From Blasia pusilla (lineage: Eukaryota): 64,000 nt of DNA. The translations under genes and the position numbers were made by a program. The DNA lies in contig CM114271.1 of assembly GCA_050084515.1 (NCBI GenBank), forward strand, positions 17,980,001 to 18,044,000. Direction: 5' to 3'. The first letter of the stretch is position 1. Every line of letters starts with the position of its first letter. The notes below the pieces were generated by a model. The model was not told where the DNA came from. It made no database searches and worked only from the letters and a program-made list of their open reading frames with translations. Positions 1 to 64,000 of the stretch are shown piece after piece.

Positions 1-858
1 GGTAGAAGGGTACCACTTCAACCACTCTATTGTCCCCTCAAATAGGGTACACGTTTTGATGAACATGAAAAAAAACTTGATTTCGAATAATACCTTCATG
101 TATGTAATTGTATAAAACTCATAGCACGTGTGAAAGGGCACATCTTCACTTTTAAATCACCTCGTATGCCTGTTAAACTTGTGAAGCCACTTGTCAAACA
201 CTACACGTGTTAGCATCAGAGGAGGCAAAAATGTACGCTTGTCAACGCACGAGGAAGGGGTTTTGAAACCCCCTCCTCCTCTTTTAATAATAAAGTTTGT
301 ATAAAATCTAGGCTTATTTTCCAAGAAGAAAAGTCTTCATAAAAATAAATTTAAGGTTTAATTTCCTTTAGATGCAAGAAAATATGAGTTTTGATTTTTA
401 ATAAAGAAGGAAAAAAATGGGATGAATTTTCAATATGAAAGGGGAATGATAAACTGACAGATTTTCCATGAGGGTTGGTTTTTTCAAAAAAAAAAAAAAT
501 TTTTAATTAGAGAAAAGAGGAGAGATATGATTGAATTTCTCTAGAAGAGAGGAGAAAGAAAAGGAAAAGCTCTCTACACGAGAGAGACACATGAGAAAAT
601 TTCAAATTTTAAACAAAGATCCTAAGGAATTTTTGTGAAAAGTTTCATCATTTTGTTATTTGGGTTCGCCTCCTTTTTGGCAAGCTCTCCTTAAGATGAA
701 AATATCCAATGGGGAAAGTTTTCATATCACAATTTTATGACAGAAAAAAAATAGCCAACTATACCCAACTTTTTTTCTCATTGTTGGAACTTCATTCATT
801 TAAATTACATTCCAATTTTTCACTTTCATCCTAGTAACGTGCATTGCAAAACTCCAAA

Positions 859-1043
859 CTAGACAGTACCCTTGCTCCGCACAGGTGAAAAAACATAGCC
901 GAATCCAAACTCGGGAGCAGAGCACGTGTAATCCATGGAAGAAGATAATGGATTAAGAGGAAGAATCTTGTTGGTCCAAAACGACATGTATCATGAGGAG
1001 ACGTGACACGTCTTATAAGGGCACCCTCCTATAATAATATAGA
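859..1043 (-). mobile_element. Short non-autonomous Helitron-like element
   Basis: On the minus strand it starts A|TCTATATTATT (1043) and ends with an imperfect hairpin ACCTGTGCGGAGCAAGGGT followed by ...CTAG|T (859). A|T target and no TSD. Related 5' ends occur near 250-290 and 30664. Confidence 0.45.
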
Positions 1044-4000
1044 TTAGTAGTTTTCAAAAAGAGAGAGAAAGAAAGATAAGTTTAAATTTTCAATAGGGAC
1101 GGAAAAGAAAGAAAAGGACCAAAATTCATGAAGTATATGGGAGTGTGTCAATAAACAAAATTACACAATTTTGGATAGGAGCAAAGAGGGGAGATTTTAA
1201 GAGCATCCATGGGACATATGCATATTCTATAGAAACTTAATGAGGGCACATCTATCCCCATCCACTTCGAGTGAAGGATGAGAGGATTCCATCTGTGTAT
1301 CTATGTCTTTGTCCTTCAAAAGAAACAAGAGAGACGACAAGAGAAGGGAGGAAGGGATGAATAGAGAAAGAAAGAATGGATTGACAAAAAGAGGGTTGGC
1401 ACAAATCTTCTCCATCTCTCATAGAATAAAAGTACAAAATGAGAAAGACTAAAAATGAATTGGCTAGCATAGAGAAATAAAAGAATCGAACCATCTATTC
1501 TATGAAGAGAAGAGGTACAAAGTCATATATGGATAAAAATGATGAGCTCTCTGTAAGAGGTTTAAGAGGATCTCCTTGATCAAGTACCATGAAAACATCA
1601 AACATGATTATGCATTTTTCACACCTACACACCAAAATATCATTAAGCTTTCTAAAACCAACTAGAAGTTTAGAGAATATGCAATGCACACAATTGGGTG
1701 AATAGAAATAAAAACATTAACTAAAAGACCAAATGAAGATTCAATAATGGGAAAAAACTACCTTGACTATTTTTTAAAAAGAAATTATGATACAAAAATG
1801 GATATTTCTGGCATAGTATTTTGACAATGGAAAGTCAACTTGGAAAATTTAATTCCTTTTTTGAATATTTATGGTGCAAAAAGAATGAAGAAATACAATA
1901 TGACGCCTTTGGAAACATATCTCAATTTTGGAGTATAACATGCAAGAAGTAATAATATTATAAATACAATTTTTAGTGAAGGTTTTCTACTATGAAAAAG
2001 TAACTTGAAACCCCTTGATTTTTCATAAAGAAATTATTATTATCTCTAAAGATTTTGGAAAAAGATTCTTTTGACCCCAATTGTACACAAGCTCTCTAGA
2101 ATTTTGGTCTTGTGTGGAAGCTTGCATTCAATAGGTCATACTCTCCTTACTAATTTATACTCAAATAGAGTCACAATAGCCATAGTTTGGGTCAACAAGC
2201 CTTTTATTTTCTAAGGCTTGGTTGTAGCTTATCCCTTAAGCTCAATAAATCAAGACGAGGTCAAAACTCGGTCTAAACCCTCATTCCTCCACATGGGCAA
2301 GTCATTTAGGGTTGGGACATAGTTTCTTAATCATAGTCTAATAACCTAAAATGGTGTTGATGTGGGTCCCAACTGTCTAATGAACCTCAAACATCTCTAA
2401 TCAAAGCTTGATATATGAGAAACAAGTAAAAGTCCAAGGTTGGCGCCAATAATGTGATTACCTTGAGTTGATTTGGTGATACAACTCTGAATGCCAACCT
2501 TATAATCCACCTCATACTCTTGATTTCATTCCGATGGTTCCCAAGGTAGGTTTAAGTTCCTTGTATATAGTTGTTACTATATACAAGGAGAACCTCCCCC
2601 TTGTATATAGTTCTAAGGAAATCCACTTTCCCTTTATCCAAGGAATTCCTCTTGGGCCGTTCATTGTTTCCCTCAATCCAAGCTAGCATTTTGATATTTT
2701 TGGGCTCGATGTAAGACTTTCTGACCTTAAACGAAAAGAACCCCTAAATGCTCAATCAAGTTTTAAACTGGGTTTTGTAGTCCAATTCTTGCGAGACTTG
2801 ATCAATCTCAAGTTCTATATGGTGTTTAATCATTCTCTTCTAGGTCACAATCAGCTACCTCTGAGACACACATCAAGGCTCACATCTCGCTTTTTCAATT
2901 TATGTGGTTCATAAGTCTTTGATGCATTCCCATTATAGTGTGAGCCCACTAGAGTTTTGACATTTGATGTTGGAATGTGTTTTGTTATAAGGGCTGCGTT
3001 ACAAAAGAGACATGTATAATGATCACCTTATGTCAAAATTATATAGATTATGTTACGAAAATTTGAGAGATGTTCTTGGCCTATCAAGTAAACTAAATGC
3101 TCTTGTACATCTAACTTCTCCTCCATCCGTATCATTTTGCTCTCTGTGATGATTTTAAACTTGTCAATGCTCACATCAATCCACTCCCTATTCTTCTCTT
3201 CTCCCTCCATAGCTCCAATTGAGTAGTGTTATTCCTCATTTACTCACGTTTGCTCTTCTCATCCCTTTGCTTCTTTCTTTTCTTGAATGACTTTTGAAAA
3301 GCTTTTTTCCTTTATTTGTTCCTTTCACTCTTTGGATTTCCCCTCTATAAGAAAAAAAAAATCTTTTCCAATCCCACACAAGACTTTTATTATTTTTATT
3401 TATTTTTAGAATATAATGAATTCAAAATTTTATTATAAAATACTCATGTTATTCTAAAAAAAATTGTATTAAAAAAATGAAAAGGTGGGGAAAATTTAGG
3501 AATAGGATGAAGATTTAAGAAAAATTTAAAAGTCAAAATTATTGTAGTATAAAACATAATGAAAATCTTAGGGAGACAATGTTATATGTGAAACATCTAC
3601 AAACTAAATGAATGTAGTTGTAACTAAACATATCCTCTCTCTGTATTTTCTCTCCATAATCTAGTGTGGGCGAGGGCAATATCAAAATAACTACAAGCAT
3701 AAGCTTTCTAAGAGAAAAACTAATCTATACAATTATTTTCAACCCAATATACATAGTGAGACATTAGGTAAAAATAATAACAAGGGTATTATTACGTTTC
3801 TTCATTCAAGTTTGATGCTTTTGGAAAGGAAAAATGAATTCAAATTGTTGGAGAGGGGACGAGGTTTAATTATTGTAGAATGGATATTATTTTTAGGGAG
3901 GAGTGGCCTGGATATTATTTCAAACTTTATAGAGGAGTGGGATCGATGTTATTTCAACCTTTGGTGAAACATGGGATGTTGTTTCAAACTTTATGGAGGA

Positions 4001-4744
4001 ATGGGGTATTACTTTAACCTGAATTGAGGACTGAGGTTATTTAAATGAGTGAGATATTACTACTCCTTAGAAAGTAGAAAAAATCATATATGGGTTTGGA
4101 AACAGAAGAAATTATTGGGGAATGGAAGATTATTTCTAAATTTCTTTTACTAAAATACCCTTTTGGTGAGAAGCATAAGCATGCTTACTATTTATATCTA
4201 TTGAAAGGACTTCTTTTTCCTGGTGTCTGCTCTTACTCTAAGATGTGTCTATTGAAAATGCTTTCTTAGTTGGAGAAATCTCATTAGGGAAAATCTATGT
4301 TATTATTACAGCCCCTACAATACTCGAGCCCCAAGTGTAGAGGTTGTAGAATACAAGTTATTCAGTAGATTCCGCAACCCTCCGATGAGATCAGATGTGA
4401 ATTTTAGACATTTGAAATTTTGTCCTTTCATAACCAATTATTCCCCAGTGTTAGTATTAATTAGTCTCAAAGTTCTTCTCCACGCTGTATTTTTTCTAGT
4501 TGTGTTTTGTCTCCCATGTTAACTCCACGGAATTAACACGGAAGGCATGAAATCCCATGCCTTCGTTTCTTCTCGCGGTGTTAATCTCCCGAGTTTCTTT
4601 GTGTCGTGTTAGTATGAGTCTTTTCTGAACCCTCTTTAAAAATCCAAACCAAGGCCACATACTGGCCATCAACATAATATGTATAAGAGGATAAAACAAG
4701 AGATAATAAGACACAATGATAACACACATATTACATTGTAAGAT

Positions 4745-4977
4745 GGTGGTTGTGTAAAATTTGAGGGAAAAAATTCTTGCTGAATTTTAAACCAAAAAAG
4801 AAATGGTTGTAAGTAACAATGTGATATTCCCCAAGAAATAGTAGAGTGGACTATTTACTACGGTGGATGAGTAAAATTTGAGGGAAAAAATTCTCGTTGA
4901 ATTTTAAACCACAAAGGCAATGATTGTAGGTAACTATGTGATATTCCCCAAGAAATAGTTGAGTGGACTATTTACTA
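4745..4977. repeat. Two-copy tandem duplication, ~117-bp period
   Basis: GGTGG(T/A)TG..GTAAAATTTGAGGGAAAAAATTCT ... GAGTGGACTATTTACTA occurs at 4745 and 4862. Confidence 0.85.
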
Positions 4978-6200
4978 TGGGATTAGTGGCATATTCATCA
5001 AGAATGGAACCCAACATACTCGTGAGGAACACAACATGAAACTAATATGACGTGATAAGGGAGTGGAATAGCACGAGGATCTTGTGTTACTATGCTCTCC
5101 AACAACTCCAATGGAAACTTTGTATACATGAGACACATGATCTAAAGTTATGTGTATCCACATCTAATAAGTAATATATTTAAAATTCCCAATTACAACT
5201 TTTCAATCAAATTTCAATTTTATTATTTAAGGTAAGTTGTTAATTCCATTTTACAACCAATTTTTTTCATGGGAGACAATTACTGATTTTATCTATGTTA
5301 TAACTCATCTGGCCATGCTTATCCGGTTTTCACAGTTTTAATATATCTTTGCCAATCCTTCTCACATATTTTATGATGGGTAATTTATATTATTATAAAA
5401 TAGTACTTTTTTTATTTGCAAACACCTCTTTATTTGACTCCTTTCAATTGGGAAAAAATATATTTCTTTTGAATTGGGGCACTCACTCTTCGAACATTTT
5501 TTTCCACAACATCCTAGTAGTCCGTTTTATTATTGGCAGATGTTTCAACAGTAGAGAAACACTTGGCCTTTTAGGTGACTTATGCTTGACATCTATCCTC
5601 TCTAAAAGCTTAGTTCGAGCTAACCAAGATGAAGAGGTGTGCAAGATGACGATTCGAGGTGGCACGTGAGCTCTTATCCCTCACACACACACACACCACA
5701 CTTGATAAAGTGGGCAATTACTTAATTTTGGGGATTTGGGGGGACCATGCATGCGGAGCTAGTCATGTGGTAGGGTATTTCATTTCTATAAAAGATATTC
5801 CGCATTATTCCTCCCAACCCACACTCAATCTATAATTTATGTCAAATTTGGAACTAATTCGGCATTTCTCTCCCAATACACTAGTTAGTACCCGCACTAC
5901 CATTACCAGATTAATACCCACCACTACCAGATTAATCACCCATTTTCCCACTTGTGACAAAAATATTTTTAAGAGAAGTTTAGTGACCGGTGTCAAAAGA
6001 GCACATATTCCCAGACTTGACAAGAGTACTTTTGAAAGAAGTTTAGTACAGGTGTCAAAAGAGCAGCTTCATAGAACCTGATCCATTCCAAGTAAATGAT
6101 TCAAAACGGAAGTTCCTGAGTTCATCCACTTAACCTCCTCCCCACGAAAACATGGCCAACCAGTGGATTCTGACACCTCAAAACCATCTCCCACGTTTTG

Positions 6201-6393
6201 GCGAAACTCGACGAACCCATGAAACCTTGACCATTTGCTCTTCAGCTTTTATGTGACCGCGAAACTCGACGAACCCATGAAACCTCGAGCATTTGCTCTT
6301 CAGCTTTCACGTGACGGCGAAGCTCGACGAACGCATGAAACCTCGAGCGTTTGCTCTTCAGTTTTCACGTGACGGCGATGCTCGACGAACCCA
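6201..6393. repeat. 58-bp minisatellite, ~3.3 copies
   Basis: GCGA(A/T)(A/G)CTCGACGAAC unit starts at 6201, 6259, 6317 and 6375. Confidence 0.9.
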
Positions 6394-6977
6394 CTTCGCC
6401 TCGACATCCCCAAGTGAGCAACAGAAGCAGACGGGAGGGGACGGAGTATTTATCTCGAAGTTCCGCAGAGCGAGGGACGGAGGGCGAATGTCAAGGAACT
6501 GAACGAGACGTAGATCGTCTCGGTCCAGAGTCGATATAGCTACATGTCAGCGTCTACGATGGGCGGAAGAGGAGAAATTCGATGGTTGGAATTCGTGGGT
6601 GAAGGAAATTATCAGGTGGAGGATTCGAGGCTGGAGGAAACTTCAACATCTGTGTTCGTGGGCAGCGAATCGTGGACGACGAGCAGGGCATTCGTTCCGC
6701 GGTCTCAAGAGAAAGAGCTACCGCCATAGCCACCAGCTCGACAGGCATCGGTCGACCAATGTCGGGGCCCAGTCGAAGCAAGATCACTATCACGTCGAGA
6801 TTGATTCAGTGGGAGGCTGAAGTGTACCGCGTGATCTCTGACCACATCGCTTCCTTGAGCTCATGCATGGCGTTCTTCTCGCGGTTGTTGGTCCTCGACT
6901 GGAGACAGCGGTTGCTGGGAGGCTGTGGAGAATCCAGGAATGGATCATGTTGTGTGCGTGCTGCTCCATGGCGTCGC

Positions 6978-8675
6978 TCAAGCGGATACGAAATCAGAGA
7001 TTTTGGAGGCCTCCGTGACGAGCGTGTCCATGCAGACCAGAAAATCGTCTGCAACCATGTCGTGAGCGGCCGTGAGATGAGTGTGGAGAGACACCTTCCA
7101 TCGGCTGCCAGAGGTGACATCTTTGTTTCGCCCATCGCCCGTGAGCGCAGCCACCTCAGTGAGGATCACGTCGACGCCCACTTTCTTGAAGATTCTCCGC
7201 GCTTTGTGGAGAGCATTCAAGGGATAGTAGCGATGGCCTGAGGGGGATACCAGAGGGTCTTCGCACGATGCTCTCGAATTCCAGGACTCGAAGATGGCCT
7301 TCCTGGTCCGCTCATCGAGAGGAGGCTCGCGGTGTCGACTTTGGATTCTCAATTGGAAATCCAATCCTTTCTGAGGTTCATTTAGAAAGCTGACGAATGC
7401 ATGTCTCTTCGATTTTTTCTGGATCCTGTGAATCATCCCATCTCTCTGCAGCACCTTCATGTTGAAAGTCTGTTTGCCTGCACTGTTCATGTTAATGAGC
7501 TCTACGGCAATGACATCTTGTGATGTCGAGACCTCCTCCCTGTAACCGGAAGCTAGCAGGCATTGCTCCATCTTTACCACTTTCTCGTCAGGACAGAATG
7601 CACTGAACAGAGGCCGCAATGTTTGGCCTACGATCATGCTCTCCATCTGCGCTATGGTGACATTCCAGTCAGGACCTACAGCATTCAAATCGGTGCTGAA
7701 GTAGAACATCCTACCCAGCTGCAGCCGCAATTTGATCTGCAGATCTTTTTCTGCAGCAGCAGGGCTATCCAGAAATTTCGAGAGGCAATCAACGACGGGT
7801 TCCTGGTAGAAGCTCTGTTTCCAGGTCCCAAACACGTACGTCGATTGCTCAGCTCCCCCGTAGCTTCTCCGCCTCTTCTTGGTGATGATCTCGTGCTGGG
7901 GCTTGACGGAGTCGGGAGAGAGGCGATGGCGGAAGGAGTAATACATCTTGTCGTTCTTCTCTGGCGAGTGCCGAACCACGAAGGCTCTCAAATGCCTGGG
8001 CAGATACTGCCGTGCCTCATCCGGAGTGACGAGTTTGAGAGCCACAGCGTCTTCGAGACGAGATTCGCTTCCTGCCAGAGGCAAGCACGCAGCGTGCATC
8101 TCGGGATAGAACGGTGCAGCTGCTGCGCGGATCACCAGCCTCTTCACTTGAGCGACCACTTTCTCCACGGCCTCCGCTGAGCCTTGCACCCTCACTCTCT
8201 GATGGTCCTTCCGCTCGCTTCTCACCAAACTCACCCGAGCGATTCCTTCCACTTTGTGCAGCGCATTGATAGTTCTGTGACTCTTCCCGATTATGTGCCC
8301 CACTGCAGAGTCCGGCACCTCCACCTCCTCCACAGGCAAAGCTTGTTCTTCGCCCTCGACATCCACGAGCAGCAGCGACGCCCTGCTTAAATCCCGTCCT
8401 CCTCCTCCTCCAACAACAACAACAACTGCTGCGGGTGCTTCCTCGGAGGCGTCCCAGGCGCTACCAGCATCCTCTCGTTCTGCTGCATTCTCAGGGACGA
8501 CGCTCCGAGCTCCGCCATCCGCCTCCTTCGATGCTTCCCGAACTTTGTTCCACCCTCCATCTTCCTCCGACGCCGTGTTTAGGGGGTTGTCCCATTCTCT
8601 ACCATCGCAATTGTCGTCGCGTCGTCGTCGTCTCTGCTGCTGCCGCGACCACCGGTGCGTTGCATGCGTGTGCAC
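6978..8675 (-). CDS. KH-domain protein with a C-terminal CYTH/TTM-like domain; true 5' end uncertain (probably continues in the 8599-8913 frame)
   Basis: 565-codon GC-rich open frame. KH signature EVEVPDSAVGHIIGKSHRTINALHKVEGIARVSL...VRVQGSAEAVEKVVAQVKRLV (GxxG loop altered to GKSH). The C-terminal fold call is inference. Confidence 0.7.
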   Translation of the reverse strand: MHTHATHRWSRQQQRRRRRDDNCDGREWDNPLNTASEEDGGWNKVREASKEADGGARSVVPENAAEREDAGSAWDASEEAPAAVVVVVGGGGGRDLSRASLLLVDVEGEEQALPVEEVEVPDSAVGHIIGKSHRTINALHKVEGIARVSLVRSERKDHQRVRVQGSAEAVEKVVAQVKRLVIRAAAAPFYPEMHAACLPLAGSESRLEDAVALKLVTPDEARQYLPRHLRAFVVRHSPEKNDKMYYSFRHRLSPDSVKPQHEIITKKRRRSYGGAEQSTYVFGTWKQSFYQEPVVDCLSKFLDSPAAAEKDLQIKLRLQLGRMFYFSTDLNAVGPDWNVTIAQMESMIVGQTLRPLFSAFCPDEKVVKMEQCLLASGYREEVSTSQDVIAVELINMNSAGKQTFNMKVLQRDGMIHRIQKKSKRHAFVSFLNEPQKGLDFQLRIQSRHREPPLDERTRKAIFESWNSRASCEDPLVSPSGHRYYPLNALHKARRIFKKVGVDVILTEVAALTGDGRNKDVTSGSRWKVSLHTHLTAAHDMVADDFLVCMDTLVTEASKISDFVSA

Positions 8676-10747
8676 CTACAGCCTCTTCAGTGCCTCGCCA
8701 GACAGAATCGGCTGCTTCCTCTTGAGCACTCCACGGCGTAGCCTCGGAGCCGCTCCAGGATATGCCGGATGCTGCCTTGGGAGGTTTCCACGATTCGGCT
8801 GTTCCTTTCCGAGGCGCTTCCGTAGCCCCACGCTGAATTCCCGCATCATCGCCCCAAGCGCGTCGTTCCACTCTTGCATCCTCATGGCCTTCGACGGCCC
8901 GACGTGGGAGCATTCTACGCCCAACTCTCCACCGCAGACAGCTTCCTGCGATGTCACAGAATCCATCAGCACGTCCAAATGCACCTCACCTCACCTCACC
9001 ACACTGAAATCGGGAGGATCCGAGCGACTCCATCTCCCTCCGAAGTCCAACAACATTCAATGCGTGCCACCCTAGAGGACGGAAGACAAGCGCACCAAAC
9101 TGCCACTCGATGTGTACACCGCAGAGCCTTCTCACTCAGATTCGCTTCGCACTCCCTTGCCGTGGACACCGAAGCGCCACTACACATCCGCTCTATGGAA
9201 TCAGACAACAGACAGAAAGGAAGGAAGGAAGACCACACACACCTACCGAGAAGCTCCTAGACGTCTGTCTGCCAACTGAACTGAATGCAAAGGAAATTGA
9301 CCCGTCTGTCCAGCCCGGATTTCAAGAGTTAGCAGCCAGCACTGCTCTGGTCTCTACCGTTCCCACAGAGAGGAATGATGCCGCACAGCGGACCAAATTT
9401 TCTGCTGCAAGGCAATCAATCGATCCATTCTCTGCACTGCCCGGGGCTAGCAATCTACGAACCGCCCTCCACTTGAAGACTCCACGAAGCGCCGAGCGTC
9501 ACAAAAACCTCAAGCACGCGCGCACGCACGCACGCAAGAAGCAACTGTCGAGGAGCAGAATCTGTACACACGCAGTCCATGGAACCTCCGCGGAAGAAGA
9601 CAGCTCTGCCGCTCTCAATCGAGTCCCTTCTCACGCGCAAACTCCACACCTCGAACGCCGACGCTGTACGTCCCGCGGCTCGCAGCGGACTTGCCTCGAC
9701 CCATGCACCCTCAGCGCACCGGGCCTACGTTTCTCAGACGCCGATTCGTAGGATACTGGCAGCGCACCATCGATTCCGCTGCTGCTGCTGCCGGAAGATC
9801 GAAGTGAACTCGCCCCCAAAAAAAAAAAACTGTCCGGACGACGGGGAAATGATGCGCCGCAACGGACATTGAAGCACGCACAGGAGCATTTCGTTTCGGC
9901 TCTGAGCTCTTCTGAAGCCGTCAGCGTCCTCTTCGCCTCCGTGCCTTCAATTCTTCTTCTTCTTCTCGTGCAGCAGCAGCATTAGCATGCGTACTGTCAT
10001 CTGTTGAGCCGTTAAAGTGTCATGCGGAGTGACGGCTGTGGCCGGAGTTCATACTTATTTGTGAAGAAAGCCTCTCAATCCGTAGTCGAGGACGTGAGAT
10101 AGTTGCTTAAGAGGCATCCCGTGAACAAACTATCGTTACCATATAGTATAGGCCCCTCCACCGGTCATAGTGGGTGAGCCGATGTGCTCTGACCGGATCG
10201 CCCCGTATTGTTCTCCTAAGATTTTGTCACCGCATTTTGCGTTCATACCTAGGATCGTGGTCGGCAATATCCGGGGAGAATCGGGGTTACGTGTTGACCT
10301 AGCCGGAAGAAATTTAGAATTTTAACCGATTCATTTTGCAATGCCGGTTTCTGGAACTCTGTATTTCCAGAAACCGGCATAATACAGAGTTCTCCTTTGT
10401 ATTTGTATCTTTTTAGTCGGCCGGATTCAGGAAAAATATCAAAATTATCGTTATTGTCTATAGAGACCGGAAATGTACGGGTTCTCGCCAAAAAACTAGG
10501 CGGACCCCGGTGGTCGGTTAGTATTTGGCGCACTCTAAGATATCTTAGTCGCGGGTTTTATTTTTGGGTTGGGTGAGGCTGTCTCGGCGGCTAAAAACAG
10601 AGAGGAGAGGAGAGGTAACAGTGACGAGAGGATTGCCTCGTGGATCCCCAACAATGTTTCCAAGGCGGGTAATGGCAGTATCAAAGCTGAGTACGTTGGA
10701 GAATGAAAGGGCTGCCAAGTTGACTTTTCCTCAATGGAGAGTTTCTA

Positions 10748-11114
10748 CCAGCCTTCAAACTTTCAACTCAAAAATTGACTTTTCTAAGATTTTCGCCCTA
10801 CCTTGCTTATGTTGATTTTAAAAAATGAATTTGACCCTACCTTATTTAATTTAGACTTTTTGCCCAAAATATTTCGGGTGGCAATAAAAAATACCCTTAG
10901 GATGGACGTACCTAGTTTTCGACTTTTCCTTCCAGCCTTCAAACTTTCAACTCAAAAATTGACTTTTTTAAGATTTTCGCCCTACCTTGCTTATGTTGAT
11001 TTAAAAAAATGAATTTGACCCTACCTTACTTAATTTAGACTTTTTGCCCAAAATATTTCGGGTGGCAATAAAAAATACCCTTAGGATGGACATACCTAGT
11101 TTTCGACTTTTCTT
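10748..11114. repeat. Two-copy near-identical tandem duplication, 184-bp period
   Basis: CCAGCCTTCAAACTTTCAACTCAAAAATTGAC... at 10748 and 10932, continuing to ...ACCTAGTTTTCGACTTTTC. Confidence 0.9.
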
Positions 11115-13187
11115 TCAGTGACATCCCCTAGGAAATAAGGCAAGGGAATCCTTAATTTGTTGTTAAATTTTCTTTCAATAGGGTATCTAGACAAACTGAT
11201 AGATTATATCATCAAATTTTGGATGAGGCCTATGTGGGAATGTGACATATTATGATCAACTGGGATCCAAAACTTAGGAAAATAAAACATGGTTGGGTGT
11301 TTAGTTGATATCAACTTAGATGGTCTAGAAAGTTGTGAACCAACCTATTCTCCTACATAAAGGTGGATAGTCCCTACTTGACATTGCGAAGATCCTTTAA
11401 TATTAGTTGTCCTCCAAAAAATTGAATGTATATCTAACAAAAGGATGAGGTTTGGATGATTGTTAAACTCCAGAGACAAATTAATTCAATACATTTGATA
11501 AGTTGGAGACATTTAAGAGGGAACAATGTGGTACAATATTTGAACTCCTATTGATCCAAAATGGCAATGGCACACAAATTGTTTCCTTTGCTTAGTCGCT
11601 AAGAGTCTTTCTTGATTTTATTTTTTATGAATATCCCTTATTGTCGACCATTGGGGCAAATATCATAGTAGTTTTAGAGTGGGCTTCCTCAAACAAAGAA
11701 GAGGCTCCAAGAAACTTCATAAATGCTTATATATAATGCAAAAGTAATGCATATTCGCTTATAGTTATGAGCTTACTTAGGTAGCCTTTATTTAGCAAGT
11801 AAAGCTTTTTTTCCCACTAGAAGAGAGATCTTGGGCATATTTTACTTTAATGACATTTGTATTCATTCTCCCAAAATATTCCGAAATCACTTGAGAATAG
11901 TGAAAATCCATATTAAATTATTATTTTGGAAGGAGGATGATCGATAAGTAGTAATGATTATTTTTATAGTTTTATGAAAATCTCCATGAAATTAATATCC
12001 TCTTTGAATTTACACTCATGAAAAATCTACATATGTAATACAATCCCCAAATTCCATCCATATTATACCCTTCAACACTTAGTTTTTTACCCCCTTTCCT
12101 ATTTGTCCCAATATTCTCCAAACTCTATATTCCGTTATCTATTTTAATATATCTTATTGATACAACTTACTTATTTAAAGGGTATTTGGGATAGGGAAAT
12201 GAGGGTAATATGTTGTACATGTAGATTAGTGCATTCACAAGAAATAACCCCCAAACATATCCTCCGGTAGTTGGACACATCATAGTGGAATGTGGGTGGA
12301 AGCTACAAGGGTGAAAGCATGTGGAAAATGAGGTGATAGTTGACTAGGGGAAAAGAGTTTTAGGGAAGAGAGGTGGAGTTGGATATTTGAGAGAGTGCAT
12401 AGGTGGTGGGAAGGGTAGGACTCCAAACATGGATGTTTTCACATAGACTCATAGATCCTTTGGATGGATTTACATGCCTAGACATATTGCAGTTGGCACC
12501 TTCAACCAAGGTCTATGTAAGACAACCAATGTTGTCATATAAACATATTGAGTTACAATCTTTACATGTTACAAATCAACAAAATGTTGGACTTGTTTCC
12601 ACAATAGAATAACATTCATTCGTCTTTTTATGGAGGGGATATGATGATTTATTCGATTTAGATTGATGATGATATTTCCCCATGAATCCCTAATTAAGAC
12701 ATCTAGGCAATGTTGAGCATCCCAATCAATTCATGGTGCCCTACCATCAAGGATGTTGACCATCTTTATTTGTGGTCTTCACAATATAAGATGAAGATGG
12801 CATGCGCATGGTCAACATCTATCCTTGGGGTCTCTCCGCAGATGTTGACCATCTTCATCCCCTTTGTTGTGGGATGATTCACATCACTTCCTACAATCTC
12901 CTAGTATGGGAAACATTTTTTTCTGCCCACATGACAAGTGTGTGCAAGATATAATAATATGGTAGATGTTGAACCATCCGGGAAATCACTTGTCATGAGA
13001 AAATTCACGAAGGACCGTTAAGATAGGTGGAGACTTCGGTTTCAGAATTGGAAATGAATGACAAGATGAACTTCCTCTACGCATGAATCCAGGGCCTATA
13101 TGGATTACTTAGATACTACGAGTGGTAGGTGAAATCAAGGAGCCAAGGAGCTATGGCGCAGGGGCATTGATTTCTCATCAAGCGTGT

Positions 13188-16100
13188 TCAGACTATTGGC
13201 AACTCCCTGCTCTCAACAAATCCATGACCGTCAATAATTATGACATCGTCATAGACATGGACGAATGCATGCGCTTCCGTCTCCGGAGGCGCCTCCAGAA
13301 TTCCTTGCAGCGTAACGAAATGTTGATTTCCGGACCTCGCGTAACCTCCCAAGTGATAGTGACCTAATTCACCCGGCCATGAAAAACAAATCAATGAAAA
13401 TCCTGCCAGTGACCCTGAAATCCAGATCGAATCCATAGACGCCGCCTTGGATTCAAGAAAAATCCAAAACCGGAATAAATCGTGACCCTGAACTACACAA
13501 TAAGCTGGAACTCATAGACACCGCCTTGGATTCAAGGAGGAATAAGAGAGGCGGGTAAAATAATGAGAACTCAAAGAGCCATGAAGTCTTACCGCAAAGA
13601 AACAGCGCCACGGATGAACTCTCAAGCAGCATGGATAGAATCTGCGAGGGAAGAATCCGAGGAGCGAACAGCTTCAAAATTGGTGTGTAACGAGCCTAGT
13701 CGAGGTTTTACCATGACAATTGATGAACGACATTGGGAAGACAACGAGTGAGAAGAATCAACGGACATTAGCTTTGAAGTGTCCTCAATTCATCGATCTT
13801 CTGGAGTAGAGAGACAGCACTAGACTCAGATAGCAAGTAGGTGGGAATCTGCATCACAAGAGACAGGCTGACCTCTTCATGATTCCACATGAGGTGTGTA
13901 CGGGGCGCTGCTCCGGCCAAGAGCGGATGATGAGCTGCTACGATCAGCTTCGTTTCATTCCTGCAGTGGCACTCCAAATTGAATGAGTACTTCAAATCGA
14001 TGCCATACACATTTGCGACAAAGTAGCCGTTCAAGTCGGGCATGGATATTTTTGCAGGGAAGCTCTGTTTCATAAGGAAGGGATGGCCTGGGGCCGTAGA
14101 TCGCTTAGTACACTCAGTCAGTCGCTTAAGGTTTAGTATCAATGGTCTTGTTGATGGATGCAGATGGTGCAGTATCTAATTACCAGTTCCGACGACGAAT
14201 CTTATTGCATCTTCTTCTATAGTAGAAATAGATGGCATCTCTTACTACTCTCAATTCAATCCAAAACGAGTATTGCTGCAATGACGTATTAGCTGAGTCG
14301 TTATGTTCACGTTCTGTTCAGTCATGGGACTCGAACCAACGAAGCATTATGCTATCCCTATGGTGGTGTGCACCAGTGTGGGATTGCAGAAAGATATCAG
14401 CAGATGATGTCTGCTTGCAGAGAAGCTGACGGGAATGAACGCACCGTTCAGCCTCCTGGAGTACGTCGGCAAGCCAGATCTTCTGCTCTGCTCCAATACC
14501 ACCGTTCCATGAAACCATTTGATTACTTCGATCGATTACCAGAGGATGATCTTTTAGAAACTCCAGCGCTTCCTGCACTCACAATCGATGGACCCCACTC
14601 AAAGACCGTCTCCGCCTCATACTCTCAAGGCATTATCTCCGACATTTATGACCATGATTGGAAACTCATGTAAGCTAGATCTTCAGATTCTGATGGCGGG
14701 GAGCGGGCGGTGACATGCCCGCCATTCCTCTCCTCGCATTTTATGGTCCAAGAGGCGGAACTTCTTCCATATAGACAGGAGAAGCCGTAAAATCGAGTCG
14801 GAAGGAGTTTAAATACTGTTGGTGGAGCAAATAATTCTCCTGCACTGCACCTTATACTTTTGAGTCTCAGGAGGCCATTGTATACTCAGATCCATTGAAT
14901 CCAGAACAACCTGCAAGGTCACACTGCACTTTCTTAGTCGGTCTCTTTTGACATGCAATGCCAATTTCAGAGCGGATGAAAATATGGACGGTTCGCAATG
15001 TGATAGGTTAGAAGCAATCCAACCCAGAAATTGACGCAACCGATCGAGAAGCATGACAATCTGAACTCACGCGGTAGTGGTGGTGGCGGCAACATGTTCG
15101 TATAGAACTGCCAGAAGCTCCGCACTTTAGGGTTCAAAAATTCTTTGCACCGTCAATTACTAGATTGCAATGCACGGAGTTTGAACTGTGACTGACCGAT
15201 GACGTATTTGTCTCTGCAATTCACTCTCCAGGTATACCATGACTTGGTCGAAAATGCTACACATGAACCACATGGTATGGGAACGAATCCAACAAAATCT
15301 ATCCTGTGATTCAGAAATACACTCCTCACTGCTTCTAGCTTCTGTCAAGCTCCTACAAACACCGATCCTTCTGCAATTGCTCGTCTGATTTGCGGTACGT
15401 AGAGGAGTTGACTCTAGAAGTTCACAAGGAACCGAGCGCGTCGAGTTACAGAATGATTCGGCAATCCATCTGATCTTTATGGACAGGAGAGGGTGAAATT
15501 TCTCTTACCAGCGCCCACCCGGGCTGGATGTCTACACGATAGTAACGCGCGGGCATCCCCAATTTCTTCATCACAGTCTCTCGCGGCAAATTCAGGCAGT
15601 GGTTGCCGAGCAGATGATGAGCTTGCAGTCCGAGCTGCAATTGCAATGAGCCCCCTTAGCACACAATCTGTCGAGCTAAGCACGAGGCAGATCGCGTTGC
15701 GATGTTTGCCTGAACTTGAAGAAGGGGAATAGATGAGGGGGGCTGCTTCACATTCATCTGATGCGAGACTTGTGTGGACAGACTAGTTAAACGAATCATG
15801 CGCACACGAAGACTGAAGAGAGAGCACACCTTTTCCAAGCAATTCAGCACTACAGCGAAATCCGCTGATGTCTCCTCAACGGAGATATTTCCATCGATAA
15901 TGTCTCCCAGAGTAAGAACAAATCTGCCAACAACAGATGGAAAAATGGAAGAGACAGGAACCAACGCATCCATCCATCAGTAGAGGGTAGACTTGCTCAT
16001 TACAGGGATCTGTTGATTGCTGAAAAAGGAGGCAGGCAATCGACACATCCAACGCATGAAATCCTGTGCGTTTCTTCGAGTATGATGTGCTCACGATAAG

Positions 16101-16864
16101 TTTTGCTTGTCTGTATTGAAGGCCTGTATCGCTCTCTCAAGCTTTCCTGTCGCTTCTCTGTACCGACAAGTTCGTCCTTCGTCATCTGCAAAACAGCAGC
16201 TGTTATGTCCACACGCCCCACTCTGGACCACTGCATTCATCTCCCTGGCTGCGATTCAAACCGGCCTACAATCTCCATAGCTCTGTTCAGTGAGTTCTGA
16301 TGACTACGAGGGAATTTGTTCGTCTCTTCAGATTCATTGTCCATGAAAATTTCTACCGACTCTTCCAGAACAACAACAGATCTTATGTACTTCATTTGTC
16401 GGTAGACCATTGTCTTCCTGCAGGAAACATACGGTCCGGCATTTGCGCAGCCATGTTTTTTTCAGAACTGTCACCGTAAACTTTGAAGCTGACATTCATC
16501 ACCCGAGATTTTCTTGAGCGCACGATGTTCTCCATTCTAAGAGAACGAAAATGTCTTTTCCAGAATTGTTTCCACACTGCTTCTGAAAGGAGGACCGCTT
16601 GAAACTGTCCAAGCACAGGTGCGCTCAGCGGGATCATAGCAACGAGAGTAGACTCCGGAGCAGGTTTCAGTTCGCAATTCTCCATTGGCATCGCATGAAT
16701 TGCAACTCCAAAAATCCTGGCGAACGTGCAATTCACGCGGACAGTCAGGGTTCGACAGATGAGCGGAGGAACGTACCAGGTCCTTTATCGTCTTTGTCTG
16801 CGTATTGAATATCTGCCACCACTCCAAAAGTAAAGAGTGGCTTCAGATTCCTCATTTCGCTCAT
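13188..16864 (-). CDS. ADPRM: Mn-dependent ADP-ribose/CDP-alcohol diphosphatase (metallophosphoesterase), 9 coding exons
   Basis: GT-AG exons in compatible phase: 16864-16777, 16185-16095, 15923-15830, 15634-15509, 14910-14851, 14572-14445, 13960-13873, 13641-13593, 13363-13188. Motifs PLFTFGVVADIQYAD, LGDIIDG, LGNHC, WNGGIG, AHHP, CGHYH, LEAPP. The frame is open upstream to 17164, so the start may lie further 5'. Confidence 0.9.
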
Positions 16865-19800
16865 TCCTCCCACCCTTACCCTCTCAGCGGCGATGGTCAA
16901 CTGCAGATCGCCACCGCTTCTTCCTTGCAAGCACAGTGGAAGAGCGACGGTCCTCTCCCCGCCGCGCACATCTTTGATGCCGAAGAAGAAGGACTTCAGC
17001 AGAAGCCAAACGCTGCTCCTCTGCCTCTCCTCTGCCGCCTGACGTCCACAGCAGCGCAAAGACCAACGGCTCCTGTATTTCAAGAGATCAATCGACGCTA
17101 CGACTGCATGTGACATACTTTCGTCCTCGCTTCTGCCCCACCACCACCACCACCACTCGTACATTCCTCTTTCTTATTCGGACATCCTCAAGAATATGCC
17201 AACAAGCTCCATGTTGAGAGATCGCACCAAAACCTTGCGGAGCAGGCCTGATCCGTGCTCCACCAGGAGAAGGTTACGCCGTCGTCTCGCGACCACCGAA
17301 TGCTCGCAGCTCGCGGCCGTATGAATGATTGTTAACACTACATCGCGTGCGCGAGGTCGATGGACGACGACGATGCACAAGACATCAGCCACACATTCCG
17401 AGGAGAACCGGGAGGGAAGACAGTAACGCTTTCGTCCCTGTTTTCTTTGGTTCATGGCGAATGTTGGCCTGCACTTCTCTGCGCGTCTCTGGATTCGGAG
17501 CCTCGGGTTTTCAGCGACGATCGATCCGCCTTCTCCAACAGCTCGTGCCTGAAAATTGACGAATATGGGAGTTACGAAGGAAGAGGACGACATTTAAACG
17601 GCGGAACACGGAACTACTTGAATTCGTATGTGTCGGAACTGTAACGGATGCGTAGCGTCTCAAAGGAGGAAGTCGGGGGAACTTCCCTGAGCGCCCTCAA
17701 AACTTTTACGGGATCTGCTCTAGAGAAGAATCACTTTGATGATGAAGGTAATGGGAGGACTTGAAAGTCCACCCAGAGATTACTTTTTCTTTTATTTAAA
17801 CTACTGAAATGAATTATCAAAATTATTTTTCATATTTTTTTTGCGTTTTTTTAATCTTCCACATATGAATTTTAATTTCTATTATTAAGAGAAGATGGGA
17901 TTAGAGAAATCTTATTTTATTGTAAACTAACCTTTCGATCCTCAAGCAATTAGCTTTTCCCCTAAATCTTCTTCAAAATCTTAATCTGTAATTTTTTTAA
18001 TTTAACTAAAACTATACTCCCAAAATTTCTCCTTTCTTGTTTTGGGAAAAGAAAAAATCCTCATTATGCCCTACTCAAAATCCTTATTTTTGAAAGGAAA
18101 AGCCCTCTCTTCATCCTTCACAAATACTCTCTTAATGACTCACTTTTGTTTTCGTTATACATGGACTTGCATCGAGGAGTATGAATTTTTTTTAACTTTC
18201 TTTGTAAGGATTTATTTTGAAGCCATTGATATGGTGAGTGAGCTCATAGTCATGAACATGCACTTTTGCTTAATACAATAGATTTGTGAAGATATAAAAT
18301 GAAATTCAGTATTTTCTCTATCTTTTTTTTAGCAATTGTGCAATCATCGCTTGCCAATTTCTAGTGACATTCATAGGAAAGACTTCCAACAAAGGACATA
18401 AAGAAAAAGGAGGCCTGTCACCTATAGATAAATTTTCATTTCTTAGGAGCTAATGAAATTAGTTTGGTCCATGGCAAGGAGTGAGGAAATATATGATATA
18501 CTCTTTGGATAAAAGAGGATGGGAGAACCCATCAACTAAGACTAAATACCAAAAACTAGGTCTAAAAAAACCACTAAAATTAGGGAAAGAAGAACATAGA
18601 AATCCTCATGAACTAATTTCACAAAAAAATAGCAACTAAAATCATGAAGCCTTCTATTTATACGCATTTTCTTTCCCTCCATAAGTCCTCTAAAGTGTTC
18701 CTCATGCCAGCAAGTGGACCCGAACCCTCTCACATACAATCTTCAACTACTCCCTCTTAAGTTGTACACATTTGCCCATGGAAGAGATTTTCATTAAGAA
18801 CATAGAACCTAATATCCTACATAACATTGTGAGTGGAAATCCTCAGTCCATATTGGACACCATTGTAAATACACCCAAGGTAAGCTTTATCAATAATGAA
18901 TATATATTTAGAAAGATATTTTCATAGAATTATTTTTAACAAGGAAAATTTTCAAGGTATGACTTGGGCCCATATCCCAATGTTATCCTATGGTCCAAAG
19001 TTTCATACCAATCACAAACACTCTCTCATCTCCCTTAAGGACCAACTCCATATAAATGGACATGCCTTGCCATGGTCACCCAAAGCATAATATGTCAATT
19101 TGACTAGAAGTGTGAGGATATCATACTCCCTACACCTCATATTAAGTGATATAAGCCTACATAGCCCTATGCTTACCTATACAAAACATTGAGGCCTTAT
19201 TCCTCAAAGTGTTATTCTTCACGTAGTTGAGTTGACCCAAAATTTAATATCACTAACAAAGCAAATTTGTAACATTATCATAGAGACACAAGGCTTCGCC
19301 TCTAAAGTCAAATGTCCACCTCCACATACTTTCAAGTCACCATCTATATTACTAAGGCAATATGAGTCTTCACGCAAGAGGAAACATTTCTTGGGTTCAA
19401 GTTTTCTATGGTCCAATAAGATTTTTGTTTCTTCTTTACTTTTGAGAATATTTCATGAAATTTTTACAAGTGGATCACAAGTGTATGCATGTACTAGTTT
19501 AAATAGACAAATTGTTATCATTGAAAACCTAATATGTCAAGAGGATGTGAAAGTAATCTCGATCTAATTCCATTAGTCATGATAGAAGATAAACTCAGAT
19601 TTTTTGCCTCTTGTTCTAAAGAGGTCTTATATCGGATTTACTAACATGACTATTATCACCATGATTAGGAAAAAAAATTAAGTGAGAAAGACAACCACTG
19701 GGCTTCAACCCATTCTAGACAACTGTCATCAATCATAATTGCTACAAGAATTAGCAAAAAAATGCAAATAGAAAAATCTCACGAACTAATTTTGATGTAC

Positions 19801-20465
19801 CAAAATCCAATATTGTCTTCCCTTGGCTCAAGCTATTGAAGTTTAATCCATAGACTAAAACTTCAAACTGGATTAGCAAATACTTCTAAGAGAGTAACAA
19901 AGCGATCCTTGCCAATCGGTTAACATAAGATCTCAACACTCCAAGCGTTGTCATCTTGATGGTCTCACTCAACACTACCTCCACCACTCAAAATGAGATC
20001 ATTCACAAAGACCAACATACACTTTGCACAAAGCAACTTGTCTCTTCATAGACCTATGTTGAGTTTCAACACCCAATCTTGATCTACCATTGTCACATTC
20101 AAGGTTGATCTCAAACAAGCACATCAATTGCAATCAAAACTCTCTCAATCTATCAACGCCACATGAAATTCAAATGTGGTGAGAAGAAGTCCAACTCTCT
20201 ACTCAATATGAAAGCAAACAATCAAACGGATCCTACTCTTATCCTCCTAACATCAATCAACCTCAATAGACCTAACAAAATACACCACCACCAATGAGCA
20301 ATATCATCCCCTCTTTGAAGGTAGTAGGACATCGTATGGCAACATGTAATGTAATATGTAAAATTGAGAAGATATGAGGTTATTTGGTTAGTTCACCTTA
20401 TGATCCAATATCGTTGTTAAGATTGGTCACAAGACCTAATAAGGCTATTCATGCTAGACTCCTTG

Positions 20466-21742
20466 TGTCGTGACCCTTGTAACCAAACAACACCAAATAG
20501 GCGCCAAGCGGAACATCAGAACTAAAGTGGACTCACGCTGTGATGATCGCGCTTTGGAGAGGCTTTTGGAAAGGTCTCTCAGAAAAGTCCAAGAGACGAA
20601 ACGCGGAACAGAGTTGTGCGTTTCATACATTAGTGGTCGCAACCAGGAAACCTAGACCAAACGCGAGCCAAGACTTTAGATGAGTTGAGTCTTGGAAGGT
20701 TGGTTGCCAAAGAGGTGAAAACCAGTTTTGGAACACGACTAGCGTTTGGGGAATTTGATTGTGATTTGGACCATAACGTTTATCCCCAAGATGAGTTTGG
20801 GACAAATAAGGGCGCGTTGGAAAGCTTATCTTGAGACGCTTCCAACGCACTAAAGATCTTAGAACATGCATAAGTACAGACTGAGATATTGGCCGAAAAC
20901 GACTATGAGATCAATCGGGTTGAGGGCCAATTGGAGAGGCTCGGGTGTCTTTCCCTAAATGTAGGGAACCCCGGAGATCCCCAGAAGTACTAGGAAGGGA
21001 GGAGTCTCTCCAAGATGTCTTGGAACACGAATCCCCCCTTTGATCACCAAACAACATCTTAGAAGCACGTGATGGAACGGGAGTGTGGCGTTGGAACTCG
21101 AAGCCCAAACCTGATCCAAGGGAGTGGACTTTGTACGCCACACTTGGATTTCAACCCAAGATTCACTTTGTGCGAGTCTCGGTTAGGGAATCATTGGATG
21201 TCCATCGGACAGTTGGAACCGCCAGGCGCGAAACGCCCTTTGAGGTTCCTGAACCGACCAGAAAGTCTGTCCAAAGTCTTTCGAGACTTGCCCGTGTTGT
21301 AAAGCGCGAAACAAGGAAGGTTGAGCTTGATGAGAGACCGAGACGAGAACTTGGAAAGTTAGCCCGCTGATTGATCCAAGACCCGACTAACCAGAGTGCG
21401 TGTTTGGATGCAGATTAACGTTGAGAACGTGACCTACTGAACGCACACTTCCGTAACAACAAAGATTAACATTCAAGGAGAGTAGGCGCACGACACGTGG
21501 TATCAGAGCAAATCCTTGATGAGCGTGAACTTGGGGTCGTAGAAGATAGGTAGGTGGAAGACCGCGACGCTCGCGGAGGAACTCAAGAGACGAGGACTCG
21601 GAAAGTTAGCCCGCTGATTGATCCAAGACCCGACTAACCAGAGTGTGTGTTTGGATGTTGATCAGCGTTGAGAGCGTGACCTACTGAACGCACGCTTCCG
21701 CAACAACAAAGATTAACGTTCAAGGAGAGTAGGCGCACGACA
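20466..21742 (+). mobile_element. Internally deleted conventional LTR retrotransposon (complete 5' LTR, PBS, ~80 bp internal, last ~155 bp of 3' LTR)
   Basis: 5' LTR 20466-21495 (TGTCGTG...CACGACA). 21587-21742 repeats the LTR 3' end. 5-bp TSD CCTTG at 20461-20465 and 21743-21747. Confidence 0.85.
21498..21509 (+). promoter_or_regulatory. Primer-binding site, initiator tRNA-Met type
   Basis: TGGTATCAGAGC, 2 nt after the LTR-terminal CA. Confidence 0.85.
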
Positions 21743-23038
21743 CCTTGACTCTACCCACAAGTACTAAGGGGGGGAATGACTTATGTTGAAAAACACTTAA
21801 CATGTTTGTAGTTATGTATTGCCGCCTATTTTCCCTACTGCACTAAGTCAAGATATAGTTCATGCAACTATATCTTCAAGCTTACCCAAAATAGTCGCCC
21901 TTGATTTTCATGCGCGATGCAATGCTCATGTGTTGTGGGATGTATTGCATTCTCACTAAGTTACACACAAACCCTAAGTCACAACCAAAACCAAAGTCAC
22001 CCATGATCAGAGAAGTCACTATTTACTTGTTGGCCATTGGGGCAACTTCTTTACTTGCTAAGACTCTTCAAACAAGATTACACTAGAAAATAATTGAATC
22101 AAAGTTCCCCAACTTTATCATGACCCCTACCAACCAACTACCTACCACAAAGGAGATAGAGAGTTTCAACAAACTTTCATATGATGACCAACAAGGGGCA
22201 CTATGGATTTACTACAACAGATTGGTTGTAGTGTTTGAGTCACATCAGGTTGTTAGCTTGGAGTTCCCACCCAATTTGAGTACATTATGGAGTAGAGAGT
22301 TTGATATGGTATTGGACCATTAAGATTGAAGGTCGTCAACTCTATCTCAACCCAACACACAAGTGCATGAGTGTGGTAGAGAACTTCTAAGGTGATCCCA
22401 AGCTAGGGCTTAGCCTCTAGTTAGCAACTAGTTTACTCTTTATGTTCAACCATACTTCGAGACCTCATTGCCTCATTACCAATACCAATGTTGATTTGAC
22501 ACCATAGTTCTATAATGCTGACAGAACTCAGCACATCACCAACTATGAGCTAATTCTCACTATACTGGTATTTTCTCATTGAAACTCATTTTCTTATGAC
22601 ATCATAAGAGACTGAAAAACTTTTCCTGTCTTCCTGGCATTTGTTGACATTTGGCATCTCGTAATCTCAACAAGTGCTTGAAAACCAATGGCTTGGTAAT
22701 CTGGGGGAGAGTCATGAGTTTGCATGAGCAGTTTATTCATGGAAGACTCCGTAAATTGGTACGAAAAACTCCCAGCACAAAAGCTGATGAGTTGAATGGG
22801 TTCTCCGTATCTGATTCCCAAAGATTTTTAAATGTACACAAGCGATACACTAGTTACACCAATGTTTTTAATCTTTAGCCATCACAGCATATGCACAATT
22901 TCTATGGCTAACTCGGACCACAAGGTACTGGAGGACCCGCTTCTCAACGTTTCTGATGGATTTTAGAATTACAGGTGCACAGGCTGACTAAGATACAATG
23001 ATGATACAATAATGTAGTCAATTTGGCTGCTCCTCTCC

Positions 23039-26000
23039 TCAATTGGCAGATGTAGGTGCTTGCTGCATCACGGATTTGGCGTTTTCACTTCTTAACTTTG
23101 TTATATTTGAGTAAATACTCTTAAAAAATCTTGTCAAAGCATCCCGCCACTCCCATGACCAGACTGGATCATTCAAGGCTCTGGCTGAGTTGACACAAAC
23201 CAGCAATGTACCACCTTCATGAAGGAGTACCTGCAACAAGCCATCAAACCGCATTCATTACACTGTTTCAAGTTAACTTCAAAATCGGGATGGGTCTTTT
23301 TTCTTTTCAAATGTCTTTCTTCTTTTCAAAGGCTTTGTGGAAGAGCTAGTCAGGCAGCTCTCATATCTGCCAACCTATTCAGTGACTATTGGGCGTGATC
23401 TTGCATAGAATCTCATTTGAAAGGAAGATAAAGTACAGTGCAAAGCAAGTTGGTCAACAGTATATTCTGTTGCAAGTAGATGAAAATTTGTGGCATGGAA
23501 GGTCGTGCATACCGTTAACCATAGAGGCAAGAAACCCATGACTGACGGAAGACTTGCCATGAATATGCATGACAGGGCAAGTGCCACACTCTGTTCCACC
23601 TGTGAAACAAGCAATTTTCAGATTCAGAAAGTCTCTTCTTGGAGTTTGCAATGCGGCGGATGATCAAGACTTCCAAATTAAGTGGACAGACATAAACCAA
23701 AGAGTCTGACGTAAGCCAAATCTGATAGACAGGAAAGGTCGCTCACAATAGAGGTGGTCTGTCGGGCCTTTGCAATCACAAAAGAGACACCATCTATTGC
23801 ATCTTGTAGCAGAAGAACATCGGCCACTGCTATTGCAGTTCCACTAGCTCGCTTTGCAAGAACGATTCCCACTGTTGCCGCGGCCAGTGCAGGAGCATCA
23901 TTGATCCCATCCCCAACCATGATCAAACCTGCCCTCTTTTTGACTGCCAGAGACAATAGACGTAATGAAATCAATATTCCTCCTCCAATAACGCTGCTCA
24001 AGCCATTGCATGGAGTACAACAACTCTACTTTAGAAAATACCACGAACGGATGCAAATTCTACATGAACATAGATAGCAACACACATTAAAGACTATCTC
24101 ACAGGTAGTTCCATTTGCATCTGCTGTTTCTTTCATATATCAGATAAAAAACTCTGCCGATTCAGAGCCTAATATTTTTTTCCCGGAGCTCCTTCAGCTA
24201 GAACTGTGCAGTAATATAAAGAGTTAATTTAGAATTTCACCTTTCTGGCGGGCCAGTGTCTTCACTTGATGAAGCTTGTCTTCAGGTTTAAGCCGAGAAT
24301 AGACTTCATCAATACCAACTGCATCTGCTACTCTTTGTGCACTAGCAGCATGATCTCCAGTGAGCATCACCACACGCAGCCCAGCATCCTTTTTCAAAAT
24401 TTTGATGACTTTCGTAGCTTGTGGTCTTAATTTGTCTTCAAAGTGAAACAGAGTGATCTACAACAAATGTGATTACGCCACAATAGGTAATTTGCCCAAA
24501 GTCGCCAAGAAGACAAAAGCCCAAATACTGCTGTCCGCATAAGTTTCTCCTATTGAAGAAATCAAGAGAGCCACAAAAAAGAGGCTCAGAGATGCCTAGT
24601 CTATAGTAGCTGCACAGAACAGAAAGTCATTTGTCACCTTGTTGTTAATTGAAAGGGCAGCCTGCACAAGCTCACTCCCAAACACTGAAGATCTTGCTGC
24701 CTCTCTAATCATTTTTGACTCGTACGGACTGTTGGAAGAAGAGGCAACATACTCCAGCGATCCCAGAAGTGCTTTGGAAAGACTTCCCTCTCTTGCCTGT
24801 TACAATTCGGACAAAAAAATCATTTCTTATAAGGGCTACCTAGAGGTTTGCACATGCAACTTTCACTGTGCGCTTCCATACCTTCAGTTGAAGGAAGGAT
24901 ATGGGTGCTTTTGTGCATAAACACTCAGCAGTTCCAAAACTACTGCAATGGAGGCTTAGTACAGATACATAAACTCAGTCTGAATATTCCCATCAAAACT
25001 TGACTGGTTTGTGGTGTGAACTTAATATACCTCTAATTGCACAACACTGGCAACCACGCCTTCACCCGGTATGGCATGAAAGTTTTCAACAAGAATACTT
25101 GGAAGCATCTTTCCTGCACTAAATTCCACAACTGCCCTGAAACACAAATCAGCTTGTAAGGTTAGGACATGAAAACACACATTGCATTCGTTATCAGAAC
25201 CAAAGAGCATCACTGTAAGAAACATTTCCATTCAATCAATCATACAACCCAAACTTAGATTTGAAGGTCAATCACCGTGCAATGGGATGTGTTGCACCAC
25301 GCTCCATAGCAGCAGCTACAGCTAAGGCCTCCATCTCACAGCTAGGACTACAGCAGGCATGAGCATTGGAACCTTTCTCTTCTTCACAATGTCCACGAAG
25401 TGGCTCAATTGCTTTACAGACCAAGTCACCAGTGGTTAACGTGCCTGTCTTGTCAAATGCTACCACATCACAAACTGCCAGAGCATCAAGTGCTTCACCT
25501 CCTTTCAGAAGGATTCCCTGCAAATCGACAATGCAGAGTATGACCATCGCATCCAGTGGTCCATACCTGGTGGTGGCGACTTTGGGCTCAAGAGTGTGCC
25601 ATCCAAGAAAAAAAATCCCCCATTCAAGATGCCTTGTTTATCAGTGTCTAAAGAGGGCAAATCACATTCAGTTTTGTAAATGATCTCTATAGTGCCAGTA
25701 GTTCTACTGCAACATTCACACTAACCTTATTTGCACAAGAACTAATGGCAGCAGAATATGCCAAAGGAGCCACTGCCAATGCACATGGTGAAGCAGCTAC
25801 CATTAAGCCTAGAGCTCTATACACAGAACCTCGAACACCTGCAGCTCAATATAATCAAAGGAATTAGTTTTCACGTGCTAGCAGACATACAGAAGTGCCA
25901 CCCATTCAAAGACATCCTCCAACCCTTTGCATGTGTTCAGATGCCAAGAATTAGTCCCAGTACTGATTACTTTATCAGAGAAGCACTGTGGTACATTTTC

Positions 26001-29000
26001 TAACCATTCAACAACTCCTCAGTGAATTGGGAAGAAAAGGAAACGAGTTTGTTTCATCACCACACTAGCAACCGACCAAGGACACCATGCAAATGTAACA
26101 AGCAAATAACAGCTCCGATCAAATCCTCTACTCCACATTCTCATCCCACTTTAAAGGAAGCATTGGCTCCAATTAAAACAACTACTGGCAAACAAGATAC
26201 CAGAAACACATCAACACACAAGGCCAGCACTCATGAACATACCCATCACATATTGAGGCAAATACCATTGTGAGCTATCAACCAACCTGGACTGCTAAGG
26301 AAAGGCCATTTAAACAAAAGCGGTCCCAAAAGAGCAACAGCAAGTGACATAGCCACCACGGCCTGACTGTACTGCTCCCCAAACTCATCCAACCACCGCT
26401 GCAGTGTGGGCCTGTTCCGTTGGGCCTCTTCTGTCAGTTGCATTATCCTTGCCACTGTGGAATCTTTCCAACTCTTGGTTGCCTGTCCATTGCATGAATT
26501 CAGTCAATAGCTTAAAGACTAAATTTGCTATGTCATCCATAATACTTTGCAAAACCTAACTCAGAAAAGGACTGGTGTGAAAAACCAAGCATTGTGATTG
26601 AAAGCAGTCTAGTGCACTAAACTAAGCAGTCTAGTCACTCTAGCTTAAAGACTACATCTGATACATCATCCACGTCATTTTGGAATACGCAACTCGGAAA
26701 AGGACTGCAGTGAACAACCAAGCATTGTGATTGTAAGAAGCCTAGAGGTCTAAAATGTGACCCCACATAAATTTGACGTTTCACTCTAGCTTACCTTCAC
26801 AATGATCGCACCATCAAGGCTTCTAGCACCTCCTGGAACACTCTCCCCAACCTTTTTCTCGACAGGCTGAGCCTCTCCAGTTAAATGCTCAACAGTAACC
26901 TTGGCTCGACCTTGCCAGACCTCCCCATCAACAGGTACTGTCTGAAGAGTGGTCACACAAAATCAGGTAAAAACTCCTGATAGACGTTTCTGGAACTAAC
27001 CTCTTTATTAGTTCTTCCCAACTTCTGAGAAAGCAATGTCGGAATCCAAATTAACTCTGAGACTACATCCTGAGACCACCAGATTTCATGAAAATCCCAA
27101 CATCCCAGGCAATTTTATCATCAGCAAAATTCTTGGGATCAATAGAGCCACAACCCAACACTTTTTTCTCCTCGATACTTTAATTTCTTAAATGGGTGAG
27201 ATTTGATACCTCTCCTGCTTTCACAAGAAAATATGAACCAATCTCCACACGCTTGACCGGCGTCAACTTGTAGGGCAAAGACGACATTGGCGGAGGTGAA
27301 TCCACGTCAAATGGTTCCAGTACTAGAGCAGATTCGGGATTACTTTCTTTGAGTGCTCTAACATCACCCAATGCCCGTTCGGTGAAGTAATCCTCAGCTG
27401 CACGAATCACCACCATTGAGCAACTTGAAAACTCTCACCACAATCTTGGTATTTACTCCTGTATTCTACCCATGACTCAAGACCACTTCTTGAGTTCCCA
27501 TCCTGAGCAGGTGGATGGAAAACATCAAGAGATTGACAAAGCAACGATATTGCAGAACATGCTGTGGGCAGCTTCGTGATCAAGACCACAGTGGCTACAA
27601 TTTCAACCCAGCACCTCTGCTAGCAGAGAGATAATTGCATAGACGTTCTATCTTGAGCAGGTGGATGGAAAATATCACGAAAGTGACTCAGCAAAAATAG
27701 TGCGGAATGTGATGTGGGCAGCATTTCAAGAGCACGGTGCCTACAAATTCAACCCAGCATCTCTGCAACCAAAGAGATCATTGCCTAAAAGTGTGGGTAC
27801 TCCTATTATCCAAACAAGAATAAACACTTCAACGCTACACATCTTTAGTGCATTTTTCGTCCTATCAATCTCATGACATTGTAAAGTCTCAGAGATGAAA
27901 ACTTACAACCTGTAATTTTTCATCTGCTAGTATTTAAGACAAGGACGGGACGTAGATAGGTGACTTTAGGTGGGAAAAACATCAACTACACTTTCATTTC
28001 CTGGCTGCAACCCTTGAAACAAAACAGTGGAAAGGTGAGCAGGGACGACAGCACATACCTAGATGAGACAAACTGAACATGGCTAAAAGAAGACCTCCTT
28101 CCAATGCATTTCCCATGAAAACAGATGCGAACGCAGCCAATGCCATAAGAACATGGATATTGACTCTGCCACCCGCAACATCAATTGCTGCATCCAACCC
28201 AGCAGGAACCTACAGCCAAATCCACCGCAACTCAGAAGCCGATTCAAAGACACTGGCGTCAAGCTGACTTCGTGGGATTACGTTGAACCTTTCGATAAAG
28301 GAATCACTGCGCAACGGACACGCGACTCACAACGTTCTTCATTATTGACCGTTATTTCGCATCCGACTTATGAATTTCAAAATCTCACCAGAATATTTTT
28401 TGAGGCCTATTTAAAAAATTTTAAAAGACCTCCTGATTGCTAAGCCCCAGTAATTGCCTCGTAAATTCGATTATGCACAATCCAAGACACCTTTTTTCAC
28501 CGGATCGAAGTACAACTAGAAAGCTGTTCTCTAATCTCTGATATGGACTGTGGAAGCTGGAACGTAGAGGGGGGAGAAAAGTCACAATTGAAGCATATGA
28601 ATCACCAAACATTGGCCCTCGGTCACCTGTCGGATTCAGCATCTAGCGATCTGAACCAGGTTCCTGGTAGTCATGCCATCATCGACACTGAGGGCAGGGC
28701 CCTGGAAGAGAAGAGGAAAAGCCAGTCTAGTGTCATCACAGGGAGACTGTTCGCATTAAGTACTGCCTGTCGCAGCCTCTGCCACCATAAACCCCGCATT
28801 CTGGTGGGATGGAGCTAGAAAGTAATCAGATAGAGAGACGGATAGAGCGTGGCATACCCCTGTGAGTGGAAGAGCGGGCAAAACCAATGCAGCTTGCGCC
28901 ACAGGTCCAATTGACGGAGGTAGAATGTGTGGCGCCAACGCCCCCAACAAAAGTAATGCAAGGGATGCGCAGCAGACTTTCAAATTATCGCGCCACCTAT

Positions 29001-29607
29001 TAGCCACCCAGGCCAAGCCAACCACCTGAGCGACCTTCTGTACCAATTTTTGCAATCCATTAAAATTCGCACTGTCGGAATTCCCGTGTGAGTGCCCATG
29101 GCTACAACCGTGTTCATGAGGATGATCCGTCTCGTCTTGGTCTTCATGATCATCTGCATGGTCGTCATGCTCATGCTCATGCTCATGTTCATGCTGGCAA
29201 TGGGAAGAAGAGTGCTCATGCTCGCAATGGGAAGAAGAGTTCCCATTTTTCGACTCGCGCACACGAGTTCTCCTCTTCTTACGCTCACGAGCCCCATCGC
29301 TGTGCGAATTACCGTTCTGAAACCCCGCACGAGCAACTTCACCACTCCTCTCGTCTCGGCGCAAACCTCCACTATCAGCGCGGGCAGAAACGACCCATCG
29401 TCGTCCGGCGAGTGCAGCAGCCCCGATCTCCCCTCCATGGCGTCCAACGACCTGCAACCCATCCCGCAAACGGCCCAACACGAGGCCAGGATCCGGGGGA
29501 TGCAAACCCGAGGGGCTCAATCCATTCCTTATCCCTCTGGATCGCGGCAACGGAAGGCGAGGCGCGATCGCGCCCGGCGCCCGCAGCGCAAGAACGGCGG
29601 GCAACAT
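23039..29607 (-). CDS. HMA1: Chloroplast P1B-4 heavy-metal ATPase, 13 coding exons
   Basis: Exons 29607-28858, 28209-28059, 27397-27210, 26941-26795, 26482-26287, 25838-25726, 25517-25276, 25136-25031, 24796-24638, 24457-24241, 23943-23747, 23599-23513, 23230-23039. Transit-peptide-like N-terminus, His-rich tract, TGE, SPC, DKTGT, HP, TGD, GDGINDAP and HEGG motifs (SPC and HEGG are diagnostic of P1B-4/HMA1). Confidence 0.95.
26508..26745. repeat. Diverged ~133-bp tandem duplication in HMA1 intron 4
   Basis: TAGCTTAAAGACTA at 26508 and 26641; AACTC(A/G)GAAAAGGACTG...ACCAAGCATTGTGATTG occurs twice. Confidence 0.6.
27503..27790. repeat. Diverged ~150-bp tandem duplication in HMA1 intron 2
   Basis: TGAGCAGGTGGATGGAAAA...TGTGGGCAGC...TTCAACCCAGCA occurs at ~27504 and ~27654. 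Confidence 0.65.
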
Positions 29608-30257
29608 GAGAATTGCACTCTGCTCTCCGCCGCGATTCTGAGCCTACGGATCCCCTCCCTCTCTCCCCGCTCCTCCTTCACCAGAGAAGAGAGGCTCGGA
29701 TCGTGCGCATTCTCCTCCCCCTCCCTCTCGCTCTCTCGGACTGCAATCCGTCACCATAGATAGATAGACGGGAGACGAAAACAGTATCTGATCCCACATG
29801 TCATGTGAGCACCCAAGAGCTTCTGTTCCACTGATCCGTCGGGGGTCAGTGAGTGACAGTCGGTAGGGATAGGAAGACCCTACCACTGTTCTCGCGCGGA
29901 GCCGGAGGAGGAGGAGGAGGACATCGCCCTCCTCCATTTGTTGTTATGTACGCGAAGAAAGAATAGTAATAAGCCCCAAATGCATCACAAATGCCCTTGA
30001 AAAATTATGTGGAGTCCTTTCAGATTTCTTGTTGTTTTCTATATTTATATTATTATGGGAGATTGTTTTTTTATTTACAAACACCCCCTTTGATTGATGC
30101 ATGAATTGGACACTAAAAACAGATTTCCCAACATAACATACGGGCAATAAGAAAAAAGTTTGAATTTGTGTGGAGCATCATTTATCGCTGCCCTTTATGG
30201 ATTATATACTAACAAAATCTCATTAAACACTTTATTTCAAGATCGGACACCGTACTA

Positions 30258-30720
30258 GTATAAATTAGAGGGGTTCACACTTGTTCTCTTCGATGTATCA
30301 CGCATATCCTAGAATTATGTCAAGTCCCTTTAGATTTCTTGTTGGGCTACTCCCTTTCTCCATTTGTACTATTATTCGAGGAGCGTCTCTTAAATGTCGA
30401 CAACTTGAGCATTCACCACGTGTCTTTGTAAGCTCATGAATGTATGACACGTGGCATCTATGTCTATCATATAAAATAAATTTCTAATTGCTTTTAGAAA
30501 CTGGACGTTTAGGGTTACAGGGACTGTGCGATGCAAGGTCCCACACGGGTCCTAACTTGTATACATTAAAGGGGTTCACACTAGTTCTCTACTATGTATC
30601 ACGCATAGCCTAAAATTATGTTAAGTCACTTCAGATTTCTTCTTGGGCTGATCTATTTCTCCATCTATATAATTAAAAGAGGATGGGGTTTGTGGAAACC
30701 CTCTTTATGCACGGTTTTGA
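30258..30720. repeat. Duplicated ~115-bp block with Helitron-like short-element ends, upstream of HMA1
   Basis: GGGGTTCACACT..TTCTCT...ATGTATCACGCATA...AGATTTCTT occurs at ~30270 and ~30571. TCTATATAATTAAAAGAGG at 30664 resembles the Helitron-like 5' ends at ~285 and 1043. Confidence 0.45.
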
Positions 30721-33700
30721 TAGGCTGTTTGGATAAGAAGAAATTTGGATGTGGTATATATGTCTACTAATAAGATGCCCATCGCACATGCCATGGAAAA
30801 ATAGGGGATATACTCCCCAAGCTAAACCCCTACAATGTCAATCGTGATGAAATTTGAAATTCAAATTATGATTAGGTACAAATTTTGTGTAAGCATATGG
30901 GGATATGTGACAAACTTGGGTTGCTTAAAAGTTATACATGTCCTTCTCTAGGGTGTTTAGGCGTGAGATGGGTATCTCCGATAATTATACAAATGTAGAT
31001 TCTTGAAATGTTCTTTGGGTAGGAAGAAAATTGGATATCAGATAATTAATAGAGAAATAATGGATTATTATAGGGAATTCATATTTCACTCTACCAAAGT
31101 CAAGTCATACCAAAATCCAATTCCATTACCCTCTACACACAAGTTTGGTGCGTGCATTCGAATCTTCTTTCTTCAATAAGAAACGTTGCCAGTACAACTG
31201 ACCATTCCTCACTTATGCATATCCTCAACTCCCATTGGCACTTGATGATGACTTGCATAAAGGTCTAATGAATCAACAATCTTCCTATGTCTAATGGCAT
31301 CAAAGATCTCCTCAAGAGTGAGCATACCATACTAGTCAACCCTTGTCTTTTAGATGGTAGGCCAGTAATCACCATAGATTTGCATGTCTTTCCACTTTTC
31401 CCTAGCATCCTTCTTGGTTGGTAGAATAATAGTACATGCATACTTCCCAAATGACTCTTCCACCAATCCAGCTTCAGGCATATCATGGGTCCTACTCTAA
31501 ACTAGAGCCATCTCCATATATCAATACCCATAGGTATTCGAGTATGGAGAGAGCTCTACTACAACTGCACTTTTCCTCTTCTATTTTTATTTTTCTTCCA
31601 ATTTATCCAAAAAAATTATATCTCTATTTTCAAAGTTTTCACTAGCCAAGTGTACTAAGATAGAGACTAATCCCAAGGTTTCTTTTGGGTTCATTAGAAG
31701 CACCACGCACCTAGACCTACCTTTAGATGCATCTTCTTGTAGGATTAATATCATGAATCGACCCAAGTTTTGAGTACAAATAGTCACAATATCCTATAAC
31801 ATATGTTATTGAGCATCCACCTAGAGTCAAATGTATAAGATGTTGAACACTCCTATAGGTGCATCACAACACCTCACATAGCACTAGGTTTGTCCATAAC
31901 TTGGGACAATGTGCTTGCAAGCCCATACTCGCAATATCCCTAAACATGATAGGGCCAATCCATGACCTCACCTTGTGCAAAAATATTGGCGATCAACACA
32001 TAGAGAGAAAAAGCAGATTATGGCAAAATAGCCTATTGAAATTGAGTAAGGTACTAAAGAAAATGATTGCCTTGCTCACCATTTTTTCAAGTTTGGAGAC
32101 TTGCAATACACTCCCACCATACTCACTTTAAACTCATAACCTAATCTCATAGCACTCGCAAACTTGATTTGTGAGACGTGAGACCCACACAAATGATCAT
32201 CGTACACCCAATCTCAAACTATGCACTTGCAAACTAACATATGGCTTGCAAATAAGACTCAAATTTTGTTTATGAACTCGCACATGATTGGCAAAAGACT
32301 TACAATGTAGGTTCAAGTTGTAGAGAGGTTCATCTCAACCTTATTTTGATGAGGTTGAGATGTAGCTCAGTACAAAAGCCTTTCAACCTAGAGCATGTTT
32401 TTTAGATTAAGGGGTACTTTACACAACATATCAATGAGTCGATAGCACACATGGCAAGTGGAGGCATGCCTAGTACCTCCTTCTTATTGGAGAGATGTCG
32501 TGTTCCACCAAAGATCCCACGTACCATATGGTTTGGAGTGGTTCCATTTGACGCCTATCCAAGGAAGGATTTCAAGTGATTGCATGTACAAAATGATCAC
32601 TTTTCACATTCAATCTTAATCATTGAGTGATAATTATTTCATGGAAGCTTGTGGTGTTGATATATTGTTGACAGTACTACAGAGCAACAGGCATGGGTTT
32701 TGGCGATGTTGAGACCCCAAAAAATATGATGTGGCAAGTTGGAGGTCCATCTTGAAATAGTAGTTAGCACCCATTGGCAATAAGAGAGAGTGGATAGACA
32801 ATGAGCAGAAGAGTTGTGGAAATCTTTGACAATACTAAAGGGAAGACACTCCTTTGGACATGGTGGAGCATAGGCATATTCACAAGCCATTGACATGCCT
32901 TTGTATGATGTGTTCCTATTGTTGTGATGGTTTATGTGTTATCTATTGTCCTATTTTATGTTTGTGTATATGTGACAATGATATATTTTGTTTAGCGACG
33001 TGTAAATAATTTTTTTCCATGTAGGCGCATCTCTAGTCAACTCAGTCCATATGCGCAAAGTAGGATGCATGGAATATGAGGGGCAACAAGAGTGGTGTCC
33101 ATGTCTAGACCACTATCCTACAGTAAAAAAATCAACAATTTTGAAGCTAAGAAATAGCATGAAAGATAGCACTAACTTACAAAAGAGCACTAAATTACGA
33201 GAAGCTCATGGGAGTTTTGAAAGTTTTAGGTTGATTACAAAGTCTCCTCTACAATGATCATAAAGGACATTGGAAAGAAGTTTTTCTTGGTTAAAACTCC
33301 TCTATAATATGTGCTTGAAAGCTGTTACTGCTTTGTCCACACTGAACCAAAAGCTTGAGCAAGACAATGTAATCAGGGCAGTAAAAAAAATGCCCATGAG
33401 TTGTAAAGCAAGCGAAGTTGCAAAAGAGAGTGGACAATTGAAGGTTGTATCCAGAGCAGTGGACACATGAGAGATGGATGCTCAAGAGACGGAGAAATAG
33501 TATGTAAAAAAGGAAACAAAAATAGGAAGAAAGCTCAAGAAAGAAGCAACTAATCAAGCAAAGAAAAAGAAGAAGAAAAGACTCGAGTAAACTAGTATCC
33601 GTAGCTTCCCTGAGCATAAGGTAGAGATGGAAATAGAATAGTAAGATACAGAATGTGAAATAGTATGGAGGACGCGTATACTATGCAACAAGTAGGATCA

Positions 33701-34935
33701 AAACCCAATTGATCATACATTGATGGTGAATAGCCACGACGAAGAGCAAAAAGAATAGCAATTCTTGGGCCATTACATGCCTCATAGAAAATTGTGCACG
33801 GGGCTTCACAAACCCTTCAATAGACACTTTGCACGTAGCAAGCTATGCACGGTGAGTACGCGGTAGAAAATCAAGCAAGCTGCAAGCAAGTATGGCGGCC
33901 TACACACGAGCATTGCAATGGTATGAATAATCAAACTAAATGGGCACATGTGACTTGAACAAAGTGGCCTAGCATGAGTGCCTTCAATTCATGCTGCCAC
34001 CTCTTGCAATAAAGACAAGCAACTTCAATATTTGCCTTCAATGAATGCTCTTAAGGTGGGATTGCCTTGAATAGGTGTGTGGAGTTTAGATCAAACTTAT
34101 ATGTTGGGGCGTAATGAATGTTAGAGGGAGAACAAGATAGGTTAGAAATTTCACCTAAAGGACTCACATCAAACGATGCTAAAACTTACATGTGTATGGC
34201 TCTGACACCTAGACAACTCCAACGAGCACCCAAAAAAAAAGGAGATAGAGGCACCTTGAAGAGGGAATTTTAACAAACCCTACATGTAGAGGCCGCAAAG
34301 ATTGGTGTATTTCCCAACCAATTTTCATTGTGTGGCCTCTTGATGTGATGATGTATATGTTGATGTGATGTTTAATATGTTAAGCTAGGTACTAGATTTT
34401 CTGTGTGTGTGTATGTGACAACGATGAAAACTATGTCGCAATATATATATGTGTGTGTATAAACTGATACCAAACAAAATACTCTCTTATTTTTCTCCAA
34501 TACAATAACACCATGGGTGGTTATTGCTCTCTTGATCACCAACCTAGCTGGAAACTCCACCATTCTAGCTAATTCGATCAACAATATGATACTTGGCTTC
34601 ATAAAAAATGATGGCTCCATTAGACTCTCTATGCTAAGAGTTACCACCTACATGTCACCTACCTTGGCACATGAGGAAACAACACCACCACTCTCACATA
34701 AGGTGACCGCGAATCGAAACATTTTGCATGGTTACACTTCCAACAACACCAAATCCATGGCATAAAATAAAGATGCTCTACAAACTGCTATTGCCCCAAT
34801 ATTGTACGTAACCCAAGCTTCTAATGAGCCCAAAACTTCAAGATAGATGAGAACAAGTGCAATATGCATAGCTTATAGCGTGTATCATGGGCATGTAAGA
34901 TTGCAAGATAGGTAGCAGTTAAAATTTTAGAACAT

Positions 34936-37719
34936 TGTGGTGCGCATACATATTGCTACACAACATACATCGTTGGTCACATCTACACCACACAACACCG
35001 ATCTTCCCTACACATTGGTAGATCCACACATGTACAGAAATCAACTCATACACATACATGGAGATCACACAACCGCCCCCCTACCTGGCGGTTGGATCCC
35101 CCTTAACTCCAGATAGAAAATATCACATCTCTCTGATATGACCTACTACCCTATACACATCTCGGACATATCCATCATCCCGTGGGAACTACATCAAGAG
35201 GGGGGGTCAAACATGACATATGTCACCGTCAAGAACAACCATCAGATACCAACATGGTGAGTGCACCCCTCGCAGATCCGCACAACATACACCTCAAGTG
35301 TGCAGGTACCACTGCCAAGCTCGGATCCACTATCCCGTCCACGTTCGGAAGATGACATGACGCACAATTGCGCACATGATCCTTCCAAACCATACCATCC
35401 CATCCTTCCAACATGAGGACTAAGGTCGGTAATACCTGGTGCACACGTAGGATCGTGCGCCATGTAGTGACATCTAGCGTCAAGGGTGCCGCCTGCTGTA
35501 AATACACATAATCTTCAAGCTGAAACCTCATAATCTGTGGACGATAACCTCCTCTACAAATGGTCGCGTACTTCAATGTATCTCTATGTTGAGCAATAGC
35601 TAAGTTCTCAAAGGCCATATGCATAACTCTACGAAAAATATCCGTCATCTGCGAACACGCTTGTACCCACACATCTGGATCATCAAGATCTAACACCTCC
35701 GCCATGTCATATCGAATAGCTGTAGGTAAATTTGGCTCTCTCCTAAAGAGCAAAAAATATGGTGAAAATGATGCCAAGGATGCATGCCGACTAAAGCGAT
35801 AACCCATAACCAACCATGGCAACTGTAGGTCCCACTCCCTCAACTGTCCCCGCTGCAAGCCATAGTTGCGCGATCCTCTCTTCAGCGTCTGTACTACTCT
35901 CTCCGCCAACCCATCCGCCTCAAGATGATCTCTGGACGTGGTGCAGTGATCTATCAGCGCTTGATCACATAAGGCCTGAAACTCTCCCCTAAACTCGGAA
36001 CCCTATTCAGTCAACACCTCTTCCGGTACACCAAAGTGACTAAGCACATGATCTAGAAACGCATAAGTTGTTCCCTTGCTTGCCTTGTCCGTTAGTGCCA
36101 CCAACTCTATCCACTTGGACAAATGCTCCACCATGACCAACACATACCTGTGATGACGCCCCGTCAATGGAAAAGGTCCCGCAAAGTCTAAACTCCACCG
36201 ATAACCTAAACCCATAATCGGAAAAGGATGTAACTGCGGAGTGGGAGCATTGAAGGATGCTCGCACTCTATCACATACTATACATCTGGCCACAAACTGT
36301 TGTACCGAGTATGCATGCCGCGCCACCAACATTGAACCTGGAGTAAGTTGAAAGTACGCTTTACTCCAAAATGCCCCAACTCCTCATGGGCATGTTGCAC
36401 TACACATGCTCGTTGGGAAGGATGAGGTACCACTCGTATCCTACCATCTCCTCATACCCGAAAAATATGAGTCCCCTCCCACATGAACCTCTTGGCTCTC
36501 TTTAGGATCCGATCCCGCTCCCTAGCACTCACAGTGCTCGCTATGACGCTAGTGCGTAAGAACTCCACAACCTCTACCTCGTCATGGATATCACGACCAA
36601 CTGTCACCCCCGCACTGACCTCCGGATCCAAAGACTCATCATCCAACCCCATCACTGGAGTCGTCACCTACGATTGACCTACCATAGTCAACCAACAAAG
36701 ATAGGCAGATGCATGCCAACCGGGCACCATCTCCTCATCACTCTCTCCGTGCCATCAAGCTCGTGTGTCGTCTCTCTGACTCGGACATGGATTACGACTC
36801 AACCCATCCGCACACTGGTTCAACCAACTTGGCCTATGAACCACCTTAAACTCATACTCCTATAGTAATAGAGCCCATGTGGCAAGCTTTCCAGTAAGCT
36901 TGTCGGACTCCATCAACCACCTCAACGGCTGATGACTAGTGGTAAGTGTGAAAGGGTTGCCGAATAAATAGCACCTGAAATGTGCCATAGCCCACACTAT
37001 AGCCAAGCACTCTCCCTTGTAAGAGCTTTACTTTTCCTCTACAATGTTGTTCGATCGGCTCGCGTAAGCCACAACAAACTCCCTCTCCTCCTCATCCCTC
37101 TGAGTAAGCACAACACCTAGACCCAACATGCTCCAATCTGTATGTAACTGGAATGGGCAACCCCTAACCGGTCTCTGTAAAATGGGTGAGGACATCAACT
37201 TGTCCTTGAGCTCTTGAAATGCTTGCTCTTGATCATCTTTCCGCAACCAAACCTGATCAAGTCTCGTTAACAAGGTCAAAGACTTTGCGATTGTACTAAA
37301 ACCCTTGACATACAGTCGATAGAAGTTGGCCAGTCCTAAAAATGCTCGGACTCAACTCACATCTGTAGGGCGTGGAATCTACGCAATAGCCTCCACCTTT
37401 GTCTACTGAACGCCTAACCCACTCATGTATATGGTGTGTCCCAAGTACTCAATCTGCTCCTCAAAGAATCTGCACTTTCCTGGATGTAACTTCACTCCAT
37501 GTAACTGCAATCGCCCAAAACACCTCCTCCATGTGTCGCTCATGCTCCTCAAGTGTGGAACTAAAGATAAGAATATCATCTATATAACATCGTACAAAAT
37601 CCAAGCAAGCCAGAGTCCTATCCATCACTCTCTGAAACTCCGCAGGCTTGTTCTTCAACCCAAATGGTAAGAACCGCCATTGATACAAGCGAGGATACAA
37701 GCAATCTCTCCCAAACCGA
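34936..37719 (-). mobile_element. Host element H, 3' half: degenerate RT (part) - RNase H - integrase - PHD, PPT and terminal segment X
   Basis: FGLKNKPAEFQR/YIDD (37461-37719), HTDWS..VVAYASR (37028-37279), WSLDFAGP and AERVVQT integrase (35229-36670). PPT GGGGGGCGGT at ~35072-35083; X 34936-35071. Stops and frameshifts present. Confidence 0.9.
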
Positions 37720-40157
37720 TGTCGTATAGTAAAATCAACCAGTGTGTAAACTCCTTCGTCATTAAGTGTTAGATAGAATTTCATTAGTATTAAGTAAATT
37801 GGCTTAGAAAAAGGAGATTCTTATGTTTAAACCTCTTTATGGTGCCTCTTTTATGCGGGCCCAACTTTAGGAAAAGCAGGTAATAAATAAAAGATGACTT
37901 TATAAAAGTAAAGTAGTTGCTTTAAGGAAAAACAAAAGTAGTCTTAGTTGGTGGCTAGGTTAGTTGGGGTAATTTGGAAAATATCATGTGGATAAAAGAG
38001 GATATTTTGGAAGAGATAAGAGGAAATCTACTTGTGTCAAAATGTGATTGGCTAAGCCTTGAGAGGAAGCCATGTGGCACAAGATAAGATAAGCTCTATT
38101 TCGTACTCTTGTGGATCCCTTGTGAGTATATAAAGAGGAGGGACCTTCAAGGGTTCATCACCTTCTATTCCACATCTTGAGTCTCTTGTGTCTCTCTTGA
38201 GTGTATGGCTTTGGGATTGCTTGCTCTTCCAATGAGAGTGGATCACCCCTCTTGGGAGAGTAACTTGATCATGGTCTATTCTTCGAGAGGTTTCTAGAGT
38301 GTGGTGTGTGTGTGTGGGGGGGATGAGAGGTTTGTCACCGAGAGGAGTTTAGTCATACTAAAATAGCGGATGTTTTGGCTTGTTACTTTCCCAATGAGAG
38401 TGGATTATCCCTCTTGGGAGAATAACTCCGCCAAAACCCATTCTTGAGGAGTGTAGAGAATGTCATCAAGCATGGATAGGGGTGGAGCACGAGTCAGTGT
38501 GCCGACTTTCCTTTCCTCAATCCTTACCATGTCAAGGTACTCTTTGTAGATAGGCACCTTTGGTTCACTCGCTATTTAGTTTATCACTTTGGGGGCGTTC
38601 ATGAACCAGGTCATGCAATCTCCAACTCCGGTGATTCTTCCTATCGTCACATATGGAAGGACATGGGATTGTACTTTGTATGTCCTTATATAGCGATCCA
38701 TGGATGTCAATAGGCCTGGTCAAGTAGGGTTTAACACTAGTTGTGCTATCTTCCTCGTGTACAAACGTAAAATAATTTATAGGGATTTTATAGTTAGGAA
38801 TTTCGGGGTCCGATGTTACGAAGAAGTGATCGCCTCGACACTTCCATTTGTGATACCTATCGTGAGAGAATGGAGAGTGTACATCATAATTTTGTATTGA
38901 AAAAGGAGAACTTATTAGAGAGTTCACCTTGCATCGACCGCATCTACCGCAGCTAGAAGGCCCGCCCTTGCTCGAAGAAAGATTCTCGACACGATAAATG
39001 GTGCTTCCACTGAGAGCTCTTTGAGGCGGTAGTTTGTGTTTGCAAGTTGGAGTCTTATCAAGATGACTACTTTTGGGAGTACTTCATCAATGGGAACTGA
39101 GGGAGCTGAGGATCTTCTCCGAACTTTGACAACATTGTTGAGCCAACAAGGAGGAGTTCACATCGGAGAGCAAAGATTAACAAGGGCTCTCCAAGCGATT
39201 GTGAAGAAGTTGGGGAGATTTGATGGTAGGAACATCACCAAGTATGTTCGAGAGTACGTCTGTGAGATGGAGGTAAATCGTGTACCCGAAGGTGATATGG
39301 TGTCAAGTTTTGAGTTAGCTGTAATACCAGAGATCCGTAGTCAAGTAAAGAAGTTGAGAGCAGAAAATCCAACCTCATGGGAGGAGTACGAGCGATTCTT
39401 TGAAAGGAGAATTCTTCGATGATGATGTGGATCGGGTGACTAAGAGGAGTTTTCTAGAATGGATAGAGCAACGTCCAGGACGTTGCTCTATCCATGACTC
39501 CAAATGAGTTGTTGCGTGAGTTTGAGAAGCGGTTTTTTCAGCTTTCTCCTTCTGAAAGGGCAACTCTAGACTTGAGGAAAACCGAGTTATTCCTTGAGGC
39601 GGCAGATGAGAATTTGGAGGACAAGCTTTTCATAATGTTGGCGGACAAGAATGAAGAAGGAGGTGTCACCACTAATTGGAAGAAAGTGGAAGAAGCTGTT
39701 GCTATCCTCACAAAGCAAAGTCGAAGTAGAGGTAGAACCACAAAGATTCAAGTCGGAGGTACCAATTTCAAATCCATTGCCTAAGCCCATGCCCAAAGCT
39801 TGAAGATTCTACCATTGATGAGTTGGTGAAAGGTTTGAGAGAGTTGAGAGTAGAAATGGCTGAGCTTAAACTTGATAGGAATCCTAGTGTTGGTGCTCCT
39901 TCAACAAGTAAGAACTTTGTGAGAAGATGTATATGGTGTGATAGTGTTGAGCATCAACGTCGAGAATGTGAGGAATTTTCAGAAGCTCTTAGAAATGGAA
40001 TAGTAAACTTCAAAGATGGGAAGATTCATTCGTGCAGATGGTATGCCGTTGAATACCAACTTTGGTAGAGGAGGTATGAAAGGATTAGTGAGAAGTCAAG
40101 TAGGAGTTGCCACTACGACATTAGATTCTGACACCTTTGCAGTAAAAATTGAAGCGC
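37720..40157 (+). mobile_element. Element B: 5' LTR, PBS and gag of a different Ty3/gypsy lineage, inserted into H's RT and truncated
   Basis: LTR 37720-38991 (TGTCG...CGACA, TATATAAA at ~38127). PBS-like TGGTGCTTCCACTGAGAG at ~38999 resembles the complement of a plant tRNA-Thr 3' end (from memory). Frameshifted gag 39062-40150 with GRFDGRNITKY and the knuckle CIWCDSVEHQRREC. Confidence 0.8.
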
Positions 40158-40372
40158 CAATATGGCTCCAAATGAGCCGAAACGAAGGGGAAACCTGCTC
40201 TCTCAAGTTTCTCGGGGCCTCAACAAGTCATCCTCAACCTACTGAGCGTGTCCTCCACTACTCACAAAGGTGCTCTACGTGATCTCATCGATCGATCCTA
40301 AAAGATGTGACATCTTGGATAAAATCATCTAAGTCAATGGTGCCCATTGCACCCGAGAAACGATGCATGCCT
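40158..40372 (-). other. Displaced copy of the D/H insertion junction (155 bp of Y terminus, TSD, ~60 bp of H gag)
   Basis: 40158-40312 matches 52459-52612. It is followed by TCTTGGATAAAATCATCTAAGTC..., the gag sequence that continues from ...GAACTCCT at 51972 (compare the intact copy at 48470-48540). Confidence 0.8.
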
Positions 40373-41325
40373 TGCTCCAGGATAAAGGCATGATTCCACG
40401 CATGCCTTACGAGGTCTTTGGCACTTCTCTATAGCTCTCGAGTCGTACCCCACAATGGTGAAGAGGTCTTGCCAACATGGGAAGAGACACTCGCCATGGC
40501 ATGTCTCTCCGTGGGACTATCCGCTAATGGGACATCCTCCACATGTGCGTTCCCCTCCAACAACTCTCCTGGCCAGCTAACACTACTTGTGAAAGCTGCC
40601 AACGTGGTCACAGACTTGTCTCGTGATCGACCACCTTGTCCCGTAAATTGCACGGGTGACTGATTCATCCGGCTGTCACCTGACCACCAGCCGATGAGCA
40701 ATGGTCTTCTCCCAGAAGTCAAGGATGAATCCTAGGGGATATAACACTGTACTCCCCACCAACACATTGTACGACTCAGTTGGTGTCGTAATCACATGTG
40801 CGCACCATAGCACTATCCGTTGCATGCCCTGGCTGGACTCTGACAACTATCTCCTGTCGAGTCATATACTGTGTGGGTGATACGCCCACAATCGAGGTCT
40901 GTATGTGGAAGGGACAAGGCTCAATGTCGGCCTTCCGTAACCCCAACGCTAAACACGACGCCTTCCCTAACATCAAGGGTTGTGCTCCCAAATCAAGTAG
41001 GACGCGCTACGGATGGTATACTGTTCTCATCCGACTAACCAAGCGAAATACTCCAACTCGTTTATCCAGTAACACTACTCCAGGTGTCACCACTGCTCGC
41101 TCTATGGCTGGTCGAGTTGGCATATCTACCAACTTTGTCGCCGCCACATGCCATGACTCTGTGGGGGACGTCCCGAGCATCGGCTCTAAGGCCAAGTCCA
41201 CCACCTCCTCAACTACCTCTGAACAAGAAGCAGTTACCTCTCCACGCTCACACAATGTGGTGGCCAGCCGGAACACCTCAGCTGGTCCAACTCCCAACGT
41301 CGCCAACTCTATGGCGGAAAATAGC
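40373..41325 (-). pseudogene. Host element H: aspartic protease and linker region
   Basis: Collinear with 45940-46889 of copy C; VLLD(L)GAQPLMLGK protease motif, interrupted by a stop. Confidence 0.85.
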
Positions 41326-41539
41326 TGTCGTGCGCATACATATCGCTACACAACATACATCGCTGGTCACATCTACACCACACAACACCGATCTTCCCCA
41401 CACACGGGTCGATCCACACATGTACAAAAATAAACTCATACATATACATGGAGATCACTCAACCGCCCCCCTAGCTGGCACTTGGATCCCTCCAACTCCA
41501 GATAGAAAATATCACATCTCTCTGACATGACCTACAACC

Positions 41540-43056
41540 CTATACACATCTCGGACACATCCATCGTCCCGTGGGAACCACATCAAGAGGGGGGGGTCAG
41601 ACATGACATATGCCATCCTCTAGAACAACCATCACATACCAACATGGTGGCTGCACCCCTCGCAGATCCGCACAATATACACCTCAAGCCTGCAGGTACC
41701 ACTGCCAAGCTTGGATCCACCATCCCATCTACGTTCGGAAGATGACATGGCGCACAATTGCGCACATGATCCTTCCAAACCATACCATCTCGTCCCTCCA
41801 ACATGAGGACTCCGGTCGGTAATACCTCGCGCACACGTAGGATCGTGCGCCCTGCAGTGACATCTAGCGTCGTGGGTGCCGCCTGCTGTAAATACACGTA
41901 ATCTCCAGGATGAAACCTCCTAATCCCTGGACGATAACCTCCTCCACAAATGGTCGCGTACCTCAATGTATCTCTATGCTGGGCAATAGCTAAGTTCTCA
42001 AAGGCCATAGGCATAACTCTACGAAAAACTTCTGCCCTCTGAGAACATGCTTGCACCCACACATCTGGATCATCAAGATCTAACACCTCCGCCATGTCAC
42101 GTCGAATCGCTGCAGGTAAATCTGGCTCTCTCCCAAAGAGCAAAAAGTACGGTGAAAATGACGCCAAGGATGCCTGCCGACTAAAGCGATAACCCATAGC
42201 CAACCATGGCAACTGTAGGTCCCACTCCCTCAACTGTCCTCGCTGCAAGCCATACTTGCGCAATCCTCTCTTCACCGTCTGTACCACTCTCTCCGCCAAT
42301 CCATCCGCCTCAGGATGATCCCTGGACGTGGTGCGCTGATCTATTAGCGCCTGATCACACAAGGCCTGAAACTCTCCCATGAACTCGGTACCCTGGTCAG
42401 TCAACACCTCCGCCGGTGCACCAAAGTGACTAAGCACACGATCTAGAAACGCATAAGCTAATCCCTCGCTCGCCTTGTCTGGTAGTGCCACCAACTCTAT
42501 CCACTTGGAGAAATGCTCCACCATGACCAACACGTACCTATGATGACGCCCTGTCAATGGCAAAGGTCCCGCAAAGTCTAAACTCCACCGATAACCTAAA
42601 CCCATAATCGGCAAAGGATGTGACTGCGGAGTGGGAGCATTGAAGGATGCTCGCACTCTGTCACATACCATACATCCGCCACAAACTCTGTACCCTCAAG
42701 TATGCATGCCGCCACCAATATCTGAACTGGAGTAAGCTGTAAGTACGCTTTACTGCGAAATGTCCCAACTCCTCATGGGCATGTCGCACTACACGTGCTC
42801 GCTGGGAAGGATGAGGTACCACTCGTATCCTACCATCTCCCCATACCCGCAAAATGTGAGTCCCCTCCCACATGAACCTCTTGGCTCTCTGTAGGATCCG
42901 ATCTCGCTCCCTAGCACTCACTGTACTCGCAATGACGCCAGTGCGCAAGAAGTCCACAACCTCCACGTCGTCATGGATATCACGACCACCTGTCGCCTCC
43001 TCACTAACCTCCGGATCCAAAGACTCATCATCCAACCCCACCATTGGAGTCATCAC
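41540..43056 (-). CDS. Copy C integrase (HHCC + DDE core) with C-terminal PHD finger; frameshifted
   Basis: AHEELGHF...C..C; DFAGP / TDQG / AERVVQT catalytic triad; CILCGSARGAATMLVCDGCSRGWHMSCLTPP(L)..VPTGRWMCPRC (C4HC3). Confidence 0.9.
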
Positions 43057-43199
43057 CTATGGCTGACCTACCATAGTCAACCAACAAAGATAGGCAGATG
43101 CATGCCAACCGGGCACCATCTCCTCATCACTCTCTCCGTGCCATCGAGCTCCCGTGACGTCTCTCTGACTCGGACATGGGTTATGACTCAACCCATCCG

Positions 43200-44500
43200 C
43201 ATCCTGGTTCAGCCGATCTGGCCTATGAACCACCTCAAACTCATACTCCTATAGTAATAGAGCCCACCTGGCAAGCTTTCCCGTAAGCTTGTCGGACTCC
43301 ATCAACCACTTCAACGGCTGATGATCAGTGATAAGTGTGAAAGGGTTGCCAAATAAATAGCACCTAAAATGTGCCACGGCCCACACTGCAGACCAAGCAC
43401 TCTCCCTCATAGAGTGCCCGCCTCTGCAATGTTGTTCGATCGACTCGCGTAAGCCACAACGAACTCCCTCTCCTCGTCATCCCTCTGAGTAAGCATTGCT
43501 CCTAGACCCAACATGCTCCAATCCGTATGTAACTGGAATGGGCGACCCCTAACCGGTCTCTGTAAAATGGGTGAGGACGTCAACTTTGTCCCTGAGCTCA
43601 TGAAATGCTCGCTCTCGATCATCTCCCCACAACCACACTGATCAAGTTTGTCAACAAGGTCAAAGACTTTGCGATCGCACTAAAACCCTTGACATAAGTC
43701 GAGAAGTTCGCCACCCAAGAAATGCTTGGACTCGACTCACATCTGTAGGGCGTGGAATCTGCGCAATAGCCTCTACCTTCGTCTGCTGAACGCCTAACCC
43801 AATCGGGTATATGGTGTGTCCCAAGTACTCAATCTGCTCCTAAAAGAATCTGCACTTGCCTGGATGTAACTTTAGTCCATGTAACTGCAATCGCCGAAAC
43901 ACCTCCTCCAAGTGTCGCTCATGCTCCTCAACCGTGGAAGTGAAGATAAGAATATCATCTATGTAACATCGTACAAAATCCAAGCCAGCCAAAATCCTAT
44001 CCATCACTCTCTGAAACTCCGGAGGCGCGTTCTTCAACCCAAATGGTAAGAACCGCCACTGATACAAGCAATCTCTCCCGAACCGATCTATCCCCCAGAA
44101 TGTTGTCTTCTCCCTGTCCTCCAACCTGATAGGAAGCTGATGATAGCCAACATGGAGATCTAAAGTACTGAAGATCTTTGCATGCCCTACCGCATCAAAG
44201 ATCTCTCAGAGTAGGCATGGCATACCGATCGACTCTCAAATGCATCGGTTGATAGGACGGTAATCTCCACACATCCGCCTATCCGTCCAATTGCCATACA
44301 TATCCTTCTTCGCGGCATGACTGCGTGGCGGATGCATACTCCCCATGTGACAACTCCACAAGTCCCGCCTCCAACAAGTCATGACTCTGCTCGAATCAAG
44401 GCTCGCTCCATATCAGAATACTGTAGGGTCGACGAAAGATCGGCGTATCACTAGCCAACTCAATCCGTATCCGGGACCCTTCAGCGTACCCAAGTCTCTC
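43200..44500 (-). CDS. Copy C reverse transcriptase and RNase H; many 1-nt indels
   Basis: RMCGDYRPIN, LPFGLKNAPPEFQR, YIDD, KC.FF, HTDWS, VVAYASR, TDHQPL. Confidence 0.9.
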
Positions 44501-44899
44501 ATCATCAAGGCAAAACAACCGACATGCCCTCTACGGAAACCTATGAACTCGCCGTCGCTCTCCTCCTATCAACTTGAGACCTATCACAGGCTCCCAAGTC
44601 TCCATCGTGACCTCACTCGGAGAGGGCGCAACCTCGGCTTTGGTTGCTATGTAGCAACCCTAGCCACCTCATGACCACTCCACTCGACCTCCTACACCAT
44701 GCTCCACATCCGAAAAATGAACATGTGCTACTCTAGCCGCCTTCGCACTCTCTCGCTCGAACGACGCGTCGGGAAGTCCATGGGTGCCTATCTCTCCTCG
44801 TCTCGCCTTTGACCAATGCTCAGACCACCGTCAGAGGCGTGGTCCAACTCGTGGGCGTGACGGCATGGATGACACTCGCATCCGTCTCGCCACCATACC

Positions 44900-45850
44900 T
44901 GGTGACTATCCATGTGAGACAGTTGAGGTCCATCGCTTTGCCCTAACACTGTCTCCGTGATGCCTCGGTCATCCTCGGCACCGCCGTGGTACCGTAGTGA
45001 ACCCCATGGCGCTCGCGCTCATCTCGCTGTAGGCTCCTCCAATACTCCGCTCACCTCATCCCAAATCATGCCTGGTCCTCCTCGACAAAAGGCATGGGAT
45101 CTTTGGAAGCTCACCAACGAGGTAAGGCTGCCCTCAACTCCCCCACCCTATTGGCCGTGACCAACGGTGGTCTATCATCGCGTGTCACCACCTGAGATCG
45201 ACGCCCTCAGTCCAAAATAGCATCCACCGTGAGATGCGATGCTCTCTAGACTCCACTGTAGGCTCGACTCAGTACCTCTGATGGTATCAGGTTTGTCCAC
45301 CACAGTCGTAGACGATGGGCACGTGACCCAACTCTCGCTGCATCTAACAACACAGCCGGTCCCAACCAGGACCTCACCTGATGTACACTCGTCATCACAC
45401 GTGCACGAGTATCTCCCAACAACAACACGTTCTCCAAAATGTACGCAGGAGAACATATCTGACTCTGCTGCAAGTGTCGTACTACTCGCAGCATCTCCCA
45501 AAACATCCCTGACCTCGGATCTTGCAATCCAAATCCTCGGCCAGATGATGAATGACCCTGACATGGCCATCGAGCAATCACCAAATGAATGGTGCCAACT
45601 CTATCCAGATCCTGCGCCCCCACCAAAGATATGTCGACGGGTAGCGTATCTTTGGTATCCCGTCATCGAGATATCGACAACAACTCAGGATACCTCTTGA
45701 CCAATCTCGCCACGTGACGTAATGATACTCGCCGCGCGGTCTCATCTCTCTCCACATAAAGGTATTGATGCACCCGTATGCCCGCCTGCAATACTGCAGC
45801 CAATCCGGTGCTAATCCCTCCAAAGAGATCTAACACCCTAACACCCTCCT
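44900..45850 (-). CDS. Copy C DNMT3-like C5 cytosine methyltransferase domain between protease and RT; frameshifted
   Basis: Motif I VRVLDLFGGISTGL, II YLYVE, IV LVIARWPCQG, VI YILENV, VIII DAARVGSRAHRLRLWWTNL, X LGQ(A)MDLN, in canonical I-X order. Confidence 0.9.
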
Positions 45851-46289
45851 CTGGGCACTGCCACACAACATGTGTGGTATCTAGTGGGGTCATCGTCTCC
45901 ACTCCAAGAGCCCGATCGCCACGTGACTCTCTGCTGCCTGGGATAAAAACATGACTCCACGCTTGCCTCACGAGGTCGTCGGCACTCCTCTCTGTAGCTC
46001 TCAGTCGTGCCCCATAATGGTGAAGAGGCATCGCTAACATGGGAAGAGACACCCGCCATGGCCTGTCTCTCCGTGGGACTATCCGCTCTTTGGGACATCC
46101 TCCGCATGTGCGTTCCCCTCCAACAACTCTCTGGCCGCCTAACACTACCGTGAAAGCCGCCAACGTGGTCAGACTCGCCTCGTGATCGACCATCTCGCCC
46201 CCAAATCGCACGGGTAATCGACTCATCCGACCGTCACCTGACCGCCATCCTGGCCGATAAGCAACGGTCTCCTCCCAGAAGTCAGGATG

Positions 46290-48750
46290 AATCTAGGGGA
46301 TATAACACTGTACTCCCCACCAACACATCGTACGACTCAGCTGGTGTCGTAATCGCACGTGTGGCGCACCATAGCACTATCCGTCGCATGCTCTGGCTGG
46401 ACTCTGACAACAATCTCCTGTCGAGTCATATACTGAGTGGGTGATACGCCCCCAATCGAGGTCTGTATCTGGAAGGGACAAGGCTCAATGTCGGCCTTCC
46501 GTAACCCCAACGCTAAACACGCCGCCTTCCCTAACATCAAGGGTTGCGCTCCCGAATCAAGTAGGACGCGCTGCGGGTGGTATACTGTCCCCGTCGGACT
46601 AACCAAGCGAAATACTCCAGCTCGGTTATCCAGTAACACTACTCCAGGTGTCACCACTGCTCGCTCTATGGCCGGTCGAGCTGGCATATCTACCAACTTC
46701 GCCGCCGCCGCATGCCATGACTCTGTGGGGAACGTCCCAAGCACCGGCTCTGAGGGCAAGTCCACCACCTCCTCAACTACCTCTGAACAAGAAGCAGTCA
46801 TCTCTCCACGCTCACACAACGTGGCGGCCAACCGGAACACCTCAGCTGGTCCAACCCCCAACGTCGCCAACTCTAAGGCGGAAAATAGCGGAGTCTGACT
46901 CACTCTAGTGGCCACCTCCAACATCAGAGTCGACACCGACTCACTCGAGCCGGTATAGGAGTTGTCACTCCAACTCTCATGACGCCGGCGTAGGTGCTCG
47001 ATATGTAGGCACCGCTGGTCGTCGAGGCACCATCGATGGTGTGTGTAGTGCCTCCGACAATGTGAACGACTGTGGAACCCTGGCCTGCCGCCCATCGGTC
47101 CCCTCTGGTGGGTCAATCTCAACTCCACCTCTTGATGGCTCGGTGCCTCTCGCAGCACCCCGAGTCACCACTGCAGCTGCCTCAACGTGGGCTGCACTAC
47201 ACATGAATCCCATATTGAGAGATCTCACCCAGTCGGGTAAGAGGTAGAGGCCGAGTCACACTGTGGCCGCTCGCGACTCCGTGCCTTCCTAAGCCGCATC
47301 ATCGTCATGGCGGCAATCCTCGCTCCAACCGATTGATGCGTGAGAGAAGTGCCGGCTCTGGTGCTCCTGCTCCATCTCCTCTGGCTGGTGGTGGTCCTCT
47401 ACCACCACGTCCAGGAAGAACTCCCCGACCTCCTCCAGGACGACCGCCCCCAGGCCCTCGGCCTACCTCTGGACGTGCCCCTCGGCGAAGGTCAAAACAT
47501 CTATCCCTAGTATGACCATATCTGTGGCAATGGTCACACTGTGTCCGTGGGTGGGGCCATCCTCTGGGCTCTGCGCAATCGAGGCGCTGGTGGTCCTCTC
47601 CCATGCTGTGGGCAGTCTCTCTGCCTATGGGCCTCTCCACACGTCCAACAAGACCCCATCGGTCCCTGTTGGGCAACATATGTAGGTGCAGGTCGTTGCC
47701 TCATAGGCTCACGGTACCCGCCCTGCTCTCTAGGCACACTGGCCCGCTCCCGTGGTACTGGTGCTCGCTGTGGCACCGGTGGGGTCACCGCCGCTCGTGG
47801 ACCCGTCGACTCTCGAGAAAATCCAGCGGTCACTACCTGCTCCTCACTCATGTTGATCTCAATATGCTCAGACAACTCAAAGACCACCTTCAATGTGGGC
47901 TTCTTTGTGTGAATCTGCACCGCATCTTGGACTCTCCTCCGTAGTTCTCGGTCCAGAACCCCATACCAATACTGGACTGACTGCGCCTTAGTCACTCCAA
48001 ACGTCGCAATGATCAGCCTCCTCATGCGTGTGAATGCCTCTCTCAGACTCTCACCCGATCGTCGCTGAAAATCCTGTAGACTCTTCAGCTTGTCGGTGCG
48101 TGCAGACGCCTGGTAGCTCTTTCCCAAGCGCCGGAAGAACTCCACTGTGGAGCTTAAGCTGGGTGGACCTCTACCACCAGAGGTCTCTGCCACATCGCAT
48201 GTGTCACTGTCCTCCTCTCCATCTAGTCTCCGGGCTGATGGTGTGGGTCTCTCTCCTCTCACAATCCCATCATATGCCTCGCGACCACTAGTGGACACAT
48301 ACCCTGGAGCCCAATACATCCTCCAGGCATCGATCTCTACTGAATATAGTGATCGAAACTCCATGTAGTCATCCATCGGAGGACCCTCCAAATCTTTGGA
48401 ACAACCCCTTCCATGCCATGAAAGGGTTGAACCGTGTCGGGGTCCGTATCTCCTGGAAGTCGCACCATGTGTCAAACTCCTGGATGAAATCATCTAAGTC
48501 GATGGTGCCCACTGCACCCGAGAAACGACGCATGCCCCGATGGCCCATGTCGTCCATCTCCTGCCAAGTACTACTGTCTCTTTCGGTGATCTCATCACCA
48601 GACCGAGTGTCCAATGATGACGATCCAGTCACAGATGGCTGTCGAGGTAGCTCCTCACTGGTAACCCCTCGATATCTCACTCCACTCCGTGTTACACCAC
48701 TACTACTGCTCGCACTACCCCGTTCTTCCGAACCCTGGAAGAACGCCGTG
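46290..48750 (-). CDS. Copy C gag (two CCHC knuckles) and aspartic protease; frameshifted
   Basis: RRFSGAVGTIDLDDFIQEF capsid N-terminus; CWTCGEAHRQRDC and CDHCHRYGHTRDRC; RGG-rich linker; VLLDSGAQP protease. Confidence 0.85.
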
Positions 48751-50065
48751 ATGACAAACCTTGTCTCACCCGCTCAAGCACTCAGACTCACCGAGAGTCT
48801 CCCACACGCCTCACTAGCTCACCTATGCGAACATCAATCCCGTGATGACATACCCGACCTCACGCACGCTCAACACTCGGGCTCACGATGAGCCTCCCAA
48901 CTGACTCACCTAACCTAGCGACACACTCTCGGGTCATACACGTGACCCCTACTCGGCAACCGCCGTATATCCACCAACATGCTACACATGAAAAGAATCT
49001 ACACTCGTCACCATCACTGCACCCATCTAGCACCAGCTACTACCCGATACCCAGCACTCTCAATCACACACGACAAGTGCGGGAAAAGGGACTCGAATGG
49101 GTAACCTGATCACGCCCTCCAACCTGCTGCACCGTCAATATGCACTCCTCCACATGATATGAAAATCTCCGCCACATAACACTCCCCTCGACCAACACGT
49201 CGATCCTCCCGTCAATAGATGCGGACAATCCGTCGGCATCATGCACACTGCCCCTCCAGCGTAAACTCTCGCAACGCCCTATGCGCGCCTCAAAAACAAC
49301 ATGTCACGCCCGCTGCCCAACTTGTCGATCACTCAGCACGTCGACATCCTCCCTGCCCTCACGTTGCCCATGCGCACCGCGTTCGCCGGACCGACCTCGT
49401 CCGTCCTACCACGTTAAATTCGATCGTCCGACCGCCGTCGGTGCTACCACGTTGGAAAGAGGGGAAGAACTTGGGCCGCGGCCCTATCGGCCCCTTGGGC
49501 CCTAAATGCGCTGGGGCACTGCCACTGCCCGCTGTCCGCCCGCCCCCGCCACGCGCCCTGCCGTCCGCCGTCCGCGCCCTGCCCTAAATTTCACGACCTA
49601 ACTCTAGCCGCTTTTTGATGACCCCGGCGTTGCAAGACCCAACTTGCCCGTTCCTTCTCTTTCGACGCCTTCACTTGCGTACACCCGATGCCCTACCACA
49701 CGCTACACTCATTCTTTGTCTCCCAACAATCTGCACGACAAAATCTGAGAAAACGGACAGCGCTTCCGCCCACGGCCTTCCGAACAGAAAAATGACACAA
49801 ATTGACACACACACGTCTCCAGGGGCTCCCCAACCGAGGCAACTCGCTTGCCTACCTGCAAACAACGAATTCCCACCAGCCCCCTGACATCTTTCTCATG
49901 TAAAAATAAAGAGTAGTAAAAACGACACACCCGGCCTAAAACTCCACTCCTCAATCTACATCGGCATATCGAGCCTCGTCCACCTTGTGCTATCAAGGAA
50001 TCCGGACGCTGCTGGGTCCCTAGTCCTAGCTCACACACATACAAGGGAGGTGCTCCAACGGCCCA

Positions 50066-50110
50066 ACATGAGAAAGATGGCTTAAGAAAGCCATCTTCCT
50101 CTCTTATATA
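50066..50110 (-). promoter_or_regulatory. Copy C TATA box and predicted TSS/self-primer
   Basis: TATATAA at 50110-50104 (minus). 31 nt downstream begins CATCTTTCTCATGT (50079-50066), the exact complement of 49901-49888. Confidence 0.6.
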
Positions 50111-50383
50111 GGTTGGGAAGAGCCAAAAGGCTCTTCTCCTAAAAATATCCCTTCCCTTGGTAACCTGTGTGCACAGGTTACCAAGGGCAGGTGACCTGGT
50201 CAACAAGTCACCTGGCTGTAAAAGATCTCAATATGAAAGTCGTCAGAAATGACGTTCCTGACACAATGGACCTATCCTCAACCTCATCCGACATTGTGGG
50301 ACAAAGTTACATTCAAGATAGTCCGCTGGCTCCTACGCCCTATCCACGATAGATCTCGGCCTATCGGCTACTCAGATGTGACA

Positions 50384-51972
50384 TAGCCGAGTCTGGCTCA
50401 CTCTAGTGGCCACCTCCAACACTATGGTCCACACTGACTCCACTCGAGCCAACAAAGGAGTTGTCACTCCAACTCCTCGTGACATCAACTTACGTGCCTG
50501 ACTTGTAGGCACCGGTGGTCATTGAGGCACCATCGACGGTGTGTGTAGTGCCTCTGACAATGTGCATGACTGTGGAACCCTGGCGTACCGCCCATCGGTC
50601 CCCTCATGTGGATCAATCTCAACTCCATCTCTTGATGGCTCGGTGCCTCTCACAGCACCCCGAGTCACCACTGCAGCCACCTTAACCTGAGCTGTACTAC
50701 ACATAAACCCTATACTAGCGAGATCCTCACTCGGGTCAGGATAAGAGATAGAAGCTGAAGCCACACTAGCTGCTCGCGGCTCCGTGCCTTCCTTGAGCTG
50801 CATCGTCGTCATGGCAGCAATCCTCTACTCCAATTGATCGATGCGTGCGAGAAGTGTCGGCTCTAGTGCTCATGCTCCATCTCCTCTGGCTGGTGGTGGT
50901 CCTCTACCACCACGTCCAGGAAGAACTCCCTGACCTCCTCCAGGACAATCGTCCCCAAACCCTCGGCTTAGCTGTGGACGTGCCTCTTGACGAAGGTCAA
51001 AAAATCTATCCCTAGTGGACCATATCTATGGCAATAGTCACACTAGTACTGTGGTGGGGCCATCCTCTGTGGCTCTTTAGTAATCGGAGCCGCTCGTGGT
51101 CCTCTCCCATTTTGTGTGCAGTCTCTCTGCCTATGGGCCCCTCCACACGTCCAACAAGATAACATCGGTCCCTGTTGGGCAACATATGTAGGTATGGGTT
51201 GTTGCCTCATAGGCTCACGGTACCCACCCTGCTCTCTAGGCACACTCGCCTTCCCGCGGTACTGGTGCTCGTTGTGGCACCTGTGGGATCACTGTGGCTC
51301 GTGGACCTATCGACTCTCGAGAAAATCTAGCGGCCACTACCTGCTCCTCACTCATGTTGAGCTCAGACAACTCAAAGACCACCTTCAATGTGGGCTTCTT
51401 TGTGTGAATCTGCACCGCATCTTAGACTCTCCTCCGTAGTTCTTGGTCCAGAACCCCGTACCAATACTGGATTGACTGCGCCTCAGTCACTCCATACGTA
51501 GCAATGATAAGCCTCGTCATGGGTGCGAATGCCTCTCTCAAACTCTCACCCAATCATCGTTGAAAATCCTGTAGACTCTTCAGCTTGTCGGTGCATACGC
51601 CTTGGTAGCTCTTCCCCAACTTTCAAAAGAACTCCACTATGGGACTAAAGCTGGGTGGCCCTCTACCACCAGAGGTCTCTGCCACATCACTTGTCTTACT
51701 GCTCTCCTCTCCATCTAGTCTGCAGGCTCATGGTGTGGGTCTCTCTCCTCTCAAGATCCTATGGTATGCCTCGTGACTACTAGTGGACACATACCCTGGA
51801 GCCCAATACATCCTCCAAGCATTGATCTCTACTGAATATAGTGATCGAAACTCCATGTAATCGTCCATCAGAGGACCCTCCAAGTGTTGGAACAACCCCT
51901 TCCACGCCATGAAAGGGTTGAACCGTGTCGGGGTGCGTATCTCTTGGAAGTCGTACCACGTGTCGAACTCCT
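50384..51972 (-). pseudogene. Host element H gag, central and 3' part
   Basis: Collinear with 46886-48481 of copy C; knuckle CWTCGGAHRQRDC; in-frame stops. Confidence 0.85.
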
Positions 51973-52918
51973 TGTTGTGCACATATACATCGTTACACAA
52001 CATACATCGCTGTCACCGAACACACACACAAACACGCATGATCCCATGCTAACTCATGGCATCCAAACAACGAGACAAGAAGTACTAACATATCTCCAAT
52101 AAAGTAAGATCCAATCTCTCTCTACACCATCTCACACCATAGCTCTCAAAGGTGTGCACTCTCCCTCATGTCAAACCAAACCCACTCTCCTAATGAAAGG
52201 CTTGGGTTACACTCACAAGGCAAGGGACCATAGCTCCGCCGTCTCATGCCAAAAGGTTCAACAAAGAGAGAATGAGCTCTCAAGCTCTCTCTCCTTGAGG
52301 TATGCCCTCCCCTCTCCCAAGCCCTCTCCATGGTGACCTATTCTCCCAAGTCACCTCCTTGGCTCTTGACTTGATGTAGGAGGTCAAGGGCCACTTACCA
52401 AAAATAGAAAGTCGATCGTATATTCAAGATGGTACTTACCTAAAATAGTAAGTTCCTCAATATGGCTCCAAATGAGCCGAAACGAAGGGGAAACCTGCTC
52501 TCTCAGGTTTCCCGGGGCCTCAGCAAGTCATCCTCGACCTACTAAGCGTGTCCTCCACTACTCACAAAAGCGCTCTACTAGATCTCACTGATTTATCCTA
52601 AAAGACGTGATAGTTGTCGTGCGCATACACATCGCTACACAACATACATCGTTGTCATCGAACACACGCACGATCCCATGGTAACTCATGGCATCCAAAC
52701 AACGAGACAAGAAGTACTAAAATATCTCCAATCGCCCCCCTAGCTGGTGGTTAGGGCTCTCTAACTCCTCATAGCCATCTATCCCTACCTAACATAACAT
52801 ACATCTCTCGGACGCTAAGAGCAAGAAGGTCGGGTGCTCATGTGGCTCCATCGTTAGTCGCCTTCCTGTCATCCATATCACAGAAAAAATTGGAATCAAA
52901 ACCTACCTAGTATCTCCT

Positions 52919-55700
52919 CTATGTACATCTTGGATACATCCATCGTCCCCGAGGAACCCTAATGAGAGGTGGCATAAGACATGCCATATGCCAACCTCTC
53001 GAACATCCATCACAGACTAGCATCGTGGCCGCACCACGGGCAGAACCACACAACATACAACGCAAGCTTGTAGGAACTACTACTAAGCTCAAATCTACTT
53101 TACCATCAATGTTAGGAAGGTGACATGGCGCACAATTATGCACATGGTCCTTCCATACCATACCATCGCGTCCCTCCAAGAAGAGAACACCGGATGGCTA
53201 AACGTCACGCACTCTCAGGATAGTGCGCCCTGCAGTCACATCCAACATCATCGGTGCCGTCTGCTGCAAGTAGACATAATCTCCCTGATGAAACCTCCGG
53301 ATAGTTGGTCGATAACCACTACCCCGAATAGTCGCATACCTCAACGTATCTTGATGCTGCGTAATCGCCAAGTTCTCGAACGCCATGGGCATCACTCTCC
53401 GAAATAACTCAGCCCTCCGAGAACATGCTCGCATCCATACATCTAGGTTATCAAGGTCCAGCACCTCACCAGCATCTCGACGAATGGCCGCAGATAAATC
53501 TGGCTCTCGGCCATAAAGTAGCAAGTACGGTGAAAAAGACGCTAAGGATGCCTGCCTACTGAATCTGTATCCCATCGCCAAGCAGGGAAACTGGAGGTCC
53601 CAATCTCCTAGGTGACCTCTCTGCAAGCCATACTTGCGTAAACCCCTCTTCATCGTCTGCACAACTCTCTCCGCTAATCCATCCGCCTCAGGATGATCTC
53701 GCGAAGTCGTGCGATGGTCAATCAGCGCTAGATCACACAAGGCCTGGAACTCACCACAAAACTTGGTACCCTGGTCTATCAACACCTCAGCCGATGTGCC
53801 ATAATGACTCAACACTCTGTCAAGGAAGGCATAAGCTACTCTCTCACTCGCTTTGTCAAGCAATGCAACCAACTCACCACGAAACTTGGTACCCTGGTCT
53901 ATCAACACCTCAGCCGATGTGCCATAATGACTCAACACTCTATGAAGGAAGGCATAAGCTACTCTCTCACTCGCTTTGTCAAGCAATGCAACCAACTCAC
54001 CACGAAACTTGGTACCCTGGTCTATCAACACCTCAGCCGATGTGCCATAATGACTCAACACTCTGTCAAGGAAGGCATAAGCTACTCCCTCACTCGCTTT
54101 GTGAGGCGATGCAACCAACTCGATCCACTTCGAGAAGTGCTCATAACGACTGTGACGCTCCGTCAAAGGCAAAGGTCATGCAAAATCCAAACTCCATCTA
54201 TACCCTAAGCCCTTGATCGGTTATGGATGCAACTATGGAGTCGGACTCCTCATCCTCGCACCAACTTCTCATCACTCTCTCCATGCCATCGAGCTCCAAT
54301 TGCATCTCGCTGACTCGGACATGGATTACAACTCAACCCATCTGCATCCTCGTTGAGCATCCCAGGTCTATGTACCACCTGAAAATCATACTCCTGCAAC
54401 AACATAGCCTATCTCGCAAGCTTCCCTGTATGCTTGTCGGACTCCATCAACCACTTCAGTGGTTGATGATCAGTGATGATGGTAAAGGGATTGCCGAATA
54501 AGTAACACCTAAAATGCGCGACAGCCCACACCGCAGCCAAGCACTCACCCTCATATGAGCTATACTTTGTCTCTGCAGCATTGTTTGAGCGGCTAGCGTA
54601 AGCCACCACAAACTCTCTACCCTTATCATCATGCTCGGTGAGCACTGCTCCAAGCCCCACCATGCTCCAATCTGTGTGCAAGTGGAAAGGACGCCCCTTG
54701 ATTTTGGTCTCCTCAAAATGGGCGCGAATGTCAACTTGTCCTTGAGGAAGTAAAATGATCGCTCCTGCTCATTCCCCCAGTGCCACTCATAATCCACCTT
54801 GGTCAGCAAGATCAACGGCTTCGCAATCGAAGTGAATCCCTTGACGTACCACCGATAGAAGTTTGCCAATCCCATGACTGCGCGAACACGGCTCACATCT
54901 GTAGGACGTGGAATGTGTGAGATAGCCTCTACCTTTGTCTGTTGAACACCAAGGCCCCCTGGGTATACTGTATGACCCAAGTACTCAATCTCGTCGTAGA
55001 AGAACTTGCACTTGCCTAGATGTAGCTTCAGCCCATGTAATTGCAATCGTCGAAATACCTCCTCTAGATGTCGCTCATGCTCCTCAACTGTGGTGCTAAA
55101 GACTACGATGTCATCCATATAACAACTAAAAAATCCAGACCAGCCAAGATCATATCCATGACCCTCTGAAACTCAACCGAGCCGTTCTTTAACCCAAATG
55201 GTAAGAACCGTCATTGGTACAAATAATCCTTCCCGTGAGGATCGATGCCCCAAAATGCCGTCTTCTACCTCTCCTCTAATCTGATAGGCAGCTGATGGTA
55301 TCCGGCTCGCAAATACAATGAACTAAAAACCTTTGCATGACCAATCGCATCAATGATCTCCTCAGGGGTGGGCATGGCATACCTATCGGACTTTGTTTGC
55401 CGATTGATAGGTCGGTAATCCCCACACATCCGTCTATCCGTCCAGTTGCCATGCACATCCTTCTTGGCGGGCATGATAGTGGCAGATGCATACTTCCCAT
55501 GCGACATCTCCACTAGTCCTGCTCCAACCAAGTCTTGGATCCTACTCTGAATCAGAGCCCTCTCCATATCACTGTACCTGCAGGGTTGTCAAAAGATCGG
55601 CGTATCACTCGACAACTCAATGCGGATCCCCGGCCCCTTCAGCGTACCCAAATCCTCCATGCTAAATGCACAACAACTCCTATAACTCTTGAGGAACTGA
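52919..55700 (-). pseudogene. Copy D RT - RNase H - integrase - PHD; HHCC region deleted, 123-bp triplication in the core
   Basis: RMCGDYRPIN, YMDD, TDWS, TDHQPL, AERVVQT, CMLCGSARGAATMLVCDGCSRGWHMACL. RNase H joins directly to TPxLHP at ~54245. Confidence 0.85.
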
Positions 55701-56104
55701 CGTATTCGACGCCGCTCTCCTCTTGTCAACTTAGGGCCCATATCTGGCTCCCAAGTCTCCATTGTGACTACAGTAGGACTGTTTGGCGCGGATATCAGTG
55801 GTTGCTATGGTGCAACCCCGTCTCGAACAACAACACTCGACCGCTCTCCTGCAGCCAACTGCAAACTCTGATCTCCTCCACATGCACTGCCCGGAACCAC
55901 GCTTGATGTTGTGGCTATCATCTCCTCGCGTACCTGCAAAACATCCCAAGAAGTCCAAGGGTATCTCTCTCGATCTCCCTTGGTGTGTCGATCTCCTCGG
56001 GTCTCGCCCCCAGCCACTGCCTCCATCGTCTCGGTAGGCATGGGGCTCACCAACGCAACCGCTGTGATCTGTCCTCATCTCATCCGACGCTGCTGAGCCA
56101 GTCC

Positions 56105-57085
56105 CAAGCTGAAGATCCATGTCAAGGAGTTTAGGTCCATCGCCTGACCTAAGACATGGCGTGGTGATGCCTCTCACATTGACGATACTGCCGTCACTCC
56201 TATGGAAAATCCCATCGCCTGCTCTCTCTCGTCGGGGTTGGGCTCCACCAACCTCTGAACGTGGTCATCCCAAACCAAGCTAGGACCGGCCTCCTTGTAT
56301 GCATAGGAAGCGAGAAAACTCACAAACGTGGGAAAGGCTGCCCGCAGCTTGCCTACCCTGTTGATCACACTCAACGGTGGTCGATCATCGTGCCTCACTT
56401 CCTGTGAGCAACAACCTAGATCCAGAATGGAATCCACTAACAAATGGAGGGGCGCTCCACTCTTGCATACACCCTCCGTAACATAACATCGGGCACCAAG
56501 TTGGTCCACCATAGACACGGGCGATGGGCTTTAGAACCTACACTTTCCGCATCCAAGAACACTGCTGGGCCAATCCAGGCACGCACCTGATGAGCACTCG
56601 TCACCACCCGTGACCTGGAGTCTCCTAAGATCGGCACATTCTCCAGAATGTAGGCTGGAGAACGAGACTAGTGCTCCTGCAACTGTTGTAAGATTATCTC
56701 TTTGTAAAGTAAGATCCTCAAAATCTCCCAAAACAACGTGGACCAAGTGTCAGCCAACCCGCTGCCTCGTCCAACACTCGATTGGCCTTGACATGGCCTA
56801 CCGGCAATGACCAAATCAATGGTGCCTAATCGGTCTAAGTCCTGCGCCCCTAGCAACGAAATATCCCTCGGTAGGGAATTCTGGTACCCCTGTACCGCCC
56901 ACGCAGACAATAAGTCGGGAAAACGTAGGCGTAACTATGCCACATATCGTAGTGAGACGCACCTTGCAACATCATCACTCTCCACATACAGGTACTGTTG
57001 CACTCGCACTTCTGCGTGCAAAATAGCAGCTAACTCGGTGCTAATCCCTCCAAAGAGATCTAACACTCGAATACCCTCCTCCGGG
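56105..57085 (-). CDS. Copy D DNMT3-like C5 cytosine methyltransferase domain; degenerate
   Basis: IRVLDLFGGISTEL, YLYVE, IDLVIAGRPCQG, LENVPILGD, DAESVGSKAHRPCLWWTNL, EPNPDEREQAMGF, RHVLGQAMDLNSLTWIF. Confidence 0.9.
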
Positions 57086-57499
57086 GTACACCACACAATG
57101 GGTGTGGTATCCAAGGGTGTCATCATAGTAGTCCTTGCTACCTCAGGTTCCACAGACCCCTCATGCTCCGGTGCAAACGCCTCGCTCCACGCGGTTAGCA
57201 CGTGCTCATTTGCCAATCGTCGAAGCTCCTCAGTCGAGCCCCACAGCGGCACATGTCCTCCACGGAATGATGCGACTACCATAACATTCCTCCCCATAGA
57301 AATTTTAGGAATGGGAGTATCCTCTGCATGGACATGTCCCTCGATCAAATCACTAGGCCAAGTGATGGGACTGCTAAATGCTGCTAAGGTCGCCATCTCT
57401 TATGGCCGTTGCTCGATCACTGCACATGAGAATCGAACGGGTAATGAGCTAAGGTGCCCATCACCTGACTGCCATCCTGGTATATAGGACGCTGACTCT

Positions 57500-59828
57500 T
57501 CCCATTAGTCCAGGGAAAACCCCATCGGATATAACACTGCTCCACCAACCAAGATGTTGTAGGACTCTGCATCAGTCACTATCGCCTTATCTCGCACCAC
57601 GGACTCATCTGTAGGATGTTCCAAGCAAATTCTCACCACGACCTCCTGTCGGGTGATATATTGTGTGGTACTTGCTCCACCCCAGGATGTCTATATCCGG
57701 AATGGACAACGCTCCACATCGGCTCTCGTCAAGCCCAATCCTCTGAATGACGCTTTCCCCAACATCAGGGGTTGTGCTCCTGAATGCAACAAGACGCGCT
57801 GCGGACTAAAAGCTCTACCTCCGGGACTCACCAACTGGAAGACCTCTCCTCGATGATCCAGCAACACAACACCAGGAGAAGCCATGGCACGCTCTATCGC
57901 GGGTCTAGCGGGCATCTCCACCATCCTAGCAGCCACAGCCTGCCATGAATCTGACATGGACGGCCCGAGCATCCGCTCCAAGGGCAGGTCCATCACCTCC
58001 TCTATAATCACCTCTCAATGTGATGCAAGAACTCCAACTCTACACTCACATAGCGTAGTGGCCAGCCGAAAAGCCTCGGCGGGCGTACCCCCCAACGTCA
58101 TAACATCGGAAGAAGAAAATAAAAGAGCGTGGTACACAATGGTGGCCGCCCCCAACAACGTGCTCGACACATGCCCCTCTTGAGCATTAACAATAGGAAT
58201 CATCACACTTGCTTCTCCCATCGCCCTCCGTGCCTGCACACCAATAACATTACCAACTCTCCACGAACTCTGATCAAGACCCATCGATGGGGTCCTCATC
58301 GCCTCGGACAACGTGAAAGACTGAGGAAGCCTAGTCTGTTTCCTGGCTTCCCCTCATTGTGGATCCACCTGTGCGGTTGCTCCACGTGTCACAACTGCGG
58401 CTGCCTCCATGTGGGCAACCCCGCACATCCAACCAGGATCCTCCATATCTCTAGCAGCTCCATATGATGTCGATGCCATGGATGCGGCATCGGGTAATCT
58501 CAATGCCATAGCGGCAATCTGCTCTTGTAGCTGATGTATTTGAGCTGCCATCCTAGTCTCATGCTCGGCATCACCCTCGACGCGTCTAGGTGGTAGGACT
58601 CTACCTCCTCCACGGGAAGCTCCACCACCCTGTCGGGCAACTCCAACTCCTTGTCCCCTAACGGGACCACCTGGTGCACGATCTCTAGGCCCACCCAGAC
58701 CGGCTACTCGCTGTAGTACCCTCTGTGGCCCTAGGTCCAAACATAACTCAGGATGTAAATTGAAACACCTGGCACGTGTATGACCATACCTCTGACAATA
58801 TTCACAGTGATAACCTCCTGGTGTAGCACCATCTCCTCCTCCATGTTGAGGCACATGTCCATGACCCTGACCAGTGCAATCGCACTGATGATGGGCTCCA
58901 TGACCAACAAGTAATAGTAGGCGGCTGCTGCTGAGCCGCATATGAAGGCGCAGGTCTCTGTGGCACGGCCTCCCGGTATCCTCCTTGAGCTTGTGGTGCC
59001 ACAGTCAACCTATCTCGGAGTCCATCTTATTGCACAGGTAGTGCAGACAATCGTGACTGCTCTCACCTAGAACCCATGGTGGCTACGCTCTCCTCCACCA
59101 TGTTGCGCTCAATGTTCTTGGCGGTCCTAAAAACATCTCTCAACGTAGGGGAGGTGTTCATAAGAAGCATCCCTCCCGCACTCGTGTCCGCAGGGTCCGA
59201 TCCAACATCGCGTACCATGACTAGATAGCCTGAGTCTCTATCATCCCTTGAGTGACGTTGATCAACCGGCGCAAGCGAGTGTAAGCCTCACGCAAACTCT
59301 CACCCGGGCGCCTCTGGAAATCATGGATGCTCCGCAACTTCTCAGTCCGTACCCCCTAGTAGCTCGCCCTCAACTTAGCAAAGAACTCAACCACATGGTT
59401 GAACCTCGGACGAACCCGACTAGACGGTGCAACTGCTCCCGTGCAAGTGACCCCTCCTAAAATGTCACTAGTGGAAGAGAAAGTAGCCTCTCTTGACTCC
59501 TCCTCCTTATCTGGGAACGGCTCCGTCCATGACACATAATGTGGGTCATAGTATGTGTATGGGCCTCCACGCCTCAATTTCACGTGCATATCTCTGAGAG
59601 AACTCATGGTAATCGTCCATGGGCCCCCTCTAAATGCTGGAACATACCGTTCCATGCTGTAAACGGGTTGAACTCTCTAGAGTTCCTGGCCCATTGGGAG
59701 TCGCACCAACTCCTAAACTCTGCTATGAAATCGTGTAACTCAATCGTGCCTACTGCACTTGAAAACCTACGCGGTCCTCTACCCCGATCGTCCATCTCGT
59801 ACGCCCAATTGGTTTGAGATGTGCTCAC
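57500..59828 (-). pseudogene. Copy D gag and protease
   Basis: RRFSSAVGTIELHDFIAEF; CWSWSPSS (decayed knuckle); CEYCQRYGHTRARC; VLLHSGAQP (catalytic D changed to H). Confidence 0.8.
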
Positions 59829-60974
59829 AATGTAGGACCACTCACAATGTGTGGTGATGTGCTCACAAACTCCTCTACATGCTCCCCCTTGTTTGAAGAC
59901 AACACAGAAGGAGATCGAGGTGATCTCTCACGTGGAGACCCACAAAAACTCGCACCACTCTAGATAAACCCTCCAGACCTACTCTCAGGTCCACTACCTT
60001 GCCACTCAAAATCCTGAAAGGACGCCGTGGTGGCCCTCGTGCCCCTCTCACACGATTACTCTCAACCTCGCGAGTAATCCCTCAATCACTCATCCCAAAC
60101 ATGCGGCACTCGATCTACACTCTCCCTCCACGAGACGTGTAACGTGCGGCAACAAGTGGCGTGGTGCGGAAAATCGACTAGACTATCATCTCATCGACAA
60201 CCTACCCTCAACTCCGGACATCCCACACAGGTCTATGTCCCCTAAACCACATACATAAATGATGCTCTCAACATCCACACACCCAATATCCCCAAATAAA
60301 CTACCCAAATCCCATAATCCCTCACACGTGCAGGGTAAGGGAGCAGAATGGGTAACCTGAACACATGTCGATGTCGCTCCTCAGCAACTGCAAATCTCGA
60401 CCCCAACTCGGTCGTGGAGACAAATCCTCCAATCAGCAAGTCATACTCCTCCCGTATTGACGCAGCTTAAAACTCCTTGATGGACAGTGCGGTTCCAGCG
60501 GAACAGTGCGGCGTTGCATGCGGCACAGAACAACTACAAACGGCACGGCCCTCGATGGTGGGATGTGGCACTCGACGGCATATCCTCCTCAATCAACAAT
60601 AAACCCACACTCTGCTCCACAATGATGGTGCGGCTCCACGATCAAGACGATGCGGTGCGGCCACGAGTGGCACGGCAATCGGCGGCGTGTTGCGGCTACG
60701 GGCATCACAGCACGGTACTCGATCATCATCCAGTGGCTACCAACCACAACATAGCACCATGAAATCAAAACTCAAACACCATAACCGAAGGTCATCTACC
60801 ATTAGTGGTTGATGACAAAACTGCGATGATGGTGGCGGCCAAACCAATGTACGTGGTGGCGGCGCAAGTCAAAGAATCAACGGTGGTCGTGGAAGACCCT
60901 CTACTTCGTAATGGCGGCAATGGTAGCCAAAGGGTGGAAAACGGCCAAATGCAGCTCTGAGCAATGGTGGGCAA

Positions 60975-61140
60975 CGGCAACGGCCGACGGTGACCGGTGG
61001 ACCGTGGACCGTTGACGGTGACGGTGATGGTTGACCGTTGATGGTGACAACGGACCGTTGACTCTGAAGGTTGACCATTGACGGTGATGGTTGACCGTTG
61101 ATTGGTGACGGTGACTATGACGGCGACGGCCGTTGCCGGC
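60975..61140. repeat. Degenerate GTTGACCGTTGACGGTGACGGTGATG-type minisatellite in D's leader
   Basis: Repeated GACCGTTGA / GACGGTGA units. Confidence 0.65.
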
Positions 61141-61828
61141 GTGGCGGCTGGTTTAGGGTTTCAACAATTTAACCCTAAAAATTGCCTAGCAATGGAAATT
61201 TTGCAAGATTGACCATAACTTTTTACTCGCAACTCCAAATTGCGCACTGTTTTTGCACAATGTGCAGAGCTTCACGATCTACAACAGTGTCAAAAAATAT
61301 TTAGAATTACAAATTCCTGTAAAAATTGACGGGGACTCTTGTAAAGCCCAATATCTCTTTCTCCTGCACAAAATTCGGCAGCGCTTCCGCGCTGATTTCT
61401 CCCAACCAAAATGTAAAACCTATAAAAATACAAATCAGCAAGCTACATGGTGCTCTCGAGACCACCGGTATGGGGCAACCCGCCCCCATGATCAATCCCT
61501 ATCAGAAATTGGGCAGCGCTTCCGCGTGCCACACTTCCACAAAAAAAATTGGGAAATGCAAAGAACAATCAAAGCAGCCCTTGCTCCGGTGAGCACTCCC
61601 ATGAGCCGTTGAACGGGGAACAAGGTCCCCAACCTGCAAAAACAACGAGTGACCAGCGAGCTCCCCCATGAAGCTCTCTCACTCTCTCATTCTCTCTTTG
61701 TTAAGTAAGATCCAATCTCTCTCTACACCATCTCACACCATAGCTCTCAAAGGTGTGCACTCTCTCTCATGTCAAACCAAACCCACTCTCCTAATGAGAG
61801 GCTTGGGTTACACTCACAAGGCAAGGTA

Positions 61829-62560
61829 CCATGTCGTCCATCTCCTGCCAAGTCATATTGCCTCTGTCTTCGATCTCGTCACCAGACCCGGTATCTAGTG
61901 ATGACGATCTAGCCACGGATGGATGTCGAGGTAGCTCCTCACTTGTAACCCCTCGGTATCTCACTCCACTCCGTGTCACACCACTTCTATTGCTCGCACT
62001 ACCATATTCTTCCGAACCCTTTAACAACGCCGTGATGACAACCCTATCTCACCCGCTCAAGCACTCAAACTCACCGAGAGTCTCCCACACTCCTCACTAG
62101 CTCACCGACGCTAATGATAATCCCGTGACGACACACCCGGCCTCACGCACACTCAACACTCGGGCTCACCACAAGCCTCCCACCTAACTCACCTCAACCA
62201 TTGACACCCTCGGGTCATACACGCCACCCCTACCCGGAAACCGCCGTATATATACCAATATGCTACACAAGAAAGGAGTCTACACTCGTCACCATAACTA
62301 CAACCATCTAGCACCTGCTACTACCCGACCCAACACCCTCAATGACACGAGAAAATTGTAGGAAAAGGGACTCGAATGAGTAACCTGATCACGCCCACCA
62401 TCAACCTATTGCATGGTCAACCCTCATTCCTCCATGTGACACGATGACCTCCGCTGCACAACCATCTCCTCGCATAGCAAGTCGATCCTCCCATCAATAG
62501 ATACATACAACTTGTGGGCATCATGCGCACTAACACTCCATCGTCAACTCTGCCCCGCAA
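61829..62560 (-). mobile_element. Host element H: gag 5' end and leader, truncated
   Basis: Collinear with 48545-49270 of copy C (GVTRSGVRYRGVTSEELPR). Joined to D's Y1 through CCAT microhomology. Confidence 0.85.
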
Positions 62561-62858
62561 ACTGTTGGTGTAACTCACCCACCTCGCCGAAAGTCAGTTT
62601 GGTCTTCCAAAAATAATCTCCGTAAAATCTCACTCTAAAAAATTGCGTACAAGCCCGCTCAACCACATAGCTCTCCTAATTATATTAGCCATTCCACCTC
62701 ATCCGCTTCCCAACCTGGTAAGCCAGTTTTACCACGACTACGTCTGGTCCTCGTGTGTTTACCTAGTGCCTTACCACGTCCGGCCTCCACTACACGCGCT
62801 GCCCCTCACACATCCACCTAAGGCCTGCAACTTTGCTTTTGACCCGATGCCATCTTCG

Positions 62859-63047
62859 TTACTCCCAACCTTGAGAATAAACAAGAGGTAGTTGAGCCAT
62901 GCCACCTACGAGAACCACCAATCTTATAAGGAATACATTAAGACTGTTGCATGGCCTACTCTCTTTGAGATGTATATCTATGATCTGTAGTATCCGAGGT
63001 GTTAGCATGGAAAACTCATCCACAAAAATAATATTTGCATTTTTCAA
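62859..63047 (-). pseudogene. PIF1-like (Helitron-type) helicase fragment
   Basis: IIFVDEFSML (motif II) and VVLVGGMAQLPLV (decayed GDxxQLPPV, motif III). Confidence 0.6.
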
Positions 63048-64000
63048 CTTTCAAGTGTGGATCAAATGTTACATGCATATCTAGCATGTCCCCATAAATT
63101 GGTATGCAAAAGGTTGAGTGGGTGCTTGCAACATCTATATGGAGTCTTGTTGCTACAATATTTGTGGCATCTATGAAAAGTAGAGACTGCCCTTTTGACT
63201 CCCAATAAATGCATCCAGGTCTAAGGGCACCCGGTAGAAGAATTGATCGTGAGGTTCTATCTCTAATTAATGTATATAATGGTTATTTCTCATTATTAAG
63301 GAGACTTATGTCGAGGTCACATGGGTAGTAAGGATCAAGTGGGGATAAGTTGTAGTTGTGCAGATTCATAAGGTGTGTCCACTAGTGATTCCAAGTCTAT
63401 AGAAATGATTTGGTTTCAAAATATCAAAGCACTTTGAGAGTATGTCAAATGTGTGGAGTGCACTCCACATATTTTGAAAAACATGATTGCTTTAGTTTAA
63501 TAACTCTACATCTTGCTTATATGTGTAGCACAATTTATTAGTGCACTAATAAACTCTATATCAATGGTGAGACTACGTTGTATACGTTTATGGAGATATG
63601 TCCAATATGGAATATCAAATGATATGAGAAGTTGTTCAAACCTAAAAGGAATGTGATGTAAGAGACAACTAAAGAACTCTTTCAAATTCCATTGATATAG
63701 TGGTGGAATTGGCTTGAACCTCTACATTTGGTACTCGTGGTAATATAGGAAAGCTTAATCTTGGTTAGTTGGTTAAACACGATTGTCCTAACTAGGGTTA
63801 GTTAATCACAGTTAGTCTAACTCAAGACTATGGTTTAGATTAGGGTTATGATTTCTTGTACATACCCTATATAATTGAGAAGGGGACCACCCTCCACTCA
63901 TTCTATCATTGCAAAATTTCGTTTTCCATGGTGATGTGTGAGTGTGAGAGTCGTAACGATCAGTTCACCAATGATTTCAATAACGATCAATTCACCAATG

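Follow-up and report, generated by a model that had tools for sequence, protein, structure and literature searches.

A plant-lineage Ty3/gypsy family with its end repeats laid out as in an unrelated transposon class

Where does a DDE integrase cut when the end repeats of its element are split as in a transposon class to which the element is unrelated? The question is raised by a stretch of 64,000 nucleotides from Blasia pusilla (contig CM114271.1, positions 17,980,001–18,044,000; hereafter the window), in which a nest of three decayed Ty3/gypsy copies, designated C, D and H, occupies 34.9–62.6 kb. All three lie on the minus strand, while coordinates are quoted on the plus strand. The element is of the DNMT3-like/RT/RNase H/DDE-integrase/PHD type; the order DNMT, RT, RNase H, H2C2 plus rve integrase, PHD was found in C and D and partially in H, with stops and frameshifts in all of them (3/3). 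The closest solved relatives were Ty3 RT (E 1.4e-93), the PFV integrase (1.9e-17) and DNMT3A/B (about 3e-6), and the nearest named protein was a Coleochaete scutata transcript (74%). A neighbouring KH gene had its nearest named protein in a liverwort (36%). No tyrosine recombinase was found in the window at 30–64 kb (minus strand) or 34–64 kb (plus strand), nor in the plus strand ORFs of two relatives.

Two repeat segments, Y (the A repeat) and X (the B repeat), define the ends of these copies and, as originally noted, X comes directly after a polypurine tract (PPT; forms A/GGGGGGCGG/A) in H, C and D alike. In copy H the PPT GGTAGGGGGGCGG (35073–35085) separates the internal 3' part, with RT, RNase H and integrase fragments (35086–37720, 90% to C 41326–44087), from X (34936–35072), which ends GCGCACCACA and gives way to unrelated flanking sequence, thus representing a C-type 3' end. 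Other internal pieces of the H lineage lie at 40380–41325 (equivalent to C 45941–46889) and, between insertions C and D, at 50388–51968 (87% to C 46885–48481).

Copy C (41326–50383) reads Y-internal-PPT-X and is bounded by the 4-bp target site duplication (TSD) GCTA, the 5' copy at 50384–50387 and the 3' copy at 41322–41325, corresponding to the last four bases of the H-lineage piece. The stretch inside C homologous to this insertion site carries a single GCTA (about 46885–46889), thus providing a paralogous empty site. Y (482 bp, 49902–50383) starts TGTCACATC at 50383, and its end was placed with the support of read joints at 49901–49903. It is followed internally by a cytosine-5 DNA methyltransferase fragment (45249–45662), reverse transcriptase and RNase H (43252–44205), an integrase with an H2C2 zinc finger and an rve core that retains D, D, 35, E, together with a PHD finger at the C-terminus (41586–43056), the PPT GCTAGGGGGGCGG (41463–41475) and X (41326–41462), ending GCGCACGACA at 41326. 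Both the clean TSD and the lack of a terminal direct repeat had been claimed for C, and both were found: X showed no similarity with the 5' 1384 bases of the copy (local score 24; shuffle mean 20.1, sd 2.3, max 30).

Copy D reads PPT-X1-AC-Y2-X2 at its 3' end. The PPT GCTAGGGGGGCGA (52732–52744) is followed by X1 (52615–52731, ending GCGCACGACA), the 2-nt spacer AC at the centre of the palindromic junction (52613–52614), Y2 (511 bp, 52102–52612, starting TATCAC), X2 (51973–52099, ending GTGCACAACA) and the TSD AGGA (51969–51972), of which the equivalent site in C has one only. A stop-broken pol (52922–56934) retains PHD (52922–53197), integrase core (53201–54175), RNase H/RT (54412–55172) and DNMT (56671–56934). 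The 5' Y is present only as a truncated Y1 (61703–61828, last ~130–150 bp of Y), fused through an ATGG microhomology (61829–61832) to a stretch of gag region from the older H lineage (61829–62551, 82% to C 48545–49269). The matching junction is displaced to 40158–40316, where AAGA (40313–40316), the partner of AGGA, precedes the first ~155 bp of a D-lineage Y (junction to TGTCACATC at 40316–40304; 91% to Y2). Copy D is thus without an intact 5' end in place, and the Y-internal-X-AC-Y-X structure attributed to it stands at its 3' end and only in remnant at its 5' end. Identity was 85% between X1 and X2 (129 bp) and 93% between Y1 and Y2 (151 bp). The split-repeat observation is confirmed in the window, and the interpretation originally built on it is partly supported, as detailed below.

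Relatives were found at 80 metagenome loci (55 distinct); as these represent three subfamilies and a small number of metagenome series, their independence is limited. Among the 37 distinct loci that could be classified, 19 had the 3' layout B1-NN-A2(-B2) (A-int-PPT-B-NN-A-B, D form) and 18 had B followed by flank (A-int-PPT-B, C form), while conventional LTRs were seen in none (0/37), as expected from the prediction that only Y..X and Y..X-NN-Y-X forms exist. The mirror form, with B beside the 5' A, was not seen at any of the roughly 21 distinct loci that have a 5' A. Both ends were present in seven distinct D-type and nine C-type loci. The termini were TGTC...GACA, again as anticipated, and perfect 4-bp TSDs were found in 9/16 of the two-ended loci: six of the seven D forms were perfect (4/4) and one matched at 3/4, and the nine C forms were divided equally among perfect, 3/4 and worse (three each). 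The spacer was exactly 2 nt (AC, GC, GT, AT) in 18/18 distinct loci read, plus window D. Identities of A1/A2 and B1/B2 were alike within each locus (L013, 92/94%; L039, 83/85%; L068, 84/85%), indicating that both pairs date from one event.

The bases directly after Y are complementary to a site inside Y that lies some 31 nt past a TATA box. In copy C, the putative self-priming primer binding site (PBS) CATGAGAAAGATG (49888–49900) is complementary to a primer-like motif at 50067–50079 within Y, with TATATAA at 50104–50110; in copy D, the putative PBS AACAAAGAGAGAATGAG (61686–61702) is complementary to the motif at 52260–52276 in Y2. A complementary stretch of 10–17 nt starting no more than 2 nt from the A end was present in 11 of 21 copies tested (reached by 0–2 of 300 shuffles), and the TATA, where found, lay 31–33 nt upstream of the motif. 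Canonical-register complementarity was absent in the other ten, two having it at another offset and eight being without a significant match, which we assume to reflect decay. The primer/PBS pairs are three unrelated sequences, from window C, window D and the L013 family. Self-priming is the mechanism of the Tf1 group of Ty3/gypsy LTR retrotransposons, and here, too, the PBS complements the RNA of the element itself at its presumed 5' end. This putative Tf1-like self-priming, with sequences differing among three subfamilies, is new in this analysis. Since the PBS next to the A end is complementary to a site in A, the reverse-transcription LTR would be B-NN-A, the X-NN-Y unit originally proposed, with the PPT adjoining X. 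RNA reads of the same species were strand-biased and continued from the Y end into the PBS; their depth was 104–162 in the bin containing X1 and Y2 versus 4–6 in that containing X2 (bins of 667 bases, with X1 and X2 cross-mapping).

Integration takes place at an internal palindrome, ancestrally GACAGCTGTC (10 bp), which is also new in this analysis. On the basis of termini and TSDs, the DDE integrase is shown to use the inverted pair GACA-NN-TGTC inside the LTR and not the cDNA termini. A third new feature is the A|B joint, which differs among insertions in the manner of an end-joined cDNA junction. The A2|B2 joints of 13 distinct loci included five precise ones, two short of 2 nt at AT/AT microhomology, three with 3–6 extra nt, two with B2 5' deletions and one in which B2 reaches back to 137 nt upstream of the PPT, and these variants do not track the star-like tree; as all copies examined are old and broken, part of this variation may be post-insertion decay. 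In DNA contigs of the window's own species, the Y end (49901–49903) was joined to the X start (41454–41463) in at least seven variants, some with inserted letters, the joints having mostly short sides (20–24 letters) and sides of at least 45 in two variants only. X-GT-Y was seen in one DNA contig set of the species, and the split-repeat arrangement was also found as read joints in two independent DNA runs.

We propose, with moderate confidence, that the integrated form of this DNMT3-like/PHD Ty3/gypsy family is a circular permutation of its reverse-transcription product. Transcription would start inside A (Y), about 31 nt past the TATA box, the first 12–17 nt of the RNA would fold back onto the complementary PBS adjoining A, as in Tf1-type self-priming, and plus strands would initiate at the PPT directly before B (X). 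Self-priming at a PBS after A and a PPT before B would produce a linear cDNA terminating on each side in the LTR B-NN-A, and a staggered cut at the palindrome would leave two CA-3'OH ends with 2-nt 5' overhangs. The D form, A-int-PPT-B-NN-A|B, would be the sole permutation with integrase ends still encoding the full U3-R at the RNA 3' end. Its A|B joint would form afresh every time the element cycles, when the two termini of the cDNA (A end and B start) are joined, either in a 2-LTR circle or by repair once both halves of the PBS-side palindrome are integrated. The C form (A-int-B) would be a dead-end product, produced when the palindrome is used in each of the two LTRs or by subsequent B1 x B2 (X1 x X2) recombination, a possible source of C-type copies that had been allowed for originally. 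The route must be asymmetric, given no mirror forms versus seven D forms (eight with window D).

This asymmetry bears on the original model, in which the C form comes from 1-LTR circles and the D form from 2-LTR circles, both opened at the internal CA|NN|TG with neither palindrome preferred. The geometry of C and D is compatible with it, the A|B joint is like the junction of a 2-LTR circle in its behaviour, and cleavage of palindromic LTR-LTR junctions by retroviral integrases has been reported (PMC1180852, PMC1905944); random opening, however, predicts the mirror A|B-NN-A-int-B at the frequency of D, and none turned up where a 5' A was present (about 21 distinct loci) versus seven two-ended D loci, which speaks against random opening and leaves this model unlikely. 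No more probable is a purely inferred scheme without end-joining, in which plus-strand synthesis, having reached the A end, would switch back along the minus-strand template to the B start and copy B (and more) a second time, the integrase then trimming at the att sites closest to the cDNA ends, with the D form resulting from a jump and the C form from none. Being one-sided by construction, it accounts for the absent mirror forms, and polymerase template jumps produce joints of the kinds seen, at AT/AT microhomology, with a few added nucleotides or, in one case, 137 nt upstream of the PPT; host end-joining, however, predicts an identical joint spectrum, and no B-NN-A|B-NN-A|B (two extra rounds) occurs among the D loci.

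A DIRS/PAT/Ngaro-like replication, with the B1-A2 junction as a bridging template restoring incomplete transcript ends or closing a circle and a DDE integrase in place of the tyrosine recombinase, we consider improbable. A1-int-B1-A2-B2 is given as diagnostic of split-direct-repeat DIRS elements (PMC8969392, in part; PMC5890265, legend), but a PPT directly abutting the start of B and a primer-complementary PBS directly abutting the end of A are as expected for ordinary LTR-type strand transfers, a templated bridge would not yield a variable A|B joint, TSDs occur here whereas DIRS elements are described without them in the pertinent part of PMC8969392, and no tyrosine recombinase was found in the regions and relatives searched. 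An ordinary LTR element whose split repeats reflect nesting, side-by-side solo LTRs or misassembly is hardly credible, as the region is indeed rearranged (D's 5' end displaced, H interrupted) but the reading is already contradicted by other assemblies, in which B1-2 nt-A2-B2 recurs at 19 distinct loci spanning at least three subfamilies, by TSDs matching at the A start and B end, by the similar ages of the A and B pairs and by the joints seen in reads from two independent DNA runs.

A DNMT3-bearing Gypsy with split repeats is already in print: KnitGypsy-Dnmt3 of Klebsormidium nitens is described with the repeat structure of a DIRS retrotransposon and the domains of Gypsy (de Mendoza 2018, PMC5890265, Fig. 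4c legend). It shares with the window elements the architecture and the DNMT3-like domain within the Gypsy Pol, while section 9 and the Fig. 4c legend of that paper are silent on TSDs, on mapping of PBS and PPT, on an att site and on mechanism; no explanation of how the layout arises was found in the literature searched. PAT-like DIRS and Ngaro elements have the same A1-internal-B1-A2-B2 repeats, readable as a permuted 2-LTR unit, but encode a tyrosine recombinase and make no TSD, according to the portion of PMC8969392 concerned, whereas the window family has no recombinase but a DD35E integrase with H2C2 finger, and its insertions show TG..CA termini and 4-bp TSDs. With Ty3/gypsy elements it shares the PR-RT-RH-IN order, an RT nearest Ty3, the PPT and the 4-bp TSD; it differs in being without identical LTRs at the two ends, in having integrase sites inside the reverse-transcription LTR, in a PHD finger replacing the chromodomain and in the DNMT inserted before RT.

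Returning to the permutation proposed here, a further counterpart is the palindromic 2-LTR circle junction of foamy virus and HIV-1, where a DDE integrase likewise acts on head-to-head CA..TG in continuous DNA; there, as far as the cited parts of PMC1180852 and PMC1905944 describe it, the palindrome derives from joined cDNA ends and is a side route. In the window family, on the contrary, the palindrome would be encoded in every LTR and inherited via the RNA, and it appears to be the sole site used. The layout of its end repeats thus suggests that, in this plant-lineage gypsy, the integrase cuts within the repeat and not at the DNA ends.

Self-comparison of the window, together with a Pfam scan of 103 minus-strand frames (at least 60 aa, 30–64 kb) and 70 plus-strand frames (at least 70 aa, 34–64 kb), revealed three related elements, all on the minus strand (coordinates are those of the plus strand) and every one interrupted by stop codons and frameshifts. 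Their domains follow the order cytosine-5 DNA methyltransferase (DNMT), reverse transcriptase (RT), RNase H, H2C2 zinc finger with rve integrase core, and a C-terminal PHD finger. The elements are nested: copy C (41326–50383) and a D-lineage copy (51973–61828) both sit inside an older lineage, H, which self-comparison recovered on the minus strand in five pieces (34936–37720, 40313–40371, 40380–41325, 50388–51968 and 61829–62551). In the region of D coding for the integrase C-terminus (53726–54121, minus strand) a 123-bp unit is repeated three times in tandem with 90–96% identity, an in-frame triplication of 41 codons that is single in C and in H.

As originally predicted, in all three copies a segment X begins immediately 3′ of a polypurine tract (PPT; GCTAGGGGGGCGG or a close variant), at H 34936–35072, C 41326–41462 and D 52615–52731, and X ends with GCGCAC(G/C)ACA. 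At its 5′ start (50383) copy C reads TGTCACATC, the beginning of the 5′ repeat segment Y. The claims that C is devoid of a terminal direct repeat and is bounded by a clean 4-bp target site duplication (TSD) were also borne out. Aligned with the first 1384 bases of C, X scores 24, to be compared with 20.1 ± 2.3 (maximum 30) in 200 shuffles, and a cryptic X/Y similarity within C is ruled out by a score inside the shuffle range. GCTA is found on either flank of C, and a homologous stretch inside C itself, being an unbroken target with a single GCTA, is as good as an empty site.

For copy D, the proposed layout Y-internal-X-AC-Y-X was recovered on the 3′ side, where PPT-X1-AC-Y2-X2 is followed by AGGA, and not on the 5′ side. 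Here only the last ~130–150 bases of Y (61703–61828) are left, joined through an ATGG microhomology to H-lineage sequence, and the expected 5′ junction is displaced to 40158–40371, where H-lineage sequence ending with AAGA precedes TGTCACATC and the initial ~155 bases of Y. Either D was rearranged or its 5′ part is misassembled, the read contig pieces bearing on the window junctions (41325/6, 50383/4, 51972/3, 61828/9, 40158 and 37720) being short. The displaced junction adjoins 2.4 kb of unrelated, transcribed sequence (37721–40157), with a GC skew opposite to its surroundings, that stands in place of the H stretch equivalent to C 44087–45941. Since 42 RNA reads ending at 40158 run on into a different, uniform sequence, this stretch comes from some transcribed locus and has been displaced.

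The rest of the window contains a long open frame (6981–8675, minus strand) coding for a KH-domain protein, whose sole match at E ≤ 1e-10 is an unnamed protein of the liverwort Calypogeia fissa (36% identity), so that the named proteins searched include no close relative of the host, and a further, older retroelement fragment (31267–31519) matching the RT region of D (55317–55569) at 69%. Weak matches to PIF1-like helicase and AAA_19 (62862–63050, minus strand, E 0.003–0.009), just past the H-lineage piece, may represent a Helitron-type remnant or chance. The left half of the window is AT-rich and has short tandem duplications, with units of ~58–250 bp and 84–96% identity (4745–4980, 6192–6393, 10742–11116 and 21340–21743).

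Relatives of the integrase frame retrieved by protein search were mostly unnamed metagenome proteins, the named ones coming from green algae, with a Coleochaete scutata transcript at 74% identity; one relative, P0149, is an intact polyprotein of 2811 aa with the same domain order as the window elements. An alignment of 12 relatives was used to retrieve metagenome contigs, leading from 479 pattern matches to 412 confirmed, 80 kept and 55 distinct loci. The copies fetched are all decayed. The order DNMT-RT-RNase H-integrase-PHD is also present in loci L013 and L064, the latter with a protease. No nucleotide match of the window X or Y to the 80 loci was found, homology being confined to the protein level and to the conserved PPT and termini. 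The closest relatives, L001 and L005 (97% to protein P0121), both end inside pol and are thus without 3′ structure. In the species of the window, reads indicate that the family is highly repeated.

The assignment of these elements to Ty3/gypsy is supported by the Pfam domains RVT_1, RT_RNaseH_2, RT_RNaseH, Integrase_H2C2 and rve, found in that order in C, D, L013, L064 and P0149, the best solved match being Ty3 Gag-Pol (1.4e-93). All 12 aligned relatives have the integrase residues D710, D770 and E805 (DD35E), which the ORF of C also retains, and the nearest solved relative of the integrase by sequence is that of foamy virus (1.9e-17). PF00145 matches lie upstream of the RT in C, D, L013, L064, P0149 and a further related protein, P0012, with DNMT3A/3B as nearest solved chains by sequence match (about 3e-6). 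No tyrosine recombinase (PF00589) was present among the ORFs scanned in the window (103 on the minus strand and 70 on the plus strand), 17 ORFs of L013 and L064 (plus strand only) and three polyproteins. The integrase C-terminus gave no chromodomain match, and the elements differ from chromoviruses by bearing a PHD finger (PF00628) in that place.

Hereafter, A denotes the 5′ repeat segment (Y in the window) and B the segment abutting the PPT (X in the window), numbered where repeated. Besides 18 of the 55 distinct loci left unclassified, as their contig stops short or shows no B segment, 37 could be classified: 19 read pol-PPT-B1-NN-A2(-B2), NN being a 2-nt spacer, and 18 read pol-PPT-B followed by unrelated flank. 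In none of the 37 does B adjoin the 5′ A, so that neither a conventional LTR pair nor the mirror arrangement (A/B-NN-A-internal-B) occurs; likewise, a pair of identical direct LTRs at the element's ends, its primer binding site (PBS) downstream of the 5′ LTR and its PPT upstream of the 3′ one, was found in 0 of 37 loci and 0 of three window copies. Throughout these loci and the window copies, A alone makes up the 5′ end, and the 3′ end is either B (C form) or B-NN-A-B (D form), the only two forms that had been predicted. Within each locus the A1/A2 identity is similar to that of B1/B2, thus both repeat pairs derive from one event.

Two further arrangements were noted. At 2881–3367 of locus L015, an inverted block B-A-B belonging to the L068 subfamily places the 3′ end of one split-repeat element close to another, the 5′ end of the L015 element lying ~220 bp downstream. 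In the window's species, DNA contigs (run X1) join 52119–52120 to 56716–56717, that is the Y end to the pol region near the DNMT domain, which points to non-autonomous D-subfamily derivatives with internal deletions at other places in the genome.

Loci with both ends on the contig have the termini TGTCATG...CACGACA. A perfect 4-bp TSD flanks six of the seven distinct loci of the D form (GGTC, TGAC, GTGT, CCAT, CATA and CCAC), the remaining one matching at 3 of 4 positions, and three of the nine of the C form (CCAA, CATC and TCAT), where three others match at 3 of 4 positions and three are worse. The expectation that TSDs adjoin TGTC at the Y start and GACA at the X end thus holds with perfect duplications in 9 of these 16 loci, plus window C.

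These integrated ends (A start and B end) are the two halves of an internal junction, B...GACA-NN-TGTC...A, in agreement with an integration site lying inside the LTR as first proposed. The spacer measures exactly 2 bases in all 18 distinct loci read (AC, GC, GT or AT), in window D (AC) and in one contig of the C subfamily (GT). Variants of the junction, including the frequent A2 start TATC and B1 end GATA, are each single transitions from the perfect palindrome GACAGCTGTC, GACAACTATC being one deaminated variant; the transitions sit at its CAG/CTG cytosines, and were seen in window D (52607–52624) and in loci L007–L078. A2 often starts with TATC where A1 starts with TGTC. Judging from the position of these changes, the variants probably reflect decay via CHG methylation, a pattern expected in plant-type genomes. 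If each CA were followed by a staggered cut, two CA-3′OH ends with 2-nt 5′ overhangs would result, in the usual geometry of processed retroviral ends. Foamy-virus and HIV-1 integrases are reported to cleave palindromic 2-LTR junctions (PMC1180852, PMC1905944), and such cleavage is the nearest biochemical precedent for the proposed use of an internal site.

In the relative loci the G-run of the PPT is in all cases immediately followed by B, and the 12–17 bases directly 3′ of A are complementary to a motif inside A. In window C, CATGAGAAAGATG (49888–49900) pairs with 50067–50079, 31 nt after TATATAA; in window D, AACAAAGAGAGAATGAG (61686–61702) pairs with 52260–52276 in Y2; and in the L013 family TCTAGAAAAACT pairs with AGTTTTTCTAGA at position ~165 of A, 32 nt after TATAAAA. 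Complementarity starting at most 2 nt from the A end was found in 11 of 21 copies tested, and was reached by 0–2 of 300 shuffles; two of the other ten have a match at another offset and eight, decayed, have none. Inspection by eye revealed no tRNA-type PBS (TGG...) beside A. The complementarity is strong, in register and formed by different sequence pairs in the three subfamilies, and three distinct pairs at one place provide compensatory evidence for a putative self-priming PBS of the Tf1 type. With the PPT at the B start, the PBS at the A end and the TATA-spaced motif, transcription would start inside A, with the U5 end at the A end and the U3 start at the B start. These positions support the suggestion that the LTR built by reverse transcription would be B-NN-A (X-AC-Y in window D), making the reverse-transcription repeat a permutation of the integrated one. 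RNA reads, from raw runs of the same species label as the window, are strongly strand-biased, include sense RNA, continue from the Y end into the PBS, and reach a depth of 104–162 over the X1+Y2 bin versus 4–6 in the X2 bin, these bins being coarse and open to X1/X2 cross-mapping; as far as they go, they agree with a B-NN-A LTR.

Unlike the fixed spacer, the A2/B2 joint, where the end of A meets the start of B, is variable. Among 13 distinct loci, five are precise (...TTCAAT/ATACATG...), two lack the 2 nt of overlap between the AT ending A and the AT starting B, three have 3–6 extra bases, two have B2 shortened at its 5′ end, and one has a B2 starting 137 bases upstream of the PPT. Locus L039 (12887–13200 and 13516–13820; the same in L037) has a B of 314 bp, versus the usual ~177 bp, with B2 taking in 137 bp of the pol 3′ end upstream of the usual PPT, as would be expected had plus-strand synthesis begun, or the joint fallen, at a point before the usual one. 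DNA contigs of the window's species also join the Y end (49901–49903) to the X start at 41454, 41457, 41458, 41460, 41462 and 41463, some with inserted letters; most of these read joints have short sides, and two variants have sides of at least 45 letters. The pol tree of the joint-bearing copies is star-like and the joint variants do not track it. Part of this variation may be later decay. With this variation between insertions of one family, the joint behaves like one made anew at each cycle by joining the two cDNA termini, and unlike templated sequence.

The best reading of these observations, to which we give somewhat better than an even chance, is a route in four steps. An ordinary linear cDNA would be made with B-NN-A at each end; the integrase would then use the internal palindrome in place of the cDNA termini; the replication-competent A-internal-B-NN-A/B would form when the cDNA termini join and the PBS-side palindrome gives both ends; and A-internal-B would arise from the use of both palindromes, or from B1 × B2 recombination, as a dead end because it is without a 3′ R. 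The D form is the sole permutation with integrase ends that still transcribes a full U3-R at the 3′ end, which explains its persistence.

No mirror form was found against seven D forms (eight with window D), so the route must be one-sided; candidates are that the left palindrome is cut while the cDNA is still linear, the joining coming after integration, or that a polymerase back-jump adds B at the right end only. The circle model of the original prediction, in which putative 1-LTR and 2-LTR circles are opened at the internal CA/NN/TG site, has the right geometry for both C and D forms; what the same count disfavours is simple random opening of a 2-LTR circle, which would produce mirror forms as often as D forms. 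A bridging scheme like that of DIRS elements fits poorly, the exact placement of PPT and PBS, and the TSDs, speaking against it. Nesting or assembly artefact as a general explanation is ruled out by 19 independent loci. A wider reading is more tentative, and we put it at slightly below an even chance: a whole clade of green-lineage Ty3/gypsy elements would have moved its integrase sites to a palindrome inside the LTR, the DDE integrase obligatorily integrating a permuted, end-joined substrate of the circle-junction type.

PMC8969392 treats the A1-internal-B1-A2-B2 layout as a diagnostic of DIRS elements with split direct repeats, a group without TSDs. Window D and the 19 distinct loci share this layout with PAT-like and Ngaro elements, and differ from them in having 4-bp TSDs and no tyrosine recombinase; with Ty3/gypsy they share Pol order, Ty3-type RT, DD35E, TG...CA termini and a short TSD, and differ by the absence of identical bounding LTRs. 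The legend of Fig. 4c in PMC5890265 already states a DIRS-like repeat structure with Gypsy domains for the KnitGypsy-Dnmt3 family of Klebsormidium nitens, and the window elements therefore belong to a kind already recorded; they also share with it a DNMT3-like domain in Pol upstream of the RT, a likeness of layout and domains. A 2026 preprint mentions streptophyte Gypsy-DNMT3 in passages that do not treat the repeats; the descriptions of REM1 given in other papers contain no pointer to a split-repeat layout; and for the Chlamydomonas Gypsy-7a_cRei a legend has 'LTR subparts' and the accompanying text a left and a right LTR. Within the full-text literature searched, outside subscription journals, Repbase and supplements, no paper beyond PMC5890265 treats a DDE-integrase element with split direct repeats, and none reports TSDs, PPT/PBS/promoter mapping, self-priming complementarity, a palindromic site, a variable A/B joint or any mechanism. 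The class is on record; the extension of the observation from the window to a broad clade is confirmed and the mechanism is now testable.

LTR retrotransposons and retroviruses are taught to integrate via the ends of linear cDNA, and a split-repeat arrangement serves to diagnose tyrosine-recombinase (DIRS) elements, in which TSDs are absent. Many independent insertions of the present family depart from both rules at once, having a DIRS-like layout yet a DD35E integrase, TG...CA ends and 4-bp TSDs. LTR finders and transposable element classifiers will mis-bound or misfile these abundant elements, which offer a natural and widespread test case for a DDE integrase acting on an internal, circle-junction-like site and for the origin of DIRS-type architectures. 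They also bring their own DNMT3-like enzyme and PHD finger, and a palindromic core whose CHG sites decay by transitions in old copies would tie the integrity of the integration site to host methylation. If the moved integrase sites and the obligate permuted substrate hold true, the split-direct-repeat architecture would not be bound to tyrosine recombinases, these elements would stand between Ty3/gypsy and DIRS/Ngaro/PAT either as a living link or as a convergent twin, and they would provide a natural system where the old idea of the circle junction as an integration substrate actually holds.

Follow-up and report, generated by a model that had tools for sequence, protein, structure and literature searches.

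Gypsy-type retrotransposons carrying a DNMT3-type cytosine methyltransferase are in print for streptophytes (de Mendoza 2018, PMC5890265), and this work is cited in PMC12344493 and in bioRxiv 10.64898/2026.05.21.726589. The described element of Klebsormidium nitens, KnitGypsy-Dnmt3, has a non-permuted, intronless DNMT3-type domain, which PMC5890265 places in the Pol polyprotein ORF, an A-coding-B-A-B repeat arrangement of the kind described for DIRS-type elements, and a DNMT under purifying selection (Ka/Ks < 0.2). According to the same paper, the element DNMTs of K. nitens form a divergent clade of Dnmt3, and both SymbioDIRS-Dnmt3 of Symbiodinium and other DIRS-like elements also have a DNMT3-type domain in pol together with the A-coding-B-A-B repeats. 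Methylation of the cDNA has been proposed for DNMT-bearing elements, and the Klebsormidium domain, the only Gypsy-type domain known to have been tested, gave no methylation in yeast (PMC5890265), a result that its authors call inconclusive. In full-text searches, we found no mention of a bryophyte Gypsy-DNMT3 element, of the second architecture, or of the PHD-integrase; the supplements of these papers, notably PMC5890265 and PMC12344493, may list them.

We analyzed a window of 64,000 nucleotides, by which we mean the whole stretch of DNA under study. Its last 30 kb are occupied by a minus-strand nest of retrotransposon copies with a G+C content of 0.49-0.58, above that of most of the remainder (Table 1). 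Outside the nest, a flanking ORF (6981-8675) matched a KH domain alone in Pfam; its similarity to the streptophyte DUF7903 stayed below threshold (score 0.79).

The initial annotation had placed a C5 cytosine methyltransferase domain between the protease (PR) and the reverse transcriptase (RT) of two copies, named C and D here, at 44900-45850 and 56105-57085. The domain was confirmed on the minus strand of both copies, well beyond what chance would give, and both intervals fall within the true spans delimited by tblastn with P0008, a relative of 368 aa. Residues 1-361 of P0008 align to positions 45974-44901 of copy C (59% identity, E 1.5e-124), and residues 5-368 align in two frames to positions 57192-56087 of copy D (59-60% identity, E 6e-115); the profile alignment of the copy C domain spans 45827-44898. 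The Pfam search with PF00145 that had been proposed as a check gave a match to the stop-free piece 45246-45662 (minus strand) of copy C (E 4.7e-8; 33.3 bits, above the cut-off of 22). Of the eight copy C pieces scanned, three had no Pfam match, namely gag, the protease, and the neighboring 209-aa piece, which contains motifs I-II. The visible motifs follow the canonical order: FGGISTG (I), PCQ (IV), ENV (VI), R.R.WW.N (VIII), ERE.AMGF (IX), and LGQAMD (X), with roman numbers that we take to be those of the C5 methyltransferase motifs.

Gag, protease, RT/RNase H, and integrase sequences flank the domain on the same strand. By tblastn, a single frame of copy D runs from residue 83, in gag, through residue 1080, in the DNMT, of P0007 (Mp_4g09160), a Marchantia polymorpha protein of 1278 aa from a cluster of 18 sequences that is open through gag, PR, and DNMT and has all the motifs. 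This frame crosses gag, PR, and DNMT as far as motif VIII, and the C-terminal part of the copy D DNMT is in frame with the start of RT; the DNMT domain is therefore colinear with its neighbors.

Table 1 Features of the retrotransposon nest in the window.
Feature	Position	Strand	Evidence
Older, more diverged fragment, DNMT motif VIII region and RT	31299-31980	-	tblastn
Copy B 3' part: RT, RNase H, integrase to B-repeat terminus	34936-37720	-	90% identical to 41326-44087
Copy B protease and PR-DNMT linker, stopping where DNMT would start	40380-41325	-	90% identical to 45941-46889
Copy C, whole insertion, 9058 nt, A-coding-B form, within copy B protease region	41326-50383	-	PR of copy B split, TAGC duplicated
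Copy C DDE integrase with H2C2 zinc domain and, at its C-terminus, a PHD finger	41583-43056	-	Integrase_H2C2 E 2.3e-8, rve E 1.4e-14, PHD E 8e-6
Copy C RT and RNase H, broken, 4 stops	43138-44605	-	RVT_1 E 4.9e-25, RT_RNaseH_2 E 4.1e-14
Copy C DNMT3-type C5-methyltransferase domain, pseudogene	about 44898-45941	-	PF00145, tblastn with P0008, profile alignment
Copy C protease region	46294-46945	-	tblastn with P0007 residues 496-726
Copy C gag	47594-48557	-	tblastn with P0007 residues 1-320
Copy B gag, residues about 28-513 of P0007	50383-51972	-	87% identical to 46885-48481; tblastn
Copy D, A-coding-B-A-B, nested in gag of copy B	51973-61833	-	repeat pairs, terminus motif, junction sequences
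Copy D B2	51973-52100	-	repeat pair
Copy D A2	52102-52612	-	repeat pair
Copy D B1	52615-52732	-	repeat pair, terminus motif at 52615
Copy D DNMT3-type C5-methyltransferase domain, pseudogene	about 56075-57192	-	tblastn with P0008, two frames
Copy D A1 remnant	61703-61833	-	repeat pair

The set of pol domains typical of Ty3/Gypsy elements (PR, RT, RNase H, and DDE integrase) is present in order on the minus strand, as identified with Pfam and, for PR, tblastn. DIRS-like elements use a tyrosine recombinase, whereas the window elements encode a DDE integrase that includes an H2C2 zinc domain, and they show TG...CA ends and a target duplication of 4 bp. A DIRS-like identity was rejected, rve and Integrase_H2C2 being present and the repeat arrangement alone being DIRS-like. 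Together, the gag-PR-DNMT order, the homology of the DNMT to that of K. nitens, and the A-coding-B-A-B repeats identify the window elements as being of the Gypsy-DNMT3 kind.

At its C-terminus, the integrase also carries a chromatin-reader module. Chromoviruses share this type of fusion, being Gypsy elements whose integrase ends in a chromodomain; in the window elements, the reader is a PHD finger and not a chromodomain. To our knowledge, chromoviruses carry no methyltransferase. The PHD finger also distinguishes the window integrase from the description of KnitGypsy-Dnmt3, since the term is absent from the main text of PMC5890265.

The nest is made of at least four decayed copies, none of which can work now, and copies C and D were each inserted into the older copy B. 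Copy C splits the protease of copy B exactly, with TAGC on both sides of an insert ending in TG...CA, and a search for LTRs and repeats found no direct or inverted repeat of at least 25 nt inside it. Copy D splits the gag of copy B, with TCCT on one side and TCTT at the displaced other side; the join at about 61833 is rearranged. In copy B, the DNMT and the N-terminus of RT are replaced by unrelated sequence (37721-40379), in which tblastn found no DNMT match. The older, more diverged fragment includes a DNMT piece (31822-31980) matching residues 200-245 of P0008 (48% identity, E 6.5e-7), an RT piece (31299-31544) matching residues 749-830 of P0004 (46% identity, E 2e-13), both by tblastn, and a PR-like piece at 34426-34794, with the order PR, DNMT, RT kept.

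The repeat arrangement was clarified with metagenome loci, where 4 of the 19 long ones had direct repeats of 307-344 nt located about 8.5-8.8 kb apart. An interpretation of these repeats as LTRs was dropped once shorter B repeats (112-119 nt, 88-93% identity) were seen just before and just after the downstream A copy in three loci (L073, L040, and L056), revealing the order A-coding-B-A-B. Copy D has the same order, and its repeats pair 51972-52100 with 52614-52732 (85%) and 52102-52252 with 61703-61851 (93%). The B terminus motif occurs three times in the window (34936, 41326, and 52615), where none of 100 shuffles contained three matches. The repeat search found no second A-B in copies B and C, both of which end at the B terminus; these ends would be accounted for if the two B repeats had recombined and A2-B2 had thereby been lost.

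The DNMT domains of copies C and D are pseudogenes, with in-frame stops and frameshifts. That of copy C has seven stops in a single-frame alignment, counting those of an out-of-frame stretch at about 45020-45112, and an Arg before the catalytic Pro-Cys, where its relatives have a Gly. That of copy D is interrupted by three in-frame stops and by a frameshift at 56449, it contains an insertion of seven residues, and a Cys replaces the second Arg of its R.R motif. Hence, neither window copy has an intact catalytic domain, which bears on the state of the copies and not on their membership of the family, and the functional argument rests on their relatives. The initial annotation had proposed that the enzyme might be processed from pol and packaged; as both copies are dead, neither step is possible for anything encoded in this window. 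The CpG observed/expected ratio of the copies is 0.67-0.83, and 166 of the 240 substitutions between copies B and C are transitions, 50 of them from CpG to TpG or CpA; these values fit, without proving, the ordinary decay of methylated repeats. At position 45572, the window sequence is contradicted by nearly all RNA reads and by most of the DNA contig depth, which give the family-typical residue before Pro-Cys, a difference that concerns sibling copies only.

To classify the methyltransferase, an intact relative was used, because the 138-aa piece from the window covers motifs IV-VIII only and was rejected as a family test: it matched only M.HhaI and M.HaeIII in the PDB (E about 0.005) and no DNMT3. 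With 341 aa of P0007 as the phmmer query against the PDB, DNMT3A, DNMT3B, and DNMT3C filled the first 29 rows (E 2.5e-11 to 1.1e-6), followed by a DRM-type chain (5.7e-5), M.HaeIII (1.9e-4), and DNMT2 (3.2e-4). When P0008 was modeled with AlphaFold, using 14 relatives, the mean pLDDT was 88.3, and all 34 matches listed by Foldseek for this model against the PDB were DNMT3A/B/C, the best with an E of 1e-19 and a target TM-score of 0.83, at 20-23% identity. The DRM chains matched the N-terminal part of the P0007 query only (E 5.7e-5 or worse). Motifs I to X follow each other unpermuted, so the domain is not a DRM. The sequences of intact relatives and the predicted fold thus support a DNMT3-like, non-permuted methyltransferase, as originally read from the motifs.

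Host DNMT3A/3B/3C are therefore the best match in both sequence and fold, with the canonical motif order in common and with the motif VIII and IX-X regions aligned, the latter between P0007 and DNMT3A by HMMER. Despite this, the identity in the fold alignment is low, the element domain has a longer stretch from motif VIII to motif IX (residues 226-292 of the P0007 query were left unaligned by HMMER), and it is embedded in a retrotransposon polyprotein. A Pfam scan of 11 polyproteins detected neither PWWP nor ADD; the PHD finger at the integrase C-terminus is present instead.

Related proteins were then collected. A word-indexed search with the window piece returned 42 proteins, 49-81% identical over the aligned parts, many of them from Marchantia polymorpha and others, where the source is named, from Calypogeia fissa, Riccia sorocarpa, Sphagnum troendelagicum, and S. 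fallax. The closest relatives with a named source are thus liverwort and moss proteins, and the host looks streptophyte, in agreement with the land-plant-type setting proposed at the outset. An exhaustive search with P0008 gave 4268 representative proteins at E<=1e-3, of which the best 150 were listed, and 269 at E<=1e-30, many of the matches lying within proteins of 1000-3456 aa. With at least three copies in the window and these 269 representative clusters, the domain is a family trait and not a one-off capture, as had been suggested from copies C and D. Among 14 diverse relatives at 33-45% identity, motifs IV, VI, and VIII show no variation at their C, Q, E, N, R, R, and W, and the cofactor motif, Pro-Cys, Glu-Asn-Val, and Arg-x-Arg are invariant or nearly so.

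Kinship with Klebsormidium, another early suggestion, was borne out by the profile A1, which matched K. nitens KFL_013780020 (P0208) with an E of 5.7e-101 and 37% identity. This protein has a CCHC knuckle at 297, an aspartyl protease at 598-691, and a DNMT at 833-971, in the same order as the window elements. Further named algal sources were Mesostigma viride and Haematococcus lacustris (profile search) and Scenedesmus sp. (cluster look-up).

Two architectures were distinguished among the 210 proteins, out of 329, whose alignment spans 270 or more of the 345 profile columns; these 210 were probed with PR, RT, INT, and PHD fragments. Type A, with the DNMT before RT as in the window, was found in 36 of the 210, and type B, with the DNMT between RNase H and the integrase, in 97, of which 53 had RT, DNMT, INT, and PHD; the DNMT stood alone in the other 77. 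Each order was confirmed on single proteins with Pfam. More distant relatives, from green algae, have type B (RT-RNase H-DNMT-INT-PHD). In 27 of the 32 relatives with both PR and DNMT, the frame stops no more than 160 residues past the DNMT, which suggests that the first frame encodes the enzyme along with Gag and the protease. In the 80 metagenome loci, no open frame exceeds 508 aa.

A tree of 212 DNMT domains (FastTree, 345 columns; unrooted, without an outgroup or a host DNMT3 reference) placed both window copies together with a single unnamed protein (support 0.90); this group falls within a clade of 21 members (support 1.0) that contains all the named bryophytes of the tree (seven Marchantia, two Calypogeia, and one Sphagnum). 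This clade is itself inside a 59-member clade in which type A is present and type B absent (support 0.985). The K. nitens protein belongs to a separate 24-member type-A clade (support 0.92), and all 97 type-B proteins are in one 124-member clade (support 0.84). The liverwort and moss proteins are about 60-78% identical to each other and only about 37% identical to the K. nitens protein.

These separate clades could mean that bryophyte-type elements took a host DNMT3 independently of the Klebsormidium elements and that the likeness in position is convergent. With midpoint rooting, the two clades are not sisters, the type-B clade lying between them, and recurrent capture in other lineages has been argued (de Mendoza 2018, PMC5890265). 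However, as the tree has no outgroup, its topology does not set the order of events, and both groups have the DNMT after the protease together with the unusual A-coding-B-A-B repeats. Their mutual match is also strong (E 5.7e-101 to the profile), where mammalian DNMT3A reaches only 2.5e-11. We thus regard independent capture as unlikely.

Selection on the domain was estimated between copies C and D, with the stops and the out-of-frame stretch excluded. The dN/dS of the DNMT was 0.16 over 270 codons (Nei-Gojobori; dN 0.31, dS 1.9), compared with 0.16 for RT-RNase H, 0.22 for PR, and 0.08 for the integrase core; all these values are rough because dS is saturated. The initial annotation had asked whether this ratio would be close to 1, and it is far lower, indicating that the DNMT was under purifying selection between the C and D lineages, with a constraint equal to that of RT, even if the ratio itself is approximate. 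Purifying selection on the DNMT is thus shared with KnitGypsy-Dnmt3, and the domain was therefore once a working part of the element. The closer pair, B and C, gave ratios of 0.4-0.8, as expected for decay after insertion. Overall, the first interpretation was partly supported: it stood for the DNMT3-like type, the family trait, the kinship with Klebsormidium, and an apparently streptophyte host, and it did not stand for processing and packaging from this window, while the methylation of the cDNA or circle that it proposed is an inference.

Since purifying selection speaks for usefulness and not for chemistry, the domain might have been kept as something other than a DNA methyltransferase, either a non-catalytic module binding DNA or chromatin, comparable to DNMT3L for DNMT3A, or an enzyme acting on RNA. 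The lack of DNA methylation by the Klebsormidium domain in yeast (PMC5890265) would agree with this. However, the catalytic and cofactor motifs are kept across the 14 relatives, which would be unexpected for a non-catalytic module, and the fold matches DNMT3A/B/C and not DNMT2, which makes this explanation quite improbable. As for a one-off chimera, in which a host DNMT3 pseudogene or an assembly join would lie inside one retrotransposon copy, nothing but the broken state of the copies favors it, and it is refuted by the recurrence of the same order in C, D, and the older fragment and by the continuous frames of the annotated Marchantia proteins P0004, P0018, and P0030, which run through the DNMT into RT, and of P0149, which is open in a single frame from the zinc knuckle to the integrase.

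Transcription was evaluated with three RNA runs bearing the label of the source organism, from which 845, 941, and 977 reads aligned to copy C. Only 6, 17, and 18 of these, respectively, were at least 99% alike to copy C, and most were 90-95% alike and therefore derive from sibling copies. The first mates map predominantly to the plus strand, which for most stranded libraries corresponds to RNA of the minus strand, the sense strand here. The depth was 8-30 over most bins from the integrase to RT and low (0-7) over the DNMT bins. Several hundred reads exit copy C at 41321-41326 into a consensus that matches the B1-to-A2 junction of copy D; as they run from the B terminus into the start of A, A-coding-B-A-B is the common, transcribed form.

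In our preferred reading, the feature is very probably the DNMT3-type domain of a Gypsy-DNMT3 Ty3/Gypsy element, kept by selection in a living family, and its most likely role would be to methylate the cDNA of the element itself. An intact element would encode, in order, gag, the protease, the DNMT3-type C5 methyltransferase, RT, RNase H, and a DDE integrase bearing a PHD finger. Produced along with Gag from the first frame, the enzyme would be freed by the protease and might travel with the particle or the pre-integration complex. The conserved motifs and the predicted fold suggest that the element DNMT is catalytically active, in which case it could methylate cytosines of the new DNA of the element, so that a fresh copy would enter the genome already marked with host-like methylation, while the PHD finger of the integrase may steer chromatin targeting.

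Compared with KnitGypsy-Dnmt3, whose DNMT is likewise non-permuted, intronless, and within a polyprotein, the window DNMT belongs to a separate clade with liverwort and moss proteins, its host is apparently a land plant, and its copies are dead. Beyond what the known texts describe, the nearest relatives are from bryophytes, some with long open frames, and there are distant green-algal relatives and a second architecture. One may tentatively imagine an old Gypsy-DNMT3 lineage extending across green plants, whose land-plant copies would include open-frame and transcribed ones, with a DNMT in the first frame and a PHD-integrase, and which could add to de novo methylation of the genome in some bryophytes; we consider this wider proposal possible and still doubtful.

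The copies of the window are themselves ordinary dead repeats, and the value of the finding lies in the open-frame relatives of Marchantia and in the breadth of the lineage. If this wider proposal is correct, these elements would carry both a writer of chromatin marks, the methyltransferase, and a reader, the PHD finger as a histone reader, and Gypsy-DNMT3 would not be a Klebsormidium oddity, with copies in the tractable model Marchantia. The open-frame relatives in Marchantia polymorpha suggest that the question could be moved to a genetically tractable land plant for which methylomes exist. The wide spread of the family (Scenedesmus, Haematococcus, and Mesostigma) and the two positions of the domain are relevant to the frequency and the manner in which chromatin enzymes are acquired by retrotransposons.

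Within the window, this retrotransposon family is nested in itself: at 34936–62551, two younger copies, C and D, both lie within an older copy of the same family, B, at the insertion sites listed in the table. Copies C and B each end at a B-repeat terminus (41326 and 34936, respectively), and both are without the second A and B repeats of the A–coding–B–A–B arrangement. Recombination between two B repeats would account for the missing second A and B in both copies, a process that would resemble solo-LTR formation.

The tandem unit in the copy D integrase core corresponds to a 41-residue stretch repeated in frame. In copy B, the DNMT domain and the N-terminus of the RT are replaced by other sequence at 37721–40379, within which a displaced A-repeat start is joined to a piece of the gag N-terminus (40158–40371). 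A Pfam scan of the plus-strand open frame in this replacement gave no match.

Features of the retrotransposon copies and other open frames in the window
Feature	Position	Strand	Remarks
565-aa open frame	6978–8675	−	In G+C-rich stretch at 6–10 kb
295-aa open frame	28756–29643	−	His-Glu and His-Asp repeats abundant
Open frame with CCHC-like knuckle	39736–40068	+	Inside 37721–40379
PHD finger, copy C	41583–41690	−	C-terminal end of integrase; E 8e-6
Tandem repeat, three copies of a 123-nt unit	53726–54121	−	Within copy D integrase core; units 90–96% alike
Insertion site of copy C			In protease of copy B; 4-bp duplication
Insertion site of copy D			In gag of copy B; 4-bp duplication

The 565-aa frame contains a KH domain (Pfam, E 2e-7), shows a sub-threshold likeness to streptophyte DUF7903 proteins (score 0.79), and is presumably a host gene. 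The Pfam scan of the 295-aa frame gave no match.

Among the database relatives, a homologous DNMT was found between RNase H and integrase in P0142, P0146, P0158, P0298, and P0187 (Scenedesmus). This order is shared by 97 of the 210 relatives covering at least 270 of the 345 profile columns, and all 97 fall within a single clade of the DNMT tree. The two positions could reflect either a shift of the domain within pol or two captures. The 59-member clade with the DNMT before the RT includes P0060, a 455-aa protein (49% identity to P0008, the intact DNMT query) encoded on a 2.4-kb contig and labeled at NCBI as a DNA cytosine methyltransferase from a ‘Candidatus Obscuribacterales’ metagenome bin; the contig may be eukaryotic and misbinned.

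The PHD finger of copy C has counterparts at the integrase end of P0142, P0158, and P0298 (E 1.7e-9, 1.2e-7, and 1.4e-7, respectively), and the order RT–DNMT–integrase–PHD occurs in 53 of the 210 relatives. Chromodomains target the insertion of chromoviruses and, by analogy, a histone reader carried on the integrase suggests that insertion of these elements may likewise be targeted.
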